A stretch of DNA of 64,000 nucleotides, taken from a virus. The DNA is taken from IMG/VR virus record IMGVR_UViG_3300030419_007196, positions 60,865-124,864 of that record. The stretch is one strand, 5' to 3'. Below, piece by piece: positions 1-64,000 of the stretch. Under the pieces are notes generated by a model. It did no database searches and had not been told where the DNA came from. It worked only from the letters and a program-made list of their open reading frames with translations. Positions within the stretch are counted from its first letter, which is position 1. Each line of letters opens with the position of its first letter. Made by a program: the position numbers and the translations under genes.

Positions 1-342
1 ATCCTCTTCGCCAACCTGACTTAAATTAAGTCTTCCAACACCCATAGCAGCACATTCCTTTTTTAGAAAGTTTTCAATATTGGTAAAAGTATCCAAAATA
101 TCCTGCTTAATATTTTCTGCTGACTTGCCATGAAAATCTCTAGGTGACATCATGGCATGGTAATTGATAATTAAATGATTTCCATGGAATCTGGCGCTGA
201 AGCCATCCATGACCCTGCTATCAGTAATTGGGTTGCCAGCTTCTCGCTTTAAGCCAATTGCGACACTTGGATCGCCGCTGTCATATCCCTTTTGAGACAT
301 GATGTTTGCAACTGCAGTTGCTAAGTCGTTAATGTTTGCCAT
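1..342 (-). CDS. Hypothetical protein, runs off the window edge (MANINDLATAVANIMSQKGYD...)
   Basis: Not in ORF track; ATG at 342, 2 nt after the upstream stop; open for 114 codons to position 1. Confidence 0.8.
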   Translation of the reverse strand, partial: MANINDLATAVANIMSQKGYDSGDPSVAIGLKREAGNPITDSRVMDGFSARFHGNHLIINYHAMMSPRDFHGKSAENIKQDILDTFTNIENFLKKECAAMGVGRLNLSQVGEED

Positions 343-344
343 GA

Positions 345-683
345 TTATTCCCTCTTTCGGCCCTCATAATAAATTATATAGCACTTTTCGCAGGCGCCAT
401 ATTTATGATAAAAGACTTTATCGTTTAAAGATGTAATTTTTACATCACACTTTTGACAAGTCTTAACCTTTCTCCTATTAATTAGTTTTTCGTCCAATAA
501 AAACCCTGCCTCTTGTTCGATCTTATTTGACGTTACCTGTTGAGCGGCGCTCTTTAGTTGTTCTAAATATTTTTTTTCTTTCTCTGGAGTCCAATATTTA
601 GCCGGGTTTTCAATTGCTTCTTCGCCATATTTTTCTGATATGGCTTTCTCTAAGCCTGCGATATAATTTTGGTCTTTTTTCAT
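345..683 (-). CDS. Hypothetical protein with C-terminal Zn-finger-like CxxC...CxxC
   Basis: CQKC and CEKC motifs; ATGA coupling to upstream gene. Confidence 0.75.
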   Translation of the reverse strand: MKKDQNYIAGLEKAISEKYGEEAIENPAKYWTPEKEKKYLEQLKSAAQQVTSNKIEQEAGFLLDEKLINRRKVKTCQKCDVKITSLNDKVFYHKYGACEKCYIIYYEGRKRE

Positions 684-1117
684 TTACTCGCCTGTGCGGC
701 GGCATAAAAGATTCCGATGGACATTCCAACACCGGCTATAAAGCCACCAACAAACCATAACTTAGTATAGTCTGGTTTTTGTGAATTTTTAAGGGCGGTG
801 TGTAATCTTTTAACCTCGCCATCTTTTATTCTCATAAGCTCATTAAACTTTTTCTTGTTTGTGTCGCGATCGATGACAATAAGTCTTTTTTCAAAATTAC
901 ATTCGGCTTTAATCTTTTTAACTGAATAGTCCATATTCAACTCGCAGATTTTAACAGCACTTTCTCTTTTTGCTGCAATAGTCGCCTCTGCCTTCTTGTC
1001 TAACAGGATGCCATCAAAGGGTGCCTTTTGACCCTTTTTTATTGCCGCTATTTTACCATTAGCAAAACAAAAAACTGGCATAAAAGTTATTAGTAAGATA
1101 ATTGCTGTGGTTTTCAT
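680..1117 (-). CDS. Exported/membrane protein (signal peptide, coiled coil, C-terminal TM); possible lysis accessory
   Basis: MKTTAIILLITFMPVFCFA signal-like N-terminus; C-terminal LWFVGGFIAGVGMSIGIFYAAA. Confidence 0.6.
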   Translation of the reverse strand: MKTTAIILLITFMPVFCFANGKIAAIKKGQKAPFDGILLDKKAEATIAAKRESAVKICELNMDYSVKKIKAECNFEKRLIVIDRDTNKKKFNELMRIKDGEVKRLHTALKNSQKPDYTKLWFVGGFIAGVGMSIGIFYAAAQASK

Positions 1118-1521
1118 TCTTCAACCTCAACGATCTCCAAACCAAACTCATCAGCTAAAACGTGCAAGCGCAAGTCTTCAGGCATCTCGATAATTTCTTT
1201 GATGCGCTTCTTTTCTTCCCGTTTAATTTTTTTGCCTTGCGCTTTACGCTCTTCCTCTACCGCAGTAACAACTACACTAAAGTCCTCTTGAGCTTTTTTG
1301 ATCTTCTTAACTTCTTCTTCATGGGCGTTATTTACAATTTTAAGCTCTTCTTTGCCTTGCTTTATCTTATCGTGAAACATCTCTTGATAAAGATATTTTG
1401 CTCTCTTCTTAGCAAATCTAGTAAGAATAAAGCCCACGACTAAAATCACACCAGCCCACCAGTGTGTTTTAGTCCAAATCCAAATTTTGTTTAAAATATG
1501 TTTAGCTGTTAGCCAAGTCAT
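1114..1521 (-). CDS. N-terminally anchored coiled-coil membrane protein (i-spanin-like topology)
   Basis: TM WWAGVILVVGFIL followed by a charged helical region. Confidence 0.55.
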   Translation of the reverse strand: MTWLTAKHILNKIWIWTKTHWWAGVILVVGFILTRFAKKRAKYLYQEMFHDKIKQGKEELKIVNNAHEEEVKKIKKAQEDFSVVVTAVEEERKAQGKKIKREEKKRIKEIIEMPEDLRLHVLADEFGLEIVEVEE

Positions 1522-1715
1522 TATTTTCCTTTGAAGCGAGCTACCACGTCAACGAAACCTTGCGTTCCGACGTATGCTGTAGCGATGATGATCCATTGTT
1601 CTGAATCAACTTTCTCCGCTAAGAGAAGCCCTGTTGTTGTTAGCCATACCAAAAGTTTCTTTGATACAAATCTTTCTAAGTGCCTATCGGCAAATGCTTT
1701 TACTGCTGCCACCAT
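1521..1715 (-). CDS. Small two-TM membrane protein, holin-like
   Basis: 64 aa, two hydrophobic segments, basic C-terminus RFKGK; SD GAGAGGG. Confidence 0.55.
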   Translation of the reverse strand: MVAAVKAFADRHLERFVSKKLLVWLTTTGLLLAEKVDSEQWIIIATAYVGTQGFVDVVARFKGK

Positions 1716-1736
1716 TTTACCCTCTCTGGTTAGTTA

Positions 1737-1799
1737 TTAACCGCAGCAGCAATCGCAGCCGCAGTCCTTTTCACATTTACAATTATCACATCCACACAT
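1737..1799 (-). CDS. 20-aa Cys-rich metallothionein-like micropeptide MCGCDNCKCEKDCGCDCCCG
   Basis: Hand-translated; 9 of 20 residues Cys; SD TAAGGA overlaps the SbcCD stop; ends TAA TAA; fills the intergenic gap. Confidence 0.75.
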   Translation of the reverse strand: MCGCDNCKCEKDCGCDCCCG

Positions 1800-1809
1800 T
1801 TTTTATTCC

Positions 1810-4800
1810 TTATTGATTAACAAATGCATATCCGTCATCTGTTTTAGAGATTTCAATAGTCATATCGACAATATCTTTTAAACTCTCTATGTGAGTAATT
1901 AGTAAAGTAACATCAAAATATCCCTTTACAAGATCCAAGATTCGAACAAAACCTTCCATATTTTCAGCGTCTAAAGCAGTCCCCGGCTCATCAAGAATAA
2001 ACAGGTTGCTCTTGGGCATATTACTTACATTCAACAGCGCAATTCTAATAGCTATAGCAGCTAAAGTTTTCTCTGCCCCAGATCCATTTTCCAAAGGTCG
2101 GGGGTCATGTTTAGGATGCTTAATCTGAATGTCAAGCTTATTATCGTTGTTTTCAAAAAATACTTGAAAGTCCACCACATTAGAAAGAACTTTTGCGATT
2201 TCATCGTTAATCAGCGGCAGCGCCCTTTTAATGACATCGAAAGCAATTCCGTTGCTATGCATACACGTCAGAAATAAATGATGTGCTGAATACTCAGCGC
2301 TCAACCTATCTCGCTCCTTCCTCAAGTGCTCTAAATTTTCTAGTTTTTGTTCTAGAGCGCCATGTGTTCCAATCAAAGAATACAAACACTCGTTGCATTC
2401 ACCAATTTTCTTTTGCCTCTCTTCAACTTCAGCTTTTTTAGACTCTAATTCTGAATAAAGCTTTTCTGTATTCTCTAAAAGCTCTTTGTTTTCTTCATAG
2501 TAACGAATCTTTTCCGTCAACTCTTGTATTAGTGAAGTACTCTTTACTAAGCTACCCGACATTCTCTCATGTTGAAATTTTAAACTCATCAAGAGAGATT
2601 TTTCATCCCTCCCCTTGCTTGAAAGTTTATTATAGTTTTCTATTCTAGATCTAATCTTTCTAACATCAAACCCGCCTAATTCACGATTTTTAAAGCCTAG
2701 TTGGTCTTCTAAAGTTTTTATTAATTCTGTTTGTTTGCTGATTTCTTTTTCAGCCTTCAGAGCGCCGTCCATGTATTTGTGTATTGGACAGTGTTCGCTA
2801 CACGGAACATCGTGTAAGACGCGAGTTTGTTTATTATAGTTATCAAGATCCTTTTCAGCATGACCTTTTTGCTGTGTTAGTTTAGCAATCTCTTTCTCAA
2901 TCTCACCAACTCGGCTAAGTTCACTATCAAGAGTGTCGATGTCGATCATCGCTAAAAGTTTTTCGCTCTTTTTAAGAAAGTTTTCCTTTTCACCAATTTG
3001 TTGTAGAAGGTCCTCTATTTTTTTAATAAGCTTATCTTCATGGGCCTCTTGTTCAAGTAATTGCTGTCTAATATCATTAATGTCGATTCTTTCATCTGGA
3101 AGTTCGGATAAATTTGCCTCCAAGTCAGTTATTTCTTTCTGAAGTGTGCCTAGCTCTTCTTTCAAATCAGCACATTCATTTTTCTTCTTCGCAACATCAG
3201 CGCCGGCTTCAAAAATTTCTTTTTTAACCCTCTTAATGTCCTCATCATAATCTATGTCCTTGACCCGCTTTAGAACACCTCTTAATTCTGATACCTCTTC
3301 TTTTGCTAATTTAAATTTTCTCTCAAAGAATTCAAGATCTAAGAATTTAGCCAAAATTTCTTTGCGCCTAGTTGAACCTTCGTTAATAAAGTTCATAGCG
3401 CCCATTTGCGAGGCCATAGAGGTGGTTAGGAAGTCCTCTAAGCTTCCAAAGACATTCCGTATCGCCTTGTCGGTTCCGCCGCGCTCAGTCTGGTTTAAAG
3501 AGCCTTTCTCGTCAGACACCTGATCTACAAAATCGAAGTCCGCTTGAGTTCTCGCCTCATTCGTAGTCTTACCCTTAAGTTTCTTAACATACTTCTCCGA
3601 TTTCCTAGAAATCGTGTAAGTCTTATTATTTGCCTCAATCTCCACCACGCCAGAGCCTTGGTCCTTATTTTGGTTGATAATGTTGTAAGTCTTTCGAATA
3701 TTTTTAGAAGTATTATTATAGATTGTGTAGAGCAGTGAATCAATGATGCTAGATTTACCACTAAAGTTTTTTCCAAAGATTCCCACAGTTCCAGCAAGTT
3801 TAGTAAAATCGACAGAATTGCCTTCTCCGTAGTTGAATAGATTGTCCCAGCCGAACTTCTTAATTTTCCAATGAACGTTCCTAGAAACGTCTTCACTTTC
3901 TTCGACAACCTTATTATATCTTGAATTAAGAGCGTAGACTTCATCCAAAGTTTCCTCAGATGGATTAAAGTCCATCAAGTACTCCTTAATTAGCTCTTGT
4001 TGAGTCTTTTCGTCTCTCAGATTTTCAAACAATTCTGCGTCAATTTTACCTTCAACAGATAGGTCGTTTGCACCATGTCGACTCAAGAAAGTAATTGATT
4101 CTGGCTTAAACCTATGCTTCGCGATCTTTACTGCTCTTCGAAGTTTTTCTAGTGGAATGTTAGAATTTGAAACAAGTCTCAACCTTGCCCCATGCTGACA
4201 TTCGAATTTGTTGGGAATCCTGCCCGTTTTTGTAAGGTTGATTGTGACAAATGGCTTTGGGTTATTAAAATTTATCTTCCTTCTTTCGAAATCTGTCTTA
4301 CTTTTAATGTCCCAAATGTATATCCCCTTGTCGTTGGTTTCGCCAAAGTTTTGTTGTATTGTTGAGCCTGCATAGGCGATGGTGCCTTCCTTGTTGAGAT
4401 CTTGTGTCTTGTGGATGTCTCCTAAAAAAGCATAATCAAAATCATCAAAAATTGAAATGTCGTGCTCGCCATGTTCCATAACAAAACCGATATCTGTTCT
4501 AGAATATTTAACTGCGCCATGATAAAGGCCAATATTAATCTTTTCTGGCTTTGTTGGCTGAACCCAATTGTCCTCGTCAAAGACAGACAGAACATTAAGA
4601 CAAAAATCTTTATCTAGATGGGTTTCGCCTGCATTTTTTAACAAATAAAGACTTGGATGATCCAAGGCTTCTACAATAGGAGTAATAGCATCTTGGCGAT
4701 AAGAGTTGCGCAGGTTACCATCATGATTACCCAGAATGACGTAAGTTGGAGCAATGTTTGCCAAGTTCTTCAAAAAATCTGAACACAGTTCAACGAACTC

Positions 4801-4962
4801 CGGGGAGATCTGTGTTTTAGTATGTGCGATATCTCCACAATGGATAATACAGTCTACCTTTTCTTCTTTAAGCGTTTTGTAAAGCTGTCCAAAAACTTCC
4901 CGATATTCCTTGTGGAATTTTAGGTTTTTGATGTGGGTGTCTGCGATGTGCGCGAATTTCAT
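1810..4962 (-). CDS. sbcCD: Fused SbcD/Mre11 nuclease - SbcC/Rad50 ATPase (T4 gp47+gp46-like)
   Basis: Phosphoesterase motifs ADTH, GDIAH, GNHD, LGDIH; Walker A GKNFSGKS; long coiled coil; signature GSGAEK; Walker B LFILDEP; H-loop LITH. Confidence 0.93.
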   Translation of the reverse strand: MKFAHIADTHIKNLKFHKEYREVFGQLYKTLKEEKVDCIIHCGDIAHTKTQISPEFVELCSDFLKNLANIAPTYVILGNHDGNLRNSYRQDAITPIVEALDHPSLYLLKNAGETHLDKDFCLNVLSVFDEDNWVQPTKPEKINIGLYHGAVKYSRTDIGFVMEHGEHDISIFDDFDYAFLGDIHKTQDLNKEGTIAYAGSTIQQNFGETNDKGIYIWDIKSKTDFERRKINFNNPKPFVTINLTKTGRIPNKFECQHGARLRLVSNSNIPLEKLRRAVKIAKHRFKPESITFLSRHGANDLSVEGKIDAELFENLRDEKTQQELIKEYLMDFNPSEETLDEVYALNSRYNKVVEESEDVSRNVHWKIKKFGWDNLFNYGEGNSVDFTKLAGTVGIFGKNFSGKSSIIDSLLYTIYNNTSKNIRKTYNIINQNKDQGSGVVEIEANNKTYTISRKSEKYVKKLKGKTTNEARTQADFDFVDQVSDEKGSLNQTERGGTDKAIRNVFGSLEDFLTTSMASQMGAMNFINEGSTRRKEILAKFLDLEFFERKFKLAKEEVSELRGVLKRVKDIDYDEDIKRVKKEIFEAGADVAKKKNECADLKEELGTLQKEITDLEANLSELPDERIDINDIRQQLLEQEAHEDKLIKKIEDLLQQIGEKENFLKKSEKLLAMIDIDTLDSELSRVGEIEKEIAKLTQQKGHAEKDLDNYNKQTRVLHDVPCSEHCPIHKYMDGALKAEKEISKQTELIKTLEDQLGFKNRELGGFDVRKIRSRIENYNKLSSKGRDEKSLLMSLKFQHERMSGSLVKSTSLIQELTEKIRYYEENKELLENTEKLYSELESKKAEVEERQKKIGECNECLYSLIGTHGALEQKLENLEHLRKERDRLSAEYSAHHLFLTCMHSNGIAFDVIKRALPLINDEIAKVLSNVVDFQVFFENNDNKLDIQIKHPKHDPRPLENGSGAEKTLAAIAIRIALLNVSNMPKSNLFILDEPGTALDAENMEGFVRILDLVKGYFDVTLLITHIESLKDIVDMTIEISKTDDGYAFVNQ

Positions 4963-5911
4963 ATATGTTACCTTTTAGTTTCTCATTAATAAGAAAGAAA
5001 TCAGAATTAACCTCTGTGGCGTTATTTTTTCGGTCCTCAAAAACGCTTTTTGGCATTTCAGCGATGTCCTCATATCCCTTGGTATCAATAACAAAAATTT
5101 TAATGTTGTCTTTTAATAAATTTTTAATAATTTGATTCTGCTTTTTAACTGCGTCGGCATCCAAAGCAAGATAAACAACTGTATTGTTTTCGACAACCCT
5201 CTTTCTCAGCAGAGATTTTTTGCTCAAAGTAGAGCCTAATAATGGTATTGCATTATTGCCAGCCCTAATAGCATCAAATACGCCTTCAACTATTATAACA
5301 GGTTTTTCAAAGTTAATCAACAATTCGTTAAAAACCATTTTGCTTTTAGCAATCGGAGGATTCTTATACTTATAAGAATCATCATAGTAAGTCCTAGCAA
5401 TAAAAAAATTACAATCCCCTTGTTCATCAAAAGAGGGTATTATAATTCTATTTTCATATTCTCCATAGGGACAAAATCCTATTTTATATTTAAGTATCTC
5501 TTGTGGGCCGATGCCCCGCCTTTTTAAATAATTGATCGCCGCATAAGAGTTTGACAGATCCTTTCTTCCTAGAAACAAATAATCGTTTGGAAGTTCCAAA
5601 GCAACTTTCTTCTCTCCCTTGTTTGAAAACATTTCCAAAATTCTTTGATCGAAATTGTCAATTTTTATAGTTTTGTCTAACTTCAACCATTCAGAGATAT
5701 CTTTTTGATCTCCAAATCGACGGATTAGAGAAAAAATCTTCTTGCCAGATGTGTCACACACCCAGCACTTCCAAGCGTTTTTACTTAAATTAATTGAAAG
5801 TTTCTTTTTATGATGATTACAAAAAGGACAGTGAAAGAGGGTCTCACTTGAGGATTGAGAATAATCGCCCAAAATACCTTTTAAGATGAATTTTTTCTTT
5901 CTTTCTGACAT
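4868..5911 (-). CDS. dnaG: DNA primase (Zn finger + TOPRIM)
   Basis: CPFC..H...CWVC Zn finger; RIIIP, KYKNP, IVEGVFD, LALDAD motifs. Confidence 0.9.
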   Translation of the reverse strand: MSERKKKFILKGILGDYSQSSSETLFHCPFCNHHKKKLSINLSKNAWKCWVCDTSGKKIFSLIRRFGDQKDISEWLKLDKTIKIDNFDQRILEMFSNKGEKKVALELPNDYLFLGRKDLSNSYAAINYLKRRGIGPQEILKYKIGFCPYGEYENRIIIPSFDEQGDCNFFIARTYYDDSYKYKNPPIAKSKMVFNELLINFEKPVIIVEGVFDAIRAGNNAIPLLGSTLSKKSLLRKRVVENNTVVYLALDADAVKKQNQIIKNLLKDNIKIFVIDTKGYEDIAEMPKSVFEDRKNNATEVNSDFFLINEKLKGNIYEIRAHRRHPHQKPKIPQGISGSFWTALQNA

Positions 5912-6414
5912 TCTAAGTAACCAGCTTGGGCGATAATATAACTGTCTGCCCGATCATAACTTCCCGGCTTGGGATTATTGTTTCTGGTATATTCTACCTC
6001 AAAACCGCCTACGTTGTCAAGGACAAATTTTAACACGACCGCTTTGGCTTTTTGGCCGCGCTGGATCTTAACACCGCTAGCTTTTCTAGCCGACGAGGCA
6101 GAAACATACTCTGGCTCTCTGGCGAAAACATTATAACACAACCAACTAACAACCCCGTTAAATTTTGAAAGGAGTGTAAGAGTTTTTGCTGACGAAAAGC
6201 CCGCCCTGAACATTTGCAAAGATTGCTCAATCACAATTTTTGTGATTGGAAATTCTATCCTTATATCCATTAATTTATTATTAATAAATGAGGCTTTGTC
6301 AAAAAAGTTTTTTATTTTACGAGCATCCCAAGCTTCACAATAAACTACGTTGCCGCTGAGATCTATTACTGTCGCACCAGTAATACTAGTGGACACATCT
6401 AATCCTAATATCAT
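5881..6414 (-). CDS. ruvC: RuvC-like Holliday junction resolvase
   Basis: MILGLDVSTSITG, IVIEQ and DRADSYIIA RNase H-fold catalytic motifs. Confidence 0.8.
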   Translation of the reverse strand: MILGLDVSTSITGATVIDLSGNVVYCEAWDARKIKNFFDKASFINNKLMDIRIEFPITKIVIEQSLQMFRAGFSSAKTLTLLSKFNGVVSWLCYNVFAREPEYVSASSARKASGVKIQRGQKAKAVVLKFVLDNVGGFEVEYTRNNNPKPGSYDRADSYIIAQAGYLECQKERKNSS

Positions 6415-7700
6415 AAATCTAATTTTAACTTAAAAGTGTAATCTTGTTCAGTTGTTTTTTTAATTGGAGTCGCTAAATTTGCAACCGCAATTAAATCACC
6501 GTCTTCATCATAAATCCCTATCTTAGAAATGTGAGTGGTTGGTGAAAACGATTCAGAGTAGTTGCTAAAAGAGCTAGATACAACATTTTTAATAGTAACT
6601 AGAGTGTTCTCTTCATAGTGTTTAGAACCAGAGGAAACAACGTATATTTGATCGTATGTTTTGGCGTCGTGGGTCTGTTTTCTCTCTATGAAGGTTGGAT
6701 TGTTGCTCCAAACTAAGTCATTCTTGTTCGCATGGGCCATCATAGTATAGGTTGGCACTAGTGTTTCCCCTTCAAACTCTATTGTGTATGAGGAGCTAGC
6801 CGGGGCGTATCTAACCATTTCTGACTCTTTGCCAATAAAAGCCTTATAAGACATGAAGTGTGCCCATCTTGGATTGTCAACCCAGCCAGTACTAACAGAC
6901 TGTGAATTTACCGGGCTTAAGTACCCGTCATATTTATCGTCATTTAAAGAATAGCTGGCCGTTATTACAATCAGGCCCTCTGGGTATAAGACAGTACCAA
7001 TTGGTTCGCCGGGTTTGGCACCGGTTGTCTCATATAAAACGCCATTTTTATACAAATCTTGAGCCTCAGCAACCAAAGATCCAGTATAATAGAAAGAAAG
7101 TTTTAAACTACCCTCTTTTATTTTGTTACCACGATATAGCCTCGGCACCTCTATTAGAGAAACATAAGCAGATAAGGGCTGGGCATAAGTTTTACCACCC
7201 GCAGGCAAGCCTTTGTTGGCTGCAACATACTTTTCAAAATCAAAATATGGACTTAAATATTTATAATAGTTGTAGACGTTGTAAAGGCTTCCAAGCTTGT
7301 GCAGGGATGATTCAAAAGAAACACCATCAAGCAACGTTGCCTCTCCGGAACCGCCCTGTACAATATAGTGTTTTTGTAAGCTAGAAGTTATATCTGTATA
7401 ACTGGAGGTGTAAGTTGCGCCCACATCAAGAGCTTCCCACCCAGCATTCTTTTTTAATTGATCATTAAAGAAGCGTATTGGGTTATTCAATCTCTTTTCT
7501 AATTCAGGCTTTATAGTAAAACCGGTATGGGAATAATCATAAACAGAAATAACATCTGTAGTATATTGGTCATGGACATCCAGACCAGAATTGATTTTTG
7601 CCTGATTAAGATAGAAATGAATTTTAAATTTTGGATTAGCTTGAAGATAGCTTAAAAAGACATCATCTTTCTTAAATTTAAAACTTGCTTTATTAAACAT
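6411..7700 (-). CDS. Putative virion/baseplate protein with tail-collar-fibre-like C-terminal motif
   Basis: C-terminal ISKIGIYDEDGDLIAVANLATPIKK; paralog of 7709-8860 (shared IK/RxGS and SNNP/SSNP blocks). Confidence 0.65.
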   Translation of the reverse strand: MFNKASFKFKKDDVFLSYLQANPKFKIHFYLNQAKINSGLDVHDQYTTDVISVYDYSHTGFTIKPELEKRLNNPIRFFNDQLKKNAGWEALDVGATYTSSYTDITSSLQKHYIVQGGSGEATLLDGVSFESSLHKLGSLYNVYNYYKYLSPYFDFEKYVAANKGLPAGGKTYAQPLSAYVSLIEVPRLYRGNKIKEGSLKLSFYYTGSLVAEAQDLYKNGVLYETTGAKPGEPIGTVLYPEGLIVITASYSLNDDKYDGYLSPVNSQSVSTGWVDNPRWAHFMSYKAFIGKESEMVRYAPASSSYTIEFEGETLVPTYTMMAHANKNDLVWSNNPTFIERKQTHDAKTYDQIYVVSSGSKHYEENTLVTIKNVVSSSFSNYSESFSPTTHISKIGIYDEDGDLIAVANLATPIKKTTEQDYTFKLKLDL

Positions 7701-7708
7701 ATCATTTT

Positions 7709-8860
7709 TTAGTGTGTCAGCTTCACCGAAATTAGTTGTGACTTCGAAGCGTCCTTTTTAATTGGTTTCGAAAATTTACCTACTGCCATCAATTCTCCAT
7801 CAGAGGCGTACAAACCAACGCCAGTTATATACGCATACGCAGGGTTGTTTTTATTAACGCTGCCGTCGCTGTCAAGCCTAACTTGAATTTGACTTGATGT
7901 ATTGACGTAAGATGGGTTGCTGCTATAATTAAAATCGTTTGCGCCTGCTGTACAAAGATAGTTTGCAACATTTAATTGTGTGGCGTTTTTAATAGAAATA
8001 TTTTGAATTCTATGCCTCATCCCCGTAGCACATTCTAGAATAGTACCAGAAATCATCGCGTGGCCAAAAGTGTATTGTTTTGCTTGGGATTGACTAACGA
8101 AAAGTATGGGAAGGTGGCCGACTGTATCGCCGTTGGCACCAAAAATACTATTTGCGCCGAGGTTCGAACTTGATAGTTGAATCGCGGCGATGCCCCTAAA
8201 TCTGTCCAAGATACCGACGTTGCCATTATTTGTGGTTTCTTTAAGTATTCTTAACCCGTTTTCCAAATCAACAGACCCTGAATCGGTTATGATGCGAGTC
8301 CCAACAGCACTACCCGTGCCGCTAGCATTAAAGGGGCGCCCATGTGAGCCGGTACCGATCGTTAATTCGAAAGAACCTTTTCTAATCTCATCCTTCATCA
8401 TGAGTCTAGAAAAGTTAATAAAAATGGGCGTGCGCATGACGGTGGCAGTATTTTGAGTATTAAAATTGCCAGAAACATCAAAAACTCTTAAAGAGCCAGT
8501 TTGATTGTAACCAAGCATGACCGCTGCCATTTGCTTATAGATATTTTGTTTTGCTAAAATATCTGTTGACGTGCCTGAAACCGGGGCGGTGGAGCCGACC
8601 AACAACTCATTTAAATCAACTGGTGACGAATTTGGCAAGTATCCGACCGTGATATCAAACAAGGGATTGGCACTCTGACTTAAATGAGGATAGTCGTGAC
8701 ATGTTTGATACATACCCTGATCGTGGTTTTTAATATTAGAAAGAGTGCTGGCCTGATCTGGGTAAGTTCCTGATAAGACAGAGCCGGTTACGGCAATTGT
8801 TTCCTTTACAAAATCCTTTGTGGTTGTTATTTGTATGTTTGTTGAATATTTGCTAGCCAT
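7709..8860 (-). CDS. Putative virion/baseplate protein, paralog of 6411-7700
   Basis: FNYSSNPSY and YITGVGLYASDGELMAVGKFSKPIKK; S/T/G-rich. Confidence 0.65.
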   Translation of the reverse strand: MASKYSTNIQITTTKDFVKETIAVTGSVLSGTYPDQASTLSNIKNHDQGMYQTCHDYPHLSQSANPLFDITVGYLPNSSPVDLNELLVGSTAPVSGTSTDILAKQNIYKQMAAVMLGYNQTGSLRVFDVSGNFNTQNTATVMRTPIFINFSRLMMKDEIRKGSFELTIGTGSHGRPFNASGTGSAVGTRIITDSGSVDLENGLRILKETTNNGNVGILDRFRGIAAIQLSSSNLGANSIFGANGDTVGHLPILFVSQSQAKQYTFGHAMISGTILECATGMRHRIQNISIKNATQLNVANYLCTAGANDFNYSSNPSYVNTSSQIQVRLDSDGSVNKNNPAYAYITGVGLYASDGELMAVGKFSKPIKKDASKSQLISVKLTH

Positions 8861-8889
8861 TTATATCTCCGTTATTCCTTGTTAGCTCT

Positions 8890-9807
8890 CTATACCTTAA
8901 TAAATTTCAACGGTACGCTTATGTTTAGGTTTGTTGTAAGCCCCTCAACAATCATTACGTTAGTAATGTTCTTTGCTGTGGATCCATCAGTAAAGCTGGT
9001 TGTATCCGTTGAACCCAGAGCAGTCCAAATCGCGTCACTTGCAACATTAATGTTTGGGGCTGCAGCAACAGGAATTCTTAATCTGGGACCTCTAGCGCCC
9101 TTAATTGGCGAGGCTGCTTCGTTTTGCTGCAAGTCTTGCCAATAAGGACTTCCATCCTGCGACTCTCTGGTGATTAAATATGTTGCAATAAAATCATCAT
9201 CAACTGAAATTGGATGTAATTCTTGGCCCGGGTCGGTATTCGGTACAAGGACACGGCCCAATCTATAATCCAATTTAACTAAAACTTGGGTCTCTTCAAG
9301 ATCTGCCGGCAGAAGTTGCAGAAAATTATATGGACTATTGGCGCCGTCATCATTAACTCCATGATCTATGTAAATCCAACTATTTGAATTTTTTGATATT
9401 AAAGTTTTATCGTAGCCTTTTAAATATCCGGCCGGCAAATTAGCTGCAGCAAATTTTGAATCGTAAGTTGTCTTGGTGGCAATTATAATGTAGTCATCTG
9501 TACTAGATTTTGCGGTACCGCCCTGTGAGGTGTCAGTAACAAGAAGAGTGCTGTTTAAGTGAGATGAGTCCAGCCTGCTTGACATTAATAGATACTTCAA
9601 AGCTTTTGAGTTCTCTGAGATAGCTTCAAAGATGGGGGTGTTAGCAAATTTGCTGTTAGGTTGTGACTCTAGCGCCTTGTCATAGACAATTTCATCGTCA
9701 CTCAAAGAAAATTTTCTTATATCAAAATTGCCTGCTGCCATACGGCGGCGACCTTCGTCGGTTAGAATAGCGTCTAACACTAATACAGAATCAGTTAAAA
9801 ATGACAT
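8890..9807 (-). CDS. Putative virion protein
   Basis: N-terminal LDAILTDEGRRRMAAGNFDIRKFSLSDDEIVYD shared with 15292-16065; SD GAGGAG. Confidence 0.6.
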   Translation of the reverse strand: MSFLTDSVLVLDAILTDEGRRRMAAGNFDIRKFSLSDDEIVYDKALESQPNSKFANTPIFEAISENSKALKYLLMSSRLDSSHLNSTLLVTDTSQGGTAKSSTDDYIIIATKTTYDSKFAAANLPAGYLKGYDKTLISKNSNSWIYIDHGVNDDGANSPYNFLQLLPADLEETQVLVKLDYRLGRVLVPNTDPGQELHPISVDDDFIATYLITRESQDGSPYWQDLQQNEAASPIKGARGPRLRIPVAAAPNINVASDAIWTALGSTDTTSFTDGSTAKNITNVMIVEGLTTNLNISVPLKFIKV

Positions 9808-9827
9808 TTATTTGCTCCTCTCTTATA

Positions 9828-9853
9828 TAATTAATTAGCTCTTATAAATAGTT
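9828..9853 (-). promoter_or_regulatory. Candidate late promoter (AACTATTTATA, followed by CTAATTAATTA)
   Basis: In one of the few intergenic gaps; TATTTA-like core recurs before other structural-region genes. Confidence 0.45.
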
Positions 9854-9881
9854 TATAAAAAATTGTTTTTATTTATGTTGT

Positions 9882-12800
9882 CTAGTAAAACTTTCCTTCT
9901 ATGTCGATTATCAATTCTTGAACATTTTTGTCTTTTGAAGATAAGTCTGTTTGATCCTCTCCAACTTCTATGTTTCCTTCGTCTTCCTGAGTGTCCGAAT
10001 CACCTATTGCAAATGGGACATTTCTTTTTAAAATCCTCTCGCACGTTCCGGTTTTTAAGCCAGTATCCTTACATTTATAGCCCTTTGAACAGCCTCCGGG
10101 CTGACCCGACTCAATACCGGGCTTACAATATCTAATCGCATCACCGGATAATTGTTCTGGAGTTGCAACTGGTTTTTCAAAAGTTTGAGTTTTTTCAAAT
10201 TCTTCTAAAAATTCCTCTTCTTCTTTGGTTAGGCCCGGGCCAATCATCTGTATTGGGGTTGGCTCATATTCAAAAACTAACTCTGCATCTTCAGGCACAG
10301 GTTCATCTTGTTTCATTTTCCTATAACTAAAAATTACGTTTAAATCAAATCTTCTGCGGGTCTTTTTAGATGTTATTCTTAGTTTATGTGACGGTAGATA
10401 TGGTTGCCCCGCCGGATCATTATCTTTAAAGACTACCTCAGAGTCTTGAAAAAGTCTATTTCTATAACTCTTTGATGTTCCATCAAAATCTTCCTTAACA
10501 TAGAAGCCCGGGATAAAAATTTCAGGTTTTAAAGCCGATTGTAGAAACGTTGGTGAAACATTTAATATTTTTCTAAAAAGCTTCTCTTTTATTTTTTCCT
10601 CATCTTGTTTGAAAAAATAGACCTCCAACAGCCCAAAAACATGGCTTTGCTCATTAACAATTCTTAACTTTAAGACTTTTGTTGGATCAGACATCACACC
10701 ATCAGAACCAACAGCCACACCATAATAATAATAGTCTACGTTTGGAAGAACATCATCAGTAAAGTTGGAGTATCGGGTGCCTAATATTTTATGTGGTTTT
10801 TTACCAAATGACTCATAATTGTCTGGCTTGGTTGAGGTTCTATAAATACGATATTCTTTTAAAGGAATGGCAAAAGTGGTGGCGAAGTCTCCAAGCTTGA
10901 TAACATTTTCTTGCTCTTGAATGTCGGTGCCGGCCGTAGAAGCTTCGGCGCCAACGATAGTGTTGACAAGAACTAGCGCCTTATTTGTTACACCTTTTTG
11001 AGTATAAATCTGAATGTCGGGAGGGGCCGGCTTAGTTATAACAGTTTCGGTTTCTAGTTTAAGGTCTGGTGAGTTTAACTTGTCTGGCGATGCAACAGGT
11101 GTGTGGACGACTATATCATATTTTGAGTAGTCTATTTTTACATCTACCGAGATTTGTTTGTTGTTGTATATTGGAAGTATCTCATTTTCATCGCTTGAAA
11201 CTAAATTATTTGGAACAGAGGGGAGATTATATATCTCTCCATAATTTTTACCATATTTGCTATTAAGGTCAAACACATCTTGAGAAAACAGTTCTTTTTG
11301 ATTTGGGTCCGGTAGTTGTTTTGGCGAACTATACACCAACTTTGTTCCATACACAAAATTTATTTGCTCAATATTGTAATAGTAAGTCTTTTTCTCCTTA
11401 ATTTGAGAGTCGAAATACTTTAGATAACCAGCAAACCCGGGCTGATCATTCATAACATAAATTCTTTTTATTATAGAGTCATCATAATTGGCGGTTCCCT
11501 TCTTCTGAGTTGATTTTGTTATTATATAACCCAGCACTTCAAATGGAGACAGGGTGCCAGCTTTTATCTTTTCAAAGTCTTTTATTCTTGATTTACTATC
11601 AACAGTAGATCCGGTCCATTTTCCGGCTGGAAATTTGTCGTCATATGAAACATTTGGTAAGTTATCACCATCGCTGAAATTTAAATTAGTGCCGGCGTTA
11701 GCATACAAGTCGACAAAATTTTCTCCCTGATTAAACAATACTGCTTGTAGATTGGTTGGAATGCTTTTTTGGTTATCAATATATTTTTTTAAATACCCGT
11801 ACTTTTTAACACCCAAAGAACTTATTTCATTTACCTTGTTAGAGGAATTATTAGATTTAAAATTAGCATAAAACTCTAAAGATGAGTAGGGTTTGACAAA
11901 TTCAACATACTGATTTGATTTTTCAATCAGGGTTGAGGCAGCCAAGACTTCTGTTTCAAAATTGGCAAATGGCTCGCCTTGATAAATAAAAGTTTTCTCA
12001 TCAAACTTGTTTGGATGACCTAGAGACTGATAATAAAAACTAAAAACGTCGTTTTCATTCGCTTCATCAGGCACGCGTGGCTCATTTTTTGTTTCATAAA
12101 ACGTTTTGAAAAATGTCTGAGGTGCAACTATATTCAAGGAAGGTTTTTGGTTGTTTGAATTCAATTCAAAATTATAAAAATCAAAAAATATGTTACTGGC
12201 CGGCTTTAATAGCAGGGATAAAAATGAAGCCGGGGAAAATGAATTAATACCAGAAACTGACTTGATTGGGTAAAAAGATTCAAACGGCAAGGGGGTTTTA
12301 GGGGCACCGGGCATTTTAGAAGCCGCCAATTCTGCGGCGGATATAAACTTTCTTCCGAATAATTTAAAATCTTTTGATTTTGTATTGTACAAATAATCCA
12401 TCGCAGCAAAGACTTTTGGATTTATAGTGAGGCGATAAAAATCAGGCTTGTTAGGAATTGGTAAAAAAGTGTTTGATGGCACCAATAAGATATTTCCAAA
12501 ACCTAGGTCGACCGCTGTGCTTGTTTTAAGTAGTGTGTAAAGCTCTATATCCTTGTCTGATTTTGCCGTTATGTCATCTGCAACAGCGTTTTGGTACTTT
12601 AACAACTGATTGCCCTTATCAGGCGCAATATTTAAATCTTCCGGTATTTTTGCCGTGTCCGGAATTAAAAGACTAAAAGAGTTATTATAGTAATTGTCGG
12701 CGGTATTATCCTCTTTAACAATATTATTGCTAATACTAAATTTTTGTGGAAACACCTTCTGTAGCTTGCCGCCGGCCTGAGTTGTTAAAACTTGTGCCTC

Positions 12801-13019
12801 TATTTCATTTAAATTGACTAGTTTATAATTTTCTAAAACAATACTTCCTAAAAGCTCTTGTGCGCTGGTTAATAAATAAACAGAATCAGACAACAGCATC
12901 GGCACATTTACATAGTCCGAATCAGGGCCAGACTGTTTTACCTTGAAAGTAATAGAGCCGCCCTGTTTATAAATAACGTTATTAAAAATTACAGCAGATT
13001 GTGGTTTTTGTAATGGCAT
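9882..13019 (-). CDS. Large putative virion protein with FN3-like segments and a C-terminal 4-Cys module
   Basis: EYRIYRT...FTDDVLPNVDYYYYGVAVGSDGVMSDPT resembles FN3 beta-sandwich; lies in structural module. Confidence 0.55.
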   Translation of the reverse strand: MPLQKPQSAVIFNNVIYKQGGSITFKVKQSGPDSDYVNVPMLLSDSVYLLTSAQELLGSIVLENYKLVNLNEIEAQVLTTQAGGKLQKVFPQKFSISNNIVKEDNTADNYYNNSFSLLIPDTAKIPEDLNIAPDKGNQLLKYQNAVADDITAKSDKDIELYTLLKTSTAVDLGFGNILLVPSNTFLPIPNKPDFYRLTINPKVFAAMDYLYNTKSKDFKLFGRKFISAAELAASKMPGAPKTPLPFESFYPIKSVSGINSFSPASFLSLLLKPASNIFFDFYNFELNSNNQKPSLNIVAPQTFFKTFYETKNEPRVPDEANENDVFSFYYQSLGHPNKFDEKTFIYQGEPFANFETEVLAASTLIEKSNQYVEFVKPYSSLEFYANFKSNNSSNKVNEISSLGVKKYGYLKKYIDNQKSIPTNLQAVLFNQGENFVDLYANAGTNLNFSDGDNLPNVSYDDKFPAGKWTGSTVDSKSRIKDFEKIKAGTLSPFEVLGYIITKSTQKKGTANYDDSIIKRIYVMNDQPGFAGYLKYFDSQIKEKKTYYYNIEQINFVYGTKLVYSSPKQLPDPNQKELFSQDVFDLNSKYGKNYGEIYNLPSVPNNLVSSDENEILPIYNNKQISVDVKIDYSKYDIVVHTPVASPDKLNSPDLKLETETVITKPAPPDIQIYTQKGVTNKALVLVNTIVGAEASTAGTDIQEQENVIKLGDFATTFAIPLKEYRIYRTSTKPDNYESFGKKPHKILGTRYSNFTDDVLPNVDYYYYGVAVGSDGVMSDPTKVLKLRIVNEQSHVFGLLEVYFFKQDEEKIKEKLFRKILNVSPTFLQSALKPEIFIPGFYVKEDFDGTSKSYRNRLFQDSEVVFKDNDPAGQPYLPSHKLRITSKKTRRRFDLNVIFSYRKMKQDEPVPEDAELVFEYEPTPIQMIGPGLTKEEEEFLEEFEKTQTFEKPVATPEQLSGDAIRYCKPGIESGQPGGCSKGYKCKDTGLKTGTCERILKRNVPFAIGDSDTQEDEGNIEVGEDQTDLSSKDKNVQELIIDIEGKFY

Positions 13020-13020
13020 T

Positions 13021-14220
13021 TTAAGTCTCTAGGATAAAATATTGATTTTCACCATCTATAAAATTAGTTTTGCACAAATAATTAGAATTCGTTGTCAAAA
13101 CTGTTCTAAAATCTGAAAGCAAAACAAAGTTTGGAGATGAAACGGAAGCATATGAATGAGAAAGCAGAATATATATTTCATCCATATCTACGGATTTAAC
13201 GCACCTTATGTTAGACCTAGTAGTATTTTCACTTTTAGAATCAACCAACTCTAAACAGGCAAAATCTATGTTTAGACTGGGCGCTTTAACTTTTAATGTG
13301 GAATCTTCTTTATATTTGTTTATTCTTTTAAAGTTGTTTTCAAGACTTGGTAGTGATTTAATGACTACTGTCGGAATATTTAATGACTTCGTGTAAGTTA
13401 CACTCGTCCTCTCCTCGCGGTTAACAACTAGGCCGTTTTCGATGTTAAGATCACTAGTCATGTTTTCATGCAACAACGGCTCAACAACTATTTTAAAACT
13501 ATGACTGATTTGTCTAACGGGCGCAGCCCGTTTGGATACGGACATTCCAACAGCGGAGCCGTAATTTCTAGTTTTTATTTTAATTTTTTGATCGATAAAA
13601 GATATATCCTGCAACATCTCTCGCTTTAATAAATAATAGGTCCTATCAGTAACCAAAAAATTGTTTTTTGAAGCGCGATTATATATTTCTTTGTTCTGGC
13701 CTGTGATATCCTGAAGGTTATAGCACAAACTGGTCAAATCTGGCAAATCTTGTGACACAATATCTAATTTGGACATCGAATCTACAGTATTAATAAAATT
13801 AATTGCCCTTTCTCGCAAATTAAGCGCCTTATTAACTGATATATCAAGCAAAACCATATTAAAATCGTATTTTCTCTTTCGATGTGGACCAAAAAGCTGG
13901 CTAAAAGCAAAATAAGTAAAATTGCCCTCAACTCCTAAAATGGATAAAAGTTCTGGCTCTATGTGCCTGTCCTCTTCGCGGTATTTTAAGTTTGAATTAA
14001 AATAAGTTGTTAGAAGGCCGCCGTGAGGATCGTTCATATAAGGGACTATTCTAATTGATTGTATATAATCTAACAAATCATTTTTTCTATATAGCGTTGG
14101 AAATTTTAAATTCTCCTGCATTAGGGAAAATATATCCACTCCAAAGTATGCGCGGAGGAGGTGACCTTCATTTGTTTTTTCAAAACTAGTATAGAGATTG
14201 CTGAAGTTCGATATTTTCAT
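13021..14220 (-). CDS. Hypothetical protein (structural module)
   Basis: 399-aa ORF in tight operon; no motif recognised. Confidence 0.6.
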   Translation of the reverse strand: MKISNFSNLYTSFEKTNEGHLLRAYFGVDIFSLMQENLKFPTLYRKNDLLDYIQSIRIVPYMNDPHGGLLTTYFNSNLKYREEDRHIEPELLSILGVEGNFTYFAFSQLFGPHRKRKYDFNMVLLDISVNKALNLRERAINFINTVDSMSKLDIVSQDLPDLTSLCYNLQDITGQNKEIYNRASKNNFLVTDRTYYLLKREMLQDISFIDQKIKIKTRNYGSAVGMSVSKRAAPVRQISHSFKIVVEPLLHENMTSDLNIENGLVVNREERTSVTYTKSLNIPTVVIKSLPSLENNFKRINKYKEDSTLKVKAPSLNIDFACLELVDSKSENTTRSNIRCVKSVDMDEIYILLSHSYASVSSPNFVLLSDFRTVLTTNSNYLCKTNFIDGENQYFILET

Positions 14221-15295
14221 TTGTACTAGCCCTCCTCATGTTAGAATTTGCAGCATTAATTGCGGAAGAGTCAACATCTATATTATGTACATGCGGCGGT
14301 ACCCCAGAAACATCATACAGGTCAACACACTTGGGATAACAATCACTTTGTGCCGGCTGTACAACAAAATTTATTACACGATGCATGTGATTGACTTTTG
14401 AATTTTGTGGGTTTACAGCCAATATTGCGTATCCGTTACCGTTAGTGTCTAAAACATATTTATGATTGTGGCCGGCATTATAAGATGTTTCCCCCTGTAT
14501 ATTTTTTAGTGGCGACGGTTTTACTAATTTGGTTTTTTTGCCTGACTCGGACTTTAAATCTTCAAATGGAAATAATATTTCGTCATTCTCCACCACAATA
14601 GTTGATTGAATTGAATAATCTGCGTTGTTTGACAGCCCAATAAGTATCGGGGCGTTATTTTGTTCTATAAAATCGATCTCAAATTCTTGAGCGGTTGCAA
14701 TATTGCGAACAACTTGACAATTGAACATGCTTGATCTCAAGTCAGTTATGGTGTTTCTAACCATGGCGATAAATCCGCTAGAGTCGCCATAAGAGGCGGG
14801 ATCTTCAGATGGTGGCACCTGTATAAACGAGATTGTCAAAACACTAGCGGGATCGGCAAAAGTAATGTTTAGTTTTGCTTTATTGTTGTCCAACAAGACT
14901 ATCTTGTTTATCTGATAGTTAAAATCAACCAATCTTGAGTTGCTAGAAAAAAGGGCATCAGAAGATGCAGATAACGTGGCCGTGTCAATATTTGTCTCTA
15001 ACACATTTTTTAAATCATCAATACTTACAATATCAAAGTCGTCAACAACGTTTAAAACTTCAATATTTGAAGATGTTTTAAAATAAGAAAAGATAGAAGA
15101 AAATATTTTTGATTTTAATTCTTGTTCATCCAAAGAAAGTTGGCCACTAGTTCTATTTGTAGCGGTTGTGATATAAAAGCTGACTCCTAAAATAGTCTTA
15201 TATAAGATCGATCTATCATTAATAACGCTTGTTGATATGCGGATTGGAGTCCCATCAATAAAAATCTTACTATCTAATTGTTTAAACATGCTCAT
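14186..15295 (-). CDS. Hypothetical protein with C-terminal triple HxH motif
   Basis: GHNHKY, NHMHRV, PHVHNI plus CxxxC. Confidence 0.6.
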   Translation of the reverse strand: MSMFKQLDSKIFIDGTPIRISTSVINDRSILYKTILGVSFYITTATNRTSGQLSLDEQELKSKIFSSIFSYFKTSSNIEVLNVVDDFDIVSIDDLKNVLETNIDTATLSASSDALFSSNSRLVDFNYQINKIVLLDNNKAKLNITFADPASVLTISFIQVPPSEDPASYGDSSGFIAMVRNTITDLRSSMFNCQVVRNIATAQEFEIDFIEQNNAPILIGLSNNADYSIQSTIVVENDEILFPFEDLKSESGKKTKLVKPSPLKNIQGETSYNAGHNHKYVLDTNGNGYAILAVNPQNSKVNHMHRVINFVVQPAQSDCYPKCVDLYDVSGVPPHVHNIDVDSSAINAANSNMRRASTNENIELQQSLY

Positions 15296-16065
15296 TCTTT
15301 ACATTCATCCTTTGGAACTTCAATTTCTAACTTCTTCAATTCATCACTATAATTTATATCCAAAACTTCATCCGTGTCAACCGATATATTAAAAAAGTAC
15401 TCTACATGTTCTGAGGACAAAGGCTCATCTTCATCTACAAACTCAAGCTTTTTTAAGCTCTGCATGTCTCCTGAAAATTGAAAAACCTCTAAAATAAAAT
15501 TTTCTTTATCGTCAAAAGCATTTTCTTCCAGTACTGACAGTTTCAGATCATCAGAGGTCCTTTTAATGTAGACTCTGCTTTTCTTTCCGTCCTCTTCAAT
15601 ATAAATTTTATATTCACAAAAAATATTTAATTGAGGAATCTTATCATGAATATAGTCGTCTAAAGTTGCCACCTTGCCGGCCTTCTCCAATTCTATTGGG
15701 AATTGTTTAATTGAGCCGGTAAACTCACCCTCTTGTGAATATATTCTCCAAGCCGGCTTGTTTTGTTGTGTATAATCATAGCCCCCCAACTCAAAATATT
15801 TTGGATATTCTAAATCGCCTTTTTTCTGTGGGAAGGCTACAGAACTATCCCACGTCACTTGCTCTTGAGTTATCGGAACATTTTTAATCCGCTTTTGTGC
15901 GTTGTTTTGGGATTCAGTAATGTACGCGTGCTTGCTGTCGTAAATTACCTCGTTATCATAAAAGGAATATGAATGAGGCTTAAACTTGCCCTTGGAGAGC
16001 TTTTCTCTCCCCTTTTCGGTCATAACCAAATCAAACGTTTCTTCTTTTTTATTAATAAACGTCAT
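15292..16065 (-). CDS. Putative virion protein, N-terminal paralog of 8890-9807
   Basis: FDLVMTEKGREKLSKGKFKPHSYSFYDNEVIYD. Confidence 0.6.
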   Translation of the reverse strand: MTFINKKEETFDLVMTEKGREKLSKGKFKPHSYSFYDNEVIYDSKHAYITESQNNAQKRIKNVPITQEQVTWDSSVAFPQKKGDLEYPKYFELGGYDYTQQNKPAWRIYSQEGEFTGSIKQFPIELEKAGKVATLDDYIHDKIPQLNIFCEYKIYIEEDGKKSRVYIKRTSDDLKLSVLEENAFDDKENFILEVFQFSGDMQSLKKLEFVDEDEPLSSEHVEYFFNISVDTDEVLDINYSDELKKLEIEVPKDECKE

Positions 16066-18080
16066 TATTCATCTTCCCTGCAATACACTTTGGCCGATAT
16101 CTGGCTTAAAGGTAAAATTGTACACTGGTCATATGGCCAGTTGTAAGACCAATCATAATCTAAATTTTTGTCATATTCTTGCCCAGTTTTCTTTTTAGTG
16201 TACACATCATAATTAGTTTCAGCCCTATACTTCGCTTTAAATGTTTGTGCACGAATTGTCTTACCTTCAAATTTAAAATCTGATCCTAAAACCTGTTCGA
16301 TTGGCACCGAAATGGTCTGAATTTGTGGCACCGATGTTGTCAGGCTCCCAGTTAAATTACCCTGCCAAAGTGCCAGCCTTTGATCTCGATTTAAGTTCAA
16401 AGAAAATTGGAATACTGCTGCGAAGTACGGAGCGATAGATTTTCTATTTAAAGATATTTGTCCGCTAGCAATTGTCAACTCGCCGGCCCGGGCCGACTCT
16501 CTAATCGACATAAGCCAGTCTAATTCTGGTGGAAACACATATTTTTCCATGGCTAATATTATATCATCAATAAAATCTGCCCCTTCGAATGTAGAATTTT
16601 CTCTATTAAGAGTTATTGAGTCTAGTTGTGTGTCGGTAAAGTATCTGAATCTTAGTTGGTTGGTTTTTTCTAAAAAGAAAAGACGGTTTAAGACACGGGC
16701 TTCATCAAGCATTATTGGTTCAGCTTTGCAATCTTTGTCATTTATGTATGGTATAACAACTACTGACTCTTCTAGGGGCTTGGTTTCTACGATATCACCA
16801 ATTTTTTGTTTGCCTTCAAAACCAAATAATTTCGCAGCCGAAATGTTTCCATCATTAAAACTTACCCTGTCTGTAATGTTTGGATTACCGAGAGGATCGT
16901 CCTCCGTTAAAATTCTAAGGTATATACCCTTGTTACTTTCATATTTTGGAACGTAAGAAGAGACCGTTGCAACGCTTGGCACATCACTTGAATAAGTGCC
17001 GGATAAAGCGGTAATAGTATAAGAAGATGAGGCGGCGTCCAGCAAGGCTGTTACGTTTTCTCCGTTTGTTGAAACAAACGGGTTTCCGTCCTTAGTTGAT
17101 CCAAAGATTAAATTATGCCTCATATCCATCGGAGTTACATTAGTAAATTCAGCGCCGGTGTCGGCACCATATGTACCGACGCCTTTGTTGTGCATAGAAT
17201 AGCTAGCGCTTGCTAGATACTCTTCAAAGCTCAATTCTTCTAGGGCGTCTGACGCCGGCTGGTATTCTATTTTTAACAATCTTCTATCTGGTACATTTAA
17301 TTTTGATCTTAGCATAGGGTTAGATGAAGTTACCTCAAAGCCCTTGAAGTCTGTTGAACCTTGGTTAAAAACATCCACGGTGTGTTTGCCTAGGCCGCCA
17401 TAAGGTAGTTGTGGATACCATGGCCACGCTCCTATAAAATCAAAATTAGTGGTTGGCATGTAATCATTATCTATAGCAACCCACATAACAACATTACGAA
17501 TTTTGTTATTGCTTCCCAGAACACGCTCACTAATTTTAAATTTACCTGTTACTGGGTCTGGCTTTTTAGTAGACTTAATTATACTTCTTTTAACTCCGTA
17601 AAAGTTTTCTATTTCACAAAAATAATTTTGCATAGCTAAAGAAGAAGCTGGCGAGTAGCCCTTTGTTTTTATTTCTGTATAAGACGCCGTTGTGTTTGTT
17701 GCATAAATTGTATCGAACTCATATACAAAATTCGGCAGCTTGCTAGAGTCCCAAAGAGCATTAACCGGTACATAATCAGACGAAACAAAGTTTCCTGATA
17801 CTGTAGGGACATTCGAAGCGCTATATGCGTTTGGATAACTTCTAGTTGGGTTTGTTCTTACCGCGTAACTTGTGTTTAAGCCAAGCAGGTGTGAGTTATA
17901 CATTAAACGACTGCCAAGGGCCGGCACCGATTGTGAATTCTGAAAATTGGTGTAAATTACAGAGCCGCTTATATCTTCATACCATTTCTTCAAAACAGTA
18001 GTTGATCTTGTTTGCCAATAAAAATCTTTGTACGGCAAAAATTGTAACGCAGAATGACACTCAAATTCTAATTTCTTCAC
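16065..18080 (-). CDS. Putative virion protein
   Basis: 671 aa, GTG start after GAGGTAGGTG; S/T-rich; C-terminal WSYNWPYD. Confidence 0.6.
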   Translation of the reverse strand: MKKLEFECHSALQFLPYKDFYWQTRSTTVLKKWYEDISGSVIYTNFQNSQSVPALGSRLMYNSHLLGLNTSYAVRTNPTRSYPNAYSASNVPTVSGNFVSSDYVPVNALWDSSKLPNFVYEFDTIYATNTTASYTEIKTKGYSPASSLAMQNYFCEIENFYGVKRSIIKSTKKPDPVTGKFKISERVLGSNNKIRNVVMWVAIDNDYMPTTNFDFIGAWPWYPQLPYGGLGKHTVDVFNQGSTDFKGFEVTSSNPMLRSKLNVPDRRLLKIEYQPASDALEELSFEEYLASASYSMHNKGVGTYGADTGAEFTNVTPMDMRHNLIFGSTKDGNPFVSTNGENVTALLDAASSSYTITALSGTYSSDVPSVATVSSYVPKYESNKGIYLRILTEDDPLGNPNITDRVSFNDGNISAAKLFGFEGKQKIGDIVETKPLEESVVVIPYINDKDCKAEPIMLDEARVLNRLFFLEKTNQLRFRYFTDTQLDSITLNRENSTFEGADFIDDIILAMEKYVFPPELDWLMSIRESARAGELTIASGQISLNRKSIAPYFAAVFQFSLNLNRDQRLALWQGNLTGSLTTSVPQIQTISVPIEQVLGSDFKFEGKTIRAQTFKAKYRAETNYDVYTKKKTGQEYDKNLDYDWSYNWPYDQCTILPLSQISAKVYCREDE

Positions 18081-18093
18081 TTATACACCTACC

Positions 18094-21000
18094 TCAAAAC
18101 TTATCAATCTGTCTATGAATATCTTTCAATTCAAAAATTTCTTCTGTATAGCACGCCTCGCCCAACAAGCTCTTTCCCGAAGAGGGGTGGCCAAACAAGG
18201 TGAAGGAGCTTTCTACGTCTTCACCCTTTAAATAATTATCAACTGTATTCTCTCTTCTGTACTCTACAATCGCGCCCTTTGAAGGATTGTCTATTGCATT
18301 AATTGTAACAGTTTCATCAAAATATCTAAATGGTTTTCTATCATTAACAAAATCTGGACTAACTGAATCTGGCCGATTTGCAAAATTAATCTTATAGCCT
18401 AAAGACAGTTGAGCGAAAGTAGCGATCTCAAACGGCCCAGTTGAAATGTTTGCAAAGTGTTTAAACGCCTCATTATGGTTGATTGCCATCAATTCGCCAT
18501 CATGGGTTGTTATTGTCACCCCAAAGTTTTTCTCAATTTCGAAAGTTTCAACTGGCCATGAGGAGAATAAACAATTTAAATATTCGCCACTTATACCTTC
18601 ATAAGGCTGGCCTAGCGAATTGTTGACCAAGGCGATTTTTCTAACAGCGGTTCTCTGATCAAAGCCAACCTCTCGATCGTATTGCGTTAGTGTTTGTAAT
18701 ATTTTTTGGCGCCTCGGATAAATATACTCACCAAAATCAAAGTACTTTAGTTCAAAATTGCTTCTTTCTCTAACATTTTCGTCAAAAATGCAAATGTATC
18801 TATGGTTAGAACTTATATCTAAAATTTTCGTTTTATATTCATTAGGTAGTGCTCTAAAATTAGTCGAACCACTAGTAAAATACTCTGACAATCTTGGATA
18901 TGAAATCTCATAATTTGTAGCATGAAGTGTATCGTCGCTCAAATTTTTGACTATAGCCGTATTTAACAAGCCCTTAGAAAATATTGGCGCTGTTTCGATT
19001 CTTACTGTCCCTTCGTCTTCTCTAGTCTCCGATATTTCTACAGGGATAGAATTTCTATATGTGCTGTTTTTAAGGACTGGCTGGACATGTCGCAATCTAG
19101 CTGCGCCTAGTGAGTGTTTATATGGCCCACTAGAGTTTAAGAAATACATATGAAGTTTTTTGCCTTCGGCTATACCTGCTGTAATATTGGGGTTTGTTGC
19201 CGACCCACTTGTCATGCCATCAATTTCATAACCAGACGCGCCAACGGTAACATCCCTGCCCACAACAATATTTGTGCCATGAAAATCTATGCGTTGAGAG
19301 CCAAACGGAGTTGCTGTGACAACCTCTTCGCTATTTGGAATTGTAATGCTGGCCTCTTCATCATAATAAGAAGCAGTTAAAGGCGCGTAATCTAGAATAT
19401 CAGTCGCTATGGATGAAAAGTGAGAATTCACATATGGTGCATTATTATAGTCGCCTAGGCGAATAATGTTTGTTGCCCTGAACCATCTTTGATCGTAATT
19501 ATTTTGTGAGTTCCTTGTTATGTATGCACTATCGTATTCAACAACATATGACTGTAATTCATCTGTTGTGCGGCGGCGGTCAGCGACCTCCAGCCTCAAG
19601 TGAGGATTTGGATTTCCAGAGTATATTGCGGTGCCAGCCCCTTGACCGATAGAACGATAACTATGTCCATCATTAGCCAGCGGCGTTGAATAAGCTTTTC
19701 TTAAAGCCCTTTTGATATTTAAATTTTTATAATTTAAATTCTGTTGTGGCGAAGCTTGCTCGTTCTCAAGATCATACCTATCTCTAAAAATAGCGCGGTC
19801 GACTGCACGAATCTCTGAGGTACTCGACGTGTTTTCAACCCTACTAATTGCCTTTCTATCATATGCTGCCAAGCCAGATATTTCTTCAACCATTACAGTC
19901 TTGGCTGCAGAGTAAGAAAAAATATTGCCGCTGACAGCAAGTGTTGATATGTCACGATCACTTGGAGTAATTCCAAATATTTCACCGGATGTTCCATCCC
20001 AGTTAAAGCCAGATTTATATTTTGTAATATAGCTTCTCTTAACTTCGTGCACTAAGTTCGTTGGTATGCTAGAGTTTACCTTGAAGGAGCCTGCATTATC
20101 TGATTTTATCTGCGGGCTTTGAATGCGGATATCCGGATTTGCGCCGGCCGAGCCAACCATAATGTTTACAGAATATTTTTCTTTCCTATCAGCTTCATCT
20201 TTTAAAAGTTGAGAATCAAGAGTTTTTATACCGACAGAAGACACAACTGACGGCTTTTGCTGGTATACCTCAAAGCCGATCCCAGAATTAAATGGCCTGT
20301 TTGAAGAAGATAAAATCTGAATTCCCATAGGACCCAAAAGCGTATCAGCCGTATATTCTCCATAGGCTTCAGAGCTAGAATCTCCTACACTTGCTAATGC
20401 GCGGTGAAATCTTTTGCCGTATAGGGCAGTATCCGCGTGATCCTCAATCAAAGGGGCGGAAGAGCTTTGTATGGTTACCAAAATCCCATCTGCACTTGTA
20501 TCTTGAAATCTTCTTGTTTGTAGGAAAATATCATCACTATTAGAAGTGTTTGTACTGAGCGTTTCACCTTTTATGGCGCGAGCCTGACCACGAACAGCAT
20601 ATGGCGTCGATGCGGCCATGGCATTTCTAGTTTTAATTATTATATCAAGCTGAGTACGCAACGTATCGACATCTTTGGTGCCAACAATAATAGGGCTGCC
20701 GTTTCTGTCTTTTTCAGCCCGGTCTTTCATATAAACATATCTTTTAACAAAATTGCCATCTGAATTTGGTAGTCTTGTTACCTCTTTTGACCTCTCAAGT
20801 GATCGATTTGCCTCGTCAAAACCCTCTTCATCCACATAGTTGCCGCCACCCTTATAGCTTAATGTTGGGTCGCCCTTTGTTGTTAAGGTTGTTGCTGATT
20901 TGATGGCCGCTTTAGGATAGTCTGTTGAAACTGTAAATTCAGAATCATCTTGAGTTGCACCAATAGTTAAATCTGGACGGTTATTAACGTTTGTTAGTGT

Positions 21001-24000
21001 GATCCCAGTCAAGTCAACGTTGTCTGTGTTTAATTTCTCAGTCTTTGGAACATGTTTCCCTTCGTTTCCGGGTGGCCCCTCTGTGTTTTTATAATCATTA
21101 TCAAAACTTTGTAACAACAACTCGTAGTGTCTTTTTACTTTGTGCCGATCTAGCACATGATCCTCTACTACAGTCCTAATTTTTTCCGACGTTGCGGCTG
21201 AAGCTGGTACTAGATTTGGAATTACAGAGTCTAAAGCACTATCCAAAAATTTATAAAGATTAACAAATTTGTCCAAATCTTCGACTTTATTAACTCTTGA
21301 AAAATAAAAATGCTTAAAGTGTTCAAGCTGCTTATAGTTGTCTCTGTACGAGTGAACTACTTCACCATACATGTTGTTAAAAGATATGACATCGGCAAAA
21401 AAGTTTAATATGTCTCTTGACAAGACTTCATTCTGGCTAGCTTCAAACGCAAAGAAGTATTTAACAGGCTTCTTGTTCATTTGATGTGCATCGAAATCAT
21501 TATTTAATAGCCTAATCATATTTTTGCCATATAATGAATCTGGCCTATGAATAATTGATCCCTGCATAAAATCTAATTTTGTAAAATCCCCAGATGTGGA
21601 GCCGCTAGCCCATCTAGCAGTAAAATCTCTGCTGTTGTGTTTGCCGAAGCCGCTCATCGGGTATTGTTCGACTAGTTTTAAGGACCCGCTAGCACTATCC
21701 AAAATTTCATCACTAGACGAAACAATAGTATCAAATTCCCAATTTAACGCAAGAGTATCTGCCTTCAATATAAAACTTGCAGATGCCTCAGCCGATTCAT
21801 AAGTGAAAGCTCTTTCCTGTGGGTTTGAAAGACCATAGTTTTTTGGATTTCTGGAATGTTTTGTTATCTCATCATTTGTTAGAAAAGAATTCCAAACCAT
21901 AAATCTAGAAAATTTAACGTCACTCCTGTTAAGCAAAGCACCAGTAATGTTAGTTCGGTGGGCACCCAAGAAAAACCTCTTATTAGAGCCAGTTAAAAAC
22001 TGACTAGCTGAAACATGAGAGATGGATGCGCTGGTTTCAAATTGTGCTAATTTTTCACCTAAGTGTGTCTTTACACCATAAAAATTTAATGTAAAAGTTG
22101 TCGAATCCTTCACATAGCTAGAGAATGGATATTCTTGAGGATAAAGCCTGACTGCCAATTGCCATGGAATGCCATCATATACTAACTTATCTTCATCAGC
22201 AAAGAAGCTAGAGGTCAACATCGGTATAAACCCAGTTGATGATGTTAGTACAAACTGTGCGTGGCCAGAACTGTTCCTTCTGGTTTGCACCTGAAAGTCA
22301 ATATCACCATGGTCGGTGGTGGTGGGTATATGTGTTTGATTGTGAAAAATACTGGCGCTGTGCACACCAAACAAACTAGCTGTAGTCAGATCCTGCAGGC
22401 CCTGTAGTGATGCAATATCTGGCTTTTTTGGGAAAAGTATTTGAGCCTCTATGGTCATCGGTATATTTTCATTTGAAGAAGAAGGGAAATAACCATATGA
22501 ATCCATTTGCTCATCAGAGCCTGAATGGTATTGGAAAATAACACCTTCTCTATCATCAGAATCCTCAAACCCTGAAAAGTCAACTAGCCTCTTTTTTACT
22601 ATTGAATCATAAACTTTATCATCTATTTGGTATTCAACACCATCCGCATAAAGATTAATCTTAAATAATTCATCATCTGTTCCGTAACACCTAAACAGGT
22701 TTCTAAATGCCTTTTCAGTTCCTTTTGATTTTAATATCGATGTTAGGTTTGCGTATATATTCTTGTAAACTTTGTTTTTAAGATTGTATAATTTGTCTTC
22801 AAAAGTTCTTTTTTCATCCTGATCAAAAATAGTTGCCAAAACATCCGGGTCGACAAACATCTCAGGAACATTAAAGCCTGACGCTTGTAATAATCTAGCC
22901 GCATAATCAGTAGTTTTGTTACTTGATGAAATATATTGAGCTTCTTTAAAGTTCTTAACATGCTCAATTTGCGCGTGCATGGTATCAAAATAGGAGCCAA
23001 CAACTTGAAACAACTTCTTTATTTCTTGGCCTTTGAAGTTGTCCAAATCCCTCATCCATTGTGGTATGTTGCTGTAAAGCGCCGTACCATTAGAGACATC
23101 ATAATTGCTTCCAGATGTCAAAAGTGGAGTGAGTGTGTTGTTATAATTTGGGTTATCTTCGAACAACAGCGGGTCTTTTGTTTCTGATTGGGCATAGCCC
23201 CCGGCGACCATAGCCGATTCTTCGCTTCTCATGGATAAAGTCGAATCATACCCAATGAATGTTCCGTTGTTTATTCTTCCAGAATAGTCTACAATTAAGT
23301 TGTCGCCAATTGATGTAGAGGACGTGACCTCGTTACCATCAACATATAGGCCAGATCCAGAAACAGAACTAACGCCCTCATTAAATTTAAAATAAACGCC
23401 TAAATCAACTTTGTTAAAATGGGCACTAGAAGTATAAAAATATTTTGATGTGTCTGTGTTCGTGCCACCATCAACACCTCTAAACCAATTTAAGCCGACT
23501 TGCTTCCCGGTTCTTGCCGTCTTCCAAATTCTAAAATCGTCAAAAGACGCAGATATCGGCTTGCCAAAGCCGGCTTCAGACTCAATCGCAGATGTATCTG
23601 GAGCGGCGGCGCTATGTTTGCCGCCAACACCACCGATGGTTCCCACAACGGAGCCAGTTATCGTATAAATTGGAGAGCCTACACCATGAACATACTCTTT
23701 TGTGTTAGCCATTTTACCGTTAACATAAGCTATGGATTGAATGCTATCCGACTCTTGCTTTTTGAACGTAAACGCAAGGTGCCTCCATGTGTTATCAGCC
23801 ACGGTTGTGACAACACTACTTAAATCAAAAGAGCCTGTATTTAGAGTCTGCCAAGACGAACCATCATAAAATTCTTGATGAAAAGAAACTGCCGATGCTT
23901 CGCTGCCACTCAAGAACAAAGTAAATCTTTGTGTGTCTGTTTCGTTTCTTAAATTAAGTAACGCCTCGTACTCTGTTTGAGTAACCTTATTTGGTGAGCC

Positions 24001-24540
24001 ATTCTTCTTAAGCCAGAATTCAACTGTAAGTCCGTCATTTAGATTAACGTGTAAATTGTTTTCTTGTCCGACATCAGAATCTATGACGTTATCTTGATGT
24101 GGGCCACCATAAAATCTAACATACTGTGGCTTTGTCGTTGTGCCAAAGCCAGATGGTAACTCCTCACCATAAGTGCTTCCAAGTCCAAGAGTGATGTGAC
24201 CGTTGTATTTCGGATATTTTTCATCATAAACATATCTTTCAAACGGAGTTAAATTGTTGTAAAACGATAATTTTTCAGCAGCAGAGCCATCATATGGGTA
24301 TTGAGTGCGAATTCTTTTAAATGCATTATTGTAATACTCATGCGCCAAACCATACCTAACATAGTTTGATAATTTAGAATAATCTATATCTGGTAGTAGA
24401 TAATTTTTCTCCTCAAAATATTCTTCAGCGTGAAAAGGAGATTCAATATCTGCCAAAGACGCTGTTAAGTTTCCTTTTACTGCGCCTTTTTTATTGGCTG
24501 GCAAGCCTGTCTGATTTTTAAAAAAACTTTTTGTACCCAT
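18094..24540 (-). CDS. Very large virion/baseplate protein with LamG (concanavalin A-like) domains
   Basis: LTVEFWLK, WRHLAFT, YVNGK, FDDFRIWKTART, YFKFNEG...DYSG LamG motifs; second LamG-like block; KSKGTEKA baseplate-type motif. Confidence 0.75.
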   Translation of the reverse strand: MGTKSFFKNQTGLPANKKGAVKGNLTASLADIESPFHAEEYFEEKNYLLPDIDYSKLSNYVRYGLAHEYYNNAFKRIRTQYPYDGSAAEKLSFYNNLTPFERYVYDEKYPKYNGHITLGLGSTYGEELPSGFGTTTKPQYVRFYGGPHQDNVIDSDVGQENNLHVNLNDGLTVEFWLKKNGSPNKVTQTEYEALLNLRNETDTQRFTLFLSGSEASAVSFHQEFYDGSSWQTLNTGSFDLSSVVTTVADNTWRHLAFTFKKQESDSIQSIAYVNGKMANTKEYVHGVGSPIYTITGSVVGTIGGVGGKHSAAAPDTSAIESEAGFGKPISASFDDFRIWKTARTGKQVGLNWFRGVDGGTNTDTSKYFYTSSAHFNKVDLGVYFKFNEGVSSVSGSGLYVDGNEVTSSTSIGDNLIVDYSGRINNGTFIGYDSTLSMRSEESAMVAGGYAQSETKDPLLFEDNPNYNNTLTPLLTSGSNYDVSNGTALYSNIPQWMRDLDNFKGQEIKKLFQVVGSYFDTMHAQIEHVKNFKEAQYISSSNKTTDYAARLLQASGFNVPEMFVDPDVLATIFDQDEKRTFEDKLYNLKNKVYKNIYANLTSILKSKGTEKAFRNLFRCYGTDDELFKINLYADGVEYQIDDKVYDSIVKKRLVDFSGFEDSDDREGVIFQYHSGSDEQMDSYGYFPSSSNENIPMTIEAQILFPKKPDIASLQGLQDLTTASLFGVHSASIFHNQTHIPTTTDHGDIDFQVQTRRNSSGHAQFVLTSSTGFIPMLTSSFFADEDKLVYDGIPWQLAVRLYPQEYPFSSYVKDSTTFTLNFYGVKTHLGEKLAQFETSASISHVSASQFLTGSNKRFFLGAHRTNITGALLNRSDVKFSRFMVWNSFLTNDEITKHSRNPKNYGLSNPQERAFTYESAEASASFILKADTLALNWEFDTIVSSSDEILDSASGSLKLVEQYPMSGFGKHNSRDFTARWASGSTSGDFTKLDFMQGSIIHRPDSLYGKNMIRLLNNDFDAHQMNKKPVKYFFAFEASQNEVLSRDILNFFADVISFNNMYGEVVHSYRDNYKQLEHFKHFYFSRVNKVEDLDKFVNLYKFLDSALDSVIPNLVPASAATSEKIRTVVEDHVLDRHKVKRHYELLLQSFDNDYKNTEGPPGNEGKHVPKTEKLNTDNVDLTGITLTNVNNRPDLTIGATQDDSEFTVSTDYPKAAIKSATTLTTKGDPTLSYKGGGNYVDEEGFDEANRSLERSKEVTRLPNSDGNFVKRYVYMKDRAEKDRNGSPIIVGTKDVDTLRTQLDIIIKTRNAMAASTPYAVRGQARAIKGETLSTNTSNSDDIFLQTRRFQDTSADGILVTIQSSSAPLIEDHADTALYGKRFHRALASVGDSSSEAYGEYTADTLLGPMGIQILSSSNRPFNSGIGFEVYQQKPSVVSSVGIKTLDSQLLKDEADRKEKYSVNIMVGSAGANPDIRIQSPQIKSDNAGSFKVNSSIPTNLVHEVKRSYITKYKSGFNWDGTSGEIFGITPSDRDISTLAVSGNIFSYSAAKTVMVEEISGLAAYDRKAISRVENTSSTSEIRAVDRAIFRDRYDLENEQASPQQNLNYKNLNIKRALRKAYSTPLANDGHSYRSIGQGAGTAIYSGNPNPHLRLEVADRRRTTDELQSYVVEYDSAYITRNSQNNYDQRWFRATNIIRLGDYNNAPYVNSHFSSIATDILDYAPLTASYYDEEASITIPNSEEVVTATPFGSQRIDFHGTNIVVGRDVTVGASGYEIDGMTSGSATNPNITAGIAEGKKLHMYFLNSSGPYKHSLGAARLRHVQPVLKNSTYRNSIPVEISETREDEGTVRIETAPIFSKGLLNTAIVKNLSDDTLHATNYEISYPRLSEYFTSGSTNFRALPNEYKTKILDISSNHRYICIFDENVRERSNFELKYFDFGEYIYPRRQKILQTLTQYDREVGFDQRTAVRKIALVNNSLGQPYEGISGEYLNCLFSSWPVETFEIEKNFGVTITTHDGELMAINHNEAFKHFANISTGPFEIATFAQLSLGYKINFANRPDSVSPDFVNDRKPFRYFDETVTINAIDNPSKGAIVEYRRENTVDNYLKGEDVESSFTLFGHPSSGKSLLGEACYTEEIFELKDIHRQIDKF

Positions 24541-24546
24541 TACTAG

Positions 24547-24555
24547 TAACTATTT
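24547..24555 (-). promoter_or_regulatory. Candidate late promoter variant TAGTTA, 6 nt before ATG
   Basis: Minus strand AAATAGTTACTAGTA-ATG; no SD. Confidence 0.3.
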
Positions 24556-25987
24556 AACTATTAGATTCTTCAACTCTAAACCTGAATGTATTTTTAATAA
24601 GCTTTTTATTTCCGTTCTCTTCTGCTAGAAAGCTTATTATATACGAATATCCACTCTCCAATAATTTCATATCTAGATCAAAATAATTTCCAGACACATC
24701 ATAACTGGTAGCTGTATATTTAATAGAGCCAGTTCCATAATCTATAACAGTTAAATCATCAGCCTCCCTAGTTATTTTGTAGTAAAGATCGTCGATTGGC
24801 GTGGTCTCAATATCGCTTGAAGCAACACTATAAATGTTCGGATTCCAATTTTTGTTTCTAGCGTAAACGCGGAACCTTGTCTCTTCATCTCTATCATAAG
24901 ATTTTTTAAGATTTGTGATATTGATAATATAAGAATCTGAAGGGTTCATAATCCCCGCTACATGAGTTTCTGGGTCAATTGAACCTGTGCGGAATTGTGT
25001 TGCTCTGGCAAGGTCGCCTGACACATAACTGCCCGTGCTCCAAACATCATAAACGACAGAGGCTGTTGTATTTAAATGAACCGAGGCTGAATATATACCA
25101 GTCTCCACCTTACTTGCTGTATAAGAAGTTGGCGCCGTGTCGGTTAAAGAATCTCTATAGAGCGAGACAATTAGCTTATCGCCGGTTAAATTTGGTATGT
25201 CAGTATATGCGCCCTTATGAACGTTATACAAATACAGTTTATTCAAATTGGCTGCAGCGGGCAACAAAGAACTGGATACTGTAAAGTTTCCTCTATTGTC
25301 CTTTTTAGAACTGTCCCATCTTGCTTCAAGCACCGGACGTTTAAAGAAAAACTCACTAGTTCTGCCAAAAAATTTCTTGGTGTAGTAGGATTTTGTATTT
25401 TCCCCTTGGCTAGATGTTATAAACACTCCAAAACCATAGTTGCCAGTATTCTCGTTAATCCATTCCTCGACCTGACGTGTAACCTTGATCTCGATGTTTT
25501 CTAGGCCAGTAGAAAGTGTCTGAGAATAAAAATTGGCCAGCGAGCCGGTTGCAAAATCGCCGCCAGATCCAGACCATTCATTACCAGCACTACGAAAGAT
25601 CCAATTTGATGCGTCATCCTCAGTATACTCATCCATATCTAATCCAACACCCTCATCCCAAGAAGATGTGATTGGGGCGACAACTACCGTAAGATCACTA
25701 GGAACTGTATGTTGGTGAGGGCAGTTAAACATTCGTAAATAAAAATCAACACTACCAGAGGCCGGAATGTCGCCCTCAGATCGTGATGATGAAATACCAC
25801 TTGTATCAAACTGTATTAAAATTCTTGCTAATTCATTTGAAGAAGTGTAAGCTTGCCCATATATGCTAAAAATCTCCAAAATATCTGAAGCACCCATGTT
25901 AGAGCCAGTTGCTCTTGTTGTAAGATTTGGCTTATAGGCGTTTGTTATTGTATTGTCTTTGGTGGCATAAAACCTCTTAATGCTCAT
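24554..25987 (-). CDS. Putative virion protein (DNRLRE/CBM96-like N-terminal beta domain)
   Basis: ATKDNTI...RILIQFD...WDEG...WI...NYGF...RPVLE pattern; directly follows gp6. Confidence 0.6.
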   Translation of the reverse strand: MSIKRFYATKDNTITNAYKPNLTTRATGSNMGASDILEIFSIYGQAYTSSNELARILIQFDTSGISSSRSEGDIPASGSVDFYLRMFNCPHQHTVPSDLTVVVAPITSSWDEGVGLDMDEYTEDDASNWIFRSAGNEWSGSGGDFATGSLANFYSQTLSTGLENIEIKVTRQVEEWINENTGNYGFGVFITSSQGENTKSYYTKKFFGRTSEFFFKRPVLEARWDSSKKDNRGNFTVSSSLLPAAANLNKLYLYNVHKGAYTDIPNLTGDKLIVSLYRDSLTDTAPTSYTASKVETGIYSASVHLNTTASVVYDVWSTGSYVSGDLARATQFRTGSIDPETHVAGIMNPSDSYIINITNLKKSYDRDEETRFRVYARNKNWNPNIYSVASSDIETTPIDDLYYKITREADDLTVIDYGTGSIKYTATSYDVSGNYFDLDMKLLESGYSYIISFLAEENGNKKLIKNTFRFRVEESNS

Positions 25988-27783
25988 TAAATTACTACCC
26001 CCACAATATCTACATCCGGATATCTAAGTTCCAACACCGTGTTCTCTGGTACAAAAACAAATCGACCGTCAGCGCTTATGTTTGACTCAATATCATATGA
26101 AGTGTCGCTATAAGCGGTGCCAAACTTGTTAACAATTTTCACAGTTTTTGTATCGACAACCTCAGTTATATCGTTTAAAAGTTTATAAATCTCAGAAATA
26201 TAAAATGGTGTACCCATTAAAAGTTTATTCTCAAAGCGTTTTTTAATAGCTAGAATAGCCTTGTTTAGAACATCAGTAGTATTTGCCTCTGTTTTTGAAA
26301 TTAAACTAAACTCTATGCCAATATTCACCACCTTGCCGTCTATGATATCTATGGTATCATTCATAACTCTGTAGTGGTTTAACCAAGTCTTTAAATTTTC
26401 TTTTACAGTCGAAGGAGTTGATACTAAAAATCCATTTTTATCCTCAGATACGGCAAATATATTTAGATTTCTTTTAAAAGAATCATTATCCCTAACAACA
26501 TTTGCTCTTTTTACGGCACCAAATTTTGATGGCATTCTATAGATTAAAGAAATATAATCGTCTTTGGTTACCGCTCTATTTTGACTTGCAAACGCAGCGA
26601 GTCCTCTAACTCTCAATTCTTCCGCTAGAACAGGCTTGACCTGACCCGTAATTTGTTCCTCGTTCTCCACCTCTAAGGTTGATACCACCTTGTCTTTAAT
26701 GTTTGCGGATACATCGGAATTCTTATAAGCTATAATGGGGCTTGAAACCTTTGAAACAGACCCAACTGGGACATTTACATTATCGGCGGTATTTTTTCTG
26801 TATTTAATCGTTATATCGCCAACGGGTGGTAAAACACCCAGCTTGTCCGAATCTAAAATTTTATTTGGATCAAATGTGTCGTCTGTATAATATTCCTTTG
26901 CTTTCTTTTCTATTATGACGCTAGCTGGGTCTGGAAACTCGTTATTGCTTATCGATGTCTCTGACCCTGAGCCAAACTTAATCTTGGTCCCACCATCGAA
27001 AGTGTGTTCTACAACAAACCTCCTAGCAGCTAATTTGGGCTTAATAATGTAGGGAGCTTCCTCCACACTATTCTGATCGAAGTTTCTTAATGTTTCAAAA
27101 ACTATATTTTGTGATAAATATTGAACTTCAAAATATTCGTTGCCGTCTTTATCTATAACTGAAATGATCTCTGTCACATTCGTATCGTCAATTTCAATTT
27201 CTAAAAATTTAGAAAGAGATGTTATTGTTGATGTTTGGGTTTCGATAAGCCCAGAGACAACATCTCCATAAGCCTTATATGCGTATGTTACTGGCTTTTT
27301 GCCGTCATCTTCGCCAACGACTATCTGAGTATCTTCTCTTGAAAAATCAACATCCTCGACCAGAGTAAAGGCTGCGCCACCGTCTGAAGTTACAATAGTG
27401 TTCTTCTTCAGCATGGGTAAATTAGATGCGATAGGCTGTGAGCCGGCCTCGTCTGATTGTGCTGGCACTTCGACATAAAAAGCACACTTGCCGGTCGAAG
27501 TTGAGGCACCGGGATACTTATAGCCAAGTTGCTTGGCCAGTTTGGCAATATTTTCTGCTTCGATGGCGCTATCGATCAACATTTCGTTTGTTTGGTAGTC
27601 CACATAAAAAGAAAGCATGTCTCCAACATATGATACCATGTCAAATACCATAGCACCAAAACTTGACTGATTAAAATCTTGATATGTTTCCGGGTAATAT
27701 ACCTTTGCATAGTTAACAAGATCTTGCTTAATAGATTCAAAATCTCTACTGGTTAAATTTATCGGTGGTCGTTTATTAGTCAT
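25987..27783 (-). CDS. gp6: Baseplate wedge subunit (T4 gp6 / baseplate J-like)
   Basis: TSRDFESIKQDL, SYVGDMLSFYVD, LAKQLGYK, IKFGSG, FASQNRAVTKDDY. Confidence 0.9.
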   Translation of the reverse strand: MTNKRPPINLTSRDFESIKQDLVNYAKVYYPETYQDFNQSSFGAMVFDMVSYVGDMLSFYVDYQTNEMLIDSAIEAENIAKLAKQLGYKYPGASTSTGKCAFYVEVPAQSDEAGSQPIASNLPMLKKNTIVTSDGGAAFTLVEDVDFSREDTQIVVGEDDGKKPVTYAYKAYGDVVSGLIETQTSTITSLSKFLEIEIDDTNVTEIISVIDKDGNEYFEVQYLSQNIVFETLRNFDQNSVEEAPYIIKPKLAARRFVVEHTFDGGTKIKFGSGSETSISNNEFPDPASVIIEKKAKEYYTDDTFDPNKILDSDKLGVLPPVGDITIKYRKNTADNVNVPVGSVSKVSSPIIAYKNSDVSANIKDKVVSTLEVENEEQITGQVKPVLAEELRVRGLAAFASQNRAVTKDDYISLIYRMPSKFGAVKRANVVRDNDSFKRNLNIFAVSEDKNGFLVSTPSTVKENLKTWLNHYRVMNDTIDIIDGKVVNIGIEFSLISKTEANTTDVLNKAILAIKKRFENKLLMGTPFYISEIYKLLNDITEVVDTKTVKIVNKFGTAYSDTSYDIESNISADGRFVFVPENTVLELRYPDVDIVGVVI

Positions 27784-27784
27784 T

Positions 27785-28195
27785 TTATAAGCTCGCTAAT
27801 GTATTGTCTATATTTAGGTCCACTAAATCGTTGATCCCCAAAGCTGGTATAAAGTATTCGACTCTAACATATAATTGATTTTTTGCCTCATCAAACGCAC
27901 AATCAGCAGAAATTATACTTACTGCAGGTAAATACTTTGCTGCTTGACTATAGATCCTTTCTGATATTTCCTCTTTTGTTTGCGTCGTAAAATTTTCGAA
28001 CAAATATCTGCTTAGTCCAACGCCAAAATCCGAGTTCATGACTCTCTCGCCGGGATTAGTAAGCATTAAATTTTTAAAATTTTGTTTTATTTCTTCTGTT
28101 GGGTCTACAATTAAAGCATAAGGGCCGTTGACTTTATCATAAGCCAGCGGTAATCTTGGTCCAATACCTATATAATCTTGTTTTATAATAGCCAT
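27785..28195 (-). CDS. gp25: Baseplate wedge subunit gp25 / GpW-like
   Basis: IKQNFKNLMLTNPGERVMNSDFGVGLSRYLFE signature. Confidence 0.92.
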   Translation of the reverse strand: MAIIKQDYIGIGPRLPLAYDKVNGPYALIVDPTEEIKQNFKNLMLTNPGERVMNSDFGVGLSRYLFENFTTQTKEEISERIYSQAAKYLPAVSIISADCAFDEAKNQLYVRVEYFIPALGINDLVDLNIDNTLASL

Positions 28196-28196
28196 A

Positions 28197-28766
28197 TTAT
28201 AGTAAATAGCTCTTAATTGTTTCTGCTAGTATTATATCGCAAAGATTTTTAAAAGCATCCGTTTTTGTTGATAGTGACGGCATCGTCTGTGCCTGTGTTA
28301 CTTGGTCTCCGCTTAGGCCCAAGAAAATAGTAGCAAATCCCCCATATTTTGCCTGAGCATAATTGTCTATCACCTTTATATCTTTAAGGCTTATATCTTT
28401 AGTAAAGACTGGGCCGTTGACTATCTTTAAACTTTCATCAATCGCGATGACGCCGATAAATTCTCCGCTGACGCCGCCTTTTAACACGGCGGTTGCTGAA
28501 TTTGGTAGATTTTTCAAGTCAAACTGCCCACTTAAATCCCAAATTCCATACAATTTTGCACTAGAATTGTTGTATTTGTAAAATGTTGCACCCTCTAGAC
28601 CCGGGGCTTTGCCATCAATTTTCCAAGATAGTGGCCCGCTAACTTCGCCCTTTGGCTGTTTTTCTGTTTTAACCCACGATATTTTATTTAAAAAAGATAA
28701 GTCAACCGAATTGTTAATCTGTTGGTCCGCTACACTACCATTTAAAATATATGTCTTTATAGCCAT
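28197..28766 (-). CDS. Hypothetical protein
   Basis: 189-aa ORF, coupled to neighbours. Confidence 0.6.
   Translation of the reverse strand: MAIKTYILNGSVADQQINNSVDLSFLNKISWVKTEKQPKGEVSGPLSWKIDGKAPGLEGATFYKYNNSSAKLYGIWDLSGQFDLKNLPNSATAVLKGGVSGEFIGVIAIDESLKIVNGPVFTKDISLKDIKVIDNYAQAKYGGFATIFLGLSGDQVTQAQTMPSLSTKTDAFKNLCDIILAETIKSYLL
28202..28210 (-). promoter_or_regulatory. Candidate late promoter GCTATTTAC, 7 nt before the gp25 ATG
   Basis: Minus strand GCTATTTACTATAAT-ATG; no SD. Confidence 0.4.
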
Positions 28767-29215
28767 TATAGACCCCTCTCAATTAGTTCGGCCATAGCTT
28801 CTACAAAAATTTGTTGCAGGTAATAGTCGCCAATTTCGCTGGTACTATAACCCAAAGATACACCGCCAATAGAATAGGAGGCGCCCTTTTTTGCCTCCGC
28901 TATGGACTTAAGTTCGCTGTCTATTTTTCTAGCTATGAACTTATCGTCCTTAATTGTTTTAGATAGGAATGCGCCAAGTCTGTAGAGTTTTCTAAAATTA
29001 ACATCAATTTCTTTGACAAACTCTTCGTACCAGTTAGTATTCTTCAAATATGCGACTGCCCTTGCTTCATAGTTGGATTGTGGTCCGGGCGCTTTAGCAA
29101 TATTATTTAAGATATTTGGAAAATCACCCAGCACTTTATCAACAATAAAAATTTTTGCCCTCTCGTGGCAAACAGAACCTAAAACAAATTTTACATATTC
29201 AGCTTTACCTAACAT
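28766..29215 (-). CDS. Hypothetical protein
   Basis: 149-aa ORF with SD AAGGA. Confidence 0.6.
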   Translation of the reverse strand: MLGKAEYVKFVLGSVCHERAKIFIVDKVLGDFPNILNNIAKAPGPQSNYEARAVAYLKNTNWYEEFVKEIDVNFRKLYRLGAFLSKTIKDDKFIARKIDSELKSIAEAKKGASYSIGGVSLGYSTSEIGDYYLQQIFVEAMAELIERGL

Positions 29216-29226
29216 TCTCTAATCCT

Positions 29227-31692
29227 TTATTTTTTTGACAACAATTTTTTTACAAAAGCTTTTCTAACAAGCCCTTTTGCATAAAGATCTTTGAGCGATT
29301 TTTCGCCGGCCTCATCTTTCTTGGAATCTAAAGTTACAACAAATCCCGGCTCATATACAAAACAATTCTCTTTATTATAAACTCCAAATATGACACGAAT
29401 TGGCTTGTCTGGAATTGTATTATAAAAATCAACGTCGAACTTTTCTTTTTTACCCGGCTTACATAAGGAGCCGCCGGCACCCTTTATTATATTTTCTACT
29501 TCGCTTTTGGTATAGTACCCTTTCAAATATGCATCCCGAAGAGTAAGCTCCTTCCCGCTTTTAAACTCCTCAGAATCTTCAGGCGGTATAACAACATAAT
29601 ACAGCGATATCTGCTGTGCAAATTCTTGATCGGTGGGCGCAGGCGCTTGGTCATCTCTAGCGGCAAAAATTTCTTTTATACTAGCTTCGAAAGATTTTTC
29701 ATATGCGCCCTTTTTCTTCTCTGTCTCTGCAGCAATTTTGGCCATGTTAATATCAAATATATCTAAAACTGCATGGCTATATGTAGTTTCAAAAAGCTCT
29801 GCTTCTCCGCAAATATCTGCCAAAGTTGAATTTTCCAGATTCTTTGAAATATCAGAGTTATCGTAAACCCATTTGAGCGGTGGGCCACCATTCATCAGAT
29901 AATCTGTGAAAAACTTAGTTGATGAGGTTCCATTTATTGTTTTATTCCACACGTCATAATCTGTGTTCGCGCCCGTTTCATTAGGTAAAACTGGATTTAT
30001 ATCTTGTATTTCTGGGTAGTTTTGCAAAGAAGGAAAACCTAGATAAATTTGATATTCGTTTTTTAATTGATCAAATTGAGCTTTAACACCTTGATTAAAC
30101 AAGTTGTTCAAGCCAAGAGTGTTCAGAACATTATTGATAGGAATTGCAGGCACCCTGTTGTTTATATTTAAAATCTGGCATATTTCTGCCAAATAAGCCT
30201 GCGCATCTTCCTTCATTTTGCTATCTACTTTTTGACATGGTTCCGCTGGGCAATCTTTTGGACTTGCGTCCTCAACAAGCTGAAAAACGTTGACATTCTC
30301 TCTTAAGAATTTAAAAAATTTCAAAATCCTTTTTTCTGTATCTAACTTTAGCACTATAAACTGTTTTCTATTGCCAATTTCTATCATGTCCGCTATAGTA
30401 AAGCAATTATACTCACCCAACATGAGATAAACTAGTTCTTTTGTGCCCAATTCCCTTGTTGCATCGACCATTTCATACTTTTTTGTTGCAACATTAAACT
30501 GCTTTCTCTTATAAACTTCACTTTTAAAGTCGTAAATAGCAGTAAAATATTTTCGAATAACAACAATTAGGCTGGCAATCGCCATAGAATTTTCCTCTTT
30601 AGAGGGGGTTTTCCATAATCCAAGTTTATTTTTAGTGGTTCCCTCTGGGGGTGGTCCAATTGAGGCTTTTTGAGCCTCTAATAGGCCATGTACTCTTGCT
30701 TCTTTTATACCCTCTGTAAGCACAGAATCAGAAATACTTTCATTAAGATTGAGCTTTTCTAGCGAATTATCTATAAATTCTGACAGGCTACCTATTGATT
30801 CGTCCTCAAACGATTCAACCAATCCGTCTGTGAGACGAAGCATGATCTTTGACAGTTTTCTGATTAAAGGTGTGAGTGCAACACATGTAGCGTAACAAAG
30901 AGCCTCTATCAATAATTTTCTTAAGATTAAATGAATATTCACATTTGGAATTAAAGGTACTGGTGGCAGTTTAAACAAAGGTAAAACGTCTGGAAATTCT
31001 GGCAGATCTTTTCTTATAATTGTTGTAAGTTCTGCGCCGCATGGCTCGATTTCTCTGGTAATTTGCTCTATTTCTTCCTGCGATAGAGCGCCGACAATCT
31101 TCTTCAAAAGTTCTCTTATATAAAATGACATCAAAAACTGAAGGGGTATTGCATTAAAAAACTGTTCAAAGTATGGATTGACACATGCGGTGGGGTCTGT
31201 TGGCCTAGTTAATTGATCTAGTACAGAAAGTAAATTTGTAATAGTGTCAAACCCCAAGCCATCTTCTGCTATATCCTTTACAAACTCTTCCGATTCTGCA
31301 TACAAGGGAGATTTTAGTAAACACCCATATGCCGTTTCTCCAAGCGCCTCTTTACTAAAAGGGTCTGTTTCTTCTTGAGGTTCTTGAAAAGCTACATTCA
31401 AAATATCATCAGGTGCGCTTTTACCATTTAATTTTTTCCCCTTACAAAAAGAAGTTGATTGATTGGCAGACTGATTTAATTCAACGAGCAAATCATTAAG
31501 TTTTTCTATATTAGTAAAAGAAGATCCATACGCGAGCGCGGCGTTAAATAACGGGCCGGCGGATACATCAAAAAAGGCACTATATAAGCCGTCTTCCAGC
31601 CCGCCCGGGTTTACACCGGAATCTTCCGATTGATTTTCGATCCTTTTTTTATCTAAAGTATCGTTTTTAATTTGTTGTTTTTTCTCAGTCAT
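29227..31692 (-). CDS. Large helical hypothetical protein with short C-terminal repeat
   Basis: 821-aa ORF, scattered Cys; two similar C-terminal motifs. Confidence 0.6.
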   Translation of the reverse strand: MTEKKQQIKNDTLDKKRIENQSEDSGVNPGGLEDGLYSAFFDVSAGPLFNAALAYGSSFTNIEKLNDLLVELNQSANQSTSFCKGKKLNGKSAPDDILNVAFQEPQEETDPFSKEALGETAYGCLLKSPLYAESEEFVKDIAEDGLGFDTITNLLSVLDQLTRPTDPTACVNPYFEQFFNAIPLQFLMSFYIRELLKKIVGALSQEEIEQITREIEPCGAELTTIIRKDLPEFPDVLPLFKLPPVPLIPNVNIHLILRKLLIEALCYATCVALTPLIRKLSKIMLRLTDGLVESFEDESIGSLSEFIDNSLEKLNLNESISDSVLTEGIKEARVHGLLEAQKASIGPPPEGTTKNKLGLWKTPSKEENSMAIASLIVVIRKYFTAIYDFKSEVYKRKQFNVATKKYEMVDATRELGTKELVYLMLGEYNCFTIADMIEIGNRKQFIVLKLDTEKRILKFFKFLRENVNVFQLVEDASPKDCPAEPCQKVDSKMKEDAQAYLAEICQILNINNRVPAIPINNVLNTLGLNNLFNQGVKAQFDQLKNEYQIYLGFPSLQNYPEIQDINPVLPNETGANTDYDVWNKTINGTSSTKFFTDYLMNGGPPLKWVYDNSDISKNLENSTLADICGEAELFETTYSHAVLDIFDINMAKIAAETEKKKGAYEKSFEASIKEIFAARDDQAPAPTDQEFAQQISLYYVVIPPEDSEEFKSGKELTLRDAYLKGYYTKSEVENIIKGAGGSLCKPGKKEKFDVDFYNTIPDKPIRVIFGVYNKENCFVYEPGFVVTLDSKKDEAGEKSLKDLYAKGLVRKAFVKKLLSKK

Positions 31693-31693
31693 T

Positions 31694-32509
31694 TTAATTC
31701 AATTTGTGATGGTCACTAAGATAATTACCTTCGACTGCTGGACTTTGGTTCCAAGCGTTTAATATCGAGTTTAATTCAGTAATAACGTTGTCAACCTGAC
31801 CTTTAATTTCTGAAGGGGTAACTAAAACACCGTGAACGATGGCAGCAATTGATGGCGCTGATGGTAAAACGCCGGCTGGTACCTGTGGCACAAAATGGAA
31901 ATGGCCGGCGAATATTTTGGTCAAAGCTATCATGCGGAAAGCCAAATCAAATTGATTGTTATTAATATTACTTATAACCGTTTCTAGGTTGTGTATTGTC
32001 TTTCTAAGGCTTTTTCCCTTCACCATGGGTTCTAACGTGTCGGCGCTTTTTCCGTGGATTAGAGACACCCCAGCGCCCGTATTAAGCGACTTTTTATCCC
32101 TTACCAAACCCGTGTGCATATTGATGCCGCCCTTGCCGAACGCAACGTATCGATGATCATCTGCAAAAATTGTCACGTTAGAGAGTCCTTTTTCTGTTTC
32201 TGTGGTCGCTTGATTTTTCACCGGCTGAGGCAGTACAATACCATTAGGATTTCTATCTGGATTGAGAACATAACTTGTAGAGGCGGCTTGGTTAATGAAT
32301 ATTCCTGCTGCGCTCAACGATGCCTTAACCTCAGAAACTAATTTATCAGAATCGTCATTATTTATTGTGTTTGCGCCGGCCACTAATATTACTCGATCTG
32401 GCGCACGAATATTTTCTACTTTTCCATGCCTGTCTAATTGATAATTTTCATCAATAATGATCGCAGCGGATCCGTTTGACTCAACAATTTTTGCCTCTTT
32501 ATTGTTCAT
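31694..32509 (-). CDS. Possible baseplate spike/hub (gp5/gpV C-terminal-like) protein
   Basis: Beta-rich N-half, EPMVKG, helix, then AGHFHF HxH apex-like motif; upstream of gp25/gp6. Confidence 0.45.
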   Translation of the reverse strand: MNNKEAKIVESNGSAAIIIDENYQLDRHGKVENIRAPDRVILVAGANTINNDDSDKLVSEVKASLSAAGIFINQAASTSYVLNPDRNPNGIVLPQPVKNQATTETEKGLSNVTIFADDHRYVAFGKGGINMHTGLVRDKKSLNTGAGVSLIHGKSADTLEPMVKGKSLRKTIHNLETVISNINNNQFDLAFRMIALTKIFAGHFHFVPQVPAGVLPSAPSIAAIVHGVLVTPSEIKGQVDNVITELNSILNAWNQSPAVEGNYLSDHHKLN

Positions 32510-33159
32510 TAGCTTCTCTTCTCTTTTGTTCCTGCCTGTGATGTTCTTGGTATGTGTTTAACCAATTCAGGCTCTCTAAGATTATCTCTATCATTAAATT
32601 TAAATATAAATTTTTGTTTTTTGTTACTGTTAATGCCACCATACTGGCTCTTATCAAAATTAACCCTCAGAAGAAAACTGGCTATGATTTCCTCTTCCAA
32701 AATTTGTATTTCTGCTATGTCCTTAACTATCTTTTTTCTAGGGAATAATACATGATAGAGTCCCTCTGAATAAAGAAAAAGAGAGACTCTATCTTGAATT
32801 TGAGAATAATCTAGTTTGCCACGGCCGCTGACTCGGTTTTCATCTATGTTTCTGTCATAGAAGGGGTCTGCGACAATATAATTTATATCTAAGCCCGGGC
32901 GGAAAGCGTTTTTAACTCTGCCAACTTTAGAAGTGGCAGATGGGTCGGCAGTTTCTAGGGCCTCTTTGGTGGTAACAGTTGTTGTGGTTCCAACAACGCG
33001 ATATTCGATCACGCCGACATATTCGTTTTGTCTTTTTCCTTCAGAAGTTGGTTCTTCTTTTTCAATTGCCCTTTCAAGAAGTTTTATAAAGTTTGTATCC
33101 GGATTTAAAAAATTTAAAGATGGATCTCTCTTAACAGATGGTCTAGCAGGCTTTGTCAT
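32509..33159 (-). CDS. Hypothetical protein
   Basis: 216-aa ORF with ATGA overlap. Confidence 0.6.
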   Translation of the reverse strand: MTKPARPSVKRDPSLNFLNPDTNFIKLLERAIEKEEPTSEGKRQNEYVGVIEYRVVGTTTTVTTKEALETADPSATSKVGRVKNAFRPGLDINYIVADPFYDRNIDENRVSGRGKLDYSQIQDRVSLFLYSEGLYHVLFPRKKIVKDIAEIQILEEEIIASFLLRVNFDKSQYGGINSNKKQKFIFKFNDRDNLREPELVKHIPRTSQAGTKEKRS

Positions 33160-33464
33160 TTTTCAGCCGCCTTGTTACCTTCACCCTGTATCACTTCAAA
33201 AATATTGTTTGTCTCTTCATCAGTTAAAGTTAAGTCCTCTTCAACCTGTTGCTGTTTTGCCAACATGTTTGCAAGTTTAACCAATTGTTCGTTAGATCTT
33301 TGAAGCGTCTCAACGTATTTGGCAGCTATTACACCAGACCTGCTATGGTTTGTTTCACCACTCTGTATTTCACCGCGCAACTCATTAAGCAGATCAACGG
33401 TAAGTTTTCTATCATCTTGTATGTTTTGTATACTATCTTGAATTAATTTTTTTGCATCAGCCAT
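33156..33464 (-). CDS. Helical hypothetical protein (weak resemblance to terminase small subunits)
   Basis: AAKYVETLQRSNEQLVKLA helix pattern; function uncertain. Confidence 0.5.
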   Translation of the reverse strand: MADAKKLIQDSIQNIQDDRKLTVDLLNELRGEIQSGETNHSRSGVIAAKYVETLQRSNEQLVKLANMLAKQQQVEEDLTLTDEETNNIFEVIQGEGNKAAEK

Positions 33465-33467
33465 ACA

Positions 33468-33476
33468 ATAAATATT
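33468..33476 (-). promoter_or_regulatory. Candidate late promoter AATATTTAT, 4 nt before ATG
   Basis: Minus strand AATATTTATTGT-ATG, just downstream of the sigma gene; no SD. Confidence 0.4.
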
Positions 33477-33483
33477 ATTAACG

Positions 33484-34182
33484 TTAAAATTCTGCCTTAT
33501 TCCACTGATGTTTAAAAGTCCTGTATCTCTCTCTGTATTTTTTCAAACTAGTGGCGATTTGTTTTGTATTGAGACCAGTTAATTCTCTTAAATAAAGAAA
33601 AATAGCTTTTTTATTTAAAATTTCAACATCATCCGGATTTTCAAGTATTGTTTTAATAGCGTGCAATACCCTTGCGTCATTTGTTATATGCTCTGTTTTT
33701 TGTTCCGCAGAGAGCCACCCATCTATATTTATTAAAAGATGTTGCCAAAACTCTGCAGCCTCTCTTTGTTCATTTAAACGATTTATTGTGACGAGCTTTT
33801 CCTCTTCCATGTTACCATGAACGTCATTAATGTCAATCTCGCGGCTAGCCCTCTTAGCATTTTTTTTCGCCTGTTGGATAAACCAATTTTTTGTTACAAC
33901 TGAAAAATAAGAAAATGCCTTGTGGCCACGCGATGCGTCATATTTTTCCAAAATTGTGACGAGCCAAAGCTTGCAATCATCCCTTAAATAATCTGAGTTG
34001 GGTAACGAGGTAAACTTATAAGTGTAGCAAATCTTATCAACCATTTCATTAAACGCGGGCTGAATCCATTTTTCGTACAATTTTTCTTTTTTATATCTAT
34101 CTTTAGTTGTTGCGTATTCTACTATTGCCAGTTCGTGTTCTTTTGTAAAATAGTGATTTTTTTTCCTCTTTCTTCTAGCCAT
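33484..34182 (-). CDS. Phage RNA polymerase sigma factor (T4 gp55-like, late)
   Basis: KNHYFTKE N-terminus; region-2-like LEKYDASRGHKAFSYFSVVTKNWFIQ. Confidence 0.75.
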   Translation of the reverse strand: MARRKRKKNHYFTKEHELAIVEYATTKDRYKKEKLYEKWIQPAFNEMVDKICYTYKFTSLPNSDYLRDDCKLWLVTILEKYDASRGHKAFSYFSVVTKNWFIQQAKKNAKRASREIDINDVHGNMEEEKLVTINRLNEQREAAEFWQHLLINIDGWLSAEQKTEHITNDARVLHAIKTILENPDDVEILNKKAIFLYLRELTGLNTKQIATSLKKYRERYRTFKHQWNKAEF

Positions 34183-34448
34183 TATTGTTCCTCATCAGAA
34201 AACCCAGCTAAAAAAGATTCAATATCATCTATAACATCTTTGCTGTGTAGAATTAGTTTCTCTATCGTGGGTTCACCAACATAAATTTCTGAATTGTTTA
34301 GTTGATTTAAATGTTCCCTAAAGACTTCTATTGATGACATTACGTTATCATAGTTGTCGTTAACAAACATCAACCTGTTAAACAGTTTATAGTTTACCCA
34401 CAAAGATACAACTGTAACTACCAACACCATTATTTCAAAAACGATCAT
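34182..34448 (-). CDS. Small membrane-anchored hypothetical protein
   Basis: N-terminal hydrophobic helix. Confidence 0.6.
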   Translation of the reverse strand: MIVFEIMVLVVTVVSLWVNYKLFNRLMFVNDNYDNVMSSIEVFREHLNQLNNSEIYVGEPTIEKLILHSKDVIDDIESFLAGFSDEEQ

Positions 34449-34701
34449 CGTCTTTCTCCTTGTAATCTTCTATGTGTTTTTTTAAATCTTGTTTTGCGCG
34501 CACAATTGCATCTTCGACAACCTCTCCGACCTCTTTATCATTTTTAAGATCGTTTTTTTTATATGTCAAAAAACTTGGAGGGATTTTATATGGTGCACCC
34601 TCAAGACAATGTGGGCAAATGTCCGGAGTGGGAGCAGAAATAGACGCCCACTCTGACCATTCCTTATCGCAGCCGTCGCACCTATACAGGTACTTAGGCA
34701 T
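34435..34701 (-). CDS. FmdB-family Zn-ribbon protein
   Basis: MPKYLYRCDGC...CPHC. Confidence 0.8.
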   Translation of the reverse strand: MPKYLYRCDGCDKEWSEWASISAPTPDICPHCLEGAPYKIPPSFLTYKKNDLKNDKEVGEVVEDAIVRAKQDLKKHIEDYKEKDDDRF

Positions 34702-34876
34702 TTGCTTCCGACTTAAGTTCGAATGTTGGTGGGTTTAACACAACCAACTCGTCAGGCGCTGTATCTTCAGCGATAAAGTCCATTCCCTTTAGAACTGGAA
34801 CAATATCCGACTCTTCCAGTAGTGATTTTTGCAGGGCCATCATAATAGCCCCAAGTGCTTGATCTGATAATTTCAT
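34694..34876 (-). CDS. Small hypothetical protein
   Basis: 60 aa with SD GGAG; overlaps next gene by 8 nt. Confidence 0.65.
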   Translation of the reverse strand: MKLSDQALGAIMMALQKSLLEESDIVPVLKGMDFIAEDTAPDELVVLNPPTFELKSEANA

Positions 34877-34888
34877 TTAAATTCTCCA

Positions 34889-35809
34889 TTAAATATAAGC
34901 AGCATTCCTTAATAAGGATCTGCCTTGTCCATTCTTAAATTTTTTTAAATTCATAAAGCAACTATTAATCCCCTCTTGTATGGAGATAGATGCCTTCCAA
35001 CCAATTTGTTCTAATCCTGTTATATCTGCCTTTGTTAGAAGCACATCGCCCTTTCTTGGTGGCCGTGATTCAAACTCAATATTTGGAAAATGTTGCCTAA
35101 TGATCTGTATTACTTCGTTTAATGATATGTTACTGCCCGTGCCGACATCAAACACTTTGCCTCTCAGCAAGTTAGAGTGGTTCATCATGAACACGTTCGC
35201 AGAAACCACGTCATCGACATGCACCATATCCCTTCTATTGTTGCCATCACCATTTAAAAACGGTACCTTATCCTCTCTAATATGATGCATCCAATTGGCT
35301 ATAGCTGTCGCATAACTATCGTTTGCTTTTTGATCCTCTGAATAAACATTAAAGTATCTAAGACTAACTGTGTCTATACCATATATTTTAGACCACAACG
35401 AGCATTCCAACTCTGAATATAATTTTTGTAAAGCATAGGGGCTTACCGGGCCTGAGCCATCGCCAACAACCGATGATGAACTAGAGAAAATAACCCTTTT
35501 TGCGCCTACAGAACGGGCAAAATTCAAAACATTTGTTGTCGCAAGAATGTTGTTCTTGGTGGTCTCAACTGGATTTTCAACGCTGTAGAGAACCCTTGGA
35601 ATACACGCCATATGAAAAATATACTCGGGCTTAAAGTTGTAATACTTTGGATGAAATGATTTTTTATCTAGACCATGATGCAGGTCAGAATTTATATCAT
35701 GACCTTCTAATAGATCGATCCCAATAACTTCATGGCCCAAGTCTCTTAGCCTTTCAAACAGTTTTGTTCCTATGTAGCCTCTATAGCCAGTTACCATACA
35801 TCTAGACAT
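34889..35809 (-). CDS. NAD-dependent NDP-sugar epimerase/dehydratase (GalE/WbpP-like)
   Basis: TGYRGYIG, FSSSSSV, PYALQK (YxxxK), LRYFNVY, RDMVHVDDV. Confidence 0.88.
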   Translation of the reverse strand: MSRCMVTGYRGYIGTKLFERLRDLGHEVIGIDLLEGHDINSDLHHGLDKKSFHPKYYNFKPEYIFHMACIPRVLYSVENPVETTKNNILATTNVLNFARSVGAKRVIFSSSSSVVGDGSGPVSPYALQKLYSELECSLWSKIYGIDTVSLRYFNVYSEDQKANDSYATAIANWMHHIREDKVPFLNGDGNNRRDMVHVDDVVSANVFMMNHSNLLRGKVFDVGTGSNISLNEVIQIIRQHFPNIEFESRPPRKGDVLLTKADITGLEQIGWKASISIQEGINSCFMNLKKFKNGQGRSLLRNAAYI

Positions 35810-36111
35810 TATACACCCTCAAAAAAACTTTCAGAATTTATAGCCTTATCGCATATAAATAAATCATACATAGGCTTACCAACTTTAACTTCATGGTGTT
35901 TAGCGCCCCACTCAGCCAGTTGTTTTGCTGTGGTGTCATACCAATTTAAGCCGCTGCCCGAACCTCGTGCCGTCCAATAAACAATTGTATTGCCAGCATC
36001 ATATAGTTTATTAATTTTTTTTATATTTTTTGTTATTGGGACAGATTTTGTATAATCTCTACTTTCTGGTGTTTCACAAATTGTCTCATCAATATCAACG
36101 TAAATTATCAT
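35809..36111 (-). CDS. Small HAD-family phosphatase (capsule-biosynthesis type)
   Basis: VDIDETIC, WTARG, GKP..D.FICDK. Confidence 0.8.
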   Translation of the reverse strand: MIIYVDIDETICETPESRDYTKSVPITKNIKKINKLYDAGNTIVYWTARGSGSGLNWYDTTAKQLAEWGAKHHEVKVGKPMYDLFICDKAINSESFFEGV

Positions 36112-37246
36112 TCAACATTTCCTTTATCTGTTCCGATAGAATTTGTATTGAAGTTTTTTTCCTATCTGCTAATATGATATCATGGATCTCATCTAAATTT
36201 TCAATTTTATTTTTGTACTGTTTGTTTTTTATATAAGAATCCATTTCACCCAAACTTACTTTATCAGCAAATTTAAAAAATATGTTTGACCATGGTATGA
36301 ATGGTGGGTGGATGTAAAGACAGGGAGTGTCATACAGCGACATCTCAATTGATATCGAAGACTGGTTAGTCATGGCCAGATCTGCATATTTGTATGCCCA
36401 GTGGGTGTCCAGAGGATCTAGAATCGGAGTGTTCTCAATACCACATATTTCGTGCGACCATCGATGATTCAGTCTGCCTGATGCAAGTCGACAATACTCT
36501 TTAGGATGTAATTTGATAACAACATTATCAAGCTCTGATGCCTTTATGTATGCCTTTTTAGCTGTGCCGTGAACAACCGCCGAGGGAGAAGAGGGTAGAT
36601 ATAAAAATATATCTTTTGATGCGTCTAGGCCGTATTTTGTACAAAACTGCTCCTTTGACATAGGTGGAAGACAATCATCAACATTATCCCACAGCAAACA
36701 ATTTGAATATATGTATTTTGGCTCAGGCTTGGCATCAAATGGTCGCCACTGGTACATATGGTGAGTGCCATAATAGTTCGGCTCTACATGAAGCCTCCTC
36801 ATCGATGGGCTAGTAAGGCTGGCTACATCTGCGCCGGCGTAGTAAAAATCAGTTATCATTTCACTAATTTGTACTGTTACAGCACCTTTATCCTTGGCAA
36901 TTTGAATGTCCTTGCCAATACCGGGAGACCTTGAACCTAAAGCTGGTGGCTCTTTTCCATCGGGATCAACAAACCCTTTTCTACCATTTGAACTAAAAAT
37001 TGCGATCTTGTAATCAATATTCTTGAGGGTTTCTAAAGCCTCCTGCATAGGCTGCAACACAACATCATCCTTGTACTTGGCTTCGAAAAAATTAAATTGC
37101 TCGCTTGTTATGCCAAACTCTCCCTCTCCAATAATTGTCAGTACATTACAGAATTTCTTTAAAGTGTTGTGAAAGCACAAATATTTGTGTATCGCCTGCG
37201 GTGGTGCCCAATAAAAATAAGCAACCACATCATATTGTTTTTTCAT
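36095..37246 (-). CDS. GT-B-fold transferase (TagF/KpsS/sialyltransferase-like)
   Basis: IFLYLP, VIKLHPKE, ADLAMTNQSSISIEMSLYDTP motifs; in the NeuA/NeuB block. Confidence 0.6.
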   Translation of the reverse strand: MKKQYDVVAYFYWAPPQAIHKYLCFHNTLKKFCNVLTIIGEGEFGITSEQFNFFEAKYKDDVVLQPMQEALETLKNIDYKIAIFSSNGRKGFVDPDGKEPPALGSRSPGIGKDIQIAKDKGAVTVQISEMITDFYYAGADVASLTSPSMRRLHVEPNYYGTHHMYQWRPFDAKPEPKYIYSNCLLWDNVDDCLPPMSKEQFCTKYGLDASKDIFLYLPSSPSAVVHGTAKKAYIKASELDNVVIKLHPKEYCRLASGRLNHRWSHEICGIENTPILDPLDTHWAYKYADLAMTNQSSISIEMSLYDTPCLYIHPPFIPWSNIFFKFADKVSLGEMDSYIKNKQYKNKIENLDEIHDIILADRKKTSIQILSEQIKEMLNDNLR

Positions 37247-37596
37247 TAGTCGCCCTTCTTTATTCTGTAAGAATCACTATCAAAATGTTGAGTTGAAAAC
37301 TCAAATAATTCTGTGTCCTCTAAAGCCAACATTTGGTGGCGTAGCCCACGATAAACGTGAAAATTATCCCCCTTTTCTAAAATTATAGTTTCTGCAAGCT
37401 CCAAATCGTCTTGCTCGGAAAATTTTACTAACATTTTACCAGACTGAACGTAAAACACTTCGTCTTTTAACTTGTGATAGTGCCAAGAACACCTCTTGTC
37501 TTTATTAAAGAACAGCAGTTTACCACAATATTCCTCACAATTTACAATCCACTTTTCGTATCCCCAACCTTTTGGGACGTGCTTTATTTTGACCAT
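37246..37596 (-). CDS. Cupin sugar isomerase-like protein (mannose-6-P isomerase type II / lyxose isomerase-like)
   Basis: KGWGYE, SWHYHKLKDEVFYVQSG, LRHQM cupin motifs. Confidence 0.75.
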   Translation of the reverse strand: MVKIKHVPKGWGYEKWIVNCEEYCGKLLFFNKDKRCSWHYHKLKDEVFYVQSGKMLVKFSEQDDLELAETIILEKGDNFHVYRGLRHQMLALEDTELFEFSTQHFDSDSYRIKKGD

Positions 37597-38168
37597 TTTT
37601 TTATCTCATCTTCTTGCTTGAAATTTAACCATTTTTCTCTATTTTTCTTTAAGTCTTCCCACTCTAAACTTTTCAATTTTGCAATAAGCAAATTAGAATT
37701 TTTACGAATTTTTAAAAACCCAACAGATTCTGTTATCTCTCTTAGAGGATATACACAAGAATCTAAATCTTTCCTTGTCCTTAGTTTGACAAAAGATCTC
37801 CAACATGTATCAGTATCGCAGCTTGTCTTGTTTGGAGGATCAATATCGTGAAAGAGAATAATTCCTTTTGGGGCTAAATGTTTTAATGCGTTTTCAGCAT
37901 CCTTTGTGCATTGTTCTTCTGTGTGCAACCCATCAATAAAAATAATATCATATTTATAATCAGGGTCTAATGTTTCGAAAAATTTATCCGATGTTACTTT
38001 ATGCGTAGCAGATGTCCATGGCGCTGGATCAACCGAGTGCTTTATTTCACATTTTATTTTGTTGAAAGTTTGCCCTTGAAAGCAGCCAATCTCTAAGAAA
38101 CTTTTATAATTATTATCATCTATTAACCACTGAATCCAATCAAATCTTTCAAATTTTTCATTATACAT
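37584..38168 (-). CDS. Class I SAM methyltransferase (Methyltransf_24-like)
   Basis: FLEIGCFQG, YDIIFIDGLH, GIILFHD; start moved to ATG 38168 (SD AAGGGA). Confidence 0.82.
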   Translation of the reverse strand: MYNEKFERFDWIQWLIDDNNYKSFLEIGCFQGQTFNKIKCEIKHSVDPAPWTSATHKVTSDKFFETLDPDYKYDIIFIDGLHTEEQCTKDAENALKHLAPKGIILFHDIDPPNKTSCDTDTCWRSFVKLRTRKDLDSCVYPLREITESVGFLKIRKNSNLLIAKLKSLEWEDLKKNREKWLNFKQEDEIKKWSK

Positions 38169-38169
38169 T

Positions 38170-38934
38170 TTAAAGTCCCTTTGTAAGCCAGCCACCATCA
38201 ACATATATGTCTTGGCCTGTTATATAAGACGAGCAATCTGAGCACAAGAAAACAGCCAGCCCTGAAATGTCGTCTGGCTCGCCCCATCTGCCCAGCAGAG
38301 TTTTGTCTGAACGTTCTTTTAAGATGGCCCTGTCCTCCCAATTTAGTTTTTGTAGGCGGCCATCCTGCTTATGAAATTCTGTTTTAAAATAGCCCGGGCC
38401 AATATTATTAACCCTAATATTGTGTTTTCCTAGTTCATAAGCAAATGATTTTGTTAACATTTTTAAACCACCTTTAGTAGCTGGGTATGCCGGGTTGTTG
38501 GGAAATGCCATTTCGGAATTTAAACTTGTTATATTTACGATCGAGCCTTTCTTATTTTTGATCATAAGTGGTGCTAGACCCTGTGTTAAAAGAAATGGTG
38601 CCAGCAAATTAACTTTATATGTTTTTTCCCAGTCTTCTAAAGGATATTCTAGAAAATTGTGGCCGAATCCAACGCCGGCGTTATTAACCAAAATGTCCAC
38701 AACATCATATTTGTCTTTACAGTATTGTACCAACCCTTGTATATCTTTTTGATTTTCAATATTACAGTTATAACTGTCATATGGCTGTTGTACAATATCC
38801 AACTTGTCTACTGCTAGAACCTGCGCTCCTGCATTATGAAAAGCATCTGCAATTGCTTTTCCAATACCCCTCTTTGCACCGGTTACGATCGCTGTTTTAC
38901 CGTCCAGAGAAAACATTTTTTCAAGATATGTCAT
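38170..38934 (-). CDS. SDR oxidoreductase (gluconate 5-dehydrogenase/KduD-like)
   Basis: TGAKRGIG, LVNNAG, YPATK, NNIGPG, VDGGW. Confidence 0.9.
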   Translation of the reverse strand: MTYLEKMFSLDGKTAIVTGAKRGIGKAIADAFHNAGAQVLAVDKLDIVQQPYDSYNCNIENQKDIQGLVQYCKDKYDVVDILVNNAGVGFGHNFLEYPLEDWEKTYKVNLLAPFLLTQGLAPLMIKNKKGSIVNITSLNSEMAFPNNPAYPATKGGLKMLTKSFAYELGKHNIRVNNIGPGYFKTEFHKQDGRLQKLNWEDRAILKERSDKTLLGRWGEPDDISGLAVFLCSDCSSYITGQDIYVDGGWLTKGL

Positions 38935-39363
38935 TTATAGCTCCTCAACCAACTCAATAAGAGTTCCATCCGGGTCACGGCAAAAGGCAATCTTAACTTT
39001 ACCATCTGGTGAGATTTGAACTGGGTAATTAAACTCAATCCCTTCTTCTAAAAGCTGTTCGTACAAGCTGTCTAGATCATCAACCGTCATAGCAAAATGA
39101 GAACAGCCAATCTCTGTTATTCTTCGCACCTTGTTGTTGTGCGGCTTTTCTGGGTGTGACCTATACCTTAAAAGCTCTAACATGTTTTTATTCTTATCGA
39201 CCATTTTTACTGTTGTAACATCAATATTTTTTATTCCCGAAAAATTGTCTATACAGTCACCAGACTCTTCCGCCTGTTTTAGAACCTTGAATCCCAAAAT
39301 TTCCGTATAAAATCTTAAAGATGTATCTAAATTACTAACTGTTATACCCACATGCCTAATCAT
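38935..39363 (-). CDS. VOC/glyoxalase family protein
   Basis: HVGITVSNL, HFAMTVDDL, RDPDGTLIELVE. Confidence 0.9.
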   Translation of the reverse strand: MIRHVGITVSNLDTSLRFYTEILGFKVLKQAEESGDCIDNFSGIKNIDVTTVKMVDKNKNMLELLRYRSHPEKPHNNKVRRITEIGCSHFAMTVDDLDSLYEQLLEEGIEFNYPVQISPDGKVKIAFCRDPDGTLIELVEEL

Positions 39364-39372
39364 TTTATCCTC

Positions 39373-40629
39373 CTAACAAACCTTTTTAATACATTCTTCC
39401 ATAACGTCAGCAGCTTCATTAATAGCGTCAATAGTAATAGTAAGTGGTGGTCCAAGCTTAATAGAGGTCGACCATGTATTTACTGGCATGACGCCATTTT
39501 TAACCGAATTGATAACGACATCATTTGCCTTTGAGGGGTCATGAAAAATTATTCCTGCCACCATGCCCTTAATATTGACCGTATCAATTGCATCATACTT
39601 AACTAAATCACCAAAGCGCCTTTCAAAAACTTTAACCTTTTCACTCAGAGACTCTTGAAATTGTGAATTTGTCAAGAAGTCTAAATTTGCCATCGTGGCT
39701 GCGCAACAAAGAGGGTTTCCCGCATGAGTACCTCCAATTTTTGTTGTGTTATCAACTAACTCTTTAGTGCTTAACACAGCAGACATCGGCATCGGTGAAG
39801 ATAGGCCCTTACCAAGACATATAATATCTGGTTTAATGTATTCTCCGTAGGCCATATATCCATATAACTGGCCCATCCGATATAGGCCGGCCTGTATTTC
39901 GTCAAAACAAACTAGGGCACCATGTTTCCTTGCGAAGCTGTACAAATTTTTAATATAATTCTCTGGGTACATCCAAGCACCCCAGCCTTGATAGGTTTCT
40001 AAGAAAACTGCTGCAATTTTGTCTGGTTCAACCCACGAAGGCAAGTCATTTGGATCAAAATCTTCCCCTCGATAGGGGAATTTAAGAAAAATAACGTCAT
40101 CATCTTTTAAATTTGACCAATTGGTGCTATCGGCATTACCACAAATGAAATCAGAACTTAGAACTCTGCCATGATAACTGCCCTCAAAGCAGATAATATA
40201 TTTTTTGTTATTACGGCTAGCCCACATTTTAATCATTTTATAGGCCATATCTGTTGCTTCGGAGCCAGTATTTAATAAAATAACCTTTTCAAAATAATCT
40301 GGAGATACGTCCAAGATTTTTTTAGCCAGTTGCTTTCTAATTTCAGTAGGGTAAAAAAATGAAAAGCTTAAATCTGAATCTAATTGATTCTTGATCGCGT
40401 CGTTTACAACAGGGTTTGAATGGCCGGCATTAGTTGCAAAAATTCCAGATGTCATGTCTATCCATTTATTTCCCGATTCATCATAAACAGAAAAATCTTT
40501 TGCGCGGTGCCACTTGACAGGTAGCTGGGATCTCAAGTTTATAGATTCGTGTTCACAAGGATTAATTTTTGCCAAATCCTCATTTATCTTAAAATCATCT
40601 TTTATTATTATATTTTTTGTATTTATCAT
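39373..40629 (-). CDS. Class III PLP-dependent aminotransferase
   Basis: NAGHSNP, TGSEATD, SYHGR, FDEIQAG, LGKGLS, GTHAGNPL. Confidence 0.9.
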   Translation of the reverse strand: MINTKNIIIKDDFKINEDLAKINPCEHESINLRSQLPVKWHRAKDFSVYDESGNKWIDMTSGIFATNAGHSNPVVNDAIKNQLDSDLSFSFFYPTEIRKQLAKKILDVSPDYFEKVILLNTGSEATDMAYKMIKMWASRNNKKYIICFEGSYHGRVLSSDFICGNADSTNWSNLKDDDVIFLKFPYRGEDFDPNDLPSWVEPDKIAAVFLETYQGWGAWMYPENYIKNLYSFARKHGALVCFDEIQAGLYRMGQLYGYMAYGEYIKPDIICLGKGLSSPMPMSAVLSTKELVDNTTKIGGTHAGNPLCCAATMANLDFLTNSQFQESLSEKVKVFERRFGDLVKYDAIDTVNIKGMVAGIIFHDPSKANDVVINSVKNGVMPVNTWSTSIKLGPPLTITIDAINEAADVMEECIKKVC

Positions 40630-40630
40630 T

Positions 40631-41368
40631 TTAAAATTGTCTCTGTAGTGTTTCTAAAAGTGGGCTGCCGTTTAACGATAATTGGAATTCTAGAAGTTTA
40701 AATTCATATTCCATGTCTACCTCTGTCACATTTTCTGTGATGGCCGGCATAATTTTTGTGCCGAAAGCACTTTCGCTAGAATAAACCTGTTCTCTTTTAC
40801 AGATATCAATATATCCATTTGGTTGATACCCTTTTGGGAAGGTTTGCCTAGGAAGGTTTGTATAATCTTTGATACCTTTATAATCTTTGAAAAATCCTTT
40901 ACAAAAGCCATTTTCAATTTTAAAAACTTTGTACGGCGGCTCTGGTAATTCATGCATCGACCGAAGACCAGACATTTTCTCTCGATTATGAAAAAAGAAA
41001 TTTATATGTTCGGAAAGTTGATTTGGGTTTCTTAGCGGCGTTGTTGGTCTCATATAAGCTACCTCTTCAACGTCGACTAAATCAAAAAAATGTTTTAGAA
41101 CATCATAGTCCTTAGAGTTGTCCTGCGCGTATTTTGATGGCCTCATAAATGGAACGTCTGCTCCGTAGTACTTGGCGACATCTGCTATTTCTTTACTGTC
41201 TGTTGAAACAACCACACGGTCTATCTGATCGCACAACTTACACGCGACAATAGAATATGCTATCAGCGGAAAGCCATTTAAATTTTTTATGTTTTTTCCC
41301 GGCACACCTTTGCTACCGCCGCGTGCTGGAATAACAGCCGTTATTCTATTCATAATAATCCAAGTCAC
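40631..41368 (-). CDS. neuA: Acylneuraminate (nonulosonic acid) cytidylyltransferase
   Basis: IPARGGSKGVPGKNIK, VVSTD, PTTPLR, YQPNGYI; alternative start at 41353. Confidence 0.9.
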   Translation of the reverse strand: MTWIIMNRITAVIPARGGSKGVPGKNIKNLNGFPLIAYSIVACKLCDQIDRVVVSTDSKEIADVAKYYGADVPFMRPSKYAQDNSKDYDVLKHFFDLVDVEEVAYMRPTTPLRNPNQLSEHINFFFHNREKMSGLRSMHELPEPPYKVFKIENGFCKGFFKDYKGIKDYTNLPRQTFPKGYQPNGYIDICKREQVYSSESAFGTKIMPAITENVTEVDMEYEFKLLEFQLSLNGSPLLETLQRQF

Positions 41369-43101
41369 ATTTCGAGTATTTTTTCAATTTGATCGTTATC
41401 AATATACTCTCTTGCTTGTAAAAACGTGTCCATGGGCATACTACCAAAATTCACCGGTGCGCCGTGCTTGTTATTAAGCACTTTTGTGGCGTCATCTAGT
41501 TCTAATACATACTTGTGGAAATTTTCGTCACAAATTGGCTCAACCATATTATCAAACTTAATGTCAAAATGCTTTTGCAAATCGTCTTTAACTACCTTCC
41601 ACATAGAGGTCCCGGGATACGCTGTGGCCGTAAACATTTTTCTATTTACGGCGTCTTTACATATATTATACTCTTTTGTGCCAAAAGTCAAGCCTTCTGT
41701 TAAATATTGTTGTTGCCAAAGTATAAAAGCAACACTTGTTTTTAAGTGTTTTAGCTCTTCGCCCGGGTAGGCCATGATCCATGTGCAATTTCCATGAATT
41801 CCAGATTTCCTGCAGTTTTTAATAGCGTTCACCATAGTTGTTGGAAAGTTGTATGTATTACCATTAATTTTTGTAGAAGTTGTGCCATTCTTTAAAATAA
41901 AGCCACCCTTTTGCATTTGAGTCAAGGTGTGAGGATCTGCCGATTCTGCACCAAAACCAATATAGACGCAGCCTGCCTCAGCCATGTGAAAAGCGCGCTC
42001 ATCTGCCTCGTCCATACGAGTGTGAGTGCCCCAGCGGATCTTATCAAGGCCATAACTACCAAACACCTCTTTAATTTTTTTAATTCTTCTTTTGCTTACA
42101 GCAAAATTATCATCCGGAAAACCAATAAAATCTAAATTATACTTTTTAACATATCCTAAAACTTGTTCTGCGATATGTTCTAAAGAGCGCATCCCATAGT
42201 TTTTCTCACCCTGTGCACCTCTGTAACAAAAAGCACAAGAATAAGGGCACCCTCTACTACTAACTGTCGTTAAACTTCTCTTCATCTCAAACGGAGCAGC
42301 AGAACTATTATTAGCTGCAACGCCCCAGACTGGCACCTTGATATAATCTTCTAACAAATTGTGCCCATATGGGTCACGCTCCAATAAATCCCATGCTGGA
42401 TATGGTATGATATCCAAATTTCTTGGTCGATTACCCTCATAAATAAACCTATGCCTGCCTTGATGCTCCCCGACATAGTATGGACTAATTTTAGTAGACC
42501 TGACAGCTTTTGACCAACCCATTTCTTTGATTGTTTTAACATCTCTAGCAATCAGTAAGATAATGTCGTCGCCCTCTGATCTTCCAATACCATCCAACTC
42601 TGGAATCCAGTTAAACAAGCCAGACTTAATCTCTGTTGCCAAGCCACCACCTGTGACTAAAAAACAATCTGGCTGGTGTTTTTTAACAATCTTTGCCATG
42701 TCCTCTTGCCATCTCAGCGTGGTAATTTTACCAGAAAAAGCAATTAAATCTTGATCACCATGATTTTGCAAATGCTGGACAAACATATCCTCTGCCTCTT
42801 GCAAGGTCAAATGACGGCCGTTAATGAGGTTTCTTCTCTTGGAATCCTCGTCATGCACTCTGTATCCATTTAGATCAATAATGTGTGGCTCGGCACCATA
42901 TTGTCTTAGAATTGAGGCTAGCAGGGCCGGCCCCTCTGGAGGGGTGTTCGGCTTTGCGCTTTCTCGCAAGGGCATGTTGATAAATGTTGCTTTTATACCC
43001 TTTAATTCGTTATATTTGTATTCACCTATGAGTTCTTTAGGGTGTAAAGGTACGATCTTTTGAACATCGCCCAGCTTGATTAATTTTGAATATCTGTCCA
43101 T
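41365..43101 (-). CDS. B12-binding radical SAM enzyme (class B methyltransferase-like)
   Basis: N-terminal cobalamin-binding-like domain; SSRGCPYSCAFC; DDNF; GCVYIGFGAES; YPGT. Confidence 0.85.
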   Translation of the reverse strand: MDRYSKLIKLGDVQKIVPLHPKELIGEYKYNELKGIKATFINMPLRESAKPNTPPEGPALLASILRQYGAEPHIIDLNGYRVHDEDSKRRNLINGRHLTLQEAEDMFVQHLQNHGDQDLIAFSGKITTLRWQEDMAKIVKKHQPDCFLVTGGGLATEIKSGLFNWIPELDGIGRSEGDDIILLIARDVKTIKEMGWSKAVRSTKISPYYVGEHQGRHRFIYEGNRPRNLDIIPYPAWDLLERDPYGHNLLEDYIKVPVWGVAANNSSAAPFEMKRSLTTVSSRGCPYSCAFCYRGAQGEKNYGMRSLEHIAEQVLGYVKKYNLDFIGFPDDNFAVSKRRIKKIKEVFGSYGLDKIRWGTHTRMDEADERAFHMAEAGCVYIGFGAESADPHTLTQMQKGGFILKNGTTSTKINGNTYNFPTTMVNAIKNCRKSGIHGNCTWIMAYPGEELKHLKTSVAFILWQQQYLTEGLTFGTKEYNICKDAVNRKMFTATAYPGTSMWKVVKDDLQKHFDIKFDNMVEPICDENFHKYVLELDDATKVLNNKHGAPVNFGSMPMDTFLQAREYIDNDQIEKILEM

Positions 43102-44063
43102 TCTTTCCTACCCTTAAAAACTAAGCAATCGCCAACCATTTTAGAGTTAATTAACTTTTCGTATTCTCTCTCTACATTATCATAAAAAGAGTTTATTTCT
43201 TTTTGTGTATCAGTTTCTCCCGATGTGGGGATGGGAAGAGACAGCGCTGCGTTCGCTGTAGGCTGTGGACCATGATTTTGTGCCCAATATACATGATTGA
43301 AGAATGGATACATTAAAAAACTAGAAACTTCACCGTCAAAACCACACTCACGACACATATCCTGCAGGGATTTTGCTGTAAAATAGTGAATGTGCGCTTT
43401 GTGGTAATAAAAATCTCTATAAGTAATGTCCTTATTATAACAACTCAACAGTACATCATCGTGATTAGGGACCTCTAAAACCAGCGCTGCGCCTTTTTTC
43501 ATACATGTGTTTAAATTTTTGAGAAATGTTTTTGGAGATAAGGTGTGCTCCAACACCTCAAAAGAAACCACCATGTCGTAACAATCCTTTTCTAAGTCTG
43601 TTTTCTCTAATAAAGAGTTGTATACGCGGGATTTTGGATATTTTTCTCGTATATAAGCAGCATCCTCCGTGTTAGGCTCTACCACATGATAACATTTAAC
43701 ACCGGCCCTAGAGACATGATCTATGATGCCGCCGTGTGATGGACCCACCTCTAGAAAATTTGTATTTGGACCTAGGTCGGCAGAAAATAAATTAAATTGC
43801 TTTTTGTTTATTTTTTTAAAAATTTGAAAATGCTTATCTGTTTGTACTTTCTTCCCATCAGAGTTAGCGCTGAACTCTTCTCTATATTGTTCTTTATAAT
43901 ATGATTCGTCTGGCCACTCAACAGGGTCGAGCAGGCCATGGCCAGATTGGCGATGAACCCAGATAACTGTTTCCACCCCCTTTCTTAGGCGCACTCTTTT
44001 AGCAAAAAAATCATCCGCATTATAGTGAGAAAGACCTGATTGTTCTAAAATTTTGCTGTTCAT
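43080..44063 (-). CDS. Class I SAM methyltransferase
   Basis: FLEVGPSHG, YDMVVSFEVLEH, LEVPN, HIHYF. Confidence 0.85.
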   Translation of the reverse strand: MNSKILEQSGLSHYNADDFFAKRVRLRKGVETVIWVHRQSGHGLLDPVEWPDESYYKEQYREEFSANSDGKKVQTDKHFQIFKKINKKQFNLFSADLGPNTNFLEVGPSHGGIIDHVSRAGVKCYHVVEPNTEDAAYIREKYPKSRVYNSLLEKTDLEKDCYDMVVSFEVLEHTLSPKTFLKNLNTCMKKGAALVLEVPNHDDVLLSCYNKDITYRDFYYHKAHIHYFTAKSLQDMCRECGFDGEVSSFLMYPFFNHVYWAQNHGPQPTANAALSLPIPTSGETDTQKEINSFYDNVEREYEKLINSKMVGDCLVFKGRKEWTDIQN

Positions 44064-44909
44064 TTATAGTGTGTCAACCCTTCGAAGCTTCTTGGCAATT
44101 TGTTTTTCCTTTTCAGAGACATGCTTAAAGCCATCGCCCATGGCGACTTCAATACTGCGGATGTAGTCAACTAACCTACGCAATCCGGCCAGTTCCACAG
44201 AAGCGGATTGATCAGAACCATACATCGATCGATCTAAAGTTATATGTCTTTCAATAGATGAGGCACCCATCGCAACGGCGGCACAGCTTACAATCAAGCC
44301 TGTTTCATGGCCGCTGTAACCAACTTTGATGGCACCGCCGAAAGTCTTTTTTAGGGTTACCATCGCATTTAAATTAGCCTCTTCAAGCGGCATCGGGTAA
44401 GTGCTGTTACAGTACATTAGTTCAAATGGGCAGCCCTTGTCTTGAAATATCTTTACTGCTTTTTGAATTTGTGTTAGGGTGCTCATACCAGTAGAAATAA
44501 ATGTATAGCGACCCTCTTCTGCTATAGTTTCCAATAACTCAGCGTGAGTTAACATAGCAGAGGCTACCTTATTATATTTTAAATTGTATTGTCTTAGGAA
44601 GATTTGACTTTGTATGTCCCATGCGGAAGCTAGCCACTCGATTCCCTTCTCTTTGCAATATCGATCAATTTCATCATATTGTTCTTTGTTGAATTCAAGA
44701 CCTTCTTTTTGCTGTCTGTTTGTAGTCCCCCATGGACTTTCGCGAGGACGATCTAGGTCTTCCTTGGCGTATACGATATCAATCGATCTCTTCTGAAATT
44801 TAACTGCATCGCAGCCGGCGTCAACTGCGCCATCAATCAACTTTTTTGCAATCTCCATATCGCCGTTGTGATTGATTCCAATTTCAGCGATAATAAAAAC
44901 ACTACTCAT
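44064..44909 (-). CDS. neuB: N-acetylneuraminate/nonulosonate synthase, lacking the C-terminal SAF domain
   Basis: IIAEIGINHNGD, DAVKFQK, ISTGMS, STYP, GYSGHETG, IERHITLDR; 281 aa. Confidence 0.92.
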   Translation of the reverse strand: MSSVFIIAEIGINHNGDMEIAKKLIDGAVDAGCDAVKFQKRSIDIVYAKEDLDRPRESPWGTTNRQQKEGLEFNKEQYDEIDRYCKEKGIEWLASAWDIQSQIFLRQYNLKYNKVASAMLTHAELLETIAEEGRYTFISTGMSTLTQIQKAVKIFQDKGCPFELMYCNSTYPMPLEEANLNAMVTLKKTFGGAIKVGYSGHETGLIVSCAAVAMGASSIERHITLDRSMYGSDQSASVELAGLRRLVDYIRSIEVAMGDGFKHVSEKEKQIAKKLRRVDTL

Positions 44910-44932
44910 TTGTGCCCCCTTTGTATGATACT

Positions 44933-44961
44933 ATTTTATCACTTTTTCGTTTTTTTTAAAA
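44933..44961 (-). promoter_or_regulatory. Sigma70-like promoter before neuB (TTTAAA-16-TAAAAT with extended TG)
   Basis: Minus strand tttaaaaaaaacgaaaaagTGaTAAAAT in an intergenic gap; same architecture at 50755-50783. Confidence 0.5.
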
Positions 44962-45696
44962 CAAAATATGTGTTTTTACAAAAATAATCCACTCTTTCAG
45001 GGTCACTCTATTAGTTTTCCAGTATGATCCCAAGGTCTTAGGGGCACCTCTGCCTAAATGAAGAAAAATAACATTATTATCAAAATCAAAAGCTCGATCT
45101 ACGAATTGAAGCGATTTATATGGCTCTTTACAAACCTCAAGTAACGACTTGTCATTATGGGTGTTGTTACAAGAAAAATATTTTAAATTGTTGTCTCTAC
45201 AATATTGTGTAATACTGTCTCCAACATCCAATATTTGAGTGCCACGATCATATACTGGCATCATATTTACAGATTTGGCCACATCTGTTTTTACTAAAAT
45301 TGCAGAAATGTGAAGGGCCTTTATCCTAGAATTGTCTAAAACATATCCGGCAGCGGGTGTCTCAGAGTCTAGCTGTTCTAATAAAAAATCTAACCAGTTT
45401 TCGCGACAGGCAACAACATCATTATGACAAATAAAAACATAGTCACTTTGAACATAGGGAAGCCCTTTTTCAATCGCAATTGCATTTGCTTCAGAGTTTT
45501 TTAATGTTGTTGGGTTCTGTACCCACCTTATGTTTTCAGATATCGACAATATGTCGTCCTTATAAGAGTCATCTGCAGAGTTCTCTACCACAATATAATT
45601 GAAATCGTGCTCCCCTTTGTATTTTTCAAAGGACATTAAACATAGAGCGGTCAACTCCCTAGAGTGGTAAGAAGGTATAATAAAGTCAAGTTTCAT
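44956..45696 (-). CDS. GT2-like (GT-A) glycosyltransferase
   Basis: FIIPSY, IVVENS, YVFICHNDV. Confidence 0.75.
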   Translation of the reverse strand: MKLDFIIPSYHSRELTALCLMSFEKYKGEHDFNYIVVENSADDSYKDDILSISENIRWVQNPTTLKNSEANAIAIEKGLPYVQSDYVFICHNDVVACRENWLDFLLEQLDSETPAAGYVLDNSRIKALHISAILVKTDVAKSVNMMPVYDRGTQILDVGDSITQYCRDNNLKYFSCNNTHNDKSLLEVCKEPYKSLQFVDRAFDFDNNVIFLHLGRGAPKTLGSYWKTNRVTLKEWIIFVKTHILF

Positions 45697-45698
45697 TT

Positions 45699-46556
45699 TT
45701 AATCACAAAGGTCCCCTTTTTTTTGTACCACTAAACCTAATTGTAAGCCTTGCGAGAAAGAACATATACAATCCTTTACCAAAAATTTGTGATAATCTTC
45801 TTTTGTGTATAGACACTCTAATATGTGCCCAAGAGAAACATTTTGATAATATCCATTCTCACTAGTATAGTGAATATTATGAGATAATACGAGATTTGAA
45901 GAAATGGCATAATGAGTCGTCTCGCCCGGGTTTGGCATAATGGGCTTTGAAAATTCAAATGGGAGCGGGGTGTTGGGCGTTTTGAGAAACAAATCAGTTT
46001 TTCGAAATTCTCTAGACTCTAACGGGACATGCCTTGTTTCAGAAAAATAACTATTAATTGTGCGTTCTGGACTATCAGGCCAGCTATTATTAAAAAATGC
46101 ATTAACAGGGTCAATTTTATTTTTATCTATAAGTGAAGCATAATGTTCTTCAGAATTTCTTTCTTGTTCTCCTAAAAGTTTTGGGAAGCGCCAATATGTA
46201 GCCGTTGAAACTTGAGTTGGTACAAATATTAACATATAACCATTATTTTTTAACAAGTTCAGAGCGGCACAAAAAGTCTCTCTCCACGCAATATCATGTT
46301 CAAAACAGTTTAGAGAGAGAATTAAATCAAATTTCTTATCCTTAAAATCCACATCTAACAAGTGGCCATTAATATCAACGCCCGGGCCGTCATCAATATC
46401 TACTCCAACGTATTCTTTGGATTTTGAGAACATGCCTCTAGCCGCCCCGTTGACATCCAGCGAGCCTATTTCTAAAATATTGCCGGTAATCGCATGTTCT
46501 CCAATTATCTCTTCATCGATGGTTCTTGTGATATAATCTCTCGTGGCTTGGTCCAT
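45699..46556 (-). CDS. Class I SAM methyltransferase
   Basis: ILEIGSLDVNG, YVGVDI..GPGVD, FDLILSLNCFEHD. Confidence 0.8.
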   Translation of the reverse strand: MDQATRDYITRTIDEEIIGEHAITGNILEIGSLDVNGAARGMFSKSKEYVGVDIDDGPGVDINGHLLDVDFKDKKFDLILSLNCFEHDIAWRETFCAALNLLKNNGYMLIFVPTQVSTATYWRFPKLLGEQERNSEEHYASLIDKNKIDPVNAFFNNSWPDSPERTINSYFSETRHVPLESREFRKTDLFLKTPNTPLPFEFSKPIMPNPGETTHYAISSNLVLSHNIHYTSENGYYQNVSLGHILECLYTKEDYHKFLVKDCICSFSQGLQLGLVVQKKGDLCD

Positions 46557-46568
46557 TTTTTAACCTCC

Positions 46569-47567
46569 TTAAAGCAGCCAATGATCATTTTCTAAAGTCC
46601 ATTCAACGACTTCTTTAAGTCTTTCGCGAACATTTTTCTTAGGATCCCAGCCTAGATTTTTCATCTTCTCGGAAGAAAGAGCATATCTTAAATCGTGCCC
46701 GGGCCTTGATGAGTGAAAATCAACCAATTCGTAATCTGCGGTTGAGTCCATTATTTCAGCGATCATTTTAACAAGATTCTCATTGTCAATTTCCTCTCGG
46801 CCGGCCACATTATATTTCTCTCCGGGCTTACCATTTTTAAGCAAGAATAAAACAGCATCCGCTACGTCTGACGCATGGATATAGTGTCTAGAACCCGCTA
46901 CTGTACAAGAGCTATTTGCATGAACAAATATTTTTTCCCCGTCGCGAACCCTCTTGATGATTAACGGAATAAACTTTTCCGGATGTTGTCTGAAGCCGAA
47001 GACATTCATCGTGTGAGTTACAATTATTGGCATCTTGTAAGTGTTTTCATAAGCAATTGCCAATTCCTCCGCGCCAGCTTTAGTGGCCGCATAGGGATTT
47101 CCTGATCGGTACCTGTCGTCTTCTTCATAGAACACACCTTCTGGGGCTGGACCGAAGACCTCATCCGTGCTAAAATATAGAAACAGCTTTAGAGTCTTCT
47201 TTAAATGTAGTCTGGCAAAGTCTAGAATGTTAGTTGTTCCAACCACGTTATCCATGACAAATTCCATGGGATATTCTATGCTTCTATCAACGTGAGAGCC
47301 GGCAGCCAAATGCAAAACATAATTTATAGGCCCTATCTTTTTAGCAACAATATCATTAATTGGTGCCTTTAGATCATGCCAGACAACCTTTAGGCGCTTT
47401 TTCCATAGCGGGTTTTTTTCTAGTAATTCTCCTAGACGGTTTAAGTTTCCGGACACGTCCAAGCGGTCCAAGGAGACCACCTCATAATCTGTCTGTTTTA
47501 ACAAATCCTCGATAACATGGTGTCCGATAAAACCCGCCCCTCCAGTAACCAATATTCTCTCAGTCAT
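46569..47567 (-). CDS. rfbB: dTDP/NDP-glucose 4,6-dehydratase
   Basis: TGGAGFIG, HLAAGSHVDRSI, STDEVFG, PYAATK, QHPEKFIP, RPGHDLRY. Confidence 0.9.
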   Translation of the reverse strand: MTERILVTGGAGFIGHHVIEDLLKQTDYEVVSLDRLDVSGNLNRLGELLEKNPLWKKRLKVVWHDLKAPINDIVAKKIGPINYVLHLAAGSHVDRSIEYPMEFVMDNVVGTTNILDFARLHLKKTLKLFLYFSTDEVFGPAPEGVFYEEDDRYRSGNPYAATKAGAEELAIAYENTYKMPIIVTHTMNVFGFRQHPEKFIPLIIKRVRDGEKIFVHANSSCTVAGSRHYIHASDVADAVLFLLKNGKPGEKYNVAGREEIDNENLVKMIAEIMDSTADYELVDFHSSRPGHDLRYALSSEKMKNLGWDPKKNVRERLKEVVEWTLENDHWLL

Positions 47568-48165
47568 TTTTTACTCCCTTAATAAAAAAATATATTTGCG
47601 GTTTATCCACCCATAGTGTTAATATATTATATTCTATATTAAAATATTCTTTAATATGTTTTAAGTCATACACGACTGGCACCTCATCGTAAATTGCTTG
47701 CCGAACATCGCTGTATCCAAACTTTTTTACCCTTTCTTGAAACAACTTAAATTGAGGATGATTTAAAAAAGAATCGTGCCAAACAGTAGACCAAAGATAA
47801 TTATTTTTGTCATATGCATACTCATGTTCCCCATCTTTAACCCACCCAATCTTGTAGTTTTCAAATCTCCAGTGGTCTCCAAGGCCCCAATCTAAAAAAA
47901 TTTCTCCTCCATTTTTTAGATTTTCGTGACATTTTTTTATAAAATCGTGAGGATTTTTTGAAAAATAAGGGCACCTAGTTGAAATAATTGAATCATATTT
48001 CTTTGTCAATTTCCAATCAGAGTTTATGTCCCAGTTGTTGGCTCTTAAATCGTATAAGTCGCCGGGTGACCAATCGTTATTTGTAAACCCCAGAAGAGCA
48101 ATATCTCCCTTTGTTGGGAACATCGTAGAATACGTTGGTCGTAAAAGTGGATCGCTTCTTCCCAT
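47560..48165 (-). CDS. Methyltransferase-fold protein (degenerate)
   Basis: YDSIIS...HENLKNGGEIFLD resembles the MTase C-terminal half. Confidence 0.5.
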   Translation of the reverse strand: MGRSDPLLRPTYSTMFPTKGDIALLGFTNNDWSPGDLYDLRANNWDINSDWKLTKKYDSIISTRCPYFSKNPHDFIKKCHENLKNGGEIFLDWGLGDHWRFENYKIGWVKDGEHEYAYDKNNYLWSTVWHDSFLNHPQFKLFQERVKKFGYSDVRQAIYDEVPVVYDLKHIKEYFNIEYNILTLWVDKPQIYFFIKGVKND

Positions 48166-48166
48166 C

Positions 48167-48892
48167 TTATTCTAACAACTCCGATATGTAACAAAACTCT
48201 ATTTCATCTTTATTTTTTTCAATAAAGTTTGAAAGTTCTTCTATTTTTTCTTCGCCCAAATGGTTTCTATCCCATTCGCAAGCATGATATACCATCTCTG
48301 TCTTCTCAAACAACTTTAGTTCTTTAAATGGCGGATTGACATTATAATAAACAACATCTTTAAATGTCTTCTGTTCACCCTGATAAGTTTTTAACGCGTA
48401 TTCATCTGGAGATAATGCTAAAACCTGAATTCCTACATGCTTGGCTGCCTTAATGGCGTCTGGCGACATTCTCCATGCCGGCGGTCTAAATATTTTTTTA
48501 AATTTATTAAACAAATTTGCTTTTTTTGTTATATCAAACATTAGATCAAATTTTTCTCTAGCCTCTTCAAAATTTAAATACTGAAATTCGTCATTATTGC
48601 TTTTAAACGGTATCCCATGGTATAAGCCGTGATAACAAAGTTCAAAATTTTTCTCTGGTAGTTTATCCAAATATTTGCAAAACTTTTCGTATTTGTCAAT
48701 ATTCAAAGGCTTGGGGGTACTCGTTAATATTCCAGACCTAGGCATGGTTTGCCAATATGCTATTGGGACAAATAAAGTGAACTTTATATCAGGGTACAAG
48801 TTTATCAATTTCTTGCAACGCTCAACGACTAAAATTGAAGCCCTAGGGTGGGGAGAGACATCATCAATACTGATATTTACTTTAAAGGACAT
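48167..48892 (-). CDS. Polysaccharide deacetylase-like (CE4/DUF2334) protein
   Basis: ISIDDV, LCYHGLYH, FRPPAW; start moved to ATG 48892. Confidence 0.75.
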   Translation of the reverse strand: MSFKVNISIDDVSPHPRASILVVERCKKLINLYPDIKFTLFVPIAYWQTMPRSGILTSTPKPLNIDKYEKFCKYLDKLPEKNFELCYHGLYHGIPFKSNNDEFQYLNFEEAREKFDLMFDITKKANLFNKFKKIFRPPAWRMSPDAIKAAKHVGIQVLALSPDEYALKTYQGEQKTFKDVVYYNVNPPFKELKLFEKTEMVYHACEWDRNHLGEEKIEELSNFIEKNKDEIEFCYISELLE

Positions 48893-48893
48893 G

Positions 48894-49796
48894 CTAAAGA
48901 ACCTGCTCAAACACCTTCAAATATTTTTCCGCGACCTCTTTGGGGGTCTGGACGTGAATCTTGCCCTTATATAACTCCAAATTGTTGGAGACTTTTTCAA
49001 TTGCATCGGCTGCGCCTTGAGCAGTTTCAAACAGGAGGCCAGCTTGCTGTACAACCTCTGGACTTCCGCCACTATCTAGAGCCACGGCTGGCAAACCACA
49101 CGACATAGCCTCAACAAGCGAATTAGAACAAGCATCATATTTAGTGGCTGTGACAAAAATATCGTGCTGTTGTAAGCTATTAGCAACCTCGTCAACCGGG
49201 AGAGGGCCGATCCTTTTTATATTTTTAAATTCGATACCGGGGTCTCGACCAATATAAGTAAATTCATATTTTGAAAAATCTAAGTTGTCGTCTAGAAACT
49301 TATAAACATCAATACCCTTGTTTTTATTTACAGACCAAGACGTACAGACAAGTCTAATTTTCTCACTTTTTCGTTTTATATAATCTGTGTTGAAAAATCT
49401 ATCATCTGCTGCGTTTAAAATAACGTTATTATTTTGTGACTTCAAACCATAATCAAAATATGAGTTCATGGTCCAATCTGAAATAAAAATACTAGCGTCT
49501 GCGCACTCTGCATTTAAGTGAAATGCTATGTCCTGCCTAACATCGTCTTTGTGATTATACAATTTATATACACCCGCTATTCTGTGAACAAATTTTTTAT
49601 TTGGTAGGTGCCTCTTTAATAACATCACCTCTTTTGGGTGGTGATGAGCATTAAATAATATAACATCAGATGTGCTTGGCTTTTCAGAATAATTGCCACT
49701 TTTTCTGAATTCATTTCTCAATAAACGCAAGAACTGGCGAGCACCGCCGCTAGCGCTGCGTTCTTCCGGAATTGGATATGCTATAAAGACCTTCAT
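48894..49796 (-). CDS. GT4 (GT-B) glycosyltransferase
   Basis: DIFV...DACSNSLVEAMSCGLPAV..DSGGSPEVV. Confidence 0.88.
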   Translation of the reverse strand: MKVFIAYPIPEERSASGGARQFLRLLRNEFRKSGNYSEKPSTSDVILFNAHHHPKEVMLLKRHLPNKKFVHRIAGVYKLYNHKDDVRQDIAFHLNAECADASIFISDWTMNSYFDYGLKSQNNNVILNAADDRFFNTDYIKRKSEKIRLVCTSWSVNKNKGIDVYKFLDDNLDFSKYEFTYIGRDPGIEFKNIKRIGPLPVDEVANSLQQHDIFVTATKYDACSNSLVEAMSCGLPAVALDSGGSPEVVQQAGLLFETAQGAADAIEKVSNNLELYKGKIHVQTPKEVAEKYLKVFEQVL

Positions 49797-49798
49797 TA

Positions 49799-50731
49799 TC
49801 AGGTATAATGCTTTTCGAACATTTTTTCGTAGTATTTGATCGTTTCAACCAAGCCCTTTTGAAGGTCCCACTCCAATTCATAATCTAAGAGCCTCTTCAG
49901 ATTTGATGGGTCAAGAGCAATTTCAATGTGTACCTCGCCCGGGCGCATGTCAACATATTCAACATCAATTTTTCGTCCCCATGCCTTTTCAACAGCTTCA
50001 ATAATCTCTAATACAGAGTTGTTTGTACCCCGGCCAATATGAATAATTTCGCCACCTAGATTCTTTTCCGATGTCAAAGCACGAGAAAAAGACTCGACAA
50101 CATCGTCGACATAAATGTATTCTGATTTTTGATTTCCGTTACCAAAAATCTGAAACTTGTTGCCCTTCATGTTTTCCATCAAAATAGTTGGAACGATTTT
50201 TTGGTAATTAAAAGGAGCTTCTTTGGGGCCATCGAGCCAGCGCTCTCTGGCTCCGTAAATATTTCCTAGCTTCATAGCGACAACTTCTAGGCCAAATTCT
50301 TTTGAAAACAACTGACCAAACTTCTCGACGGCAGCCTTTGTAATCTTATAGGGATTGATCCATGGAACATCAGGAGTAGTTGGAACAAGGACTCTTTTAA
50401 CGCCGTGCTTCTTGCAGTGCTTGAACATTTTTACTGTTCCAACCACATTTGTCATGGCGACATTTTCCACGTCATACGTTGTAATTGTTTCGCTAGTTCC
50501 CAAAACTGCTGCCATGTGAATAACACGATCTTTGCCGGCAACAACGCTATCCATAGCCTCATCATCTAACACACTTGCTTTAACAAAATTAAAGTTTGGA
50601 TTATCGGCATGAACTTTAATCTCGTCACTTTCCCATAAATCTACAACTGTAACTTCGTGGCCATCGTTTAAAAGCCGATCTGCGACATGACTACCAATAA
50701 AGCCGGCCCCACCGGTCAACAATACTTTCAT
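49799..50731 (-). CDS. NAD-dependent NDP-sugar epimerase/dehydratase
   Basis: TGGAGFIG, IHMAA, PYKITK, NIYG; SD AAGGAG. Confidence 0.88.
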   Translation of the reverse strand: MKVLLTGGAGFIGSHVADRLLNDGHEVTVVDLWESDEIKVHADNPNFNFVKASVLDDEAMDSVVAGKDRVIHMAAVLGTSETITTYDVENVAMTNVVGTVKMFKHCKKHGVKRVLVPTTPDVPWINPYKITKAAVEKFGQLFSKEFGLEVVAMKLGNIYGARERWLDGPKEAPFNYQKIVPTILMENMKGNKFQIFGNGNQKSEYIYVDDVVESFSRALTSEKNLGGEIIHIGRGTNNSVLEIIEAVEKAWGRKIDVEYVDMRPGEVHIEIALDPSNLKRLLDYELEWDLQKGLVETIKYYEKMFEKHYT

Positions 50732-50754
50732 TTTCTTCTCCTTTGTTTAAAAAA

Positions 50755-50783
50755 ATAATAACACACTAAGCCCTAAATTTAAA
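50755..50783 (-). promoter_or_regulatory. Sigma70-like promoter (TTTAAA-17-TATTAT with extended TG)
   Basis: Minus strand TTTAAA tttagggcttagtgTGt TATTAT in an intergenic gap. Confidence 0.5.
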
Positions 50784-50788
50784 TTATT

Positions 50789-51823
50789 TTATTGGTTTTG
50801 TCCATAAAATAATTTCATATCCTCATAAAAATCGCCAACATCATAGATTACCGGGCTGTCGTTCTCTATGTGTTGTAACATGGAATCAATATGGTACATT
50901 ATACCAATTTGAAATTCGCTCAAATTCATATCTGTGTATGGGTTGTCCCACCTTATTTCATTTTGATTTATTGTGCACGATAGACATTTTAGTTTGTCGT
51001 TTTCATATTTTTTATTCATTTCAATATTAGTTTTAACACCACTCTTGTCTATCGATTGCATTTCAAAATTGCTATTTGTAAGACAACCAGAGATTATGGA
51101 CCCTCTCGTGCCGTATATTCTAAGAGACTTAAAACCTCTAAAAGCTACCTTTTTGTATAAAGAGGAATATTTGTTAATAAATAAAGACCCGTTACTCATT
51201 CGTGCGGTAGTTATTTTCCATGCATCCACTTCATTTTCTATAAATGAGGAAAGATCGTTATTTTGTGATCTTTTTATCGGATATCCGGCTTCAATCTGTT
51301 TTATATCAACTGGCACCGCATTTTTTGGCAAATAAGATCTTAGCTGGGCGATACCATGATAATCATAGGTTCTATAATCATTCTCGACTGTAAAAATATC
51401 ACCCAATACGCCACTTTTTATTATCTCGTGCTTCAAACACTCCATCGGCAATCTAATCCAATCCTCAACCACGGCTATAGTTGTGTCATAATTCATGGAC
51501 TCCATTTTGATCTTTAAAATTTCATTTGGGTTAAAGCTGATAGGAGTATCAACAAGGATTGGCGTCTCAAAATCAACTATCCTTGATATAATTGTGGACG
51601 TTTGGCTGTGTGGTGTCGACATATAAATCAAATCAGGGTCTTGTTCCTCGCACATCTTAACAGGGCAGTTATATACAGGACAGTTCATATCGTGTCCCGA
51701 TGCTATTTTGCCGGATTTTGTCGTGATACCAACAATTTCAATTTGGCTATTTAACTGTTTTAAGACAGGAAGATTATAATTTATCATCCTTTTTCCAAAG
51801 CCAATTAGGCATAATTTAACCAT
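50789..51823 (-). CDS. Gfo/Idh/MocA family oxidoreductase
   Basis: LIGFGK, DLIYMSTP, ILVDTP, SGVLGDI, HGIAQL, IYGTRGSI. Confidence 0.7.
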   Translation of the reverse strand: MVKLCLIGFGKRMINYNLPVLKQLNSQIEIVGITTKSGKIASGHDMNCPVYNCPVKMCEEQDPDLIYMSTPHSQTSTIISRIVDFETPILVDTPISFNPNEILKIKMESMNYDTTIAVVEDWIRLPMECLKHEIIKSGVLGDIFTVENDYRTYDYHGIAQLRSYLPKNAVPVDIKQIEAGYPIKRSQNNDLSSFIENEVDAWKITTARMSNGSLFINKYSSLYKKVAFRGFKSLRIYGTRGSIISGCLTNSNFEMQSIDKSGVKTNIEMNKKYENDKLKCLSCTINQNEIRWDNPYTDMNLSEFQIGIMYHIDSMLQHIENDSPVIYDVGDFYEDMKLFYGQNQ

Positions 51824-52511
51824 TTACACACCTCTCCAAATATTTTTTATGTAATTTAGTGTTTTCTCTATAATTTGTTAATTGTTGCGGCAGGCAAAAA
51901 TTATAAATGACTCTTATTGTTCCATTCTTATGAGACGGCAGCGTTGAGTGAAATAAAGCTGTATTCAAGAAAATATAACTGCCAGTTTTTACTTTTTTGA
52001 TTTTAACTTCATTTATCTGCTCGTAATCTCTCTGCTTGTCTTTTAAAATTGATAAATGGGTTGTAGGCGCTAGCATTAAGGGTGTTTCCTGAATGTTATT
52101 TAGTTCAGGATAATATATCAACTTGTAAATTGGAGGCGTGTTGCCGCTCAGTTTATTATTATAAAAATGAGTGTCTCTGTGCCATTCCATATAACTTGCT
52201 TCTGGAGCTTCTTCAAATGGGTACGCCACTCTTAACTGAATGTGTCCCAAACAAAGGTTGTAACCTAAAGAGCTTTTTATAATTTTTGGGATATCATTGT
52301 CAAAAAGTATATCTAAAAACACATCATCGTATTCATATACATTTGGTCTTAGGTCTTCACTATAATGATACTTTTGTTTAAAAGCAAACCCAGGTTTTAA
52401 ATTTTTATTGTGTATGTTTTTTAAACACTCATCTATCCTAGATAAAACAGCATTTTTCTTAAATGTGCCGATTGAGTAGCCATTAAAATAAAAATCTTTT
52501 AAATTATTCAT
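51816..52511 (-). CDS. PhyH-like 2OG-Fe(II) dioxygenase
   Basis: WHRD...PTTH...LFH...R facial-triad pattern; start moved to ATG 52511 (SD AGGTG). Confidence 0.7.
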   Translation of the reverse strand: MNNLKDFYFNGYSIGTFKKNAVLSRIDECLKNIHNKNLKPGFAFKQKYHYSEDLRPNVYEYDDVFLDILFDNDIPKIIKSSLGYNLCLGHIQLRVAYPFEEAPEASYMEWHRDTHFYNNKLSGNTPPIYKLIYYPELNNIQETPLMLAPTTHLSILKDKQRDYEQINEVKIKKVKTGSYIFLNTALFHSTLPSHKNGTIRVIYNFCLPQQLTNYRENTKLHKKYLERCVNG

Positions 52512-53466
52512 TTTTATCACCTTTTGTTTCATACCATTCTATAGTTTTTAGCAGCCCCTCTTCAAGCGTTTTAAATTCATAATTTGGAACATGTTTAGTC
52601 AGCTTGGTGATATCAGGGTGCCTTCTTTTTGTATCGTTAGGACGATCAGGCGTATGTGTAGGATCGTAGTCGCGTTTCATAAGACGATGTATGGTTTTAG
52701 CCAAAAAATTAATACTTATTTCGTTGCCGGCACCAATATTAAAAATTTCATTTTGCGCCGATGAACATAGTTCTACAACTGTTTTACAGTGGTCTTCAAC
52801 ATGGCAAAAACTCCTAGTTTGTTTTCCAGAACCTATAATAGCAAAATCTTTATCACTCTTTATTTTTTTAATAAATTCTGGTACAACTTGACCATACTCT
52901 GTATTGTCCATTCTTGGTCCGTATGTATTGAACGGTCTAATGATCAAAAAATCAATATTATTTTTTTTACAAAAATTCATAACATAAAATTCACCAATGG
53001 CTTTTGAAGAGGCATAACTATCCCTATCTGCCATAGCATTGAGGATAATAAACTCAGTCTCAGGTGTTGGAATTATAGGGTTGTGACCATAGACCTCTGA
53101 ACTTGAAGCATACACTATTTTATTTACTGTAGTGTTACTTGTTGCGTTTAATAAATTTTGCGTCATTCTCACATTATCATCTAAAACTTTAAATGGAATA
53201 TCATAAAAATATTTTGTCCCATTAATTGCAGCGTAATGATAAATTGTATCTGGTCTTTCTTTTAAAATTATTGTCGATAGTTTTTCATAATCAGTTACTA
53301 AATCAACCTCATAAAATACAAAATTCTCATGTGTTGGTAGATTTTCTTTTTTCCCACGAAAAAAATTATCCATACCGACAACTTTTTGACCGCGAGCTAA
53401 TAACTCCTCCACTAGAAAGCTTCCAAGAAACCCAGCGGCGCCAGTCACTAAAACCTTTTTCATCAC
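52504..53466 (-). CDS. NAD-dependent epimerase/dehydratase (UDP-glucuronate decarboxylase-like)
   Basis: TGAAGFLG, ASSSEVYG, RDSYASSK, RPFNTYGPRM, QTRSFC, RRHPDI. Confidence 0.85.
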   Translation of the reverse strand: MMKKVLVTGAAGFLGSFLVEELLARGQKVVGMDNFFRGKKENLPTHENFVFYEVDLVTDYEKLSTIILKERPDTIYHYAAINGTKYFYDIPFKVLDDNVRMTQNLLNATSNTTVNKIVYASSSEVYGHNPIIPTPETEFIILNAMADRDSYASSKAIGEFYVMNFCKKNNIDFLIIRPFNTYGPRMDNTEYGQVVPEFIKKIKSDKDFAIIGSGKQTRSFCHVEDHCKTVVELCSSAQNEIFNIGAGNEISINFLAKTIHRLMKRDYDPTHTPDRPNDTKRRHPDITKLTKHVPNYEFKTLEEGLLKTIEWYETKGDKNE

Positions 53467-54257
53467 TTCCTCATGCCCTTAAAAACGGTTGTTTTGTATT
53501 TGTTGTTTTCTTCTATTAGATGTTTAAAAAAATCAACGTTAAGATCGTTTTTTAAACACAGAAAAGCTAAACTTTTTGTATCTTTAGGTAGGCACATTCC
53601 TCCAAACCCTCGCAGATCCTTATTGCAATTCAAATATACGTCATTAATGTGCTCTCTTTTAACAGCGGCATTTTTTACATTCGTATAATCCGCTTCCAAA
53701 CTCTCGCACAGTTCATAAAAACTATTGGCAAATGTTATTAATGTAGCATTATACACATTGTTAAAATATTTAACCAATTCTGCTTCTGTTTCATCAGTTC
53801 TTATCACTTTTTTTGGTAAGCTGCCATGGCAATTAAATATTTTTTCATATATATTGGGACAAGATGTTCCCACAACACACAAATCGTGATTTTCAATAAA
53901 GTCCTCGGTGGCGCACCTCTCTCTTAAGAATTCTGGCACAAAACACAGTTTTAATTTTGGGTATTTTAATTGAAGGTTTTTTGTTGTACCGGGGGTGACG
54001 GTAGACTTAATTGCAATGATGCCCTGATATCGAAGATCATTGAGATCTTCAACCACACTCTCTACTATACTTGTATTGCAAGACCCATCATGAGCAGATG
54101 GGGTGGGGACACAAATATAACAAATTTCAGTATTCAAAACATTTTCGATTTTAGTGTTGTTTTTTATATCGTGAAAGAAGACTGTGTGTTTGAGACTTTC
54201 GAACCCTTCTTTAACAGCGGTGCCAACAACGCCGAGACCAATAATTCCTATTTTCAA
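53463..54257 (-). CDS. ugd: UDP-glucose/GDP-mannose 6-dehydrogenase family, short form
   Basis: GLGVVG, ICVPTP, KSTVTPG, PEFLRE, AELVKY, GFGGMCLPKD. Confidence 0.88.
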   Translation of the reverse strand: MKIGIIGLGVVGTAVKEGFESLKHTVFFHDIKNNTKIENVLNTEICYICVPTPSAHDGSCNTSIVESVVEDLNDLRYQGIIAIKSTVTPGTTKNLQLKYPKLKLCFVPEFLRERCATEDFIENHDLCVVGTSCPNIYEKIFNCHGSLPKKVIRTDETEAELVKYFNNVYNATLITFANSFYELCESLEADYTNVKNAAVKREHINDVYLNCNKDLRGFGGMCLPKDTKSLAFLCLKNDLNVDFFKHLIEENNKYKTTVFKGMRK

Positions 54258-54258
54258 A

Positions 54259-55179
54259 TCATTCTCCTAAAACGTTTAGAAAAAAATTAACGTATTCTTT
54301 AATGTATTTGTGCATTTCATACTTTTTAACTTTCTCATAACAACATTCTACATCATTAGGGCTGGGAATGTAAATATTATTAGGCATATTAATAATACAA
54401 TTATCACTTAGAGTATCTCTAGCCATGCCCACATCGGTGGAAATAATTGGTATCTTCATAGCCGATGCTTCTAAAACTGCTTGAGGTCCGCCCTCCGTTC
54501 TAGAAGAGACCACATAGAGGTCACAACAGGCGTACATATCTCTTAAAGTTTCCATTGGTGCCATTTCTATAAATTTATAATCAATGGATTCTTCTTTAAG
54601 TCTTTGTATTATGTATTGTCTGCGCCACCCTCCAAGCAGCACTAATAATTTCTTTTTATCAATCTTTTTAATTGTGTCAACAAAAATATCAGGACCCTTT
54701 TCAAGCTTGGGGCTTTTTAAATCATGCCCTTCTGTATCTCTTTGAAAACTACCAACAACATATTTGTCATCAGGAATTTGTATTTTACTTCTAGCATACT
54801 TTTTTTCAAGAGGGTGCCATATTTTTGAGTTGTACCAATATCCAATAACTTTAATTGGCTTTTTTGTTATCTGGCAAATAAAATCTTTAGTTTTTTGGCA
54901 AGGGACATGATAAACATTAACATATTGATCTCTCGCTAAAAATTCTGCTAATGAGTTTCTGGTAAATTTTTCTTTAACGACATGGTGTATTGTCGCGACA
55001 ACTTTTTTTTCTCGTAGAAATACATCTGGTATTGATCGCCACTGATAAGAACTTATGAGCCATATTACATCTGCTTCCGCTATATTCTCAGTAGTAAGAT
55101 CAGGTTTTAGTTTCTTCCATTCAGCAGCGATACGATCTAATATCCAACCCTCATTTGGCGATAATACAAATACTTTCAT
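54259..55179 (-). CDS. GT4 glycosyltransferase
   Basis: EKGPD, DLYVVSSRTEGGPQAVLEA...PIISTDVG. Confidence 0.88.
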   Translation of the reverse strand: MKVFVLSPNEGWILDRIAAEWKKLKPDLTTENIAEADVIWLISSYQWRSIPDVFLREKKVVATIHHVVKEKFTRNSLAEFLARDQYVNVYHVPCQKTKDFICQITKKPIKVIGYWYNSKIWHPLEKKYARSKIQIPDDKYVVGSFQRDTEGHDLKSPKLEKGPDIFVDTIKKIDKKKLLVLLGGWRRQYIIQRLKEESIDYKFIEMAPMETLRDMYACCDLYVVSSRTEGGPQAVLEASAMKIPIISTDVGMARDTLSDNCIINMPNNIYIPSPNDVECCYEKVKKYEMHKYIKEYVNFFLNVLGE

Positions 55180-56057
55180 TTAATAAAGCTCACATATTTT
55201 TCAGCTACTTTTTCCATATCATAACAAGAATCATAGATATTTTTAATTTTTCTTTTAAAGTTCATTTCGGGTGGACTATAAAGTCTTGTTGGCTTGTAAT
55301 CCCACTCGTCTTCCATAATAATTATGGCATCGAGACCAGCTATTTCTCTCGTGCCGCCGGCTGAGGAGCATATGATTTGACAGCCACTTGCCCTAGCGTC
55401 AATAACGACGTTTGGGCAATGATCTAGCCAAGCTAAATGTAAAAAGTATTTACTTCGCTTGTATAGCGACAAAAGCTTTTCATAGCTCAACTCACCAACG
55501 TAAAAAATGTTTGGGTCTTTAATATGATAATCAGGATTGCCAGCCACCACTAAACAATCGTTCTGTTCTTTATGTTCTAAGAAGTATCTAATATTGTCCT
55601 TTAATCTTTTGTGTGGGCGCCAAGAAGCTGCACAAGACCACACATTCTCATACTCATTAATAATTTTATTATCTAATGGCTCTATTTTATCAATTAAAGA
55701 AATATCAGCGCCGTTATGTATGACAATACTGTTATCATGGCCACCAAAATATTCCTTGGTTAACCTTTTATTAAACTCTGATTGAAAAATAACGCCATGT
55801 GCTTTTTTGTAGGTTGCCAGTATGTTTTGGTTTTGCCTATTAAAATCAAAGTCCGTATTAAAATATATTCCATCTAGTCTTTGAAAAAGTCTGTCTGATG
55901 AGTGGTTGCTACCATCCTCTATGAAACAAAGGATGGCATCATAGTCGTGATCAGTTACCTTATCGCCATTTAGATGCAAATATTTATGTAGTTTTTTGCC
56001 AAAAGAATTTGGCCCCGAATTGCTTCTAAAGTTCACATTTTCAAATTTAATTTTCAA
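55176..56057 (-). CDS. GT4 glycosyltransferase
   Basis: IHNG, DHCPNVVIDARASGC..GGTREI; related to 48894-49796. Confidence 0.82.
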   Translation of the reverse strand: MKIKFENVNFRSNSGPNSFGKKLHKYLHLNGDKVTDHDYDAILCFIEDGSNHSSDRLFQRLDGIYFNTDFDFNRQNQNILATYKKAHGVIFQSEFNKRLTKEYFGGHDNSIVIHNGADISLIDKIEPLDNKIINEYENVWSCAASWRPHKRLKDNIRYFLEHKEQNDCLVVAGNPDYHIKDPNIFYVGELSYEKLLSLYKRSKYFLHLAWLDHCPNVVIDARASGCQIICSSAGGTREIAGLDAIIIMEDEWDYKPTRLYSPPEMNFKRKIKNIYDSCYDMEKVAEKYVSFIK

Positions 56058-57660
56058 AATCTATCCTACTATATTTCTTTTTTCGCCTAATTCGCTGCTT
56101 AGTAGTATATTGTTGAGCTTGTTTTATTTTATCAACATTTAAGGGGTTGGAACGGTTATAAACATGTAGAACTTCTGGTACATATCTTGCTAATGGGCCA
56201 ACCATTTCCAACATCGGCAACATCATGGCCTGATCATATGTCATTTTATAGTATTCACCGTCGTCATCCATCAGATCTTTTTTGTCAATTTTGTCCCACA
56301 GTAGAGCCTTAAACGTTCGTAGGTGAGAGGCTCTCCATTCATCATTACGATAATCATTATTGTCTATTACGCTTTTCGGATATTCCGATGGTTCAACTCC
56401 CTTTGTCCCCATGGGGTAATATTGATAGCTTCCATATGTTAAGAATACTTTCTCCTCCACATAGATTTTGTTTAACAAATTAAGGACATCTTCCGATGAC
56501 AGCCAATCATCGCCATCTAAAACAATAATAACATCATCGGGGTTTGAATTTATGCTTTGAATAGCAATATCAATATTTTTAAGAGCATAGTTTTTTTCTT
56601 TATTATTTATGATTTTGTATCTTTCATCACCCTTAAAGTGTTTATCAAAAACATTCGCCGTGTTGTCCGTTGAAACATCGTTCACAACAGTTACTGTGTA
56701 ATTATCATATGTTTGCTTCTTGATGCTCGCGAGGCAGCGATACAGCCAACTCTGGACATTATAACATGGAACAACAAAATGAAATTTTGTTTTCTCCGCT
56801 ATCTTTTGTTCAACTAATTTTTCTTTCAAACATTTATCGTAGAAAATCTCTTTGTTTGTGTTTACATATTCTACAATAGACTCTCTGCTTTTAAACCACG
56901 GCTCATCTTTATGTTGAACATTATCATTTAAAACAAGCTCGCAGTTCAATAACCTTGCTTCGATTGTTATCCTCGGGCAAGTATCTAAACCGGCGGCGAG
57001 GAAGATAAGACCCTTTGAGGCTGCTAATTTTCGCAAAAGATCTTTGTGTTCTAGGCCCGATACCACTTCATATTTTAAATTGTGTTCGGTCGCGTATTTA
57101 ATTCCATCCTTTGTACCCTTAACCCAAGAATCAGATCCAAGAATAATATATTTATCGTTTTTATTTTTAGTATCTAGCGACTCTATAAACTTTAATGTTT
57201 CTTTTTTGAAAGAGGAACTTAAAACAGAACTAGACTTTGATAAAAAGGGAAAGATTGATTCATATTCATCCTTTTGCCCCTGTGACATAAAAAATAAGTT
57301 TTTTGCTTTTGCCAAAAATAGAGCAACCACCTTGCCCCTTCTCGATGTAGGACAATTGCACTCTCCTTCGGCGTTAATATGTTTATTTTTTAGTCTATAC
57401 TTACAATATTTATAATCATATTCAATAACACTATAGTCTTTTACCTTTTTAACAATCTCTAAAATGAGTTTATCGCTCAAAAAGGAAAAATTACCAAAAA
57501 TCCATTTTTCGTTTTTTAAAAGATCTATTGTTAAAGAATTTAAGTCGCGAGAATGTATTTTCTTATAATTGTAAAAGCCTCTCTCTAAGAAGGCATCTGT
57601 GGTTAATTCTGCGCCGCCGGTATAAGTATCTGAAAAGGCGTCTGCTACGACTACTATCAT
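56047..57660 (-). CDS. Two-domain glycosyltransferase (GT-B-like N-half + GT2 C-half)
   Basis: GGAE and DTCPRITIEARLLNC; then VVPCYN, VNDVSTD, LDGDDWL. Confidence 0.82.
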   Translation of the reverse strand: MIVVVADAFSDTYTGGAELTTDAFLERGFYNYKKIHSRDLNSLTIDLLKNEKWIFGNFSFLSDKLILEIVKKVKDYSVIEYDYKYCKYRLKNKHINAEGECNCPTSRRGKVVALFLAKAKNLFFMSQGQKDEYESIFPFLSKSSSVLSSSFKKETLKFIESLDTKNKNDKYIILGSDSWVKGTKDGIKYATEHNLKYEVVSGLEHKDLLRKLAASKGLIFLAAGLDTCPRITIEARLLNCELVLNDNVQHKDEPWFKSRESIVEYVNTNKEIFYDKCLKEKLVEQKIAEKTKFHFVVPCYNVQSWLYRCLASIKKQTYDNYTVTVVNDVSTDNTANVFDKHFKGDERYKIINNKEKNYALKNIDIAIQSINSNPDDVIIVLDGDDWLSSEDVLNLLNKIYVEEKVFLTYGSYQYYPMGTKGVEPSEYPKSVIDNNDYRNDEWRASHLRTFKALLWDKIDKKDLMDDDGEYYKMTYDQAMMLPMLEMVGPLARYVPEVLHVYNRSNPLNVDKIKQAQQYTTKQRIRRKKKYSRIDFEN

Positions 57661-58946
57661 AGTTCTAGTTTATTAAAAAGATCATCAATTTCTTCTTCAA
57701 TTTTTAATTCTTCTTCAAATATTGTTTCAATAATTTCGCTATTCTTATCTTTTTCGGCAAAATTTTCTTCCACCCAAGATTTTAATTTCTTGGAATGACC
57801 CAAATACATACCATGATTGTTTAGGCCGGCTCGCATGGCCACTTTACAAGAACTAAAGTTTGGATATGCCCACGCGGCGTCTCGTTCAATAACATCAGCC
57901 CACACAGCTTCGTTTTGTACTTGCCTTACATTATAAACGATCTTGTTGAAATGTGGACGCATCTTTGAAGCGCCCTTTTTATTTTTCTTTGGAGCGTAAA
58001 GGAAATCCTTTTGACCACCAAAATCGTGTGCAATTATTGGCAGACCACAATAAGCTGCTTCAAATAGTGGCAGACCGTAGCCTTCGCCATGGCCAAAATT
58101 CAACATAAATTTAACTTTTGGATGATTATACAGGCTATGAATCTCATCATTTGTCATCGATCCATGCAACAAATACATTTTACATTTAGCATCCGGATAG
58201 TCGGCCTTAACAGCCTGAAGTTTTTTCGTTGATACAAACCTATCCGGCAAACAATTTCTAGCCGTGTTTGTCTTTACTATTAGGCCGACGCCCTCGTCAT
58301 CTTTAAATTCTTCGAAGAATGCTCTTACAGTTTCTTCCATGTTCTTTCTTCTAGTCCACTGTGCAACCAAAAGAAAGTTAAAATCTGTTTCTAGTTCCAG
58401 ATCTAAATCTACTAGATCATATTTTTTAACTGGGTAGTTAACGACCGTTATTTTGTCTTCTAAATTTTCTCTAAGCTCTTCTAGGCTGTTTCTTGTATTT
58501 TCATCGAAAGCGTGAGAATACTTGTCGATTGCGTTAACAATACCCTCTTTTGAAAATTTAGAAGGTACAATAATTTTTTCCACATTCACCAAGCATGGTT
58601 GCAGCCAGCTAGGACAAACTGCATCTGCCTCGATGCCGGCAGTTACTCCAATCATCATCGGCGCAACACGATTCCAAGCAGTTGGAAGATCAACATGAAT
58701 ACACACATCAAAAAAATTAGGGATTTTTTCCCTCATGACATGGTGAAACTTAGATATACACAAATCAATCTTCTTTCTTTCTTCCGAAGTTTCCCATTGC
58801 CAGCTAGTTGTCCCCCAATTAAGAGGTTCCACAAATATGTCAAACATGTCTTCCTTTTCAAGAAGTGCTCTAAAAATAAATCTGGAATGTTCACCATAGC
58901 CCGATTGTGTTAAAATAGGTGCTTTTAATAATACTTTTCTTTTCAT
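57657..58946 (-). CDS. GT4 glycosyltransferase
   Basis: SGYGEHSR, RKN, HGEGYGLPLFEAAYCGLPII; start moved to ATG 58946. Confidence 0.88.
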   Translation of the reverse strand: MKRKVLLKAPILTQSGYGEHSRFIFRALLEKEDMFDIFVEPLNWGTTSWQWETSEERKKIDLCISKFHHVMREKIPNFFDVCIHVDLPTAWNRVAPMMIGVTAGIEADAVCPSWLQPCLVNVEKIIVPSKFSKEGIVNAIDKYSHAFDENTRNSLEELRENLEDKITVVNYPVKKYDLVDLDLELETDFNFLLVAQWTRRKNMEETVRAFFEEFKDDEGVGLIVKTNTARNCLPDRFVSTKKLQAVKADYPDAKCKMYLLHGSMTNDEIHSLYNHPKVKFMLNFGHGEGYGLPLFEAAYCGLPIIAHDFGGQKDFLYAPKKNKKGASKMRPHFNKIVYNVRQVQNEAVWADVIERDAAWAYPNFSSCKVAMRAGLNNHGMYLGHSKKLKSWVEENFAEKDKNSEIIETIFEEELKIEEEIDDLFNKLEL

Positions 58947-58947
58947 T

Positions 58948-60207
58948 TTATATCTCTTTAAATGACCATCGTGTGTAATTTTTTCTGGTTTCCCAAGAAC
59001 CATACTTTTCATGAATTTCTTTCATCATTTCTGGCCAACGATCTTGAAACTTTTTCCATGAATAATTTTTTACTACATGTTCTCGACCTTTGGTTGCCAT
59101 GTTTTTCAATTCTTCTTCTGAAGAGTTAAATATTTTTTCTAAGGCAGAGACAAATTGTTCCTCTGAAATCCTGTCCTCAAAAATATATGGCACATTTTGA
59201 CTACCAACAATAATTTTTGATACAGGTTCTAGACCGACACCAAACCAATCCTTTCCATCGGTAACTTGTTCTTGAAGTCCGCCGGTCATATTAACTATGA
59301 TCGGTGTACCACATGATAAAGATTCTAGAGTCGCCAAGCCGAAGCCCTCTGCGTCCGATACATTAATTGTACAATCTGCCATGTTGTACATGGCGGATAA
59401 ATCAGATTCAGTAACCTTGTTTGTAGAGAACAGAACCTCTCCATTATCCAATCCGAACTCAGCTATTACTGCCTCTAAATTTGGACCATTAGGGTCGTTG
59501 GGCGCAGTATGCATTAAGAGGATCGCCTTATCCTTGCCAACCTTTTCCAAAAACTTACCAAACCAATAAATTACGGTAGCGGAAAGTTTTCTTTTTGCGT
59601 TTCTATTATTCCAGAAAAATATGAATTTATCCTTCGCCTCTGCAAAATTATCTTCTCTGATTTTGTCAATCATATCTGGATCAAGCGGCTTAAAAATTTC
59701 CTCATGTACTGAGTGTGGCAGATATTCACAATCAACTTCTGGCGCAACGTTTCTAACTACCTCATCTGTTAGTTTGGAAATGGTTACAATCTTATCGTTG
59801 GAATCATACCAAGCTTTGTTGAACTTTGGATACGGCTTATTGTCCCATACATGATAATATACTAATGGAACTAGTGACCTGATTTCATCCTCCATCGACC
59901 AAAGCCACTCAAAAAAACGCGGGTCTGTCATGATCCACATTATGTCTGGCTTTTCATTTCTTAAAATAGAGCGGATTGTACCTTCATTACCAAAGCCGTC
60001 GACTGGATAAACAACGAAATCATCTCCAAATTCTTTAGTTCTTATCGGCTCATAGCTTTGATGTTTAATTGAACCACCGAGCGATACAACTTTAAATTCA
60101 CCGGTGTTTAGAAGAGATTGAATAAAGTTTTTAGTCTGCAATCCAACCCCGGAGGTACCTAGTGGAATATCACTAATGGTCAATACTTTAATTTTTTCTT
60201 TTTTCAT
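58948..60207 (-). CDS. GT4 glycosyltransferase
   Basis: SGVG, NRNAKRK, SDAEGFGLATLESLSCGTPII; ATGA-coupled start at 60207. Confidence 0.9.
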   Translation of the reverse strand: MKKEKIKVLTISDIPLGTSGVGLQTKNFIQSLLNTGEFKVVSLGGSIKHQSYEPIRTKEFGDDFVVYPVDGFGNEGTIRSILRNEKPDIMWIMTDPRFFEWLWSMEDEIRSLVPLVYYHVWDNKPYPKFNKAWYDSNDKIVTISKLTDEVVRNVAPEVDCEYLPHSVHEEIFKPLDPDMIDKIREDNFAEAKDKFIFFWNNRNAKRKLSATVIYWFGKFLEKVGKDKAILLMHTAPNDPNGPNLEAVIAEFGLDNGEVLFSTNKVTESDLSAMYNMADCTINVSDAEGFGLATLESLSCGTPIIVNMTGGLQEQVTDGKDWFGVGLEPVSKIIVGSQNVPYIFEDRISEEQFVSALEKIFNSSEEELKNMATKGREHVVKNYSWKKFQDRWPEMMKEIHEKYGSWETRKNYTRWSFKEI

Positions 60208-60971
60208 GGACAATACTCAGTTTTTTTGAATTCGCAATAATTGCACGATAGGCGGTTCTTGATATTTACACCATTTTCAATATTGGTAATAGCATTTTTA
60301 AGTAGCTTCGCAGAATTATCCAACCTTTTTTGGCCATTTGTAACTCTAAAAAGCTCTACAATATTCTTTTTCGCCGTTCTTTTAAGCAGTATAAAATAAG
60401 TTTCAACATTTTTTAAGGGGATATTGTGCTTTTTAGCAAAGAAGTTTTTGTAATAACTTAGTTGATATACCGTCATTTTATCGGATTTTCGCCGTGCGTC
60501 CCACCCCCAAGAGCATGTTTTCCAGTCAATTAGTATGTATTTGTCGCCTTTTTTTAAAATAAGGTCAACTATTCCTTTGAAATTGTATTTTTTTTGCTCA
60601 ATTGGTTGATAAATCATTTCTTCCGCTGAAAAGACTTCCCAATCATGAAAATGTTGCTTCGTGATATCGACTGCCTCGACTGATAACAACAAGCCCTGCT
60701 TGTAAAAGGCGTCCCAGTTTTTATCTCTTTCTAATTGTAATCTATTCGATTCTTCTATAAAACACTCTCTAAAAACGTCTTGTCGTTGTTGCGGCTCTAA
60801 GCCATCAGTAAACCCCTTCTCACAAGCCAAGTGAACGGCTGTGCCAAAAGCAGTATAAATATTTCCTTGGAAGCCCTTTACTTTATCTTCATAAATTAAT
60901 TTTCTTTTATGCGGGCAATCTTTCCAAATTTTTAATTCGGAAAAACTAATGTGTTGTCTCAAGTTGTTCAT
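60204..60971 (-). CDS. PD-(D/E)XK nuclease, Cas4/AddB-like with 4-Cys Fe-S staple
   Basis: ISFS...CP, GTAVH, GIVDL..IDWKT, QLSYY, CNYCEFKKTEYC. Confidence 0.85.
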   Translation of the reverse strand: MNNLRQHISFSELKIWKDCPHKRKLIYEDKVKGFQGNIYTAFGTAVHLACEKGFTDGLEPQQRQDVFRECFIEESNRLQLERDKNWDAFYKQGLLLSVEAVDITKQHFHDWEVFSAEEMIYQPIEQKKYNFKGIVDLILKKGDKYILIDWKTCSWGWDARRKSDKMTVYQLSYYKNFFAKKHNIPLKNVETYFILLKRTAKKNIVELFRVTNGQKRLDNSAKLLKNAITNIENGVNIKNRLSCNYCEFKKTEYCP

Positions 60972-61254
60972 AATGTAGCCTTAAATCTTGTATAATTTCT
61001 AGCCTTTTTCGTTTGTATATAGAAATATTCAAACTTGCGGCCAATTTTCTAGCTTCATTATAACTCATTTCGTCCAAACTTGCAAGTAATGTATCTTTTT
61101 TTTCTTTAGCAAGCCTTTCTTCTTCTTTTTTTATAATGGCTTGTTGTCTTGCATGGTTTTTTTCTTCAACAATTTTGTTAATTTTTTTCAACTTCTCTGA
61201 AGTTTTTTGAGTCGACCTTTTTATTCTCAAACTGTTATTTCTGGTCTTCTTCAT
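60946..61254 (-). CDS. Basic hypothetical protein (C-terminal Rho-N/HeH-like helix pair)
   Basis: LDEMSYNEARKLAASLNI...RLEII. Confidence 0.5.
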   Translation of the reverse strand: MKKTRNNSLRIKRSTQKTSEKLKKINKIVEEKNHARQQAIIKKEEERLAKEKKDTLLASLDEMSYNEARKLAASLNISIYKRKRLEIIQDLRLHYEQLETTH

Positions 61255-61924
61255 CTATCATCCCCATCAGCAATTTTATTTTTTCAAAAAGAACAGGATT
61301 ATTCTTTTTCATCTTGGCGTGACTGTGGTAATCTATCAAATACTTTTCAAACCCCACTCCATAATATTCCCTTAATGAAGTGGCTGAATATTCATTTAGG
61401 AAAAGGCCGCCTAAAAAGTTAAACAGCTTAACGCCAACTTTATTGTACAAATAGTTGTCTATTTTTTTACTGTATTGAAAATCAGTACTTAAATCTCCCG
61501 GCGGATCAAGCTTATTGGCGGCTAAAAGATCATGTAAGACTTTCCTCTTCTTTATAAATTCTGCTTGCAAGCGCCCGTCACCGTAAATTGTGTCGCCATA
61601 TTGTTTTTCTATGTGGTGAGACATTTCATGAATTATGTCATCAACCGCATCCATGATGCCCTCTTGTTTGTTGTTTATGAATAATCTTTTGTTGATATAA
61701 TACGCGTTGAATGGAAGATTGCTACCAGCGGAACCCATATCTCTTATTTTTATTACCACCAATCCTTTGAATATTTTTCTAGGTAATATTGATTCAACTT
61801 TTTTTAAAACCTTGGAAATATCAAAATTTATTTCATCTTCAACTTTTACAGGAACGCCATATAATTTATAGCCGCCAAGCTTGGCTTTTACCATCTTCTG
61901 TTTTTCTAAGATATAATCCCTCAT
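61235..61924 (-). CDS. Zincin-type metallopeptidase-like protein
   Basis: IIHEMSHHIE (HEXXH) and downstream YSATSLREYY. Confidence 0.65.
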   Translation of the reverse strand: MRDYILEKQKMVKAKLGGYKLYGVPVKVEDEINFDISKVLKKVESILPRKIFKGLVVIKIRDMGSAGSNLPFNAYYINKRLFINNKQEGIMDAVDDIIHEMSHHIEKQYGDTIYGDGRLQAEFIKKRKVLHDLLAANKLDPPGDLSTDFQYSKKIDNYLYNKVGVKLFNFLGGLFLNEYSATSLREYYGVGFEKYLIDYHSHAKMKKNNPVLFEKIKLLMGMIDEEDQK

Positions 61925-63255
61925 AATACTTTTGCTGCCAAAGTCGCCACCTTTGAGCGTTCACCTCTGGTTAAAGTAACATGGCCGGCTAAATCATGCT
62001 CTTTGAATTTTTCAACTGCATGAGTTAAACCATTTGTCGTCTCGTCGATATAAACATTATCAATTTGTTCAATATCGCCCATCAAAACAATCTTTGAGTT
62101 ATCCCCCACACGAGTAACAACCGTTTTAAGTTCGTGGGCAGTCATGTTCTGAATTTCGTCAACCACAATAAAGGCATTATTGATGCTTCTACCACGGATG
62201 TAGGTGAGTGCTTCAATCTCAATAATACCCTCGCTAACGTATTCTTTTAAACTATCTTTGCCGTTTCCTAAAAGATACTGTAAATTATCATTAATCGGGG
62301 CTAGCCAAGGAGACATTTTCTCCTCTAAGCTGCCGGGAAGATAGCCGATGTCCTTACCCATAGGTTGTATCGGTCTAGAGACGATAAGGCGGTTGTAACG
62401 CGCTTGTTTTGGAATTACGGTGTGCCAGTCGTCTACAGCCTGACAAAGGCCAGCAAACAGGGCTATCATCGTTTTGCCGGTACCCGCTGGTCCGACAAGA
62501 GTTACAACCTTAACGTCCGGATCCATCAAAAGATTCAAAGCAAAATCCTGCTCTTTATTTCTGGACTTTATATTCCATTTCTTATTTGAATAATCTAATA
62601 CTTTGCCCAGATGTTTGTTGTAATCATAAAATCTGGCTAGTGCTGTTTTCTTTTCATTACCCACAGAAACGAGCAGGACGAACTGATTTGGAAAAAGTTT
62701 AACCTCATCTTTGTCTAGGAAGATGTTTTCGCCGGCATAAAACTGATCAATTATTTGATCGTCAACTAAATGTTTAGTTACTCCCGTAAAAATTTCTGAT
62801 CTACTTTTGACTACCTTCTCAGTTTCGTAGTCTTCCCCTAGAATGTTAAGAGCGTCACACTTAACACGCATATTGATGTCTCGGGACACAACAACAACTT
62901 TTCTTCTAGGATTATCTTTCTTTTCACTTAGCGCTGTTGCCAAGATCTGGTTGTCGGGGTCTTTGTCATCGAATCCCGGCGGGAGCAGGCCTAACTCAAA
63001 ACTTCTTGCTCTTAATAGGCCCGCTCCACGCCGAATTCTCACTCCCTTGGATAAGTTACCCTTTGCACGCAATTCGTCCAATATACGAATTATACGACGG
63101 GCATTAGAACCTACACTATCTTGACGTTTTTTGTGTTTATCTATTTCTTCAAGCACTTTAATAGGAACAACAATGTCGTTGTTCCCGAATGAATAAATTG
63201 AATTTGAATCTGTTAAATAAACGTTTGTATCTAAAATGTAAGTTTTCTTAGCCAT
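61921..63255 (-). CDS. phoH: PIN-PhoH fusion ATPase (PhoH2/YlaK-like)
   Basis: PIN: ILDTNV, EEID, DNQIL, SRDINMR; PhoH: GPAGTGKT, IGYLPG, YIRGRS, DEIQN, GDIEQID. Confidence 0.93.
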   Translation of the reverse strand: MAKKTYILDTNVYLTDSNSIYSFGNNDIVVPIKVLEEIDKHKKRQDSVGSNARRIIRILDELRAKGNLSKGVRIRRGAGLLRARSFELGLLPPGFDDKDPDNQILATALSEKKDNPRRKVVVVSRDINMRVKCDALNILGEDYETEKVVKSRSEIFTGVTKHLVDDQIIDQFYAGENIFLDKDEVKLFPNQFVLLVSVGNEKKTALARFYDYNKHLGKVLDYSNKKWNIKSRNKEQDFALNLLMDPDVKVVTLVGPAGTGKTMIALFAGLCQAVDDWHTVIPKQARYNRLIVSRPIQPMGKDIGYLPGSLEEKMSPWLAPINDNLQYLLGNGKDSLKEYVSEGIIEIEALTYIRGRSINNAFIVVDEIQNMTAHELKTVVTRVGDNSKIVLMGDIEQIDNVYIDETTNGLTHAVEKFKEHDLAGHVTLTRGERSKVATLAAKVL

Positions 63256-63265
63256 AAATTACCCT

Positions 63266-63712
63266 TTACTTAGTTGATGTTACGTCATCTGGCGTATCTA
63301 CTACATCGTTAGCGCCAGCATCGGCTTCTTTGGGTGTAGAACCCGCATCAACATCGACAGGTTTAGTCTTGTCAGAACAGCAGCCAACTTTGCAATCGGC
63401 TTCTTTCTTTCCTGCCTTTACACATTTTTCATAGCAATTTTTGCATTTATCTTCCTTTGACCAATCGCCATAACAAGCTTTCTTGCAATCTTCCTTGGAC
63501 ATATCAGACCCTAAACACCCACTATAACAAGCTTCTTTCTTCTCCTTGTCTGTGAGAGTTGCTGCGTCTGCCAAGTCGGCTGCATCTCCACTTTTATCTG
63601 CGTCTGTGCAAGCTGCGGCGCTTGCGTCCTTGTCAGACTTTGCCTCTTTTTCTCCGCAGGCTGCTGAAAATGCTATAATAATAGCAAATAAAAGCATGGT
63701 TAGATTTCTCAT
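63266..63712 (-). CDS. Lipoprotein with tandem Cys-rich helical repeats
   Basis: SD AAGGAG before ATG 63712; MRNLTMLLFAIIIAFSAA-C lipobox; two CYxxC...CKxxC units. Confidence 0.7.
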   Translation of the reverse strand: MRNLTMLLFAIIIAFSAACGEKEAKSDKDASAAACTDADKSGDAADLADAATLTDKEKKEACYSGCLGSDMSKEDCKKACYGDWSKEDKCKNCYEKCVKAGKKEADCKVGCCSDKTKPVDVDAGSTPKEADAGANDVVDTPDDVTSTK

Positions 63713-63722
63713 TTTATTCTCC

Positions 63723-64000
63723 TTATTCGCTTTCAACGATTTCATCTACCAAACCGAGTTCAAGACATTTTTCTGCCTCAAACCATTTGTCTCTTTTAAG
63801 TATCTCTGTGATTTGTCTAGCACTCATATTTGTGTGCTCTTTATAAATTTTTTTGATTTTGCTCATGATGAGATCTAAATTCTCCATCTCATCCTTCATT
63901 GCCTCATAATTTCCCCACATAGAAGAGCTTAACTGATGAATAAGCATAAATGAATTAGGAAAAATGAATCTTTTCTTAGCAACCACGCTGATTAGAGTGG
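63723..64000 (-). CDS. clpP: ATP-dependent Clp protease proteolytic subunit (partial, start outside the window)
   Basis: KRFIFPNSFMLIHQLS, RDKWFEAEKCLELGLVDEI. Confidence 0.88.
   Translation of the reverse strand, partial: TLISVVAKKRFIFPNSFMLIHQLSSSMWGNYEAMKDEMENLDLIMSKIKKIYKEHTNMSARQITEILKRDKWFEAEKCLELGLVDEIVESE

Follow-up and report, generated by a model that had tools for sequence, protein, structure and literature searches.

We analysed a 64,000-nucleotide stretch of viral DNA (here called the window), which belongs to a 124.9-kb virus record with an estimated completeness of 44%. The large genes of the window all lie on the minus strand, and they include genes for baseplate wedge proteins, for PhoH and for a long block of sugar-modifying enzymes. 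In the direction of transcription, the locus begins with the gene of a fused nuclease of 1050 aa, in which SbcD (Mre11-like) is joined to SbcC (Rad50-like) (positions 1810 to 4962, minus strand; phrog_100 plus phrog_77; Metallophos plus SMC_N). It is followed by a micro-gene of 20 codons, nine of them for Cys, which was read from the sequence and the ORF list (1737 to 1799, minus strand) and encodes MCGCDNCKCEKDCGCDCCCG. Directly downstream of the micro-gene lies the gene of a 64-aa protein (1521 to 1715, minus strand), which contains no Cys and is predicted to be a three-helix protein.

The micro-gene starts with an ATG at 1799-1797 and stops with a TAA at 1739-1737. On the minus strand, CAA TAA GGA and ATA AAA A precede the ATG; the codons that follow it are TGT GGA TGT, then GAT AAT TGT AAA TGT, then GAA AAG GAC TGC GGC TGC, and finally GAT TGC TGC TGC GGT, ahead of TAA TAA. 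Cys makes up 9 of the 20 residues (45%) in the pattern C-x-C-xx-C-x-C-xxx-C-x-C-x-CCC and is encoded first by four TGT codons and after that by five TGC codons. A Shine-Dalgarno-like TAAGGA/AGGA (1807 to 1812, minus strand) stands 7 nt from the ATG and overlaps the SbcCD stop TAA (1812-1810), its AGGA lying at 1810-1807. A second in-frame TAA (1734 to 1736, minus strand) comes straight after the stop. An earlier note on this DNA had listed a 20-aa ORF with nine Cys and mixed TGT and TGC usage, a Shine-Dalgarno TAAGGA overlapping the SbcCD stop, a double TAA and a placement between two genes. The window sequence bore out each of these details, with the next gene starting at 1715.

A counterpart of the Shine-Dalgarno element, (G/A)AGGA at equal distance, was present in 12 of 14 loci compared (GAGGA in 11, AAGGA in L024). 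AAGGA stands behind a longer spacer in L015 and L020, and L026 has no clear Shine-Dalgarno match. Relatives vary at this point (TAATAA, TAACAA or TAATTA); since it is not conserved, the second TAA is probably incidental. The 64-aa gene has a Shine-Dalgarno sequence of its own, GAGAGGG (1720 to 1726, minus strand), 11 nt past the micro-gene stop, and its start is found 21 nt past that stop in the window and 4 nt past it in L026.

The stretch occurs in marine metagenome runs from at least 12 studies. Among 50,697 named phage records, none matched the 1-kb region in a DNA search or the 20-aa peptide in a tblastn search, the latter possibly because of low-complexity filtering. Rfam returned no match at E<=0.1 for five loci, the window region among them, and the window holds no tRNA genes and hence no phage tRNA-Cys. 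The source is an uncultured marine myovirus-like phage, and the micro-gene is an accessory gene. As to the 64-aa protein, its 85 database homologs are all unnamed or 'hypothetical', and it matched no Pfam, PHROG or NCBIfam entry. Its AlphaFold model (mean pLDDT 76; helices at 2-13, 19-31 and 38-61) found 0 matches at E<=0.001 in a fold search against viral structures.

We compared the locus with its relatives in two samples, anchored on either neighbour. The sample anchored on SbcCD comprised 12 viral loci at 49-85% identity, 11 of which were readable beyond the stop. The micro-ORF was present at the junction in one of these 11, namely L002, whose SbcCD is 66% identical and whose micro-ORF encodes MCGCENCNCQELCSCSCCCGTK. 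Relative to the window peptide, it holds 9/9 Cys, two of them through a TGT/TGC switch, and differs at seven non-Cys residues. The sample anchored on the 64-aa gene, in which no Cys was forced, comprised 44 loci, 41 of them readable for 80 nt or more upstream. Of these 41, 11 contained an intact nine-Cys ORF, and a twelfth locus shows the tail of the micro-ORF at a contig end. No remnant of the micro-gene was detected in the remaining 30 of the 41 loci, and no decayed copies were seen; in such relatives the CCAGAGAGG ribosome-binding region of the 64-aa gene lies directly 3' of the preceding gene (at the SbcCD stop). As copies are either intact or traceless, the micro-gene behaves as a cassette of about 80 bp that is present whole or not at all. 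In this lineage the 64-aa gene invariably follows it, but the gene before it is one other than SbcCD in L019, L025 and L026. The SbcCD fusion is context only, without a functional tie to the micro-gene. The ORFs at this junction in the 11 loci are identical or near-identical, and synonymous TGT/TGC switches occur at Cys codons.

We then asked how often such an ORF arises by chance. In 100 dinucleotide-preserving shuffles of the window, ATG ORFs of 12-40 aa never exceeded 7 Cys, and the window itself has just one other small ORF with at least 30% Cys, a 12-aa frame within a large gene. With the gap fixed at 9 nt, the family pattern gave 60 loci in the viral collection, 57 of them non-repeat, vs 5 loci for the reversed pattern, all of which were (TGT)n/(ACA)n-type repeats. 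Because of these shuffle and reversed-pattern controls, a chance origin was dismissed.

Wider scans used the pattern M-C-x-C-xx-C-x-C-x(2,3)-C-x-C-x-CC; the family form ends in CC(C|xC). Viral contigs yielded 79 pattern loci, of which 74 were ORFs of 19-27 codons with 8-9 Cys that end a few codons past the pattern, and the remaining five were (TGY)n repeats. Metagenome contigs yielded at least 116 loci, with about 24 family members among the matches listed, the others being repeats. Prokaryote genomes (596 Gb) gave 23 loci and two convincing family members, both on small contigs of Cytophagales-type MAGs where the adjacent genes look cellular (one for a PhoD-like phosphatase, one for a PhoPQ-related protein). 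A pattern scan of 301 genomes from the order of the Cytophagales MAG returned the same two genomes and one hydrophobic chance match.

Pooled together, and including the metagenome matches listed, the family comprises at least 68 distinct DNAs and at least 60 distinct peptides. Most peptides have 20 aa (43), and the others have 19 aa (9), 22 aa (7) or 27 aa (1). The ORFs terminate 0-8 codons past the pattern, with TAA in 58 DNAs, TAG in 9 and TGA in 1. Nine Cys are present in 59 of the 60 pooled distinct peptides, of which the pattern forced eight. The 613 pooled non-Cys residues are dominated by E (105), N (96), K (91), D (71), G (70), T (69), S (54) and Q (29). FILMVWY account for 21 of them (3.4%), compared with 34% in the long ORFs of the window (binomial p 7e-79); there are no F, three W, two Y, no His, one Arg and one Pro. 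These residue counts are not independent, because many family sequences are close relatives. The subgroups of the family are only 45-50% identical to one another. A looser pattern retrieved a differently spaced nine-Cys form (L072) and eleven-Cys micro-ORFs of 21-23 aa (L091 and L094); nine and eleven are the Cys counts of the two vertebrate metallothionein domains.

The invariant columns of alignment A2 (C2, C4, C7, C9, C13, C15, C17 and C18) are the eight that the search pattern forced, and the invariance of eight of the nine Cys is thus partly imposed by the search. Three checks are free of this constraint: the sample anchored on synteny, the ninth Cys, which was not forced, and the variants seen in populations. 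For the last of these, we collected natural variants from two DNA runs and two RNA-library assemblies. They fall only on codons 11, 12, 14 (synonymous) and 16 (D to E), and those of the two DNA runs only on codons 11-12 (K/N and D/N). The Cys codons are untouched by natural variants in these four data sets. Together, these results show that the micro-gene is under selection at the peptide level and that it belongs to a family of virus-borne peptides of 19-22 residues (one of 27) with a fixed Cys scaffold. The literature searched contained no account of such a peptide from a phage, and the nine-Cys family appears to be undescribed there.

The surroundings of the micro-gene differ from one subgroup to the next. 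In the window type (...CCCG), SbcCD or another gene is followed by the micro-gene, the 64-aa gene and a gene for a 135-aa protein. In the ...CCCWEE type, tail-fibre and tail-fibre assembly genes precede the micro-gene and a thioredoxin gene follows it; this thioredoxin was identified in L015, L020 and L227 (Pfam PF00085, E 5e-28). The 19-aa type has two unassigned genes upstream and, downstream, a protein of 126-136 aa with one hydrophobic helix and a coiled coil. BLASTP detected no similarity between the 135-aa protein of the window and the 136-aa downstream protein of this subgroup, and the search for cultured-phage homologs gave no matches for its 289-aa neighbour. In the 20-aa CCxC type, the genes upstream are varied (some are a phrog_3427 holin), and the micro-gene has an A-rich leader and no Shine-Dalgarno sequence. 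Downstream of it, a first hairpin and a second, terminator-like one with a T8-9 run precede a constant gene of 400-540 aa with an N-terminal FAD/NAD(P) motif. Across 25 members, this flavoprotein-like gene carries the N-terminal FAD/NAD(P) Rossmann motif. It matched phrog_12409 'dehydrogenase' at E 8e-22 and Pyr_redox_2 at E 4e-5, the latter below the cutoff. The search for cultured-phage homologs gave only matches at about 25% identity, to 'dehydrogenase' genes of Campylobacter phages and to faecal phages; it had no PDB match, and NCBIfam gave only a 40-residue Rossmann match. In other 20-aa members (L232, and by gene map L207 and L251), the micro-gene is the last ORF of its unit and faces convergent genes that include a major head protein. 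In L232, an 11-bp bidirectional terminator hairpin separates the micro-gene from these convergent genes.

What could such a peptide do? Several features argue that it is functional as a peptide: the scaffold and the Cys count are fixed, the spacers are polar, the micro-gene has its own ribosome-binding site, and it behaves as a cassette independent of context. Its composition is that of metallothioneins, with small size, high Cys content, C-x-C/C-x-x-C/CC motifs, few aromatics and no hydrophobic core. In vertebrate metallothioneins, the nine Cys of the beta domain hold three Zn/Cd ions. Judged by its sequence, we give an even chance to the reading that this is a metallothionein-like thiolate-cluster peptide, one without detectable homology to known metallothionein families. 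The 20-residue peptide, having no fold of its own, would wrap its nine thiolates around soft metal ions; the candidate cluster would contain three Zn/Cd ions, with Cu(I) clusters equally possible. In this way it could serve infected cells as a buffer, a sink or a carrier for metal, or for thiol equivalents. Translation in vivo, metal binding, its stoichiometry, the identity of the metal and a benefit to the phage are inferences.

Database searches place the peptide outside every defined metallothionein sequence family, because neither Pfam nor the PDB gave a significant match. The window peptide hit 0 Pfam families at E<=0.1. When 51 family members were searched, PF01439 alone appeared, in 13 of the 51 and with a best E of 0.57, which is non-significant; none of the metallothionein sequence families (Pfam PF00131, PF01439, PF02069 and others) was matched significantly. 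A family profile searched against the PDB (177,635 distinct sequences) returned only the 2MRT beta domain, at a non-significant E of 6.1. These were the sole similarities in the databases, and both point to metallothioneins. The earlier note had proposed a metallothionein that buffers Zn/Cu or supplies Zn to the primase, the Rad50 hook and Zn-finger proteins. The coding micro-gene, its composition and its Cys motifs fit the first half of this proposal, whereas the second half, a supply of Zn to these co-transcribed proteins, was not supported. The micro-gene is present in only 1 of 11 relatives that have the SbcCD fusion and in 11 of 41 that have the 64-aa gene, the upstream gene may be one other than SbcCD (L019, L025 and L026), and members elsewhere adjoin tail-fibre and thioredoxin, holin, head or flavoprotein-like genes.

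Several known systems invite comparison. Among prokaryotes, the bacterial metallothioneins SmtA/BmtA (Pfam PF02069) and the mycobacterial MymT have about 50-60 residues, contain His ligands or fold like a zinc finger, and are recognised by Pfam. The phage peptides resemble them as Cys-rich peptides of the prokaryote world and differ in having no significant Pfam metallothionein match. The vertebrate beta domain (PDB 2MRT, Cd7 metallothionein-2, 30 aa) also contains nine Cys, and the alignment pairs CKCKQCKCT-SCK with a local motif C-x-C-x-x-C-x-C-x-x-C. The phage peptide is two-thirds as long and has a terminal CC(C) run, and the E of 6.1 is no evidence of common descent. With the fungal Cu-thioneins, the phage peptides share a single, very short and Cys-rich domain, CxC motifs, small polar spacers, the lack of an aromatic core and a fold presumed to form only around metal. 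The metallothionein of Neurospora crassa has seven Cys. The phage peptides are shorter than this Neurospora peptide (19-22 aa), contain nine Cys (about 45%), are encoded by phages and show no detectable homology to it; their metal binding is a candidate property. PMC4755600 gives the Neurospora protein 26 residues and counts it among those 'once considered the shortest MTs', so that the phage peptides, if they bind metal, would push the lower size limit of metallothioneins further down. In the literature searched, the one mention of viral 'metallothioneins' is a list in a 2026 preprint (PMC13317609), which names them as possible auxiliary genes of viruses from fumaroles.

If the peptides bind metal, trace-metal handling would be added to the means of host reprogramming known from marine phages, and the micro-gene would, if the reading is true, be an auxiliary gene of a new kind. 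A natural nine-thiolate scaffold of 20 residues can also be synthesised directly. Because of its size, the micro-gene is invisible to gene callers, and the family shows that genes as short as 20 codons systematically go unnoticed even under strong selection. Tentatively, and with more doubt than confidence in the whole, we suggest that phages of the ocean, and very rarely bacteria, encode a hitherto unrecognised family of the smallest natural metallothioneins, of 19-22 residues with a nine-Cys, three-ion Zn/Cd or Cu(I) cluster. These would be borne on a swapped cassette of about 80 bp and would manipulate the trace-metal or thiol economy of infected marine cells, and in this lineage the micro-gene may also be a translational coupler or Cys sensor for the next gene.

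The alternative that survives best, one absent from the earlier note, makes the peptide irrelevant. According to it, the micro-gene is a Cys-sensing leader ORF, on which a shortage of charged tRNA-Cys slows ribosomes at the nine Cys codons and most of all at the terminal CCC. In the window, slowing would open an mRNA stem in which the start of the 64-aa gene is otherwise hidden; in the CCxC subgroup, it would shift the choice between hairpin and terminator. There is a bacterial precedent, since mycobacterial polycysteine short ORFs, one of them with nine Cys codons, attenuate the translation of downstream genes in response to cysteine, by pairing of their Cys codons close to the Shine-Dalgarno site (10.1101/834739). 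These ORFs (Ms5788A and relatives) resemble the micro-gene in being unannotated, in having about nine Cys codons, some of them consecutive, just upstream of a gene, and in the possible pairing of these codons with the region where downstream translation starts. In the window, the CCC at codons 17-19 stands right ahead of the co-directional next gene. MFE prediction yields a long-range stem between the Cys17-19 codons (5' arm UUGCUGCUGC, 1743 to 1752, minus strand) and codons 3-6 of the 64-aa gene (3' arm GCAGCAGUAA, 1700 to 1709, minus strand). The loop of the predicted stem contains the stop codons of the micro-gene and the Shine-Dalgarno sequence and AUG of the 64-aa gene. The prediction has an MFE of -39.3 kcal/mol and a z of -2.62, with 2 of 200 shuffles as good, and each pair of the 10-bp stem is standard in at least 12 of the 14 lineage sequences. 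Moreover, the 3' Cys codons of the lineage are TGC in 62 of 80 cases, vs 33% TGC in the long ORFs of the window. In the CCxC subgroup, 19 distinct sequences show the order micro-ORF, hairpin (with compensatory changes in the stem), T8-9 hairpin and flavoprotein-like gene.

Other observations count against a leader ORF, which we consider unlikely as the primary function. A sensor requires no exact spacing and count of Cys and no bar on hydrophobic residues, but the two constraints persist in subgroups that are only 45-50% identical. Terminal members such as L232 have no downstream gene to regulate. Where there is one, it varies by subgroup, and those examined are not cysteine or sulfur genes and are mostly Cys-free; the downstream proteins of 64 aa, 135 aa and 145 aa have 0, 0 and 3 Cys and no family assignment. 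The predicted stem shows almost no covariation. Among 32 synonymous recodings of Cys13-19, the native Cys codons rank 10 for stem strength and 12 for occlusion of the start site, with no sign that codon choice is tuned for RNA pairing. The mycobacterial ORFs (10.1101/834739) are leaderless, contain long unbroken Cys runs and precede genes of cysteine or sulfur metabolism. The micro-ORF of the window has its own Shine-Dalgarno sequence and is not leaderless, and the phage family differs throughout in its Shine-Dalgarno or A-rich leader, its interleaved CxC scaffold, its polar spacers and its varied, non-sulfur neighbours. Because the contexts are unrelated and some copies are terminal, before a terminator and convergent genes, a working peptide is indicated rather than only a leader ORF. 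Cys sensing is possible as a secondary role in the window lineage. Translation of the 64-aa gene may also be coupled in this lineage to that of the micro-gene, through pairing of the 3' Cys codons with its start, a weakly supported add-on.

A second alternative, which we regard as quite unlikely, keeps the peptide and gives its thiols a different task. It would be a redox-active or cofactor-binding peptide and not a metal buffer, acting as the substrate or partner of thiol-disulfide oxidoreductases, as a ligand of an Fe-S cluster or as a core peptide that is modified into a natural product. Its neighbours in two subgroups point this way: thioredoxin is the next gene in the L015, L020 and L227 subgroup, and the constant downstream gene of the CCxC subgroup starts with a FAD/NAD(P) Rossmann motif. 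Yet the window copy has no such neighbour, and in the CCxC subgroup a terminator stands between the micro-ORF and the flavoprotein-like gene. Maturase-type enzymes were found neither among the genes of the window nor among the neighbours in any subgroup context, with no radical-SAM, YcaO, lanthipeptide or other maturase beside any subgroup, and the 20-residue product has no leader region of the kind seen in typical RiPP precursors. Ferredoxin Cys motifs are of the CxxCxxC...CP type. The CxC/CC motifs of the peptide are unlike these, which argues against the Fe-S version.

We also considered that the peptide might belong to the downstream 64-aa protein as its dedicated small subunit, which seems very improbable. 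The tight spacing and the constant position of the micro-gene directly ahead of the 64-aa gene in this lineage, whatever lies upstream, would suit a subunit. In 30 of 41 relatives, however, the 64-aa gene occurs without the micro-gene, and in other subgroups the neighbours are unrelated. None of the 85 homologs of the 64-aa protein (35-112 aa) has more than four Cys or a Cys-rich N-terminus. Some homologs do have long N-terminal extensions (...ATAPVAVC..., LRLLLLLR), but these are the DNA of the micro-ORF translated in the frame of the 64-aa gene, that is, over-extended gene calls. This misreading was shown directly on L265, L215 and the window, and public protein sets thus take the same DNA for an N-terminal extension of the neighbour. 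In the four loci fetched with the over-extended protein P0049, neither the extension nor the micro-ORF was present.

The last alternative, a non-gene in the form of a chance ORF or a GC-rich non-coding element of the intergenic gap, would suit an ORF that is very short, missed by gene callers and without a database homolog, but it is almost certainly wrong and is effectively refuted by the comparative data: the shuffle and reversed-pattern controls speak against it, 60 distinct variants hold the frame, the start, the stop position and nine Cys as their other residues vary, and the Cys codons switch synonymously between TGT and TGC.

RNA libraries contain the locus as well. A 175-nt contig of the metatranscriptomic library X20 (depth 15.9) spans 1632-1806 and encodes MCGCDNCKCENNCGCECCCG, with all Cys retained. 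These libraries hint at transcription of the micro-gene, bearing in mind that DNA can occur in RNA libraries. Neither of the two had a contig over 1814-2600, a gap that is not evidence either way. In library X19, two contigs lie over the micro-ORF, and one of them continues into a divergent SbcCD 3' end.

Public gene calls for homologs of the 64-aa protein encoded next to the nine-Cys micro-gene can conceal this ORF. V/A/L-rich N-terminal extensions are present on the calls P0026 to P0028, P0032, P0035, P0049, P0050, and P0066 to P0068. These extensions correspond to micro-ORF DNA translated in the wrong frame; therefore, the micro-gene is hidden by gene callers within an over-extended neighbor. 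The 64-aa protein, which is predicted to be three-helix, is encoded by the first of three small genes located 3' of the micro-gene (window positions 680 to 1715, minus strand). The second codes for a 135-aa protein with an N-terminal hydrophobic stretch and a coiled-coil-like charged tail, while the 145-aa product of the third has a signal or lipobox-like N-terminal segment and a hydrophobic C-terminal helix. None of the three proteins gave a family match. The trio resembles a lysis cassette of the holin/spanin type.

On the other side of the micro-gene, SbcD (Mre11-like) and SbcC (Rad50-like) are encoded as a single polypeptide of 1,050 aa (window positions 1810 to 4962, minus strand). This fusion is kept at full length in at least nine viral loci, and its closest named relative is found in Microcystis phage Mel-JY01 (30% identity). 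In the relative L010, an ORF beginning MTCGIYKITNLKTGKFYIGSS replaces the micro-gene at the junction downstream of SbcCD (L010:3001-6857). Judging from its motif, this ORF resembles a GIY-YIG homing endonuclease. The presence of a GIY-YIG-like ORF in the place of the micro-gene suggests that the junction is an insertion hot spot.

In the 20-aa CCxC subgroup of the family, which occupies other genomic contexts, the micro-ORF is followed by conserved elements (for example, L074:1561-1680). We compared 19 sequences (L199, L203, L228, L219, and 15 further loci). Downstream of the stop codon lies a hairpin of 5 bp whose loop, ATTCATAGC, is invariant, whereas three pairs of the stem have changed on both sides in a compensatory manner (5, 4, and 7 of the 19 sequences, respectively). 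The hairpin is followed by a conserved GAGCTGTGGCC box and then by a second hairpin with a run of 8 to 9 T residues, which is terminator-like and precedes a constant gene starting with an FAD/NAD(P) Rossmann motif. A search of Rfam yielded no match for these elements, which might act in attenuation or form a regulatory RNA of a new type.

Among 185,579 prokaryote species genomes, only two copies of the family were detected, in a Cytophagales MAG contig (L275) and a Marinoscillum MAG contig (L280). Their neighbors include a PhoD-like phosphatase and a PhoPQ-related protein. These copies may be genuinely cellular, may be left over from prophages, or may reflect wrongly binned phage DNA.

Other Cys-rich micro-ORFs were also seen. 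Viral contigs L091 and L094 carry an 11-Cys micro-ORF of 21 to 23 aa (MCKCDCSCCCCCDKCDCKCNG and one variant), and viral contig L072 encodes a nine-Cys micro-ORF, MCTCEECLCKQCNSCGCCCG, with spacing unlike that of the main family.

Elsewhere in the window, a glycan-biosynthesis gene run of about 25 kb (positions 34889 to 60213, minus strand) comprises nucleotide-sugar epimerases, glycosyltransferases, an aminotransferase, methyltransferases, and a UDP-glucose dehydrogenase-like gene. This block, which lies within a phage record, is unusually large.

What the first reader, a model, noticed from the sequence alone, without database searches (positions are those of the whole stretch)
6411..60207. 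Candidate autonomous virion-glycosylation system: glycan cluster beside virion proteins packed with a [S/T]-[G/A/S]-S tripeptide
Seen: several structural-module proteins are studded with TGS/SGS/TSS/SSS/TAS/SAS. Hand counts are 15 in the 477-aa protein (24554-25987; about 3 expected from rough composition) and about 30 in the 2148-aa LamG protein, mostly in its first half. The motif is also frequent in 6411-7700, 7709-8860 and 16065-18080, but I found only about 1 in the 1050-aa SbcCD and few in gp6. The motifs are dispersed between beta-strand-like segments, not in low-complexity runs. A co-oriented 24-gene glycan cluster lies just upstream of this module. Established: virion glycosylation by virus-encoded GTs occurs in some mycobacteriophages, chloroviruses and mimiviruses. 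Inference: the tripeptide is an O-glycosylation sequon for a phage initiating GT (candidates 57657-58946 and 58948-60207), which coats exposed virion proteins with a complex glycan.
Basis: partly seen in the sequence, partly recalled or inferred. Interest (0 to 1): 0.9.

Follow-up and report, generated by a model that had tools for sequence, protein, structure and literature searches.

The report
Candidate glycosylation motif on phage virions
A short serine-containing tripeptide is packed into a fixed subset of the particle proteins of an uncultured marine T4-like phage and its relatives, all of which carry the same pair of sugar-transferring enzymes, so these phages probably coat their own particles with sugars, though no experiment has yet shown it.

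Summary
[ST][GAS]S occurs 15 times in the 477-aa protein (2.9 expected) and 31 times in the 2148-aa LamG protein (8.1 expected). It survives local shuffles. It is order-specific: [ST][GAS]T is 1.05x expected. It is encoded by 61 distinct 9-mers in 67 sites. TGS and SGS are the two most over-represented of all tripeptides scored.

The same proteins are enriched in 120 homologs, in a complete 186-kb relative, and in the cultured phages Mel-JY01 and immuto. T4 and cyanophage S-SM2 show none.

All motif-enriched lineages examined carry a syntenic pair of GT4 glycosyltransferases, here 58948-60207 and 57657-58946. The pair is predicted to form a heterodimer. The glycan cluster has no membrane assembly or export protein. 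Immuto DNA carries no reported glycosylated base.

The sequon reading is the best explanation (about 0.5) but rests only on indirect evidence. Surface exposure could not be computed. No clade member lacking the GT pair was found, so the co-occurrence test has no within-clade negative. The scan's first readers noted the same motif in an overlapping window of this genome.

The parts
58948..60207 (-). GT4-type glycosyltransferase (419 aa), first of the conserved pair. Candidate initiating or catalytic subunit.
   Evidence: Pfam Glycos_transf_1 53.3 bits (cut-off 26.4) and GT4-conflict 42.2 bits. 7859 homologs at E <= 0.001 among 8000 candidates scored; the best 120 are 59-100% identical. E287 and E295 are invariant in 40 sequences. 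Syntenic homologs in immuto, Mel-JY01 and RM378.
57657..58946 (-). Second, more divergent GT4-like protein (429 aa). Predicted partner of the first.
   Evidence: Pfam Glycos_transf_1 30.0 bits. 2357 homologs at E <= 0.001 among 6823 candidates, many fused to a GT2 domain. E288 and E296 are invariant in 42 sequences. Predicted complex with the 419-aa GT: score 0.88 in each of 3 runs, best of 3 controls 0.00.
56047..57660 (-). GT2-family glycosyltransferase (537 aa) with an unassigned 290-aa N-terminal part.
   Evidence: Pfam Glycos_transf_2 81.8 bits at residues 296-432. A GT2 gene follows the GT pair in immuto and Mel-JY01. It is fused to the second GT in some relatives.
34889..56057 (-). Variable part of the glycan cluster. 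It holds sugar-nucleotide epimerases/dehydratases, a UDP-glucose dehydrogenase-like protein, methyltransferases, an aminotransferase, a B12/radical-SAM enzyme, three GT1-type genes and one sub-threshold GT2.
   Evidence: Pfam and NCBIfam. A Kyte-Doolittle scan finds no multi-pass membrane protein. Content differs between relatives: NeuB is present in 1 of 5.
44064..44909 (-). NeuB-family nonulosonic acid synthase.
   Evidence: Pfam NeuB 238.9 bits. NCBIfam NeuB_NnaB 262 bits, below the equivalog cut-off of 399.65.
40631..41368 (-). CMP-sugar (nonulosonate) cytidylyltransferase.
   Evidence: Pfam CTP_transf_3 77.5 bits. NCBIfam PseF 120 bits, below the cut-off of 205.7.
36095..37246 (-). GT-B-fold protein of unassigned family (383 aa). 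It could be a transferase or a NeuC-like 2-epimerase.
   Evidence: No Pfam or NCBIfam hit. AlphaFold2 pLDDT 88, pTM 0.90. Foldseek best matches are UDP-sugar 2-epimerases, TagF and BshA/MshA, with TM 0.45-0.60.
24554..25987 (-). 477-aa all-beta virion protein next to gp6. It has the densest motif carriage (15 sites).
   Evidence: 15 vs 2.93. 120 homologs average 13.6 vs 3.1. 10 motif columns are conserved in at least half of 117 aligned sequences. Model pLDDT 81.5, pTM 0.81, with a CBM-like jelly roll plus FN3/Ig-like domains.
18094..24540 (-). 2148-aa LamG-domain baseplate or fibre protein with 31 motif sites.
   Evidence: 31 vs 8.09. Pfam Laminin_G_3 33.9 bits. 11 homologs in IMG/VR loci give 394 vs 111.8. 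The G002 ortholog has 52 vs 14.1.
16065..18080 (-). 671-aa structural-module protein with 7 motif sites.
   Evidence: 7 vs 2.22, z 3.2. No PHROG or Pfam hit.
7709..8860 (-). 383-aa structural-module protein with 7 motif sites.
   Evidence: 7 vs 2.16. The G002 ortholog has 8 vs 2.04.
6411..7700 (-). 429-aa structural-module protein with 7 motif sites.
   Evidence: 7 vs 1.64. The G002 ortholog has 12 vs 3.63.
25987..28195 (-). gp6-like and gp25-like baseplate wedge proteins. These are internal contrast cases that are not enriched.
   Evidence: PHROG baseplate wedge families. gp6 has 1 vs 1.36 and gp25 has 0 vs 0.10. 26 gp6 homologs give 16 vs 39.8 and 24 gp25 homologs give 1 vs 4.1.

Best explanation
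The phage is an uncultured marine T4-like myovirus, probably of the Far-T4 kind. Its contig is a 125-kb fragment. The proposal is that it glycosylates a defined subset of its own virion proteins in the host cytoplasm.

Proposed mechanism:
1. The conserved pair of GT4-type glycosyltransferases (58948-60207 and 57657-58946) works as a heterodimer.
2. The heterodimer recognises a short strand-loop element, hydrophobic-[S/T]-[G/A/S]-S-hydrophobic/Asn, and puts the first sugar(s) on a hydroxyl of the motif. The near-invariant third Ser is the most likely site.
3. The adjacent GT2 and the other soluble GTs of the 25-kb cluster extend the chain. They use sugar nucleotides made by the cluster's own enzymes, including a CMP-activated nonulosonic acid.
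4. The initiation module is conserved across the clade. The downstream sugar genes vary from phage to phage, so different phages would wear different glycans.

What is shown and what is inferred:
- Shown: the motif statistics, their conservation, the gene content, the synteny, and the absence of membrane steps.
- Model-supported only: the GT heterodimer.
- Inferred: that the motif is the acceptor site, which residue is modified, which GT initiates, and the glycan's composition.
For: 1. The motif is sharp and lies at the amino-acid level.
- Five window proteins pooled give 67 vs 17.4, while [ST][GAS]T gives 14 vs 13.4.
- TGS and SGS top an unbiased tripeptide scan.
- 61 distinct 9-mers encode the 67 sites.

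2. The motif occurs in proteins with no BLAST-detectable similarity to one another. BLAST finds only one paralog trio and one shared 38-aa tail among them.

3. It is restricted to a subset of virion proteins.
- Window 6411-25987: 71 vs 22.6.
- Genome 1-40000: 12 vs 20.4.
- Window 25987-34500: 2 vs 4.3.

4. The same orthologous set is enriched in a complete relative, G002. The enriched proteins are the sheath, the gp13-like adaptor, the MCP, the 131-aa protein, the two terminal proteins, the LamG giant and the 505-aa protein. 18 of 182 ORFs hold 140 vs 36.2, and the other 164 hold 57 vs 71.0.

5. The enrichment is lineage-specific.
- Mel-JY01: 73 vs 24.7.
- Immuto: 105 vs 38.5.
- RM378: 113 vs 64.3.
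- T4: 12 vs 14.7 and 14 vs 12.4.
- S-SM2 gp7: 16 vs 18.5.

6. These lineages share the syntenic module nuclease-GT-GT-(GT2)-variable sugar genes.

7. No multi-pass membrane protein lies in the cluster, so the acceptor should be soluble.

8. Complex prediction for the two GTs scored 0.88 in 3 of 3 runs, with the best of 3 controls at 0.00. That mark was reached by 58 of 80 solved complexes and 2 of 110 mismatched pairs. The runs share at least 98% of contacts, and the partner's pLDDT is at least 90. My own alignments were used, so these counts hold only roughly.

9. In the 117-sequence alignment, 10 columns keep the motif in at least half of the sequences, against 0-3 columns for permuted control motifs. 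Instances in variable columns are 1.74x expected, against 0.4-1.4x for the controls.

10. LC-UV-MS/MS of immuto 2-6A DNA found dA, dC, dT and fdPreQ1 only (PMC10516641, section 18 read).
Against: - There is no direct evidence of any glycan on any protein.
- Surface exposure was not computed, because the tool returns no coordinates. Of 15 motifs in the 477-aa model, 10 are fully in coil, 3 are in strands, 1 is in a helix and 1 straddles coil and helix. All Ser in the model are 36 of 57 in coil, so the motifs are not clearly more loop-located than Ser in general.
- The flanks are hydrophobic (1.5-1.6x at positions -2, -1 and +1) and charge is depleted at -1 (0.21x). This also fits a partly buried structural turn.
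- Several sites are near-invariant (T419-G420-S421; S238-S239-S240), as structural residues would be.
- One enriched protein (138 aa, genome 53456-53872) lies between the prohead protease and a putative scaffold gene. It might be internal to the head.
- LR756508 has GT and gp6 homologs but only weak enrichment (6 vs 2.4; 4 vs 1.1).
- Co-occurrence of motif and GT pair is clade-wide, so it is phylogenetically a single observation.
- Both GTs keep their two conserved Glu, so nothing marks one as a dedicated substrate-binding subunit.
- No protein-directed transferase family, such as Maf (PF01973), was found in the contig.
Confidence: 0.5

Rival explanations
1. The tripeptide is a structural or assembly feature. 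It would be a favoured strand-turn-strand sequence of the beta-sandwich domains that build the outer baseplate, fibres and sheath decorations of this phage lineage, kept by purifying selection on the fold. The glycan cluster would serve an unrelated purpose.
For: - Flanks are hydrophobic and many motifs sit at strand borders.
- About 61% of motif instances in the 477-aa family lie in 10 conserved columns.
- The 477-aa protein is all-beta, with CBM-like and FN3/Ig-like domains.
- Enrichment is inherited together with the orthologs.
Against: - T4 and S-SM2 baseplate, fibre and sheath proteins are also rich in beta-sandwich domains (this point is recalled, not tested here). They show none of the enrichment: 12 vs 14.7, 14 vs 12.4 and 16 vs 18.5.
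- The motif is shared by proteins with no detectable homology to one another.
- Within a column, G, A and S interchange at position 2 and T and S at position 1, while position 3 stays Ser and Thr there is avoided ([ST][GAS]T 0.71x). This is unusual for a Gly-dependent turn.
- Instances in non-conserved columns are still 1.74x expected.
- Neighbouring large virion-module proteins have none (G002 3170-aa protein: 0 vs 5.1).
Confidence: 0.27
2. The motif is the recognition site for a different clade-specific factor. Candidates are another post-translational modification (for example phosphorylation, acylation or hydroxylation) or a dedicated chaperone. The GT pair would act on another soluble acceptor.
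For: - The statistics show only that something lineage-specific reads or needs the motif.
- Other enzyme-like genes of unknown role lie nearby. Examples are a weak PhyH-like hit at 51816-52532 and a weak PAD_porph-like hit beside the capsid gene.
Against: - No kinase or other protein-modifying enzyme was seen to be conserved across the clade. This was not searched systematically.
- The GT pair is the one clade-wide enzyme module identified. It is more conserved than the structural proteins: 59-81% identity in the best 120 hits, against 48-75% for the 477-aa protein.
Confidence: 0.1
3. The glycan cluster modifies phage DNA or the host cell surface, as is usually proposed for phage sugar genes. 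Under this reading the motif enrichment is unrelated to it.
For: - The GT pair always sits next to a PD-(D/E)XK nuclease gene.
- The first GT matches Pfam 'GT4-conflict'.
- Papers on aquatic phages commonly ascribe such genes to DNA glucosylation or host-surface change (PMC12801897 and PMC12619734, passages read).
Against: - No thymidylate-synthase-like hydroxymethylase was found in the contig, though it is a fragment with CheckV completeness 44%. The family is present in 1 of 5 relatives; both complete genomes lack it.
- Immuto DNA shows only dA, dC, dT and fdPreQ1.
- The cluster has no flippase, polymerase, ligase, initiating phosphoglycosyl transferase or other multi-pass membrane protein.
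- This rival leaves the motif unexplained.
Confidence: 0.12

Closest known systems
Virion glycosylation in mycobacteriophages (Freeman et al. 2023, Cell Host Microbe; paper not held). Known to me from recall and from the citing passage in PMC12619734.
   Same: Phage-encoded glycosyltransferases act in the cytoplasm on the phage's own structural proteins. The GT genes lie beside or inside the structural module.
   Different: There the glycans sit at the C-termini of the capsid and tail-tube subunits (citing passage). Here the candidate sites are a dispersed tripeptide across many baseplate, fibre, sheath and head-associated proteins. The major capsid protein is only marginally enriched (3 vs 2.1). 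The phage is a T4-like myovirus. The cluster is far larger (28 ORFs) and includes a nonulosonic acid pathway.
GtfA/GtfB two-protein O-GlcNAc transferase of Gram-positive serine-rich-repeat adhesins (recalled; PDB 5e9t/5e9u appear).
   Same: Two adjacent GT-B genes are predicted to form a heterodimer. Action is cytoplasmic. The acceptor Ser lies in small-residue contexts (S-A-S, S-S-S, T-A-S). Further GTs then extend the glycan.
   Different: Sequence similarity to Gtf1 is marginal (E 1.4e-3, residues 270-401 only). Both phage subunits keep the two conserved Glu, whereas GtfB is non-catalytic (recalled). The acceptor sites are dispersed in folded beta domains, not in long low-complexity repeats.
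Chlorovirus and mimivirus virus-encoded glycosylation of capsid or fibril proteins (recalled; review PMC9614988 seen only in a search listing).
   Same: The glycosylation machinery is virus-encoded, soluble and independent of host ER or membrane pathways. The sequons are atypical. The chlorovirus GT B736L (3oy2) is among the best PDB sequence matches of the 419-aa GT (E 1.7e-9).
   Different: Those are eukaryotic giant viruses. The chlorovirus glycans are N-linked (recalled). Their motifs are different.
Autotransporter heptosyltransferases (AAH/TibC family) and flagellin Maf nonulosonate transferases (recalled).
   Same: These are cytoplasmic O-glycosylation systems acting on Ser/Thr in short loops between beta strands (the heptosyltransferases) or with nonulosonic acids (Maf).
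   Different: No heptosyltransferase family was found. No Maf (PF01973) match was found in the contig. Only a sub-threshold Maf-like stretch is fused to the second GT in one distant homolog, P0358 (25.8 bits, cut-off 34.6).

Membership tests
GT4 / Pfam Glycos_transf_1 glycosyltransferases | Match to PF00534 above the gathering score | tested here: met
   58948-60213 scores 53.3 bits and 57657-59012 scores 30.0 bits, against a cut-off of 26.4.
GT4 / Pfam Glycos_transf_1 glycosyltransferases | Conserved E-x7-E motif in the C-terminal Rossmann domain (the motif itself is recalled) | tested here: met
   E287 and E295 are invariant in 40 sequences. E288 and E296 are invariant in 42 sequences.
Phage virion glycosylation (mycobacteriophage type) | Phage-encoded GTs beside the structural genes | tested here: met
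   The cluster 34889-60213 is co-oriented with and abuts the structural module.
Phage virion glycosylation (mycobacteriophage type) | Glycans chemically present on virion proteins | not testable with these tools
   This needs MS or glycan staining of virions.
Phage virion glycosylation (mycobacteriophage type) | Acceptor at the C-terminus of the capsid and tail-tube subunits | tested here: not met
   Candidate sites are dispersed. The MCP has 3 vs 2.1, with sites at residues 171, 176 and 445 of 628.
GtfA/GtfB-type two-subunit protein O-glycosyltransferase | Two adjacent GT-B proteins that form a complex | tested here: inconclusive
   The genes are adjacent. The model supports binding: score 0.88 in 3 of 3 runs, best control 0.00. 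That mark was reached by 58 of 80 solved and 2 of 110 mismatched pairs. This is a prediction only.
GtfA/GtfB-type two-subunit protein O-glycosyltransferase | One subunit catalytically inactive (recalled) | tested here: not met
   Both keep the invariant Glu pair.
GtfA/GtfB-type two-subunit protein O-glycosyltransferase | Sequence relationship to GtfA/Gtf1 | tested here: inconclusive
   The match to 5e9t_A has E 1.4e-3 over residues 270-401 only. It ranks 18th of 23 PDB matches.
Nonulosonic acid (sialic-acid-like) biosynthesis | NeuB-type synthase plus CMP-activating cytidylyltransferase | tested here: met
   PF03102 scores 238.9 bits and PF02348 scores 77.5 bits. Both are below the NCBIfam equivalog cut-offs, so the exact sugar is unknown.
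Nonulosonic acid (sialic-acid-like) biosynthesis | A dedicated nonulosonate transferase (Maf or sialyltransferase family) | tested here: not met
   No PF01973 match at E <= 1 in the contig. The 383-aa GT-B protein is unassigned.
Wzx/Wzy- or ABC-dependent surface polysaccharide clusters | Membrane initiating transferase, flippase, polymerase or transporter | tested here: not met
   No protein in 34889-60213 has more than one hydrophobic 19-residue segment. The single flagged segment is the N-terminal Rossmann stretch of 52504-53466. This is a crude hydropathy scan.
T4-type DNA base glycosylation | Pyrimidine hydroxymethylase (thymidylate-synthase family) supplying the acceptor base | tested here: not met
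   PF00303 is absent from the contig, which is a fragment. It is present in 1 of 5 relatives, and both complete genomes lack it. The TET/JBP search was uninformative because its control found nothing anywhere.
Far-T4 / T4-like myoviruses | T4-type portal, major capsid protein, terminase, sheath, and gp6/gp25 wedge | tested here: met
   Portal_T4 scores 247.6 bits, and Terminase_6N and the S77 prohead protease are present. MCP and sheath PHROGs match, as do gp6 and gp25 PHROGs. Placement in 'Far-T4' rests on shared genes with RM378 and on PMC4360716 (passages read). It was not tested by a tree.

The most novel reading that the evidence does not exclude
A globally abundant clade of aquatic Far-T4-like myoviruses runs a virus-encoded, sequon-directed, general protein O-glycosylation system. 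The clade has thousands of metagenomic homologs and its cultured members include Flavobacterium phage immuto, Microcystis phage Mel-JY01 and Rhodothermus phage RM378. A conserved heterodimeric GT4 initiator would read a hydrophobic-[S/T]-[G/A/S]-S-hydrophobic hairpin element on about ten different virion proteins. Strain-variable downstream genes would then build different glycans, here ending in a nonulosonic acid. The result would be a serotype-like sugar coat on the baseplate, fibres, sheath and head.
Probability: 0.4. Interest if true: 0.9.

Novelty: new variant of a known kind. Interest (0 to 1): 0.78.

Why it matters
Virion glycosylation by phage-encoded enzymes is documented only for some mycobacteriophages. 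In the library searched, all 24 papers since 2023 that hold the phrase 'virion glycosylation' together with 'phage' (23 of them listed) appeared, from their titles and abstract starts and from the two I read passages of, to concern mycobacteriophages or to cite that work in passing. None of my searches returned a paper describing a tripeptide sequon or virion glycosylation in T4-like aquatic phages.

If the reading is right, several things follow.
- A large and abundant group of ocean and lake phages would carry a sugar coat on the very proteins that touch the host.
- That coat could affect host recognition, resistance to proteases and grazers, particle stickiness, and carbon export.
- It would give glycobiology a new soluble O-glycosylation system with a simple sequon.
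- It would offer a new explanation for the many 'cell-wall' sugar genes annotated in aquatic phage genomes.

The idea is directly testable because three clade members are in culture.

Tried and rejected
- **DNA-level repeat as the cause.** Rejected. 61 distinct 9-mers encode the 67 sites, and Ser codon use at position 3 resembles that of all Ser.
- **Recent duplication or internal repeats as the cause.** Rejected. Self-BLAST finds no internal repeats, and only one paralog trio and one shared 38-aa tail.
- **Local Ser/Thr/Gly-rich composition as the cause.** Rejected by block shuffles and by the permuted-motif controls.
- **A general property of phage fibres or of marine phages.** Rejected by T4 and S-SM2.
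- **Independent lineages with a distant single GT homolog** (siphoviruses S-CBS4 and Mae-JY09). There is no clear enrichment (36 vs 32.2; 40 vs 26.4, with [ST][GAS]T also raised in both, 37 vs 26.6 and 39 vs 19.5). My simple ORF caller picks some wrong-strand frames in these GC-rich genomes, so I draw nothing from this.
- **Surface mapping.** The structure tool returned secondary structure but no coordinates, so solvent exposure could not be computed. No model file was present in the script box either.
- **Sheath domain test.** 8 of 9 motifs fall in the non-conserved residues 1-650 of the 1021-aa sheath. Length alone predicts 5.7, so this is not significant.
- **A Maf-type nonulosonate transferase.** None in the contig.
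It is under-represented (13 vs 35.5) and absent on the coding strand of the glycan cluster. It therefore gave no information on expression timing.
- **PHROGs.** No hit for 16 of the 20 structural-module proteins tried.
- **tblastn of the 477-aa protein against cultured phages.** No match.
- **Protein Atlas.** It returned only viral GT clusters.
- **Freeman et al. 2023.** The paper could not be read because it is not held.
- **Supplements.** They are closed. Supplementary Figure S2C and the Supplementary Data of PMC10516641 (restriction digests, gene lists) were not seen and could bear on immuto DNA modification.

Full report
**Setting.** The window is the last 64 kb of a single 124,864-bp viral contig. 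CheckV rates the contig 44% complete. All long ORFs lie on the minus strand and GC is about 37%.

The contig encodes the core parts of a T4-type particle:
- T4-type portal, large terminase and S77 prohead protease;
- major capsid protein and a 1021-aa tail sheath;
- gp25-like and gp6-like baseplate wedge proteins.

Its closest cultured relatives are distant. The gp6 homologs of Microcystis phage Mel-JY01, Flavobacterium phage immuto and the uncultured 484-kb phage LR756508 are 30-33% identical over the full length. The 477-aa protein has no match in 50,697 cultured or deposited phage records. In metagenomes it has 5416 homologs at E <= 0.001 among 8000 candidates scored, many of them marine (Tara). 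It probably belongs to the 'Far-T4' sequence space described by Roux et al. 2015 (PMC4360716, passages read). I did not build a tree.

| Protein | Observed | Expected | z |
|---|---|---|---|
| 477 aa (24554-25987) | 15 | 2.93 | 7.3 |
| 2148 aa LamG (18094-24540) | 31 | 8.09 | 8.1 |
| 6411-7700 | 7 | 1.64 | 4.4 |
| 7709-8860 | 7 | 2.16 | 3.4 |
| 16065-18080 | 7 | 2.22 | 3.2 |
| SbcCD (1810-4962) | 1 | 1.05 | - |
| gp6 (25987-27783) | 1 | 1.36 | - |

Several other proteins of the same module are not enriched. 9882-13019 has 1 vs 1.9, 13021-14220 has 0 vs 0.9 and 29227-31692 has 1 vs 0.9.

The signal is not a composition effect.
- Block shuffles of 10 to 50 residues still expect only 26.5-30.5 against 93 observed in ten pooled proteins. 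That pool was chosen after seeing the counts.
- Permuted motifs of identical composition are near expectation: [ST][GAS]T 14 vs 13.4 and [GAS][ST]S 24 vs 17.1, against 67 vs 17.4 for the motif itself.
- In a scan of all tripeptides seen at least six times, TGS (23 vs 3.5) and SGS (18 vs 4.5) rank first and second. All six motif members are in the top 19.
- The one-letter neighbours TGT, TGG, AGS, GGS and TTS are at or below expectation.

The signal is not a DNA repeat, because 61 distinct 9-mers encode the 67 sites. It is not due to duplication either.

The 92 sites with full flanks have a clear context:
- hydrophobic residues at -2 and -1 (1.5x and 1.6x);
- few charged residues at -1 (0.21x);
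- hydrophobic residues or Asn directly after the Ser (1.6x and 2.0x);
- a fourth Ser in 0 of 92 sites.

**Which proteins carry it.**

| Region | ORFs | Observed | Expected |
|---|---|---|---|
| Early half of the contig (1-40,000) | 49 | 12 | 20.4 |
| Glycan cluster | 29 | 16 | 11.1 |
| Inner baseplate region (window 25987-34500) | 10 | 2 | 4.3 |
| Window 6411-25987 | 10 | 71 | 22.6 |
| Head/tail region outside the window | 25 | 37 | 21.7 |

In the head/tail region the enriched proteins are as follows.
- The sheath has 9 vs 3.9, with 8 of 9 sites outside the conserved C-terminal domain.
- A gp13-like adaptor has 3 vs 1.0.
- Two of three paralogs behind the capsid gene are enriched (5 vs 1.3 and 3 vs 0.7). 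The third is weaker (5 vs 2.75).
- A 138-aa protein has 6 vs 1.3.

**Replication in relatives.**
- 120 homologs of the 477-aa protein (48-100% identity) average 13.6 motifs against 3.1 expected, with a minimum of 7. [ST][GAS]T is at 0.71x in the same set.
- In an alignment of 117 of them, 10 columns hold the motif in at least half of the sequences (61% of instances). Permuted controls have 0-3 such columns.
- Instances in variable columns are still 1.74x expected, against 0.4-1.4x for controls.
- Within conserved columns T and S exchange at position 1 and G, A and S at position 2, while position 3 stays Ser.
- In 25 IMG/VR loci, 477-aa homologs give 313 vs 75.4, LamG-giant homologs 394 vs 111.8, gp6 homologs 16 vs 39.8 and gp25 homologs 1 vs 4.1.
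- In the complete 186-kb relative G002, 18 of 182 ORFs hold 140 vs 36.2 and the other 164 hold 57 vs 71.0.
- The 18 include the orthologs of the sheath, the adaptor, the capsid protein, the 138-aa protein, both terminal proteins, the LamG giant (52 vs 14.1) and the 477-aa protein (15 vs 3.6).
- A neighbouring 3170-aa protein in G002 has 0 vs 5.1.

**Controls in other phages.**

| Phage / protein set | Observed | Expected |
|---|---|---|
| T4 baseplate, sheath, tube, capsid | 12 | 14.7 |
| T4 long fibres | 14 | 12.4 |
| Cyanophage S-SM2 gp7 (4156 aa) | 16 | 18.5 |
| Mel-JY01, mainly proteins downstream of gp6 (12 pooled) | 73 | 24.7 |
| Immuto, gp6 and proteins downstream of it (10 pooled) | 105 | 38.5 |
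| RM378, whole genome | 113 | 64.3 |
| LR756508, 1400-aa protein | 6 | 2.4 |
| LR756508, 482-aa protein | 4 | 1.1 |

S-SM2 gp6, gp8 and VrlC are also at expectation. In Mel-JY01 and immuto [ST][GAS]T is at 0.92x and 0.93x. In RM378 two adjacent proteins have 8 vs 1.6 and 6 vs 1.3.

**The glycosyltransferases.** The cluster has 28 ORFs, 24 of them with Pfam hits. It encodes:
- five GT1-type glycosyltransferases;
- one clear and one sub-threshold GT2;
- five epimerase/dehydratases;
- a UDP-glucose dehydrogenase-like protein;
- methyltransferases, an aminotransferase and a B12/radical-SAM enzyme;
- a NeuB-type synthase and a cytidylyltransferase.

A hydropathy scan finds no multi-pass membrane protein in the cluster.
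- The 419-aa GT has 7859 homologs at E <= 0.001 among 8000 scored. The best 120 are 59-100% identical.
- The 429-aa GT has 2357 homologs, many fused to a GT2 domain.

Among deposited phages, hits covering most of both GTs are limited to Mel-JY01 and immuto. RM378 matches 76% of the first GT and 26% of the second. LR756508 matches the first GT only. The gene order is nuclease, GT, GT, then GT2 and variable sugar genes. Three IMG/VR relatives have the same adjacent pair plus a GT2. NeuB is present in only 1 of 5 relatives. The picture is a conserved initiation-like module with a variable sugar toolbox.

Both GTs keep two invariant Glu residues eight positions apart. That this is the GT4 E-x7-E motif is recalled.

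Complex prediction with my own alignments gave a score of 0.88 in each of three runs.
- The best of three controls scored 0.00.
- That mark was reached by 58 of 80 solved complexes and by 2 of 110 mismatched pairs.
- The runs agree in at least 98% of contacts, and the partner's pLDDT is at least 90.
- The counts hold only roughly with user alignments.
- The model supports binding but does not show it.

**Rival targets.**
- DNA: no thymidylate-synthase-type hydroxymethylase is present in the contig. The family is present in 1 of 5 relatives, and both complete genomes lack it.
- Published LC-UV-MS/MS of immuto 2-6A DNA found dA, dC, dT and fdPreQ1 in place of dG (PMC10516641, section 18 read).
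- Host surface: the cluster lacks every membrane step. Soluble GTs could still act on host lipid-linked intermediates.

Neither rival explains the motif.

**Structure.** The 477-aa protein folds confidently (pLDDT 81.5, pTM 0.81) as an all-beta chain. Foldseek matches are FN3/Ig/macroglobulin-type chains and a carbohydrate-binding module (8wab, TM 0.71 on the target).

Of its 15 motifs, 10 lie wholly in coil, 3 in strands, 1 in a helix and 1 straddles coil and helix. All Ser in the model are 36 of 57 in coil. Many motifs sit at strand ends. This is compatible with exposed turns but does not prove exposure.

**Reading.**
- A sharp tripeptide defined at the protein level is shared by unrelated virion proteins of one lineage. 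It is absent from the equivalent proteins of other T4-like phages.
- This points to a lineage-specific factor that reads it. The only such factor identified is the conserved GT pair.
- I therefore rate sequon-directed cytoplasmic O-glycosylation of virion proteins as the best explanation, at about 0.5.
- The main rival is a structural turn motif, at about 0.27. The two are not exclusive, since a transferase may recognise a hairpin.
- The closest known systems are mycobacteriophage virion glycosylation and the GtfA/GtfB system of serine-rich adhesins. This case works like them in outline but fails defining features of each (see the membership table).
- I found no paper describing such a sequon or virion glycosylation in T4-like aquatic phages.

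Noticed in passing
window 36095-37246 and 35809-36111: A 383-aa protein with no family hit folds as a GT-B enzyme (pLDDT 88). Its best structural matches are UDP-sugar 2-epimerases, TagF and BshA/MshA. K245, H247 and P248 are invariant in 33 homologs. Its neighbour is a sub-threshold EcbF/BcbF-like capsule phosphatase. It could be the missing NeuC-like step, a nonulosonate transferase, or a TagF-like phosphotransferase.
   Followed up: partly
homologs of window 57657-58946 (P0246, P0358, P0260): The second GT is often fused at its C-terminus to a GT2 domain. In P0358 it is fused to a sub-threshold MptE-like/Maf-like stretch (25.8 bits, cut-off 34.6). Maf proteins transfer nonulosonic acids to flagellin (recalled).
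   Followed up: partly
relative G002 (loci L045-L046), 57647-67159 and 44096-53797: Two neighbouring giant proteins differ completely. The 3170-aa one has 0 motifs against 5.1 expected, and the 3233-aa LamG-type one has 52 against 14.1.
   Followed up: no
window 61921-63255: A PIN-domain plus PhoH-like ATPase fusion (444 aa) lies just upstream of the nuclease and the GT pair. PhoH is listed as present on Far-T4 contigs in PMC4360716.
   Followed up: no
whole window, both strands: The word CTAWTTA, proposed elsewhere in the scan as a late promoter, is under-represented (13 vs 35.5 expected). It has no coding-strand copy inside the glycan cluster. Two copies sit in the gap upstream of gene 8890-9807.
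   Followed up: partly
contig outside the window, genome 47142-49535: Three paralogous proteins of 190-215 aa lie directly behind the major capsid gene (27-38% identical to one another). They share a conserved TGS site, and two of the three are motif-enriched.
   Followed up: partly
window 63266-63745 and genome 18011-18457: Two copies of a small protein with an N-terminal hydrophobic segment are 84% identical over 145 residues and lie about 106 kb apart on the contig.
   Followed up: no
window 34889-35809: The first epimerase of the cluster contains an SSSSS run. That run accounts for three of the four motif hits in this non-virion protein.
   Followed up: yes
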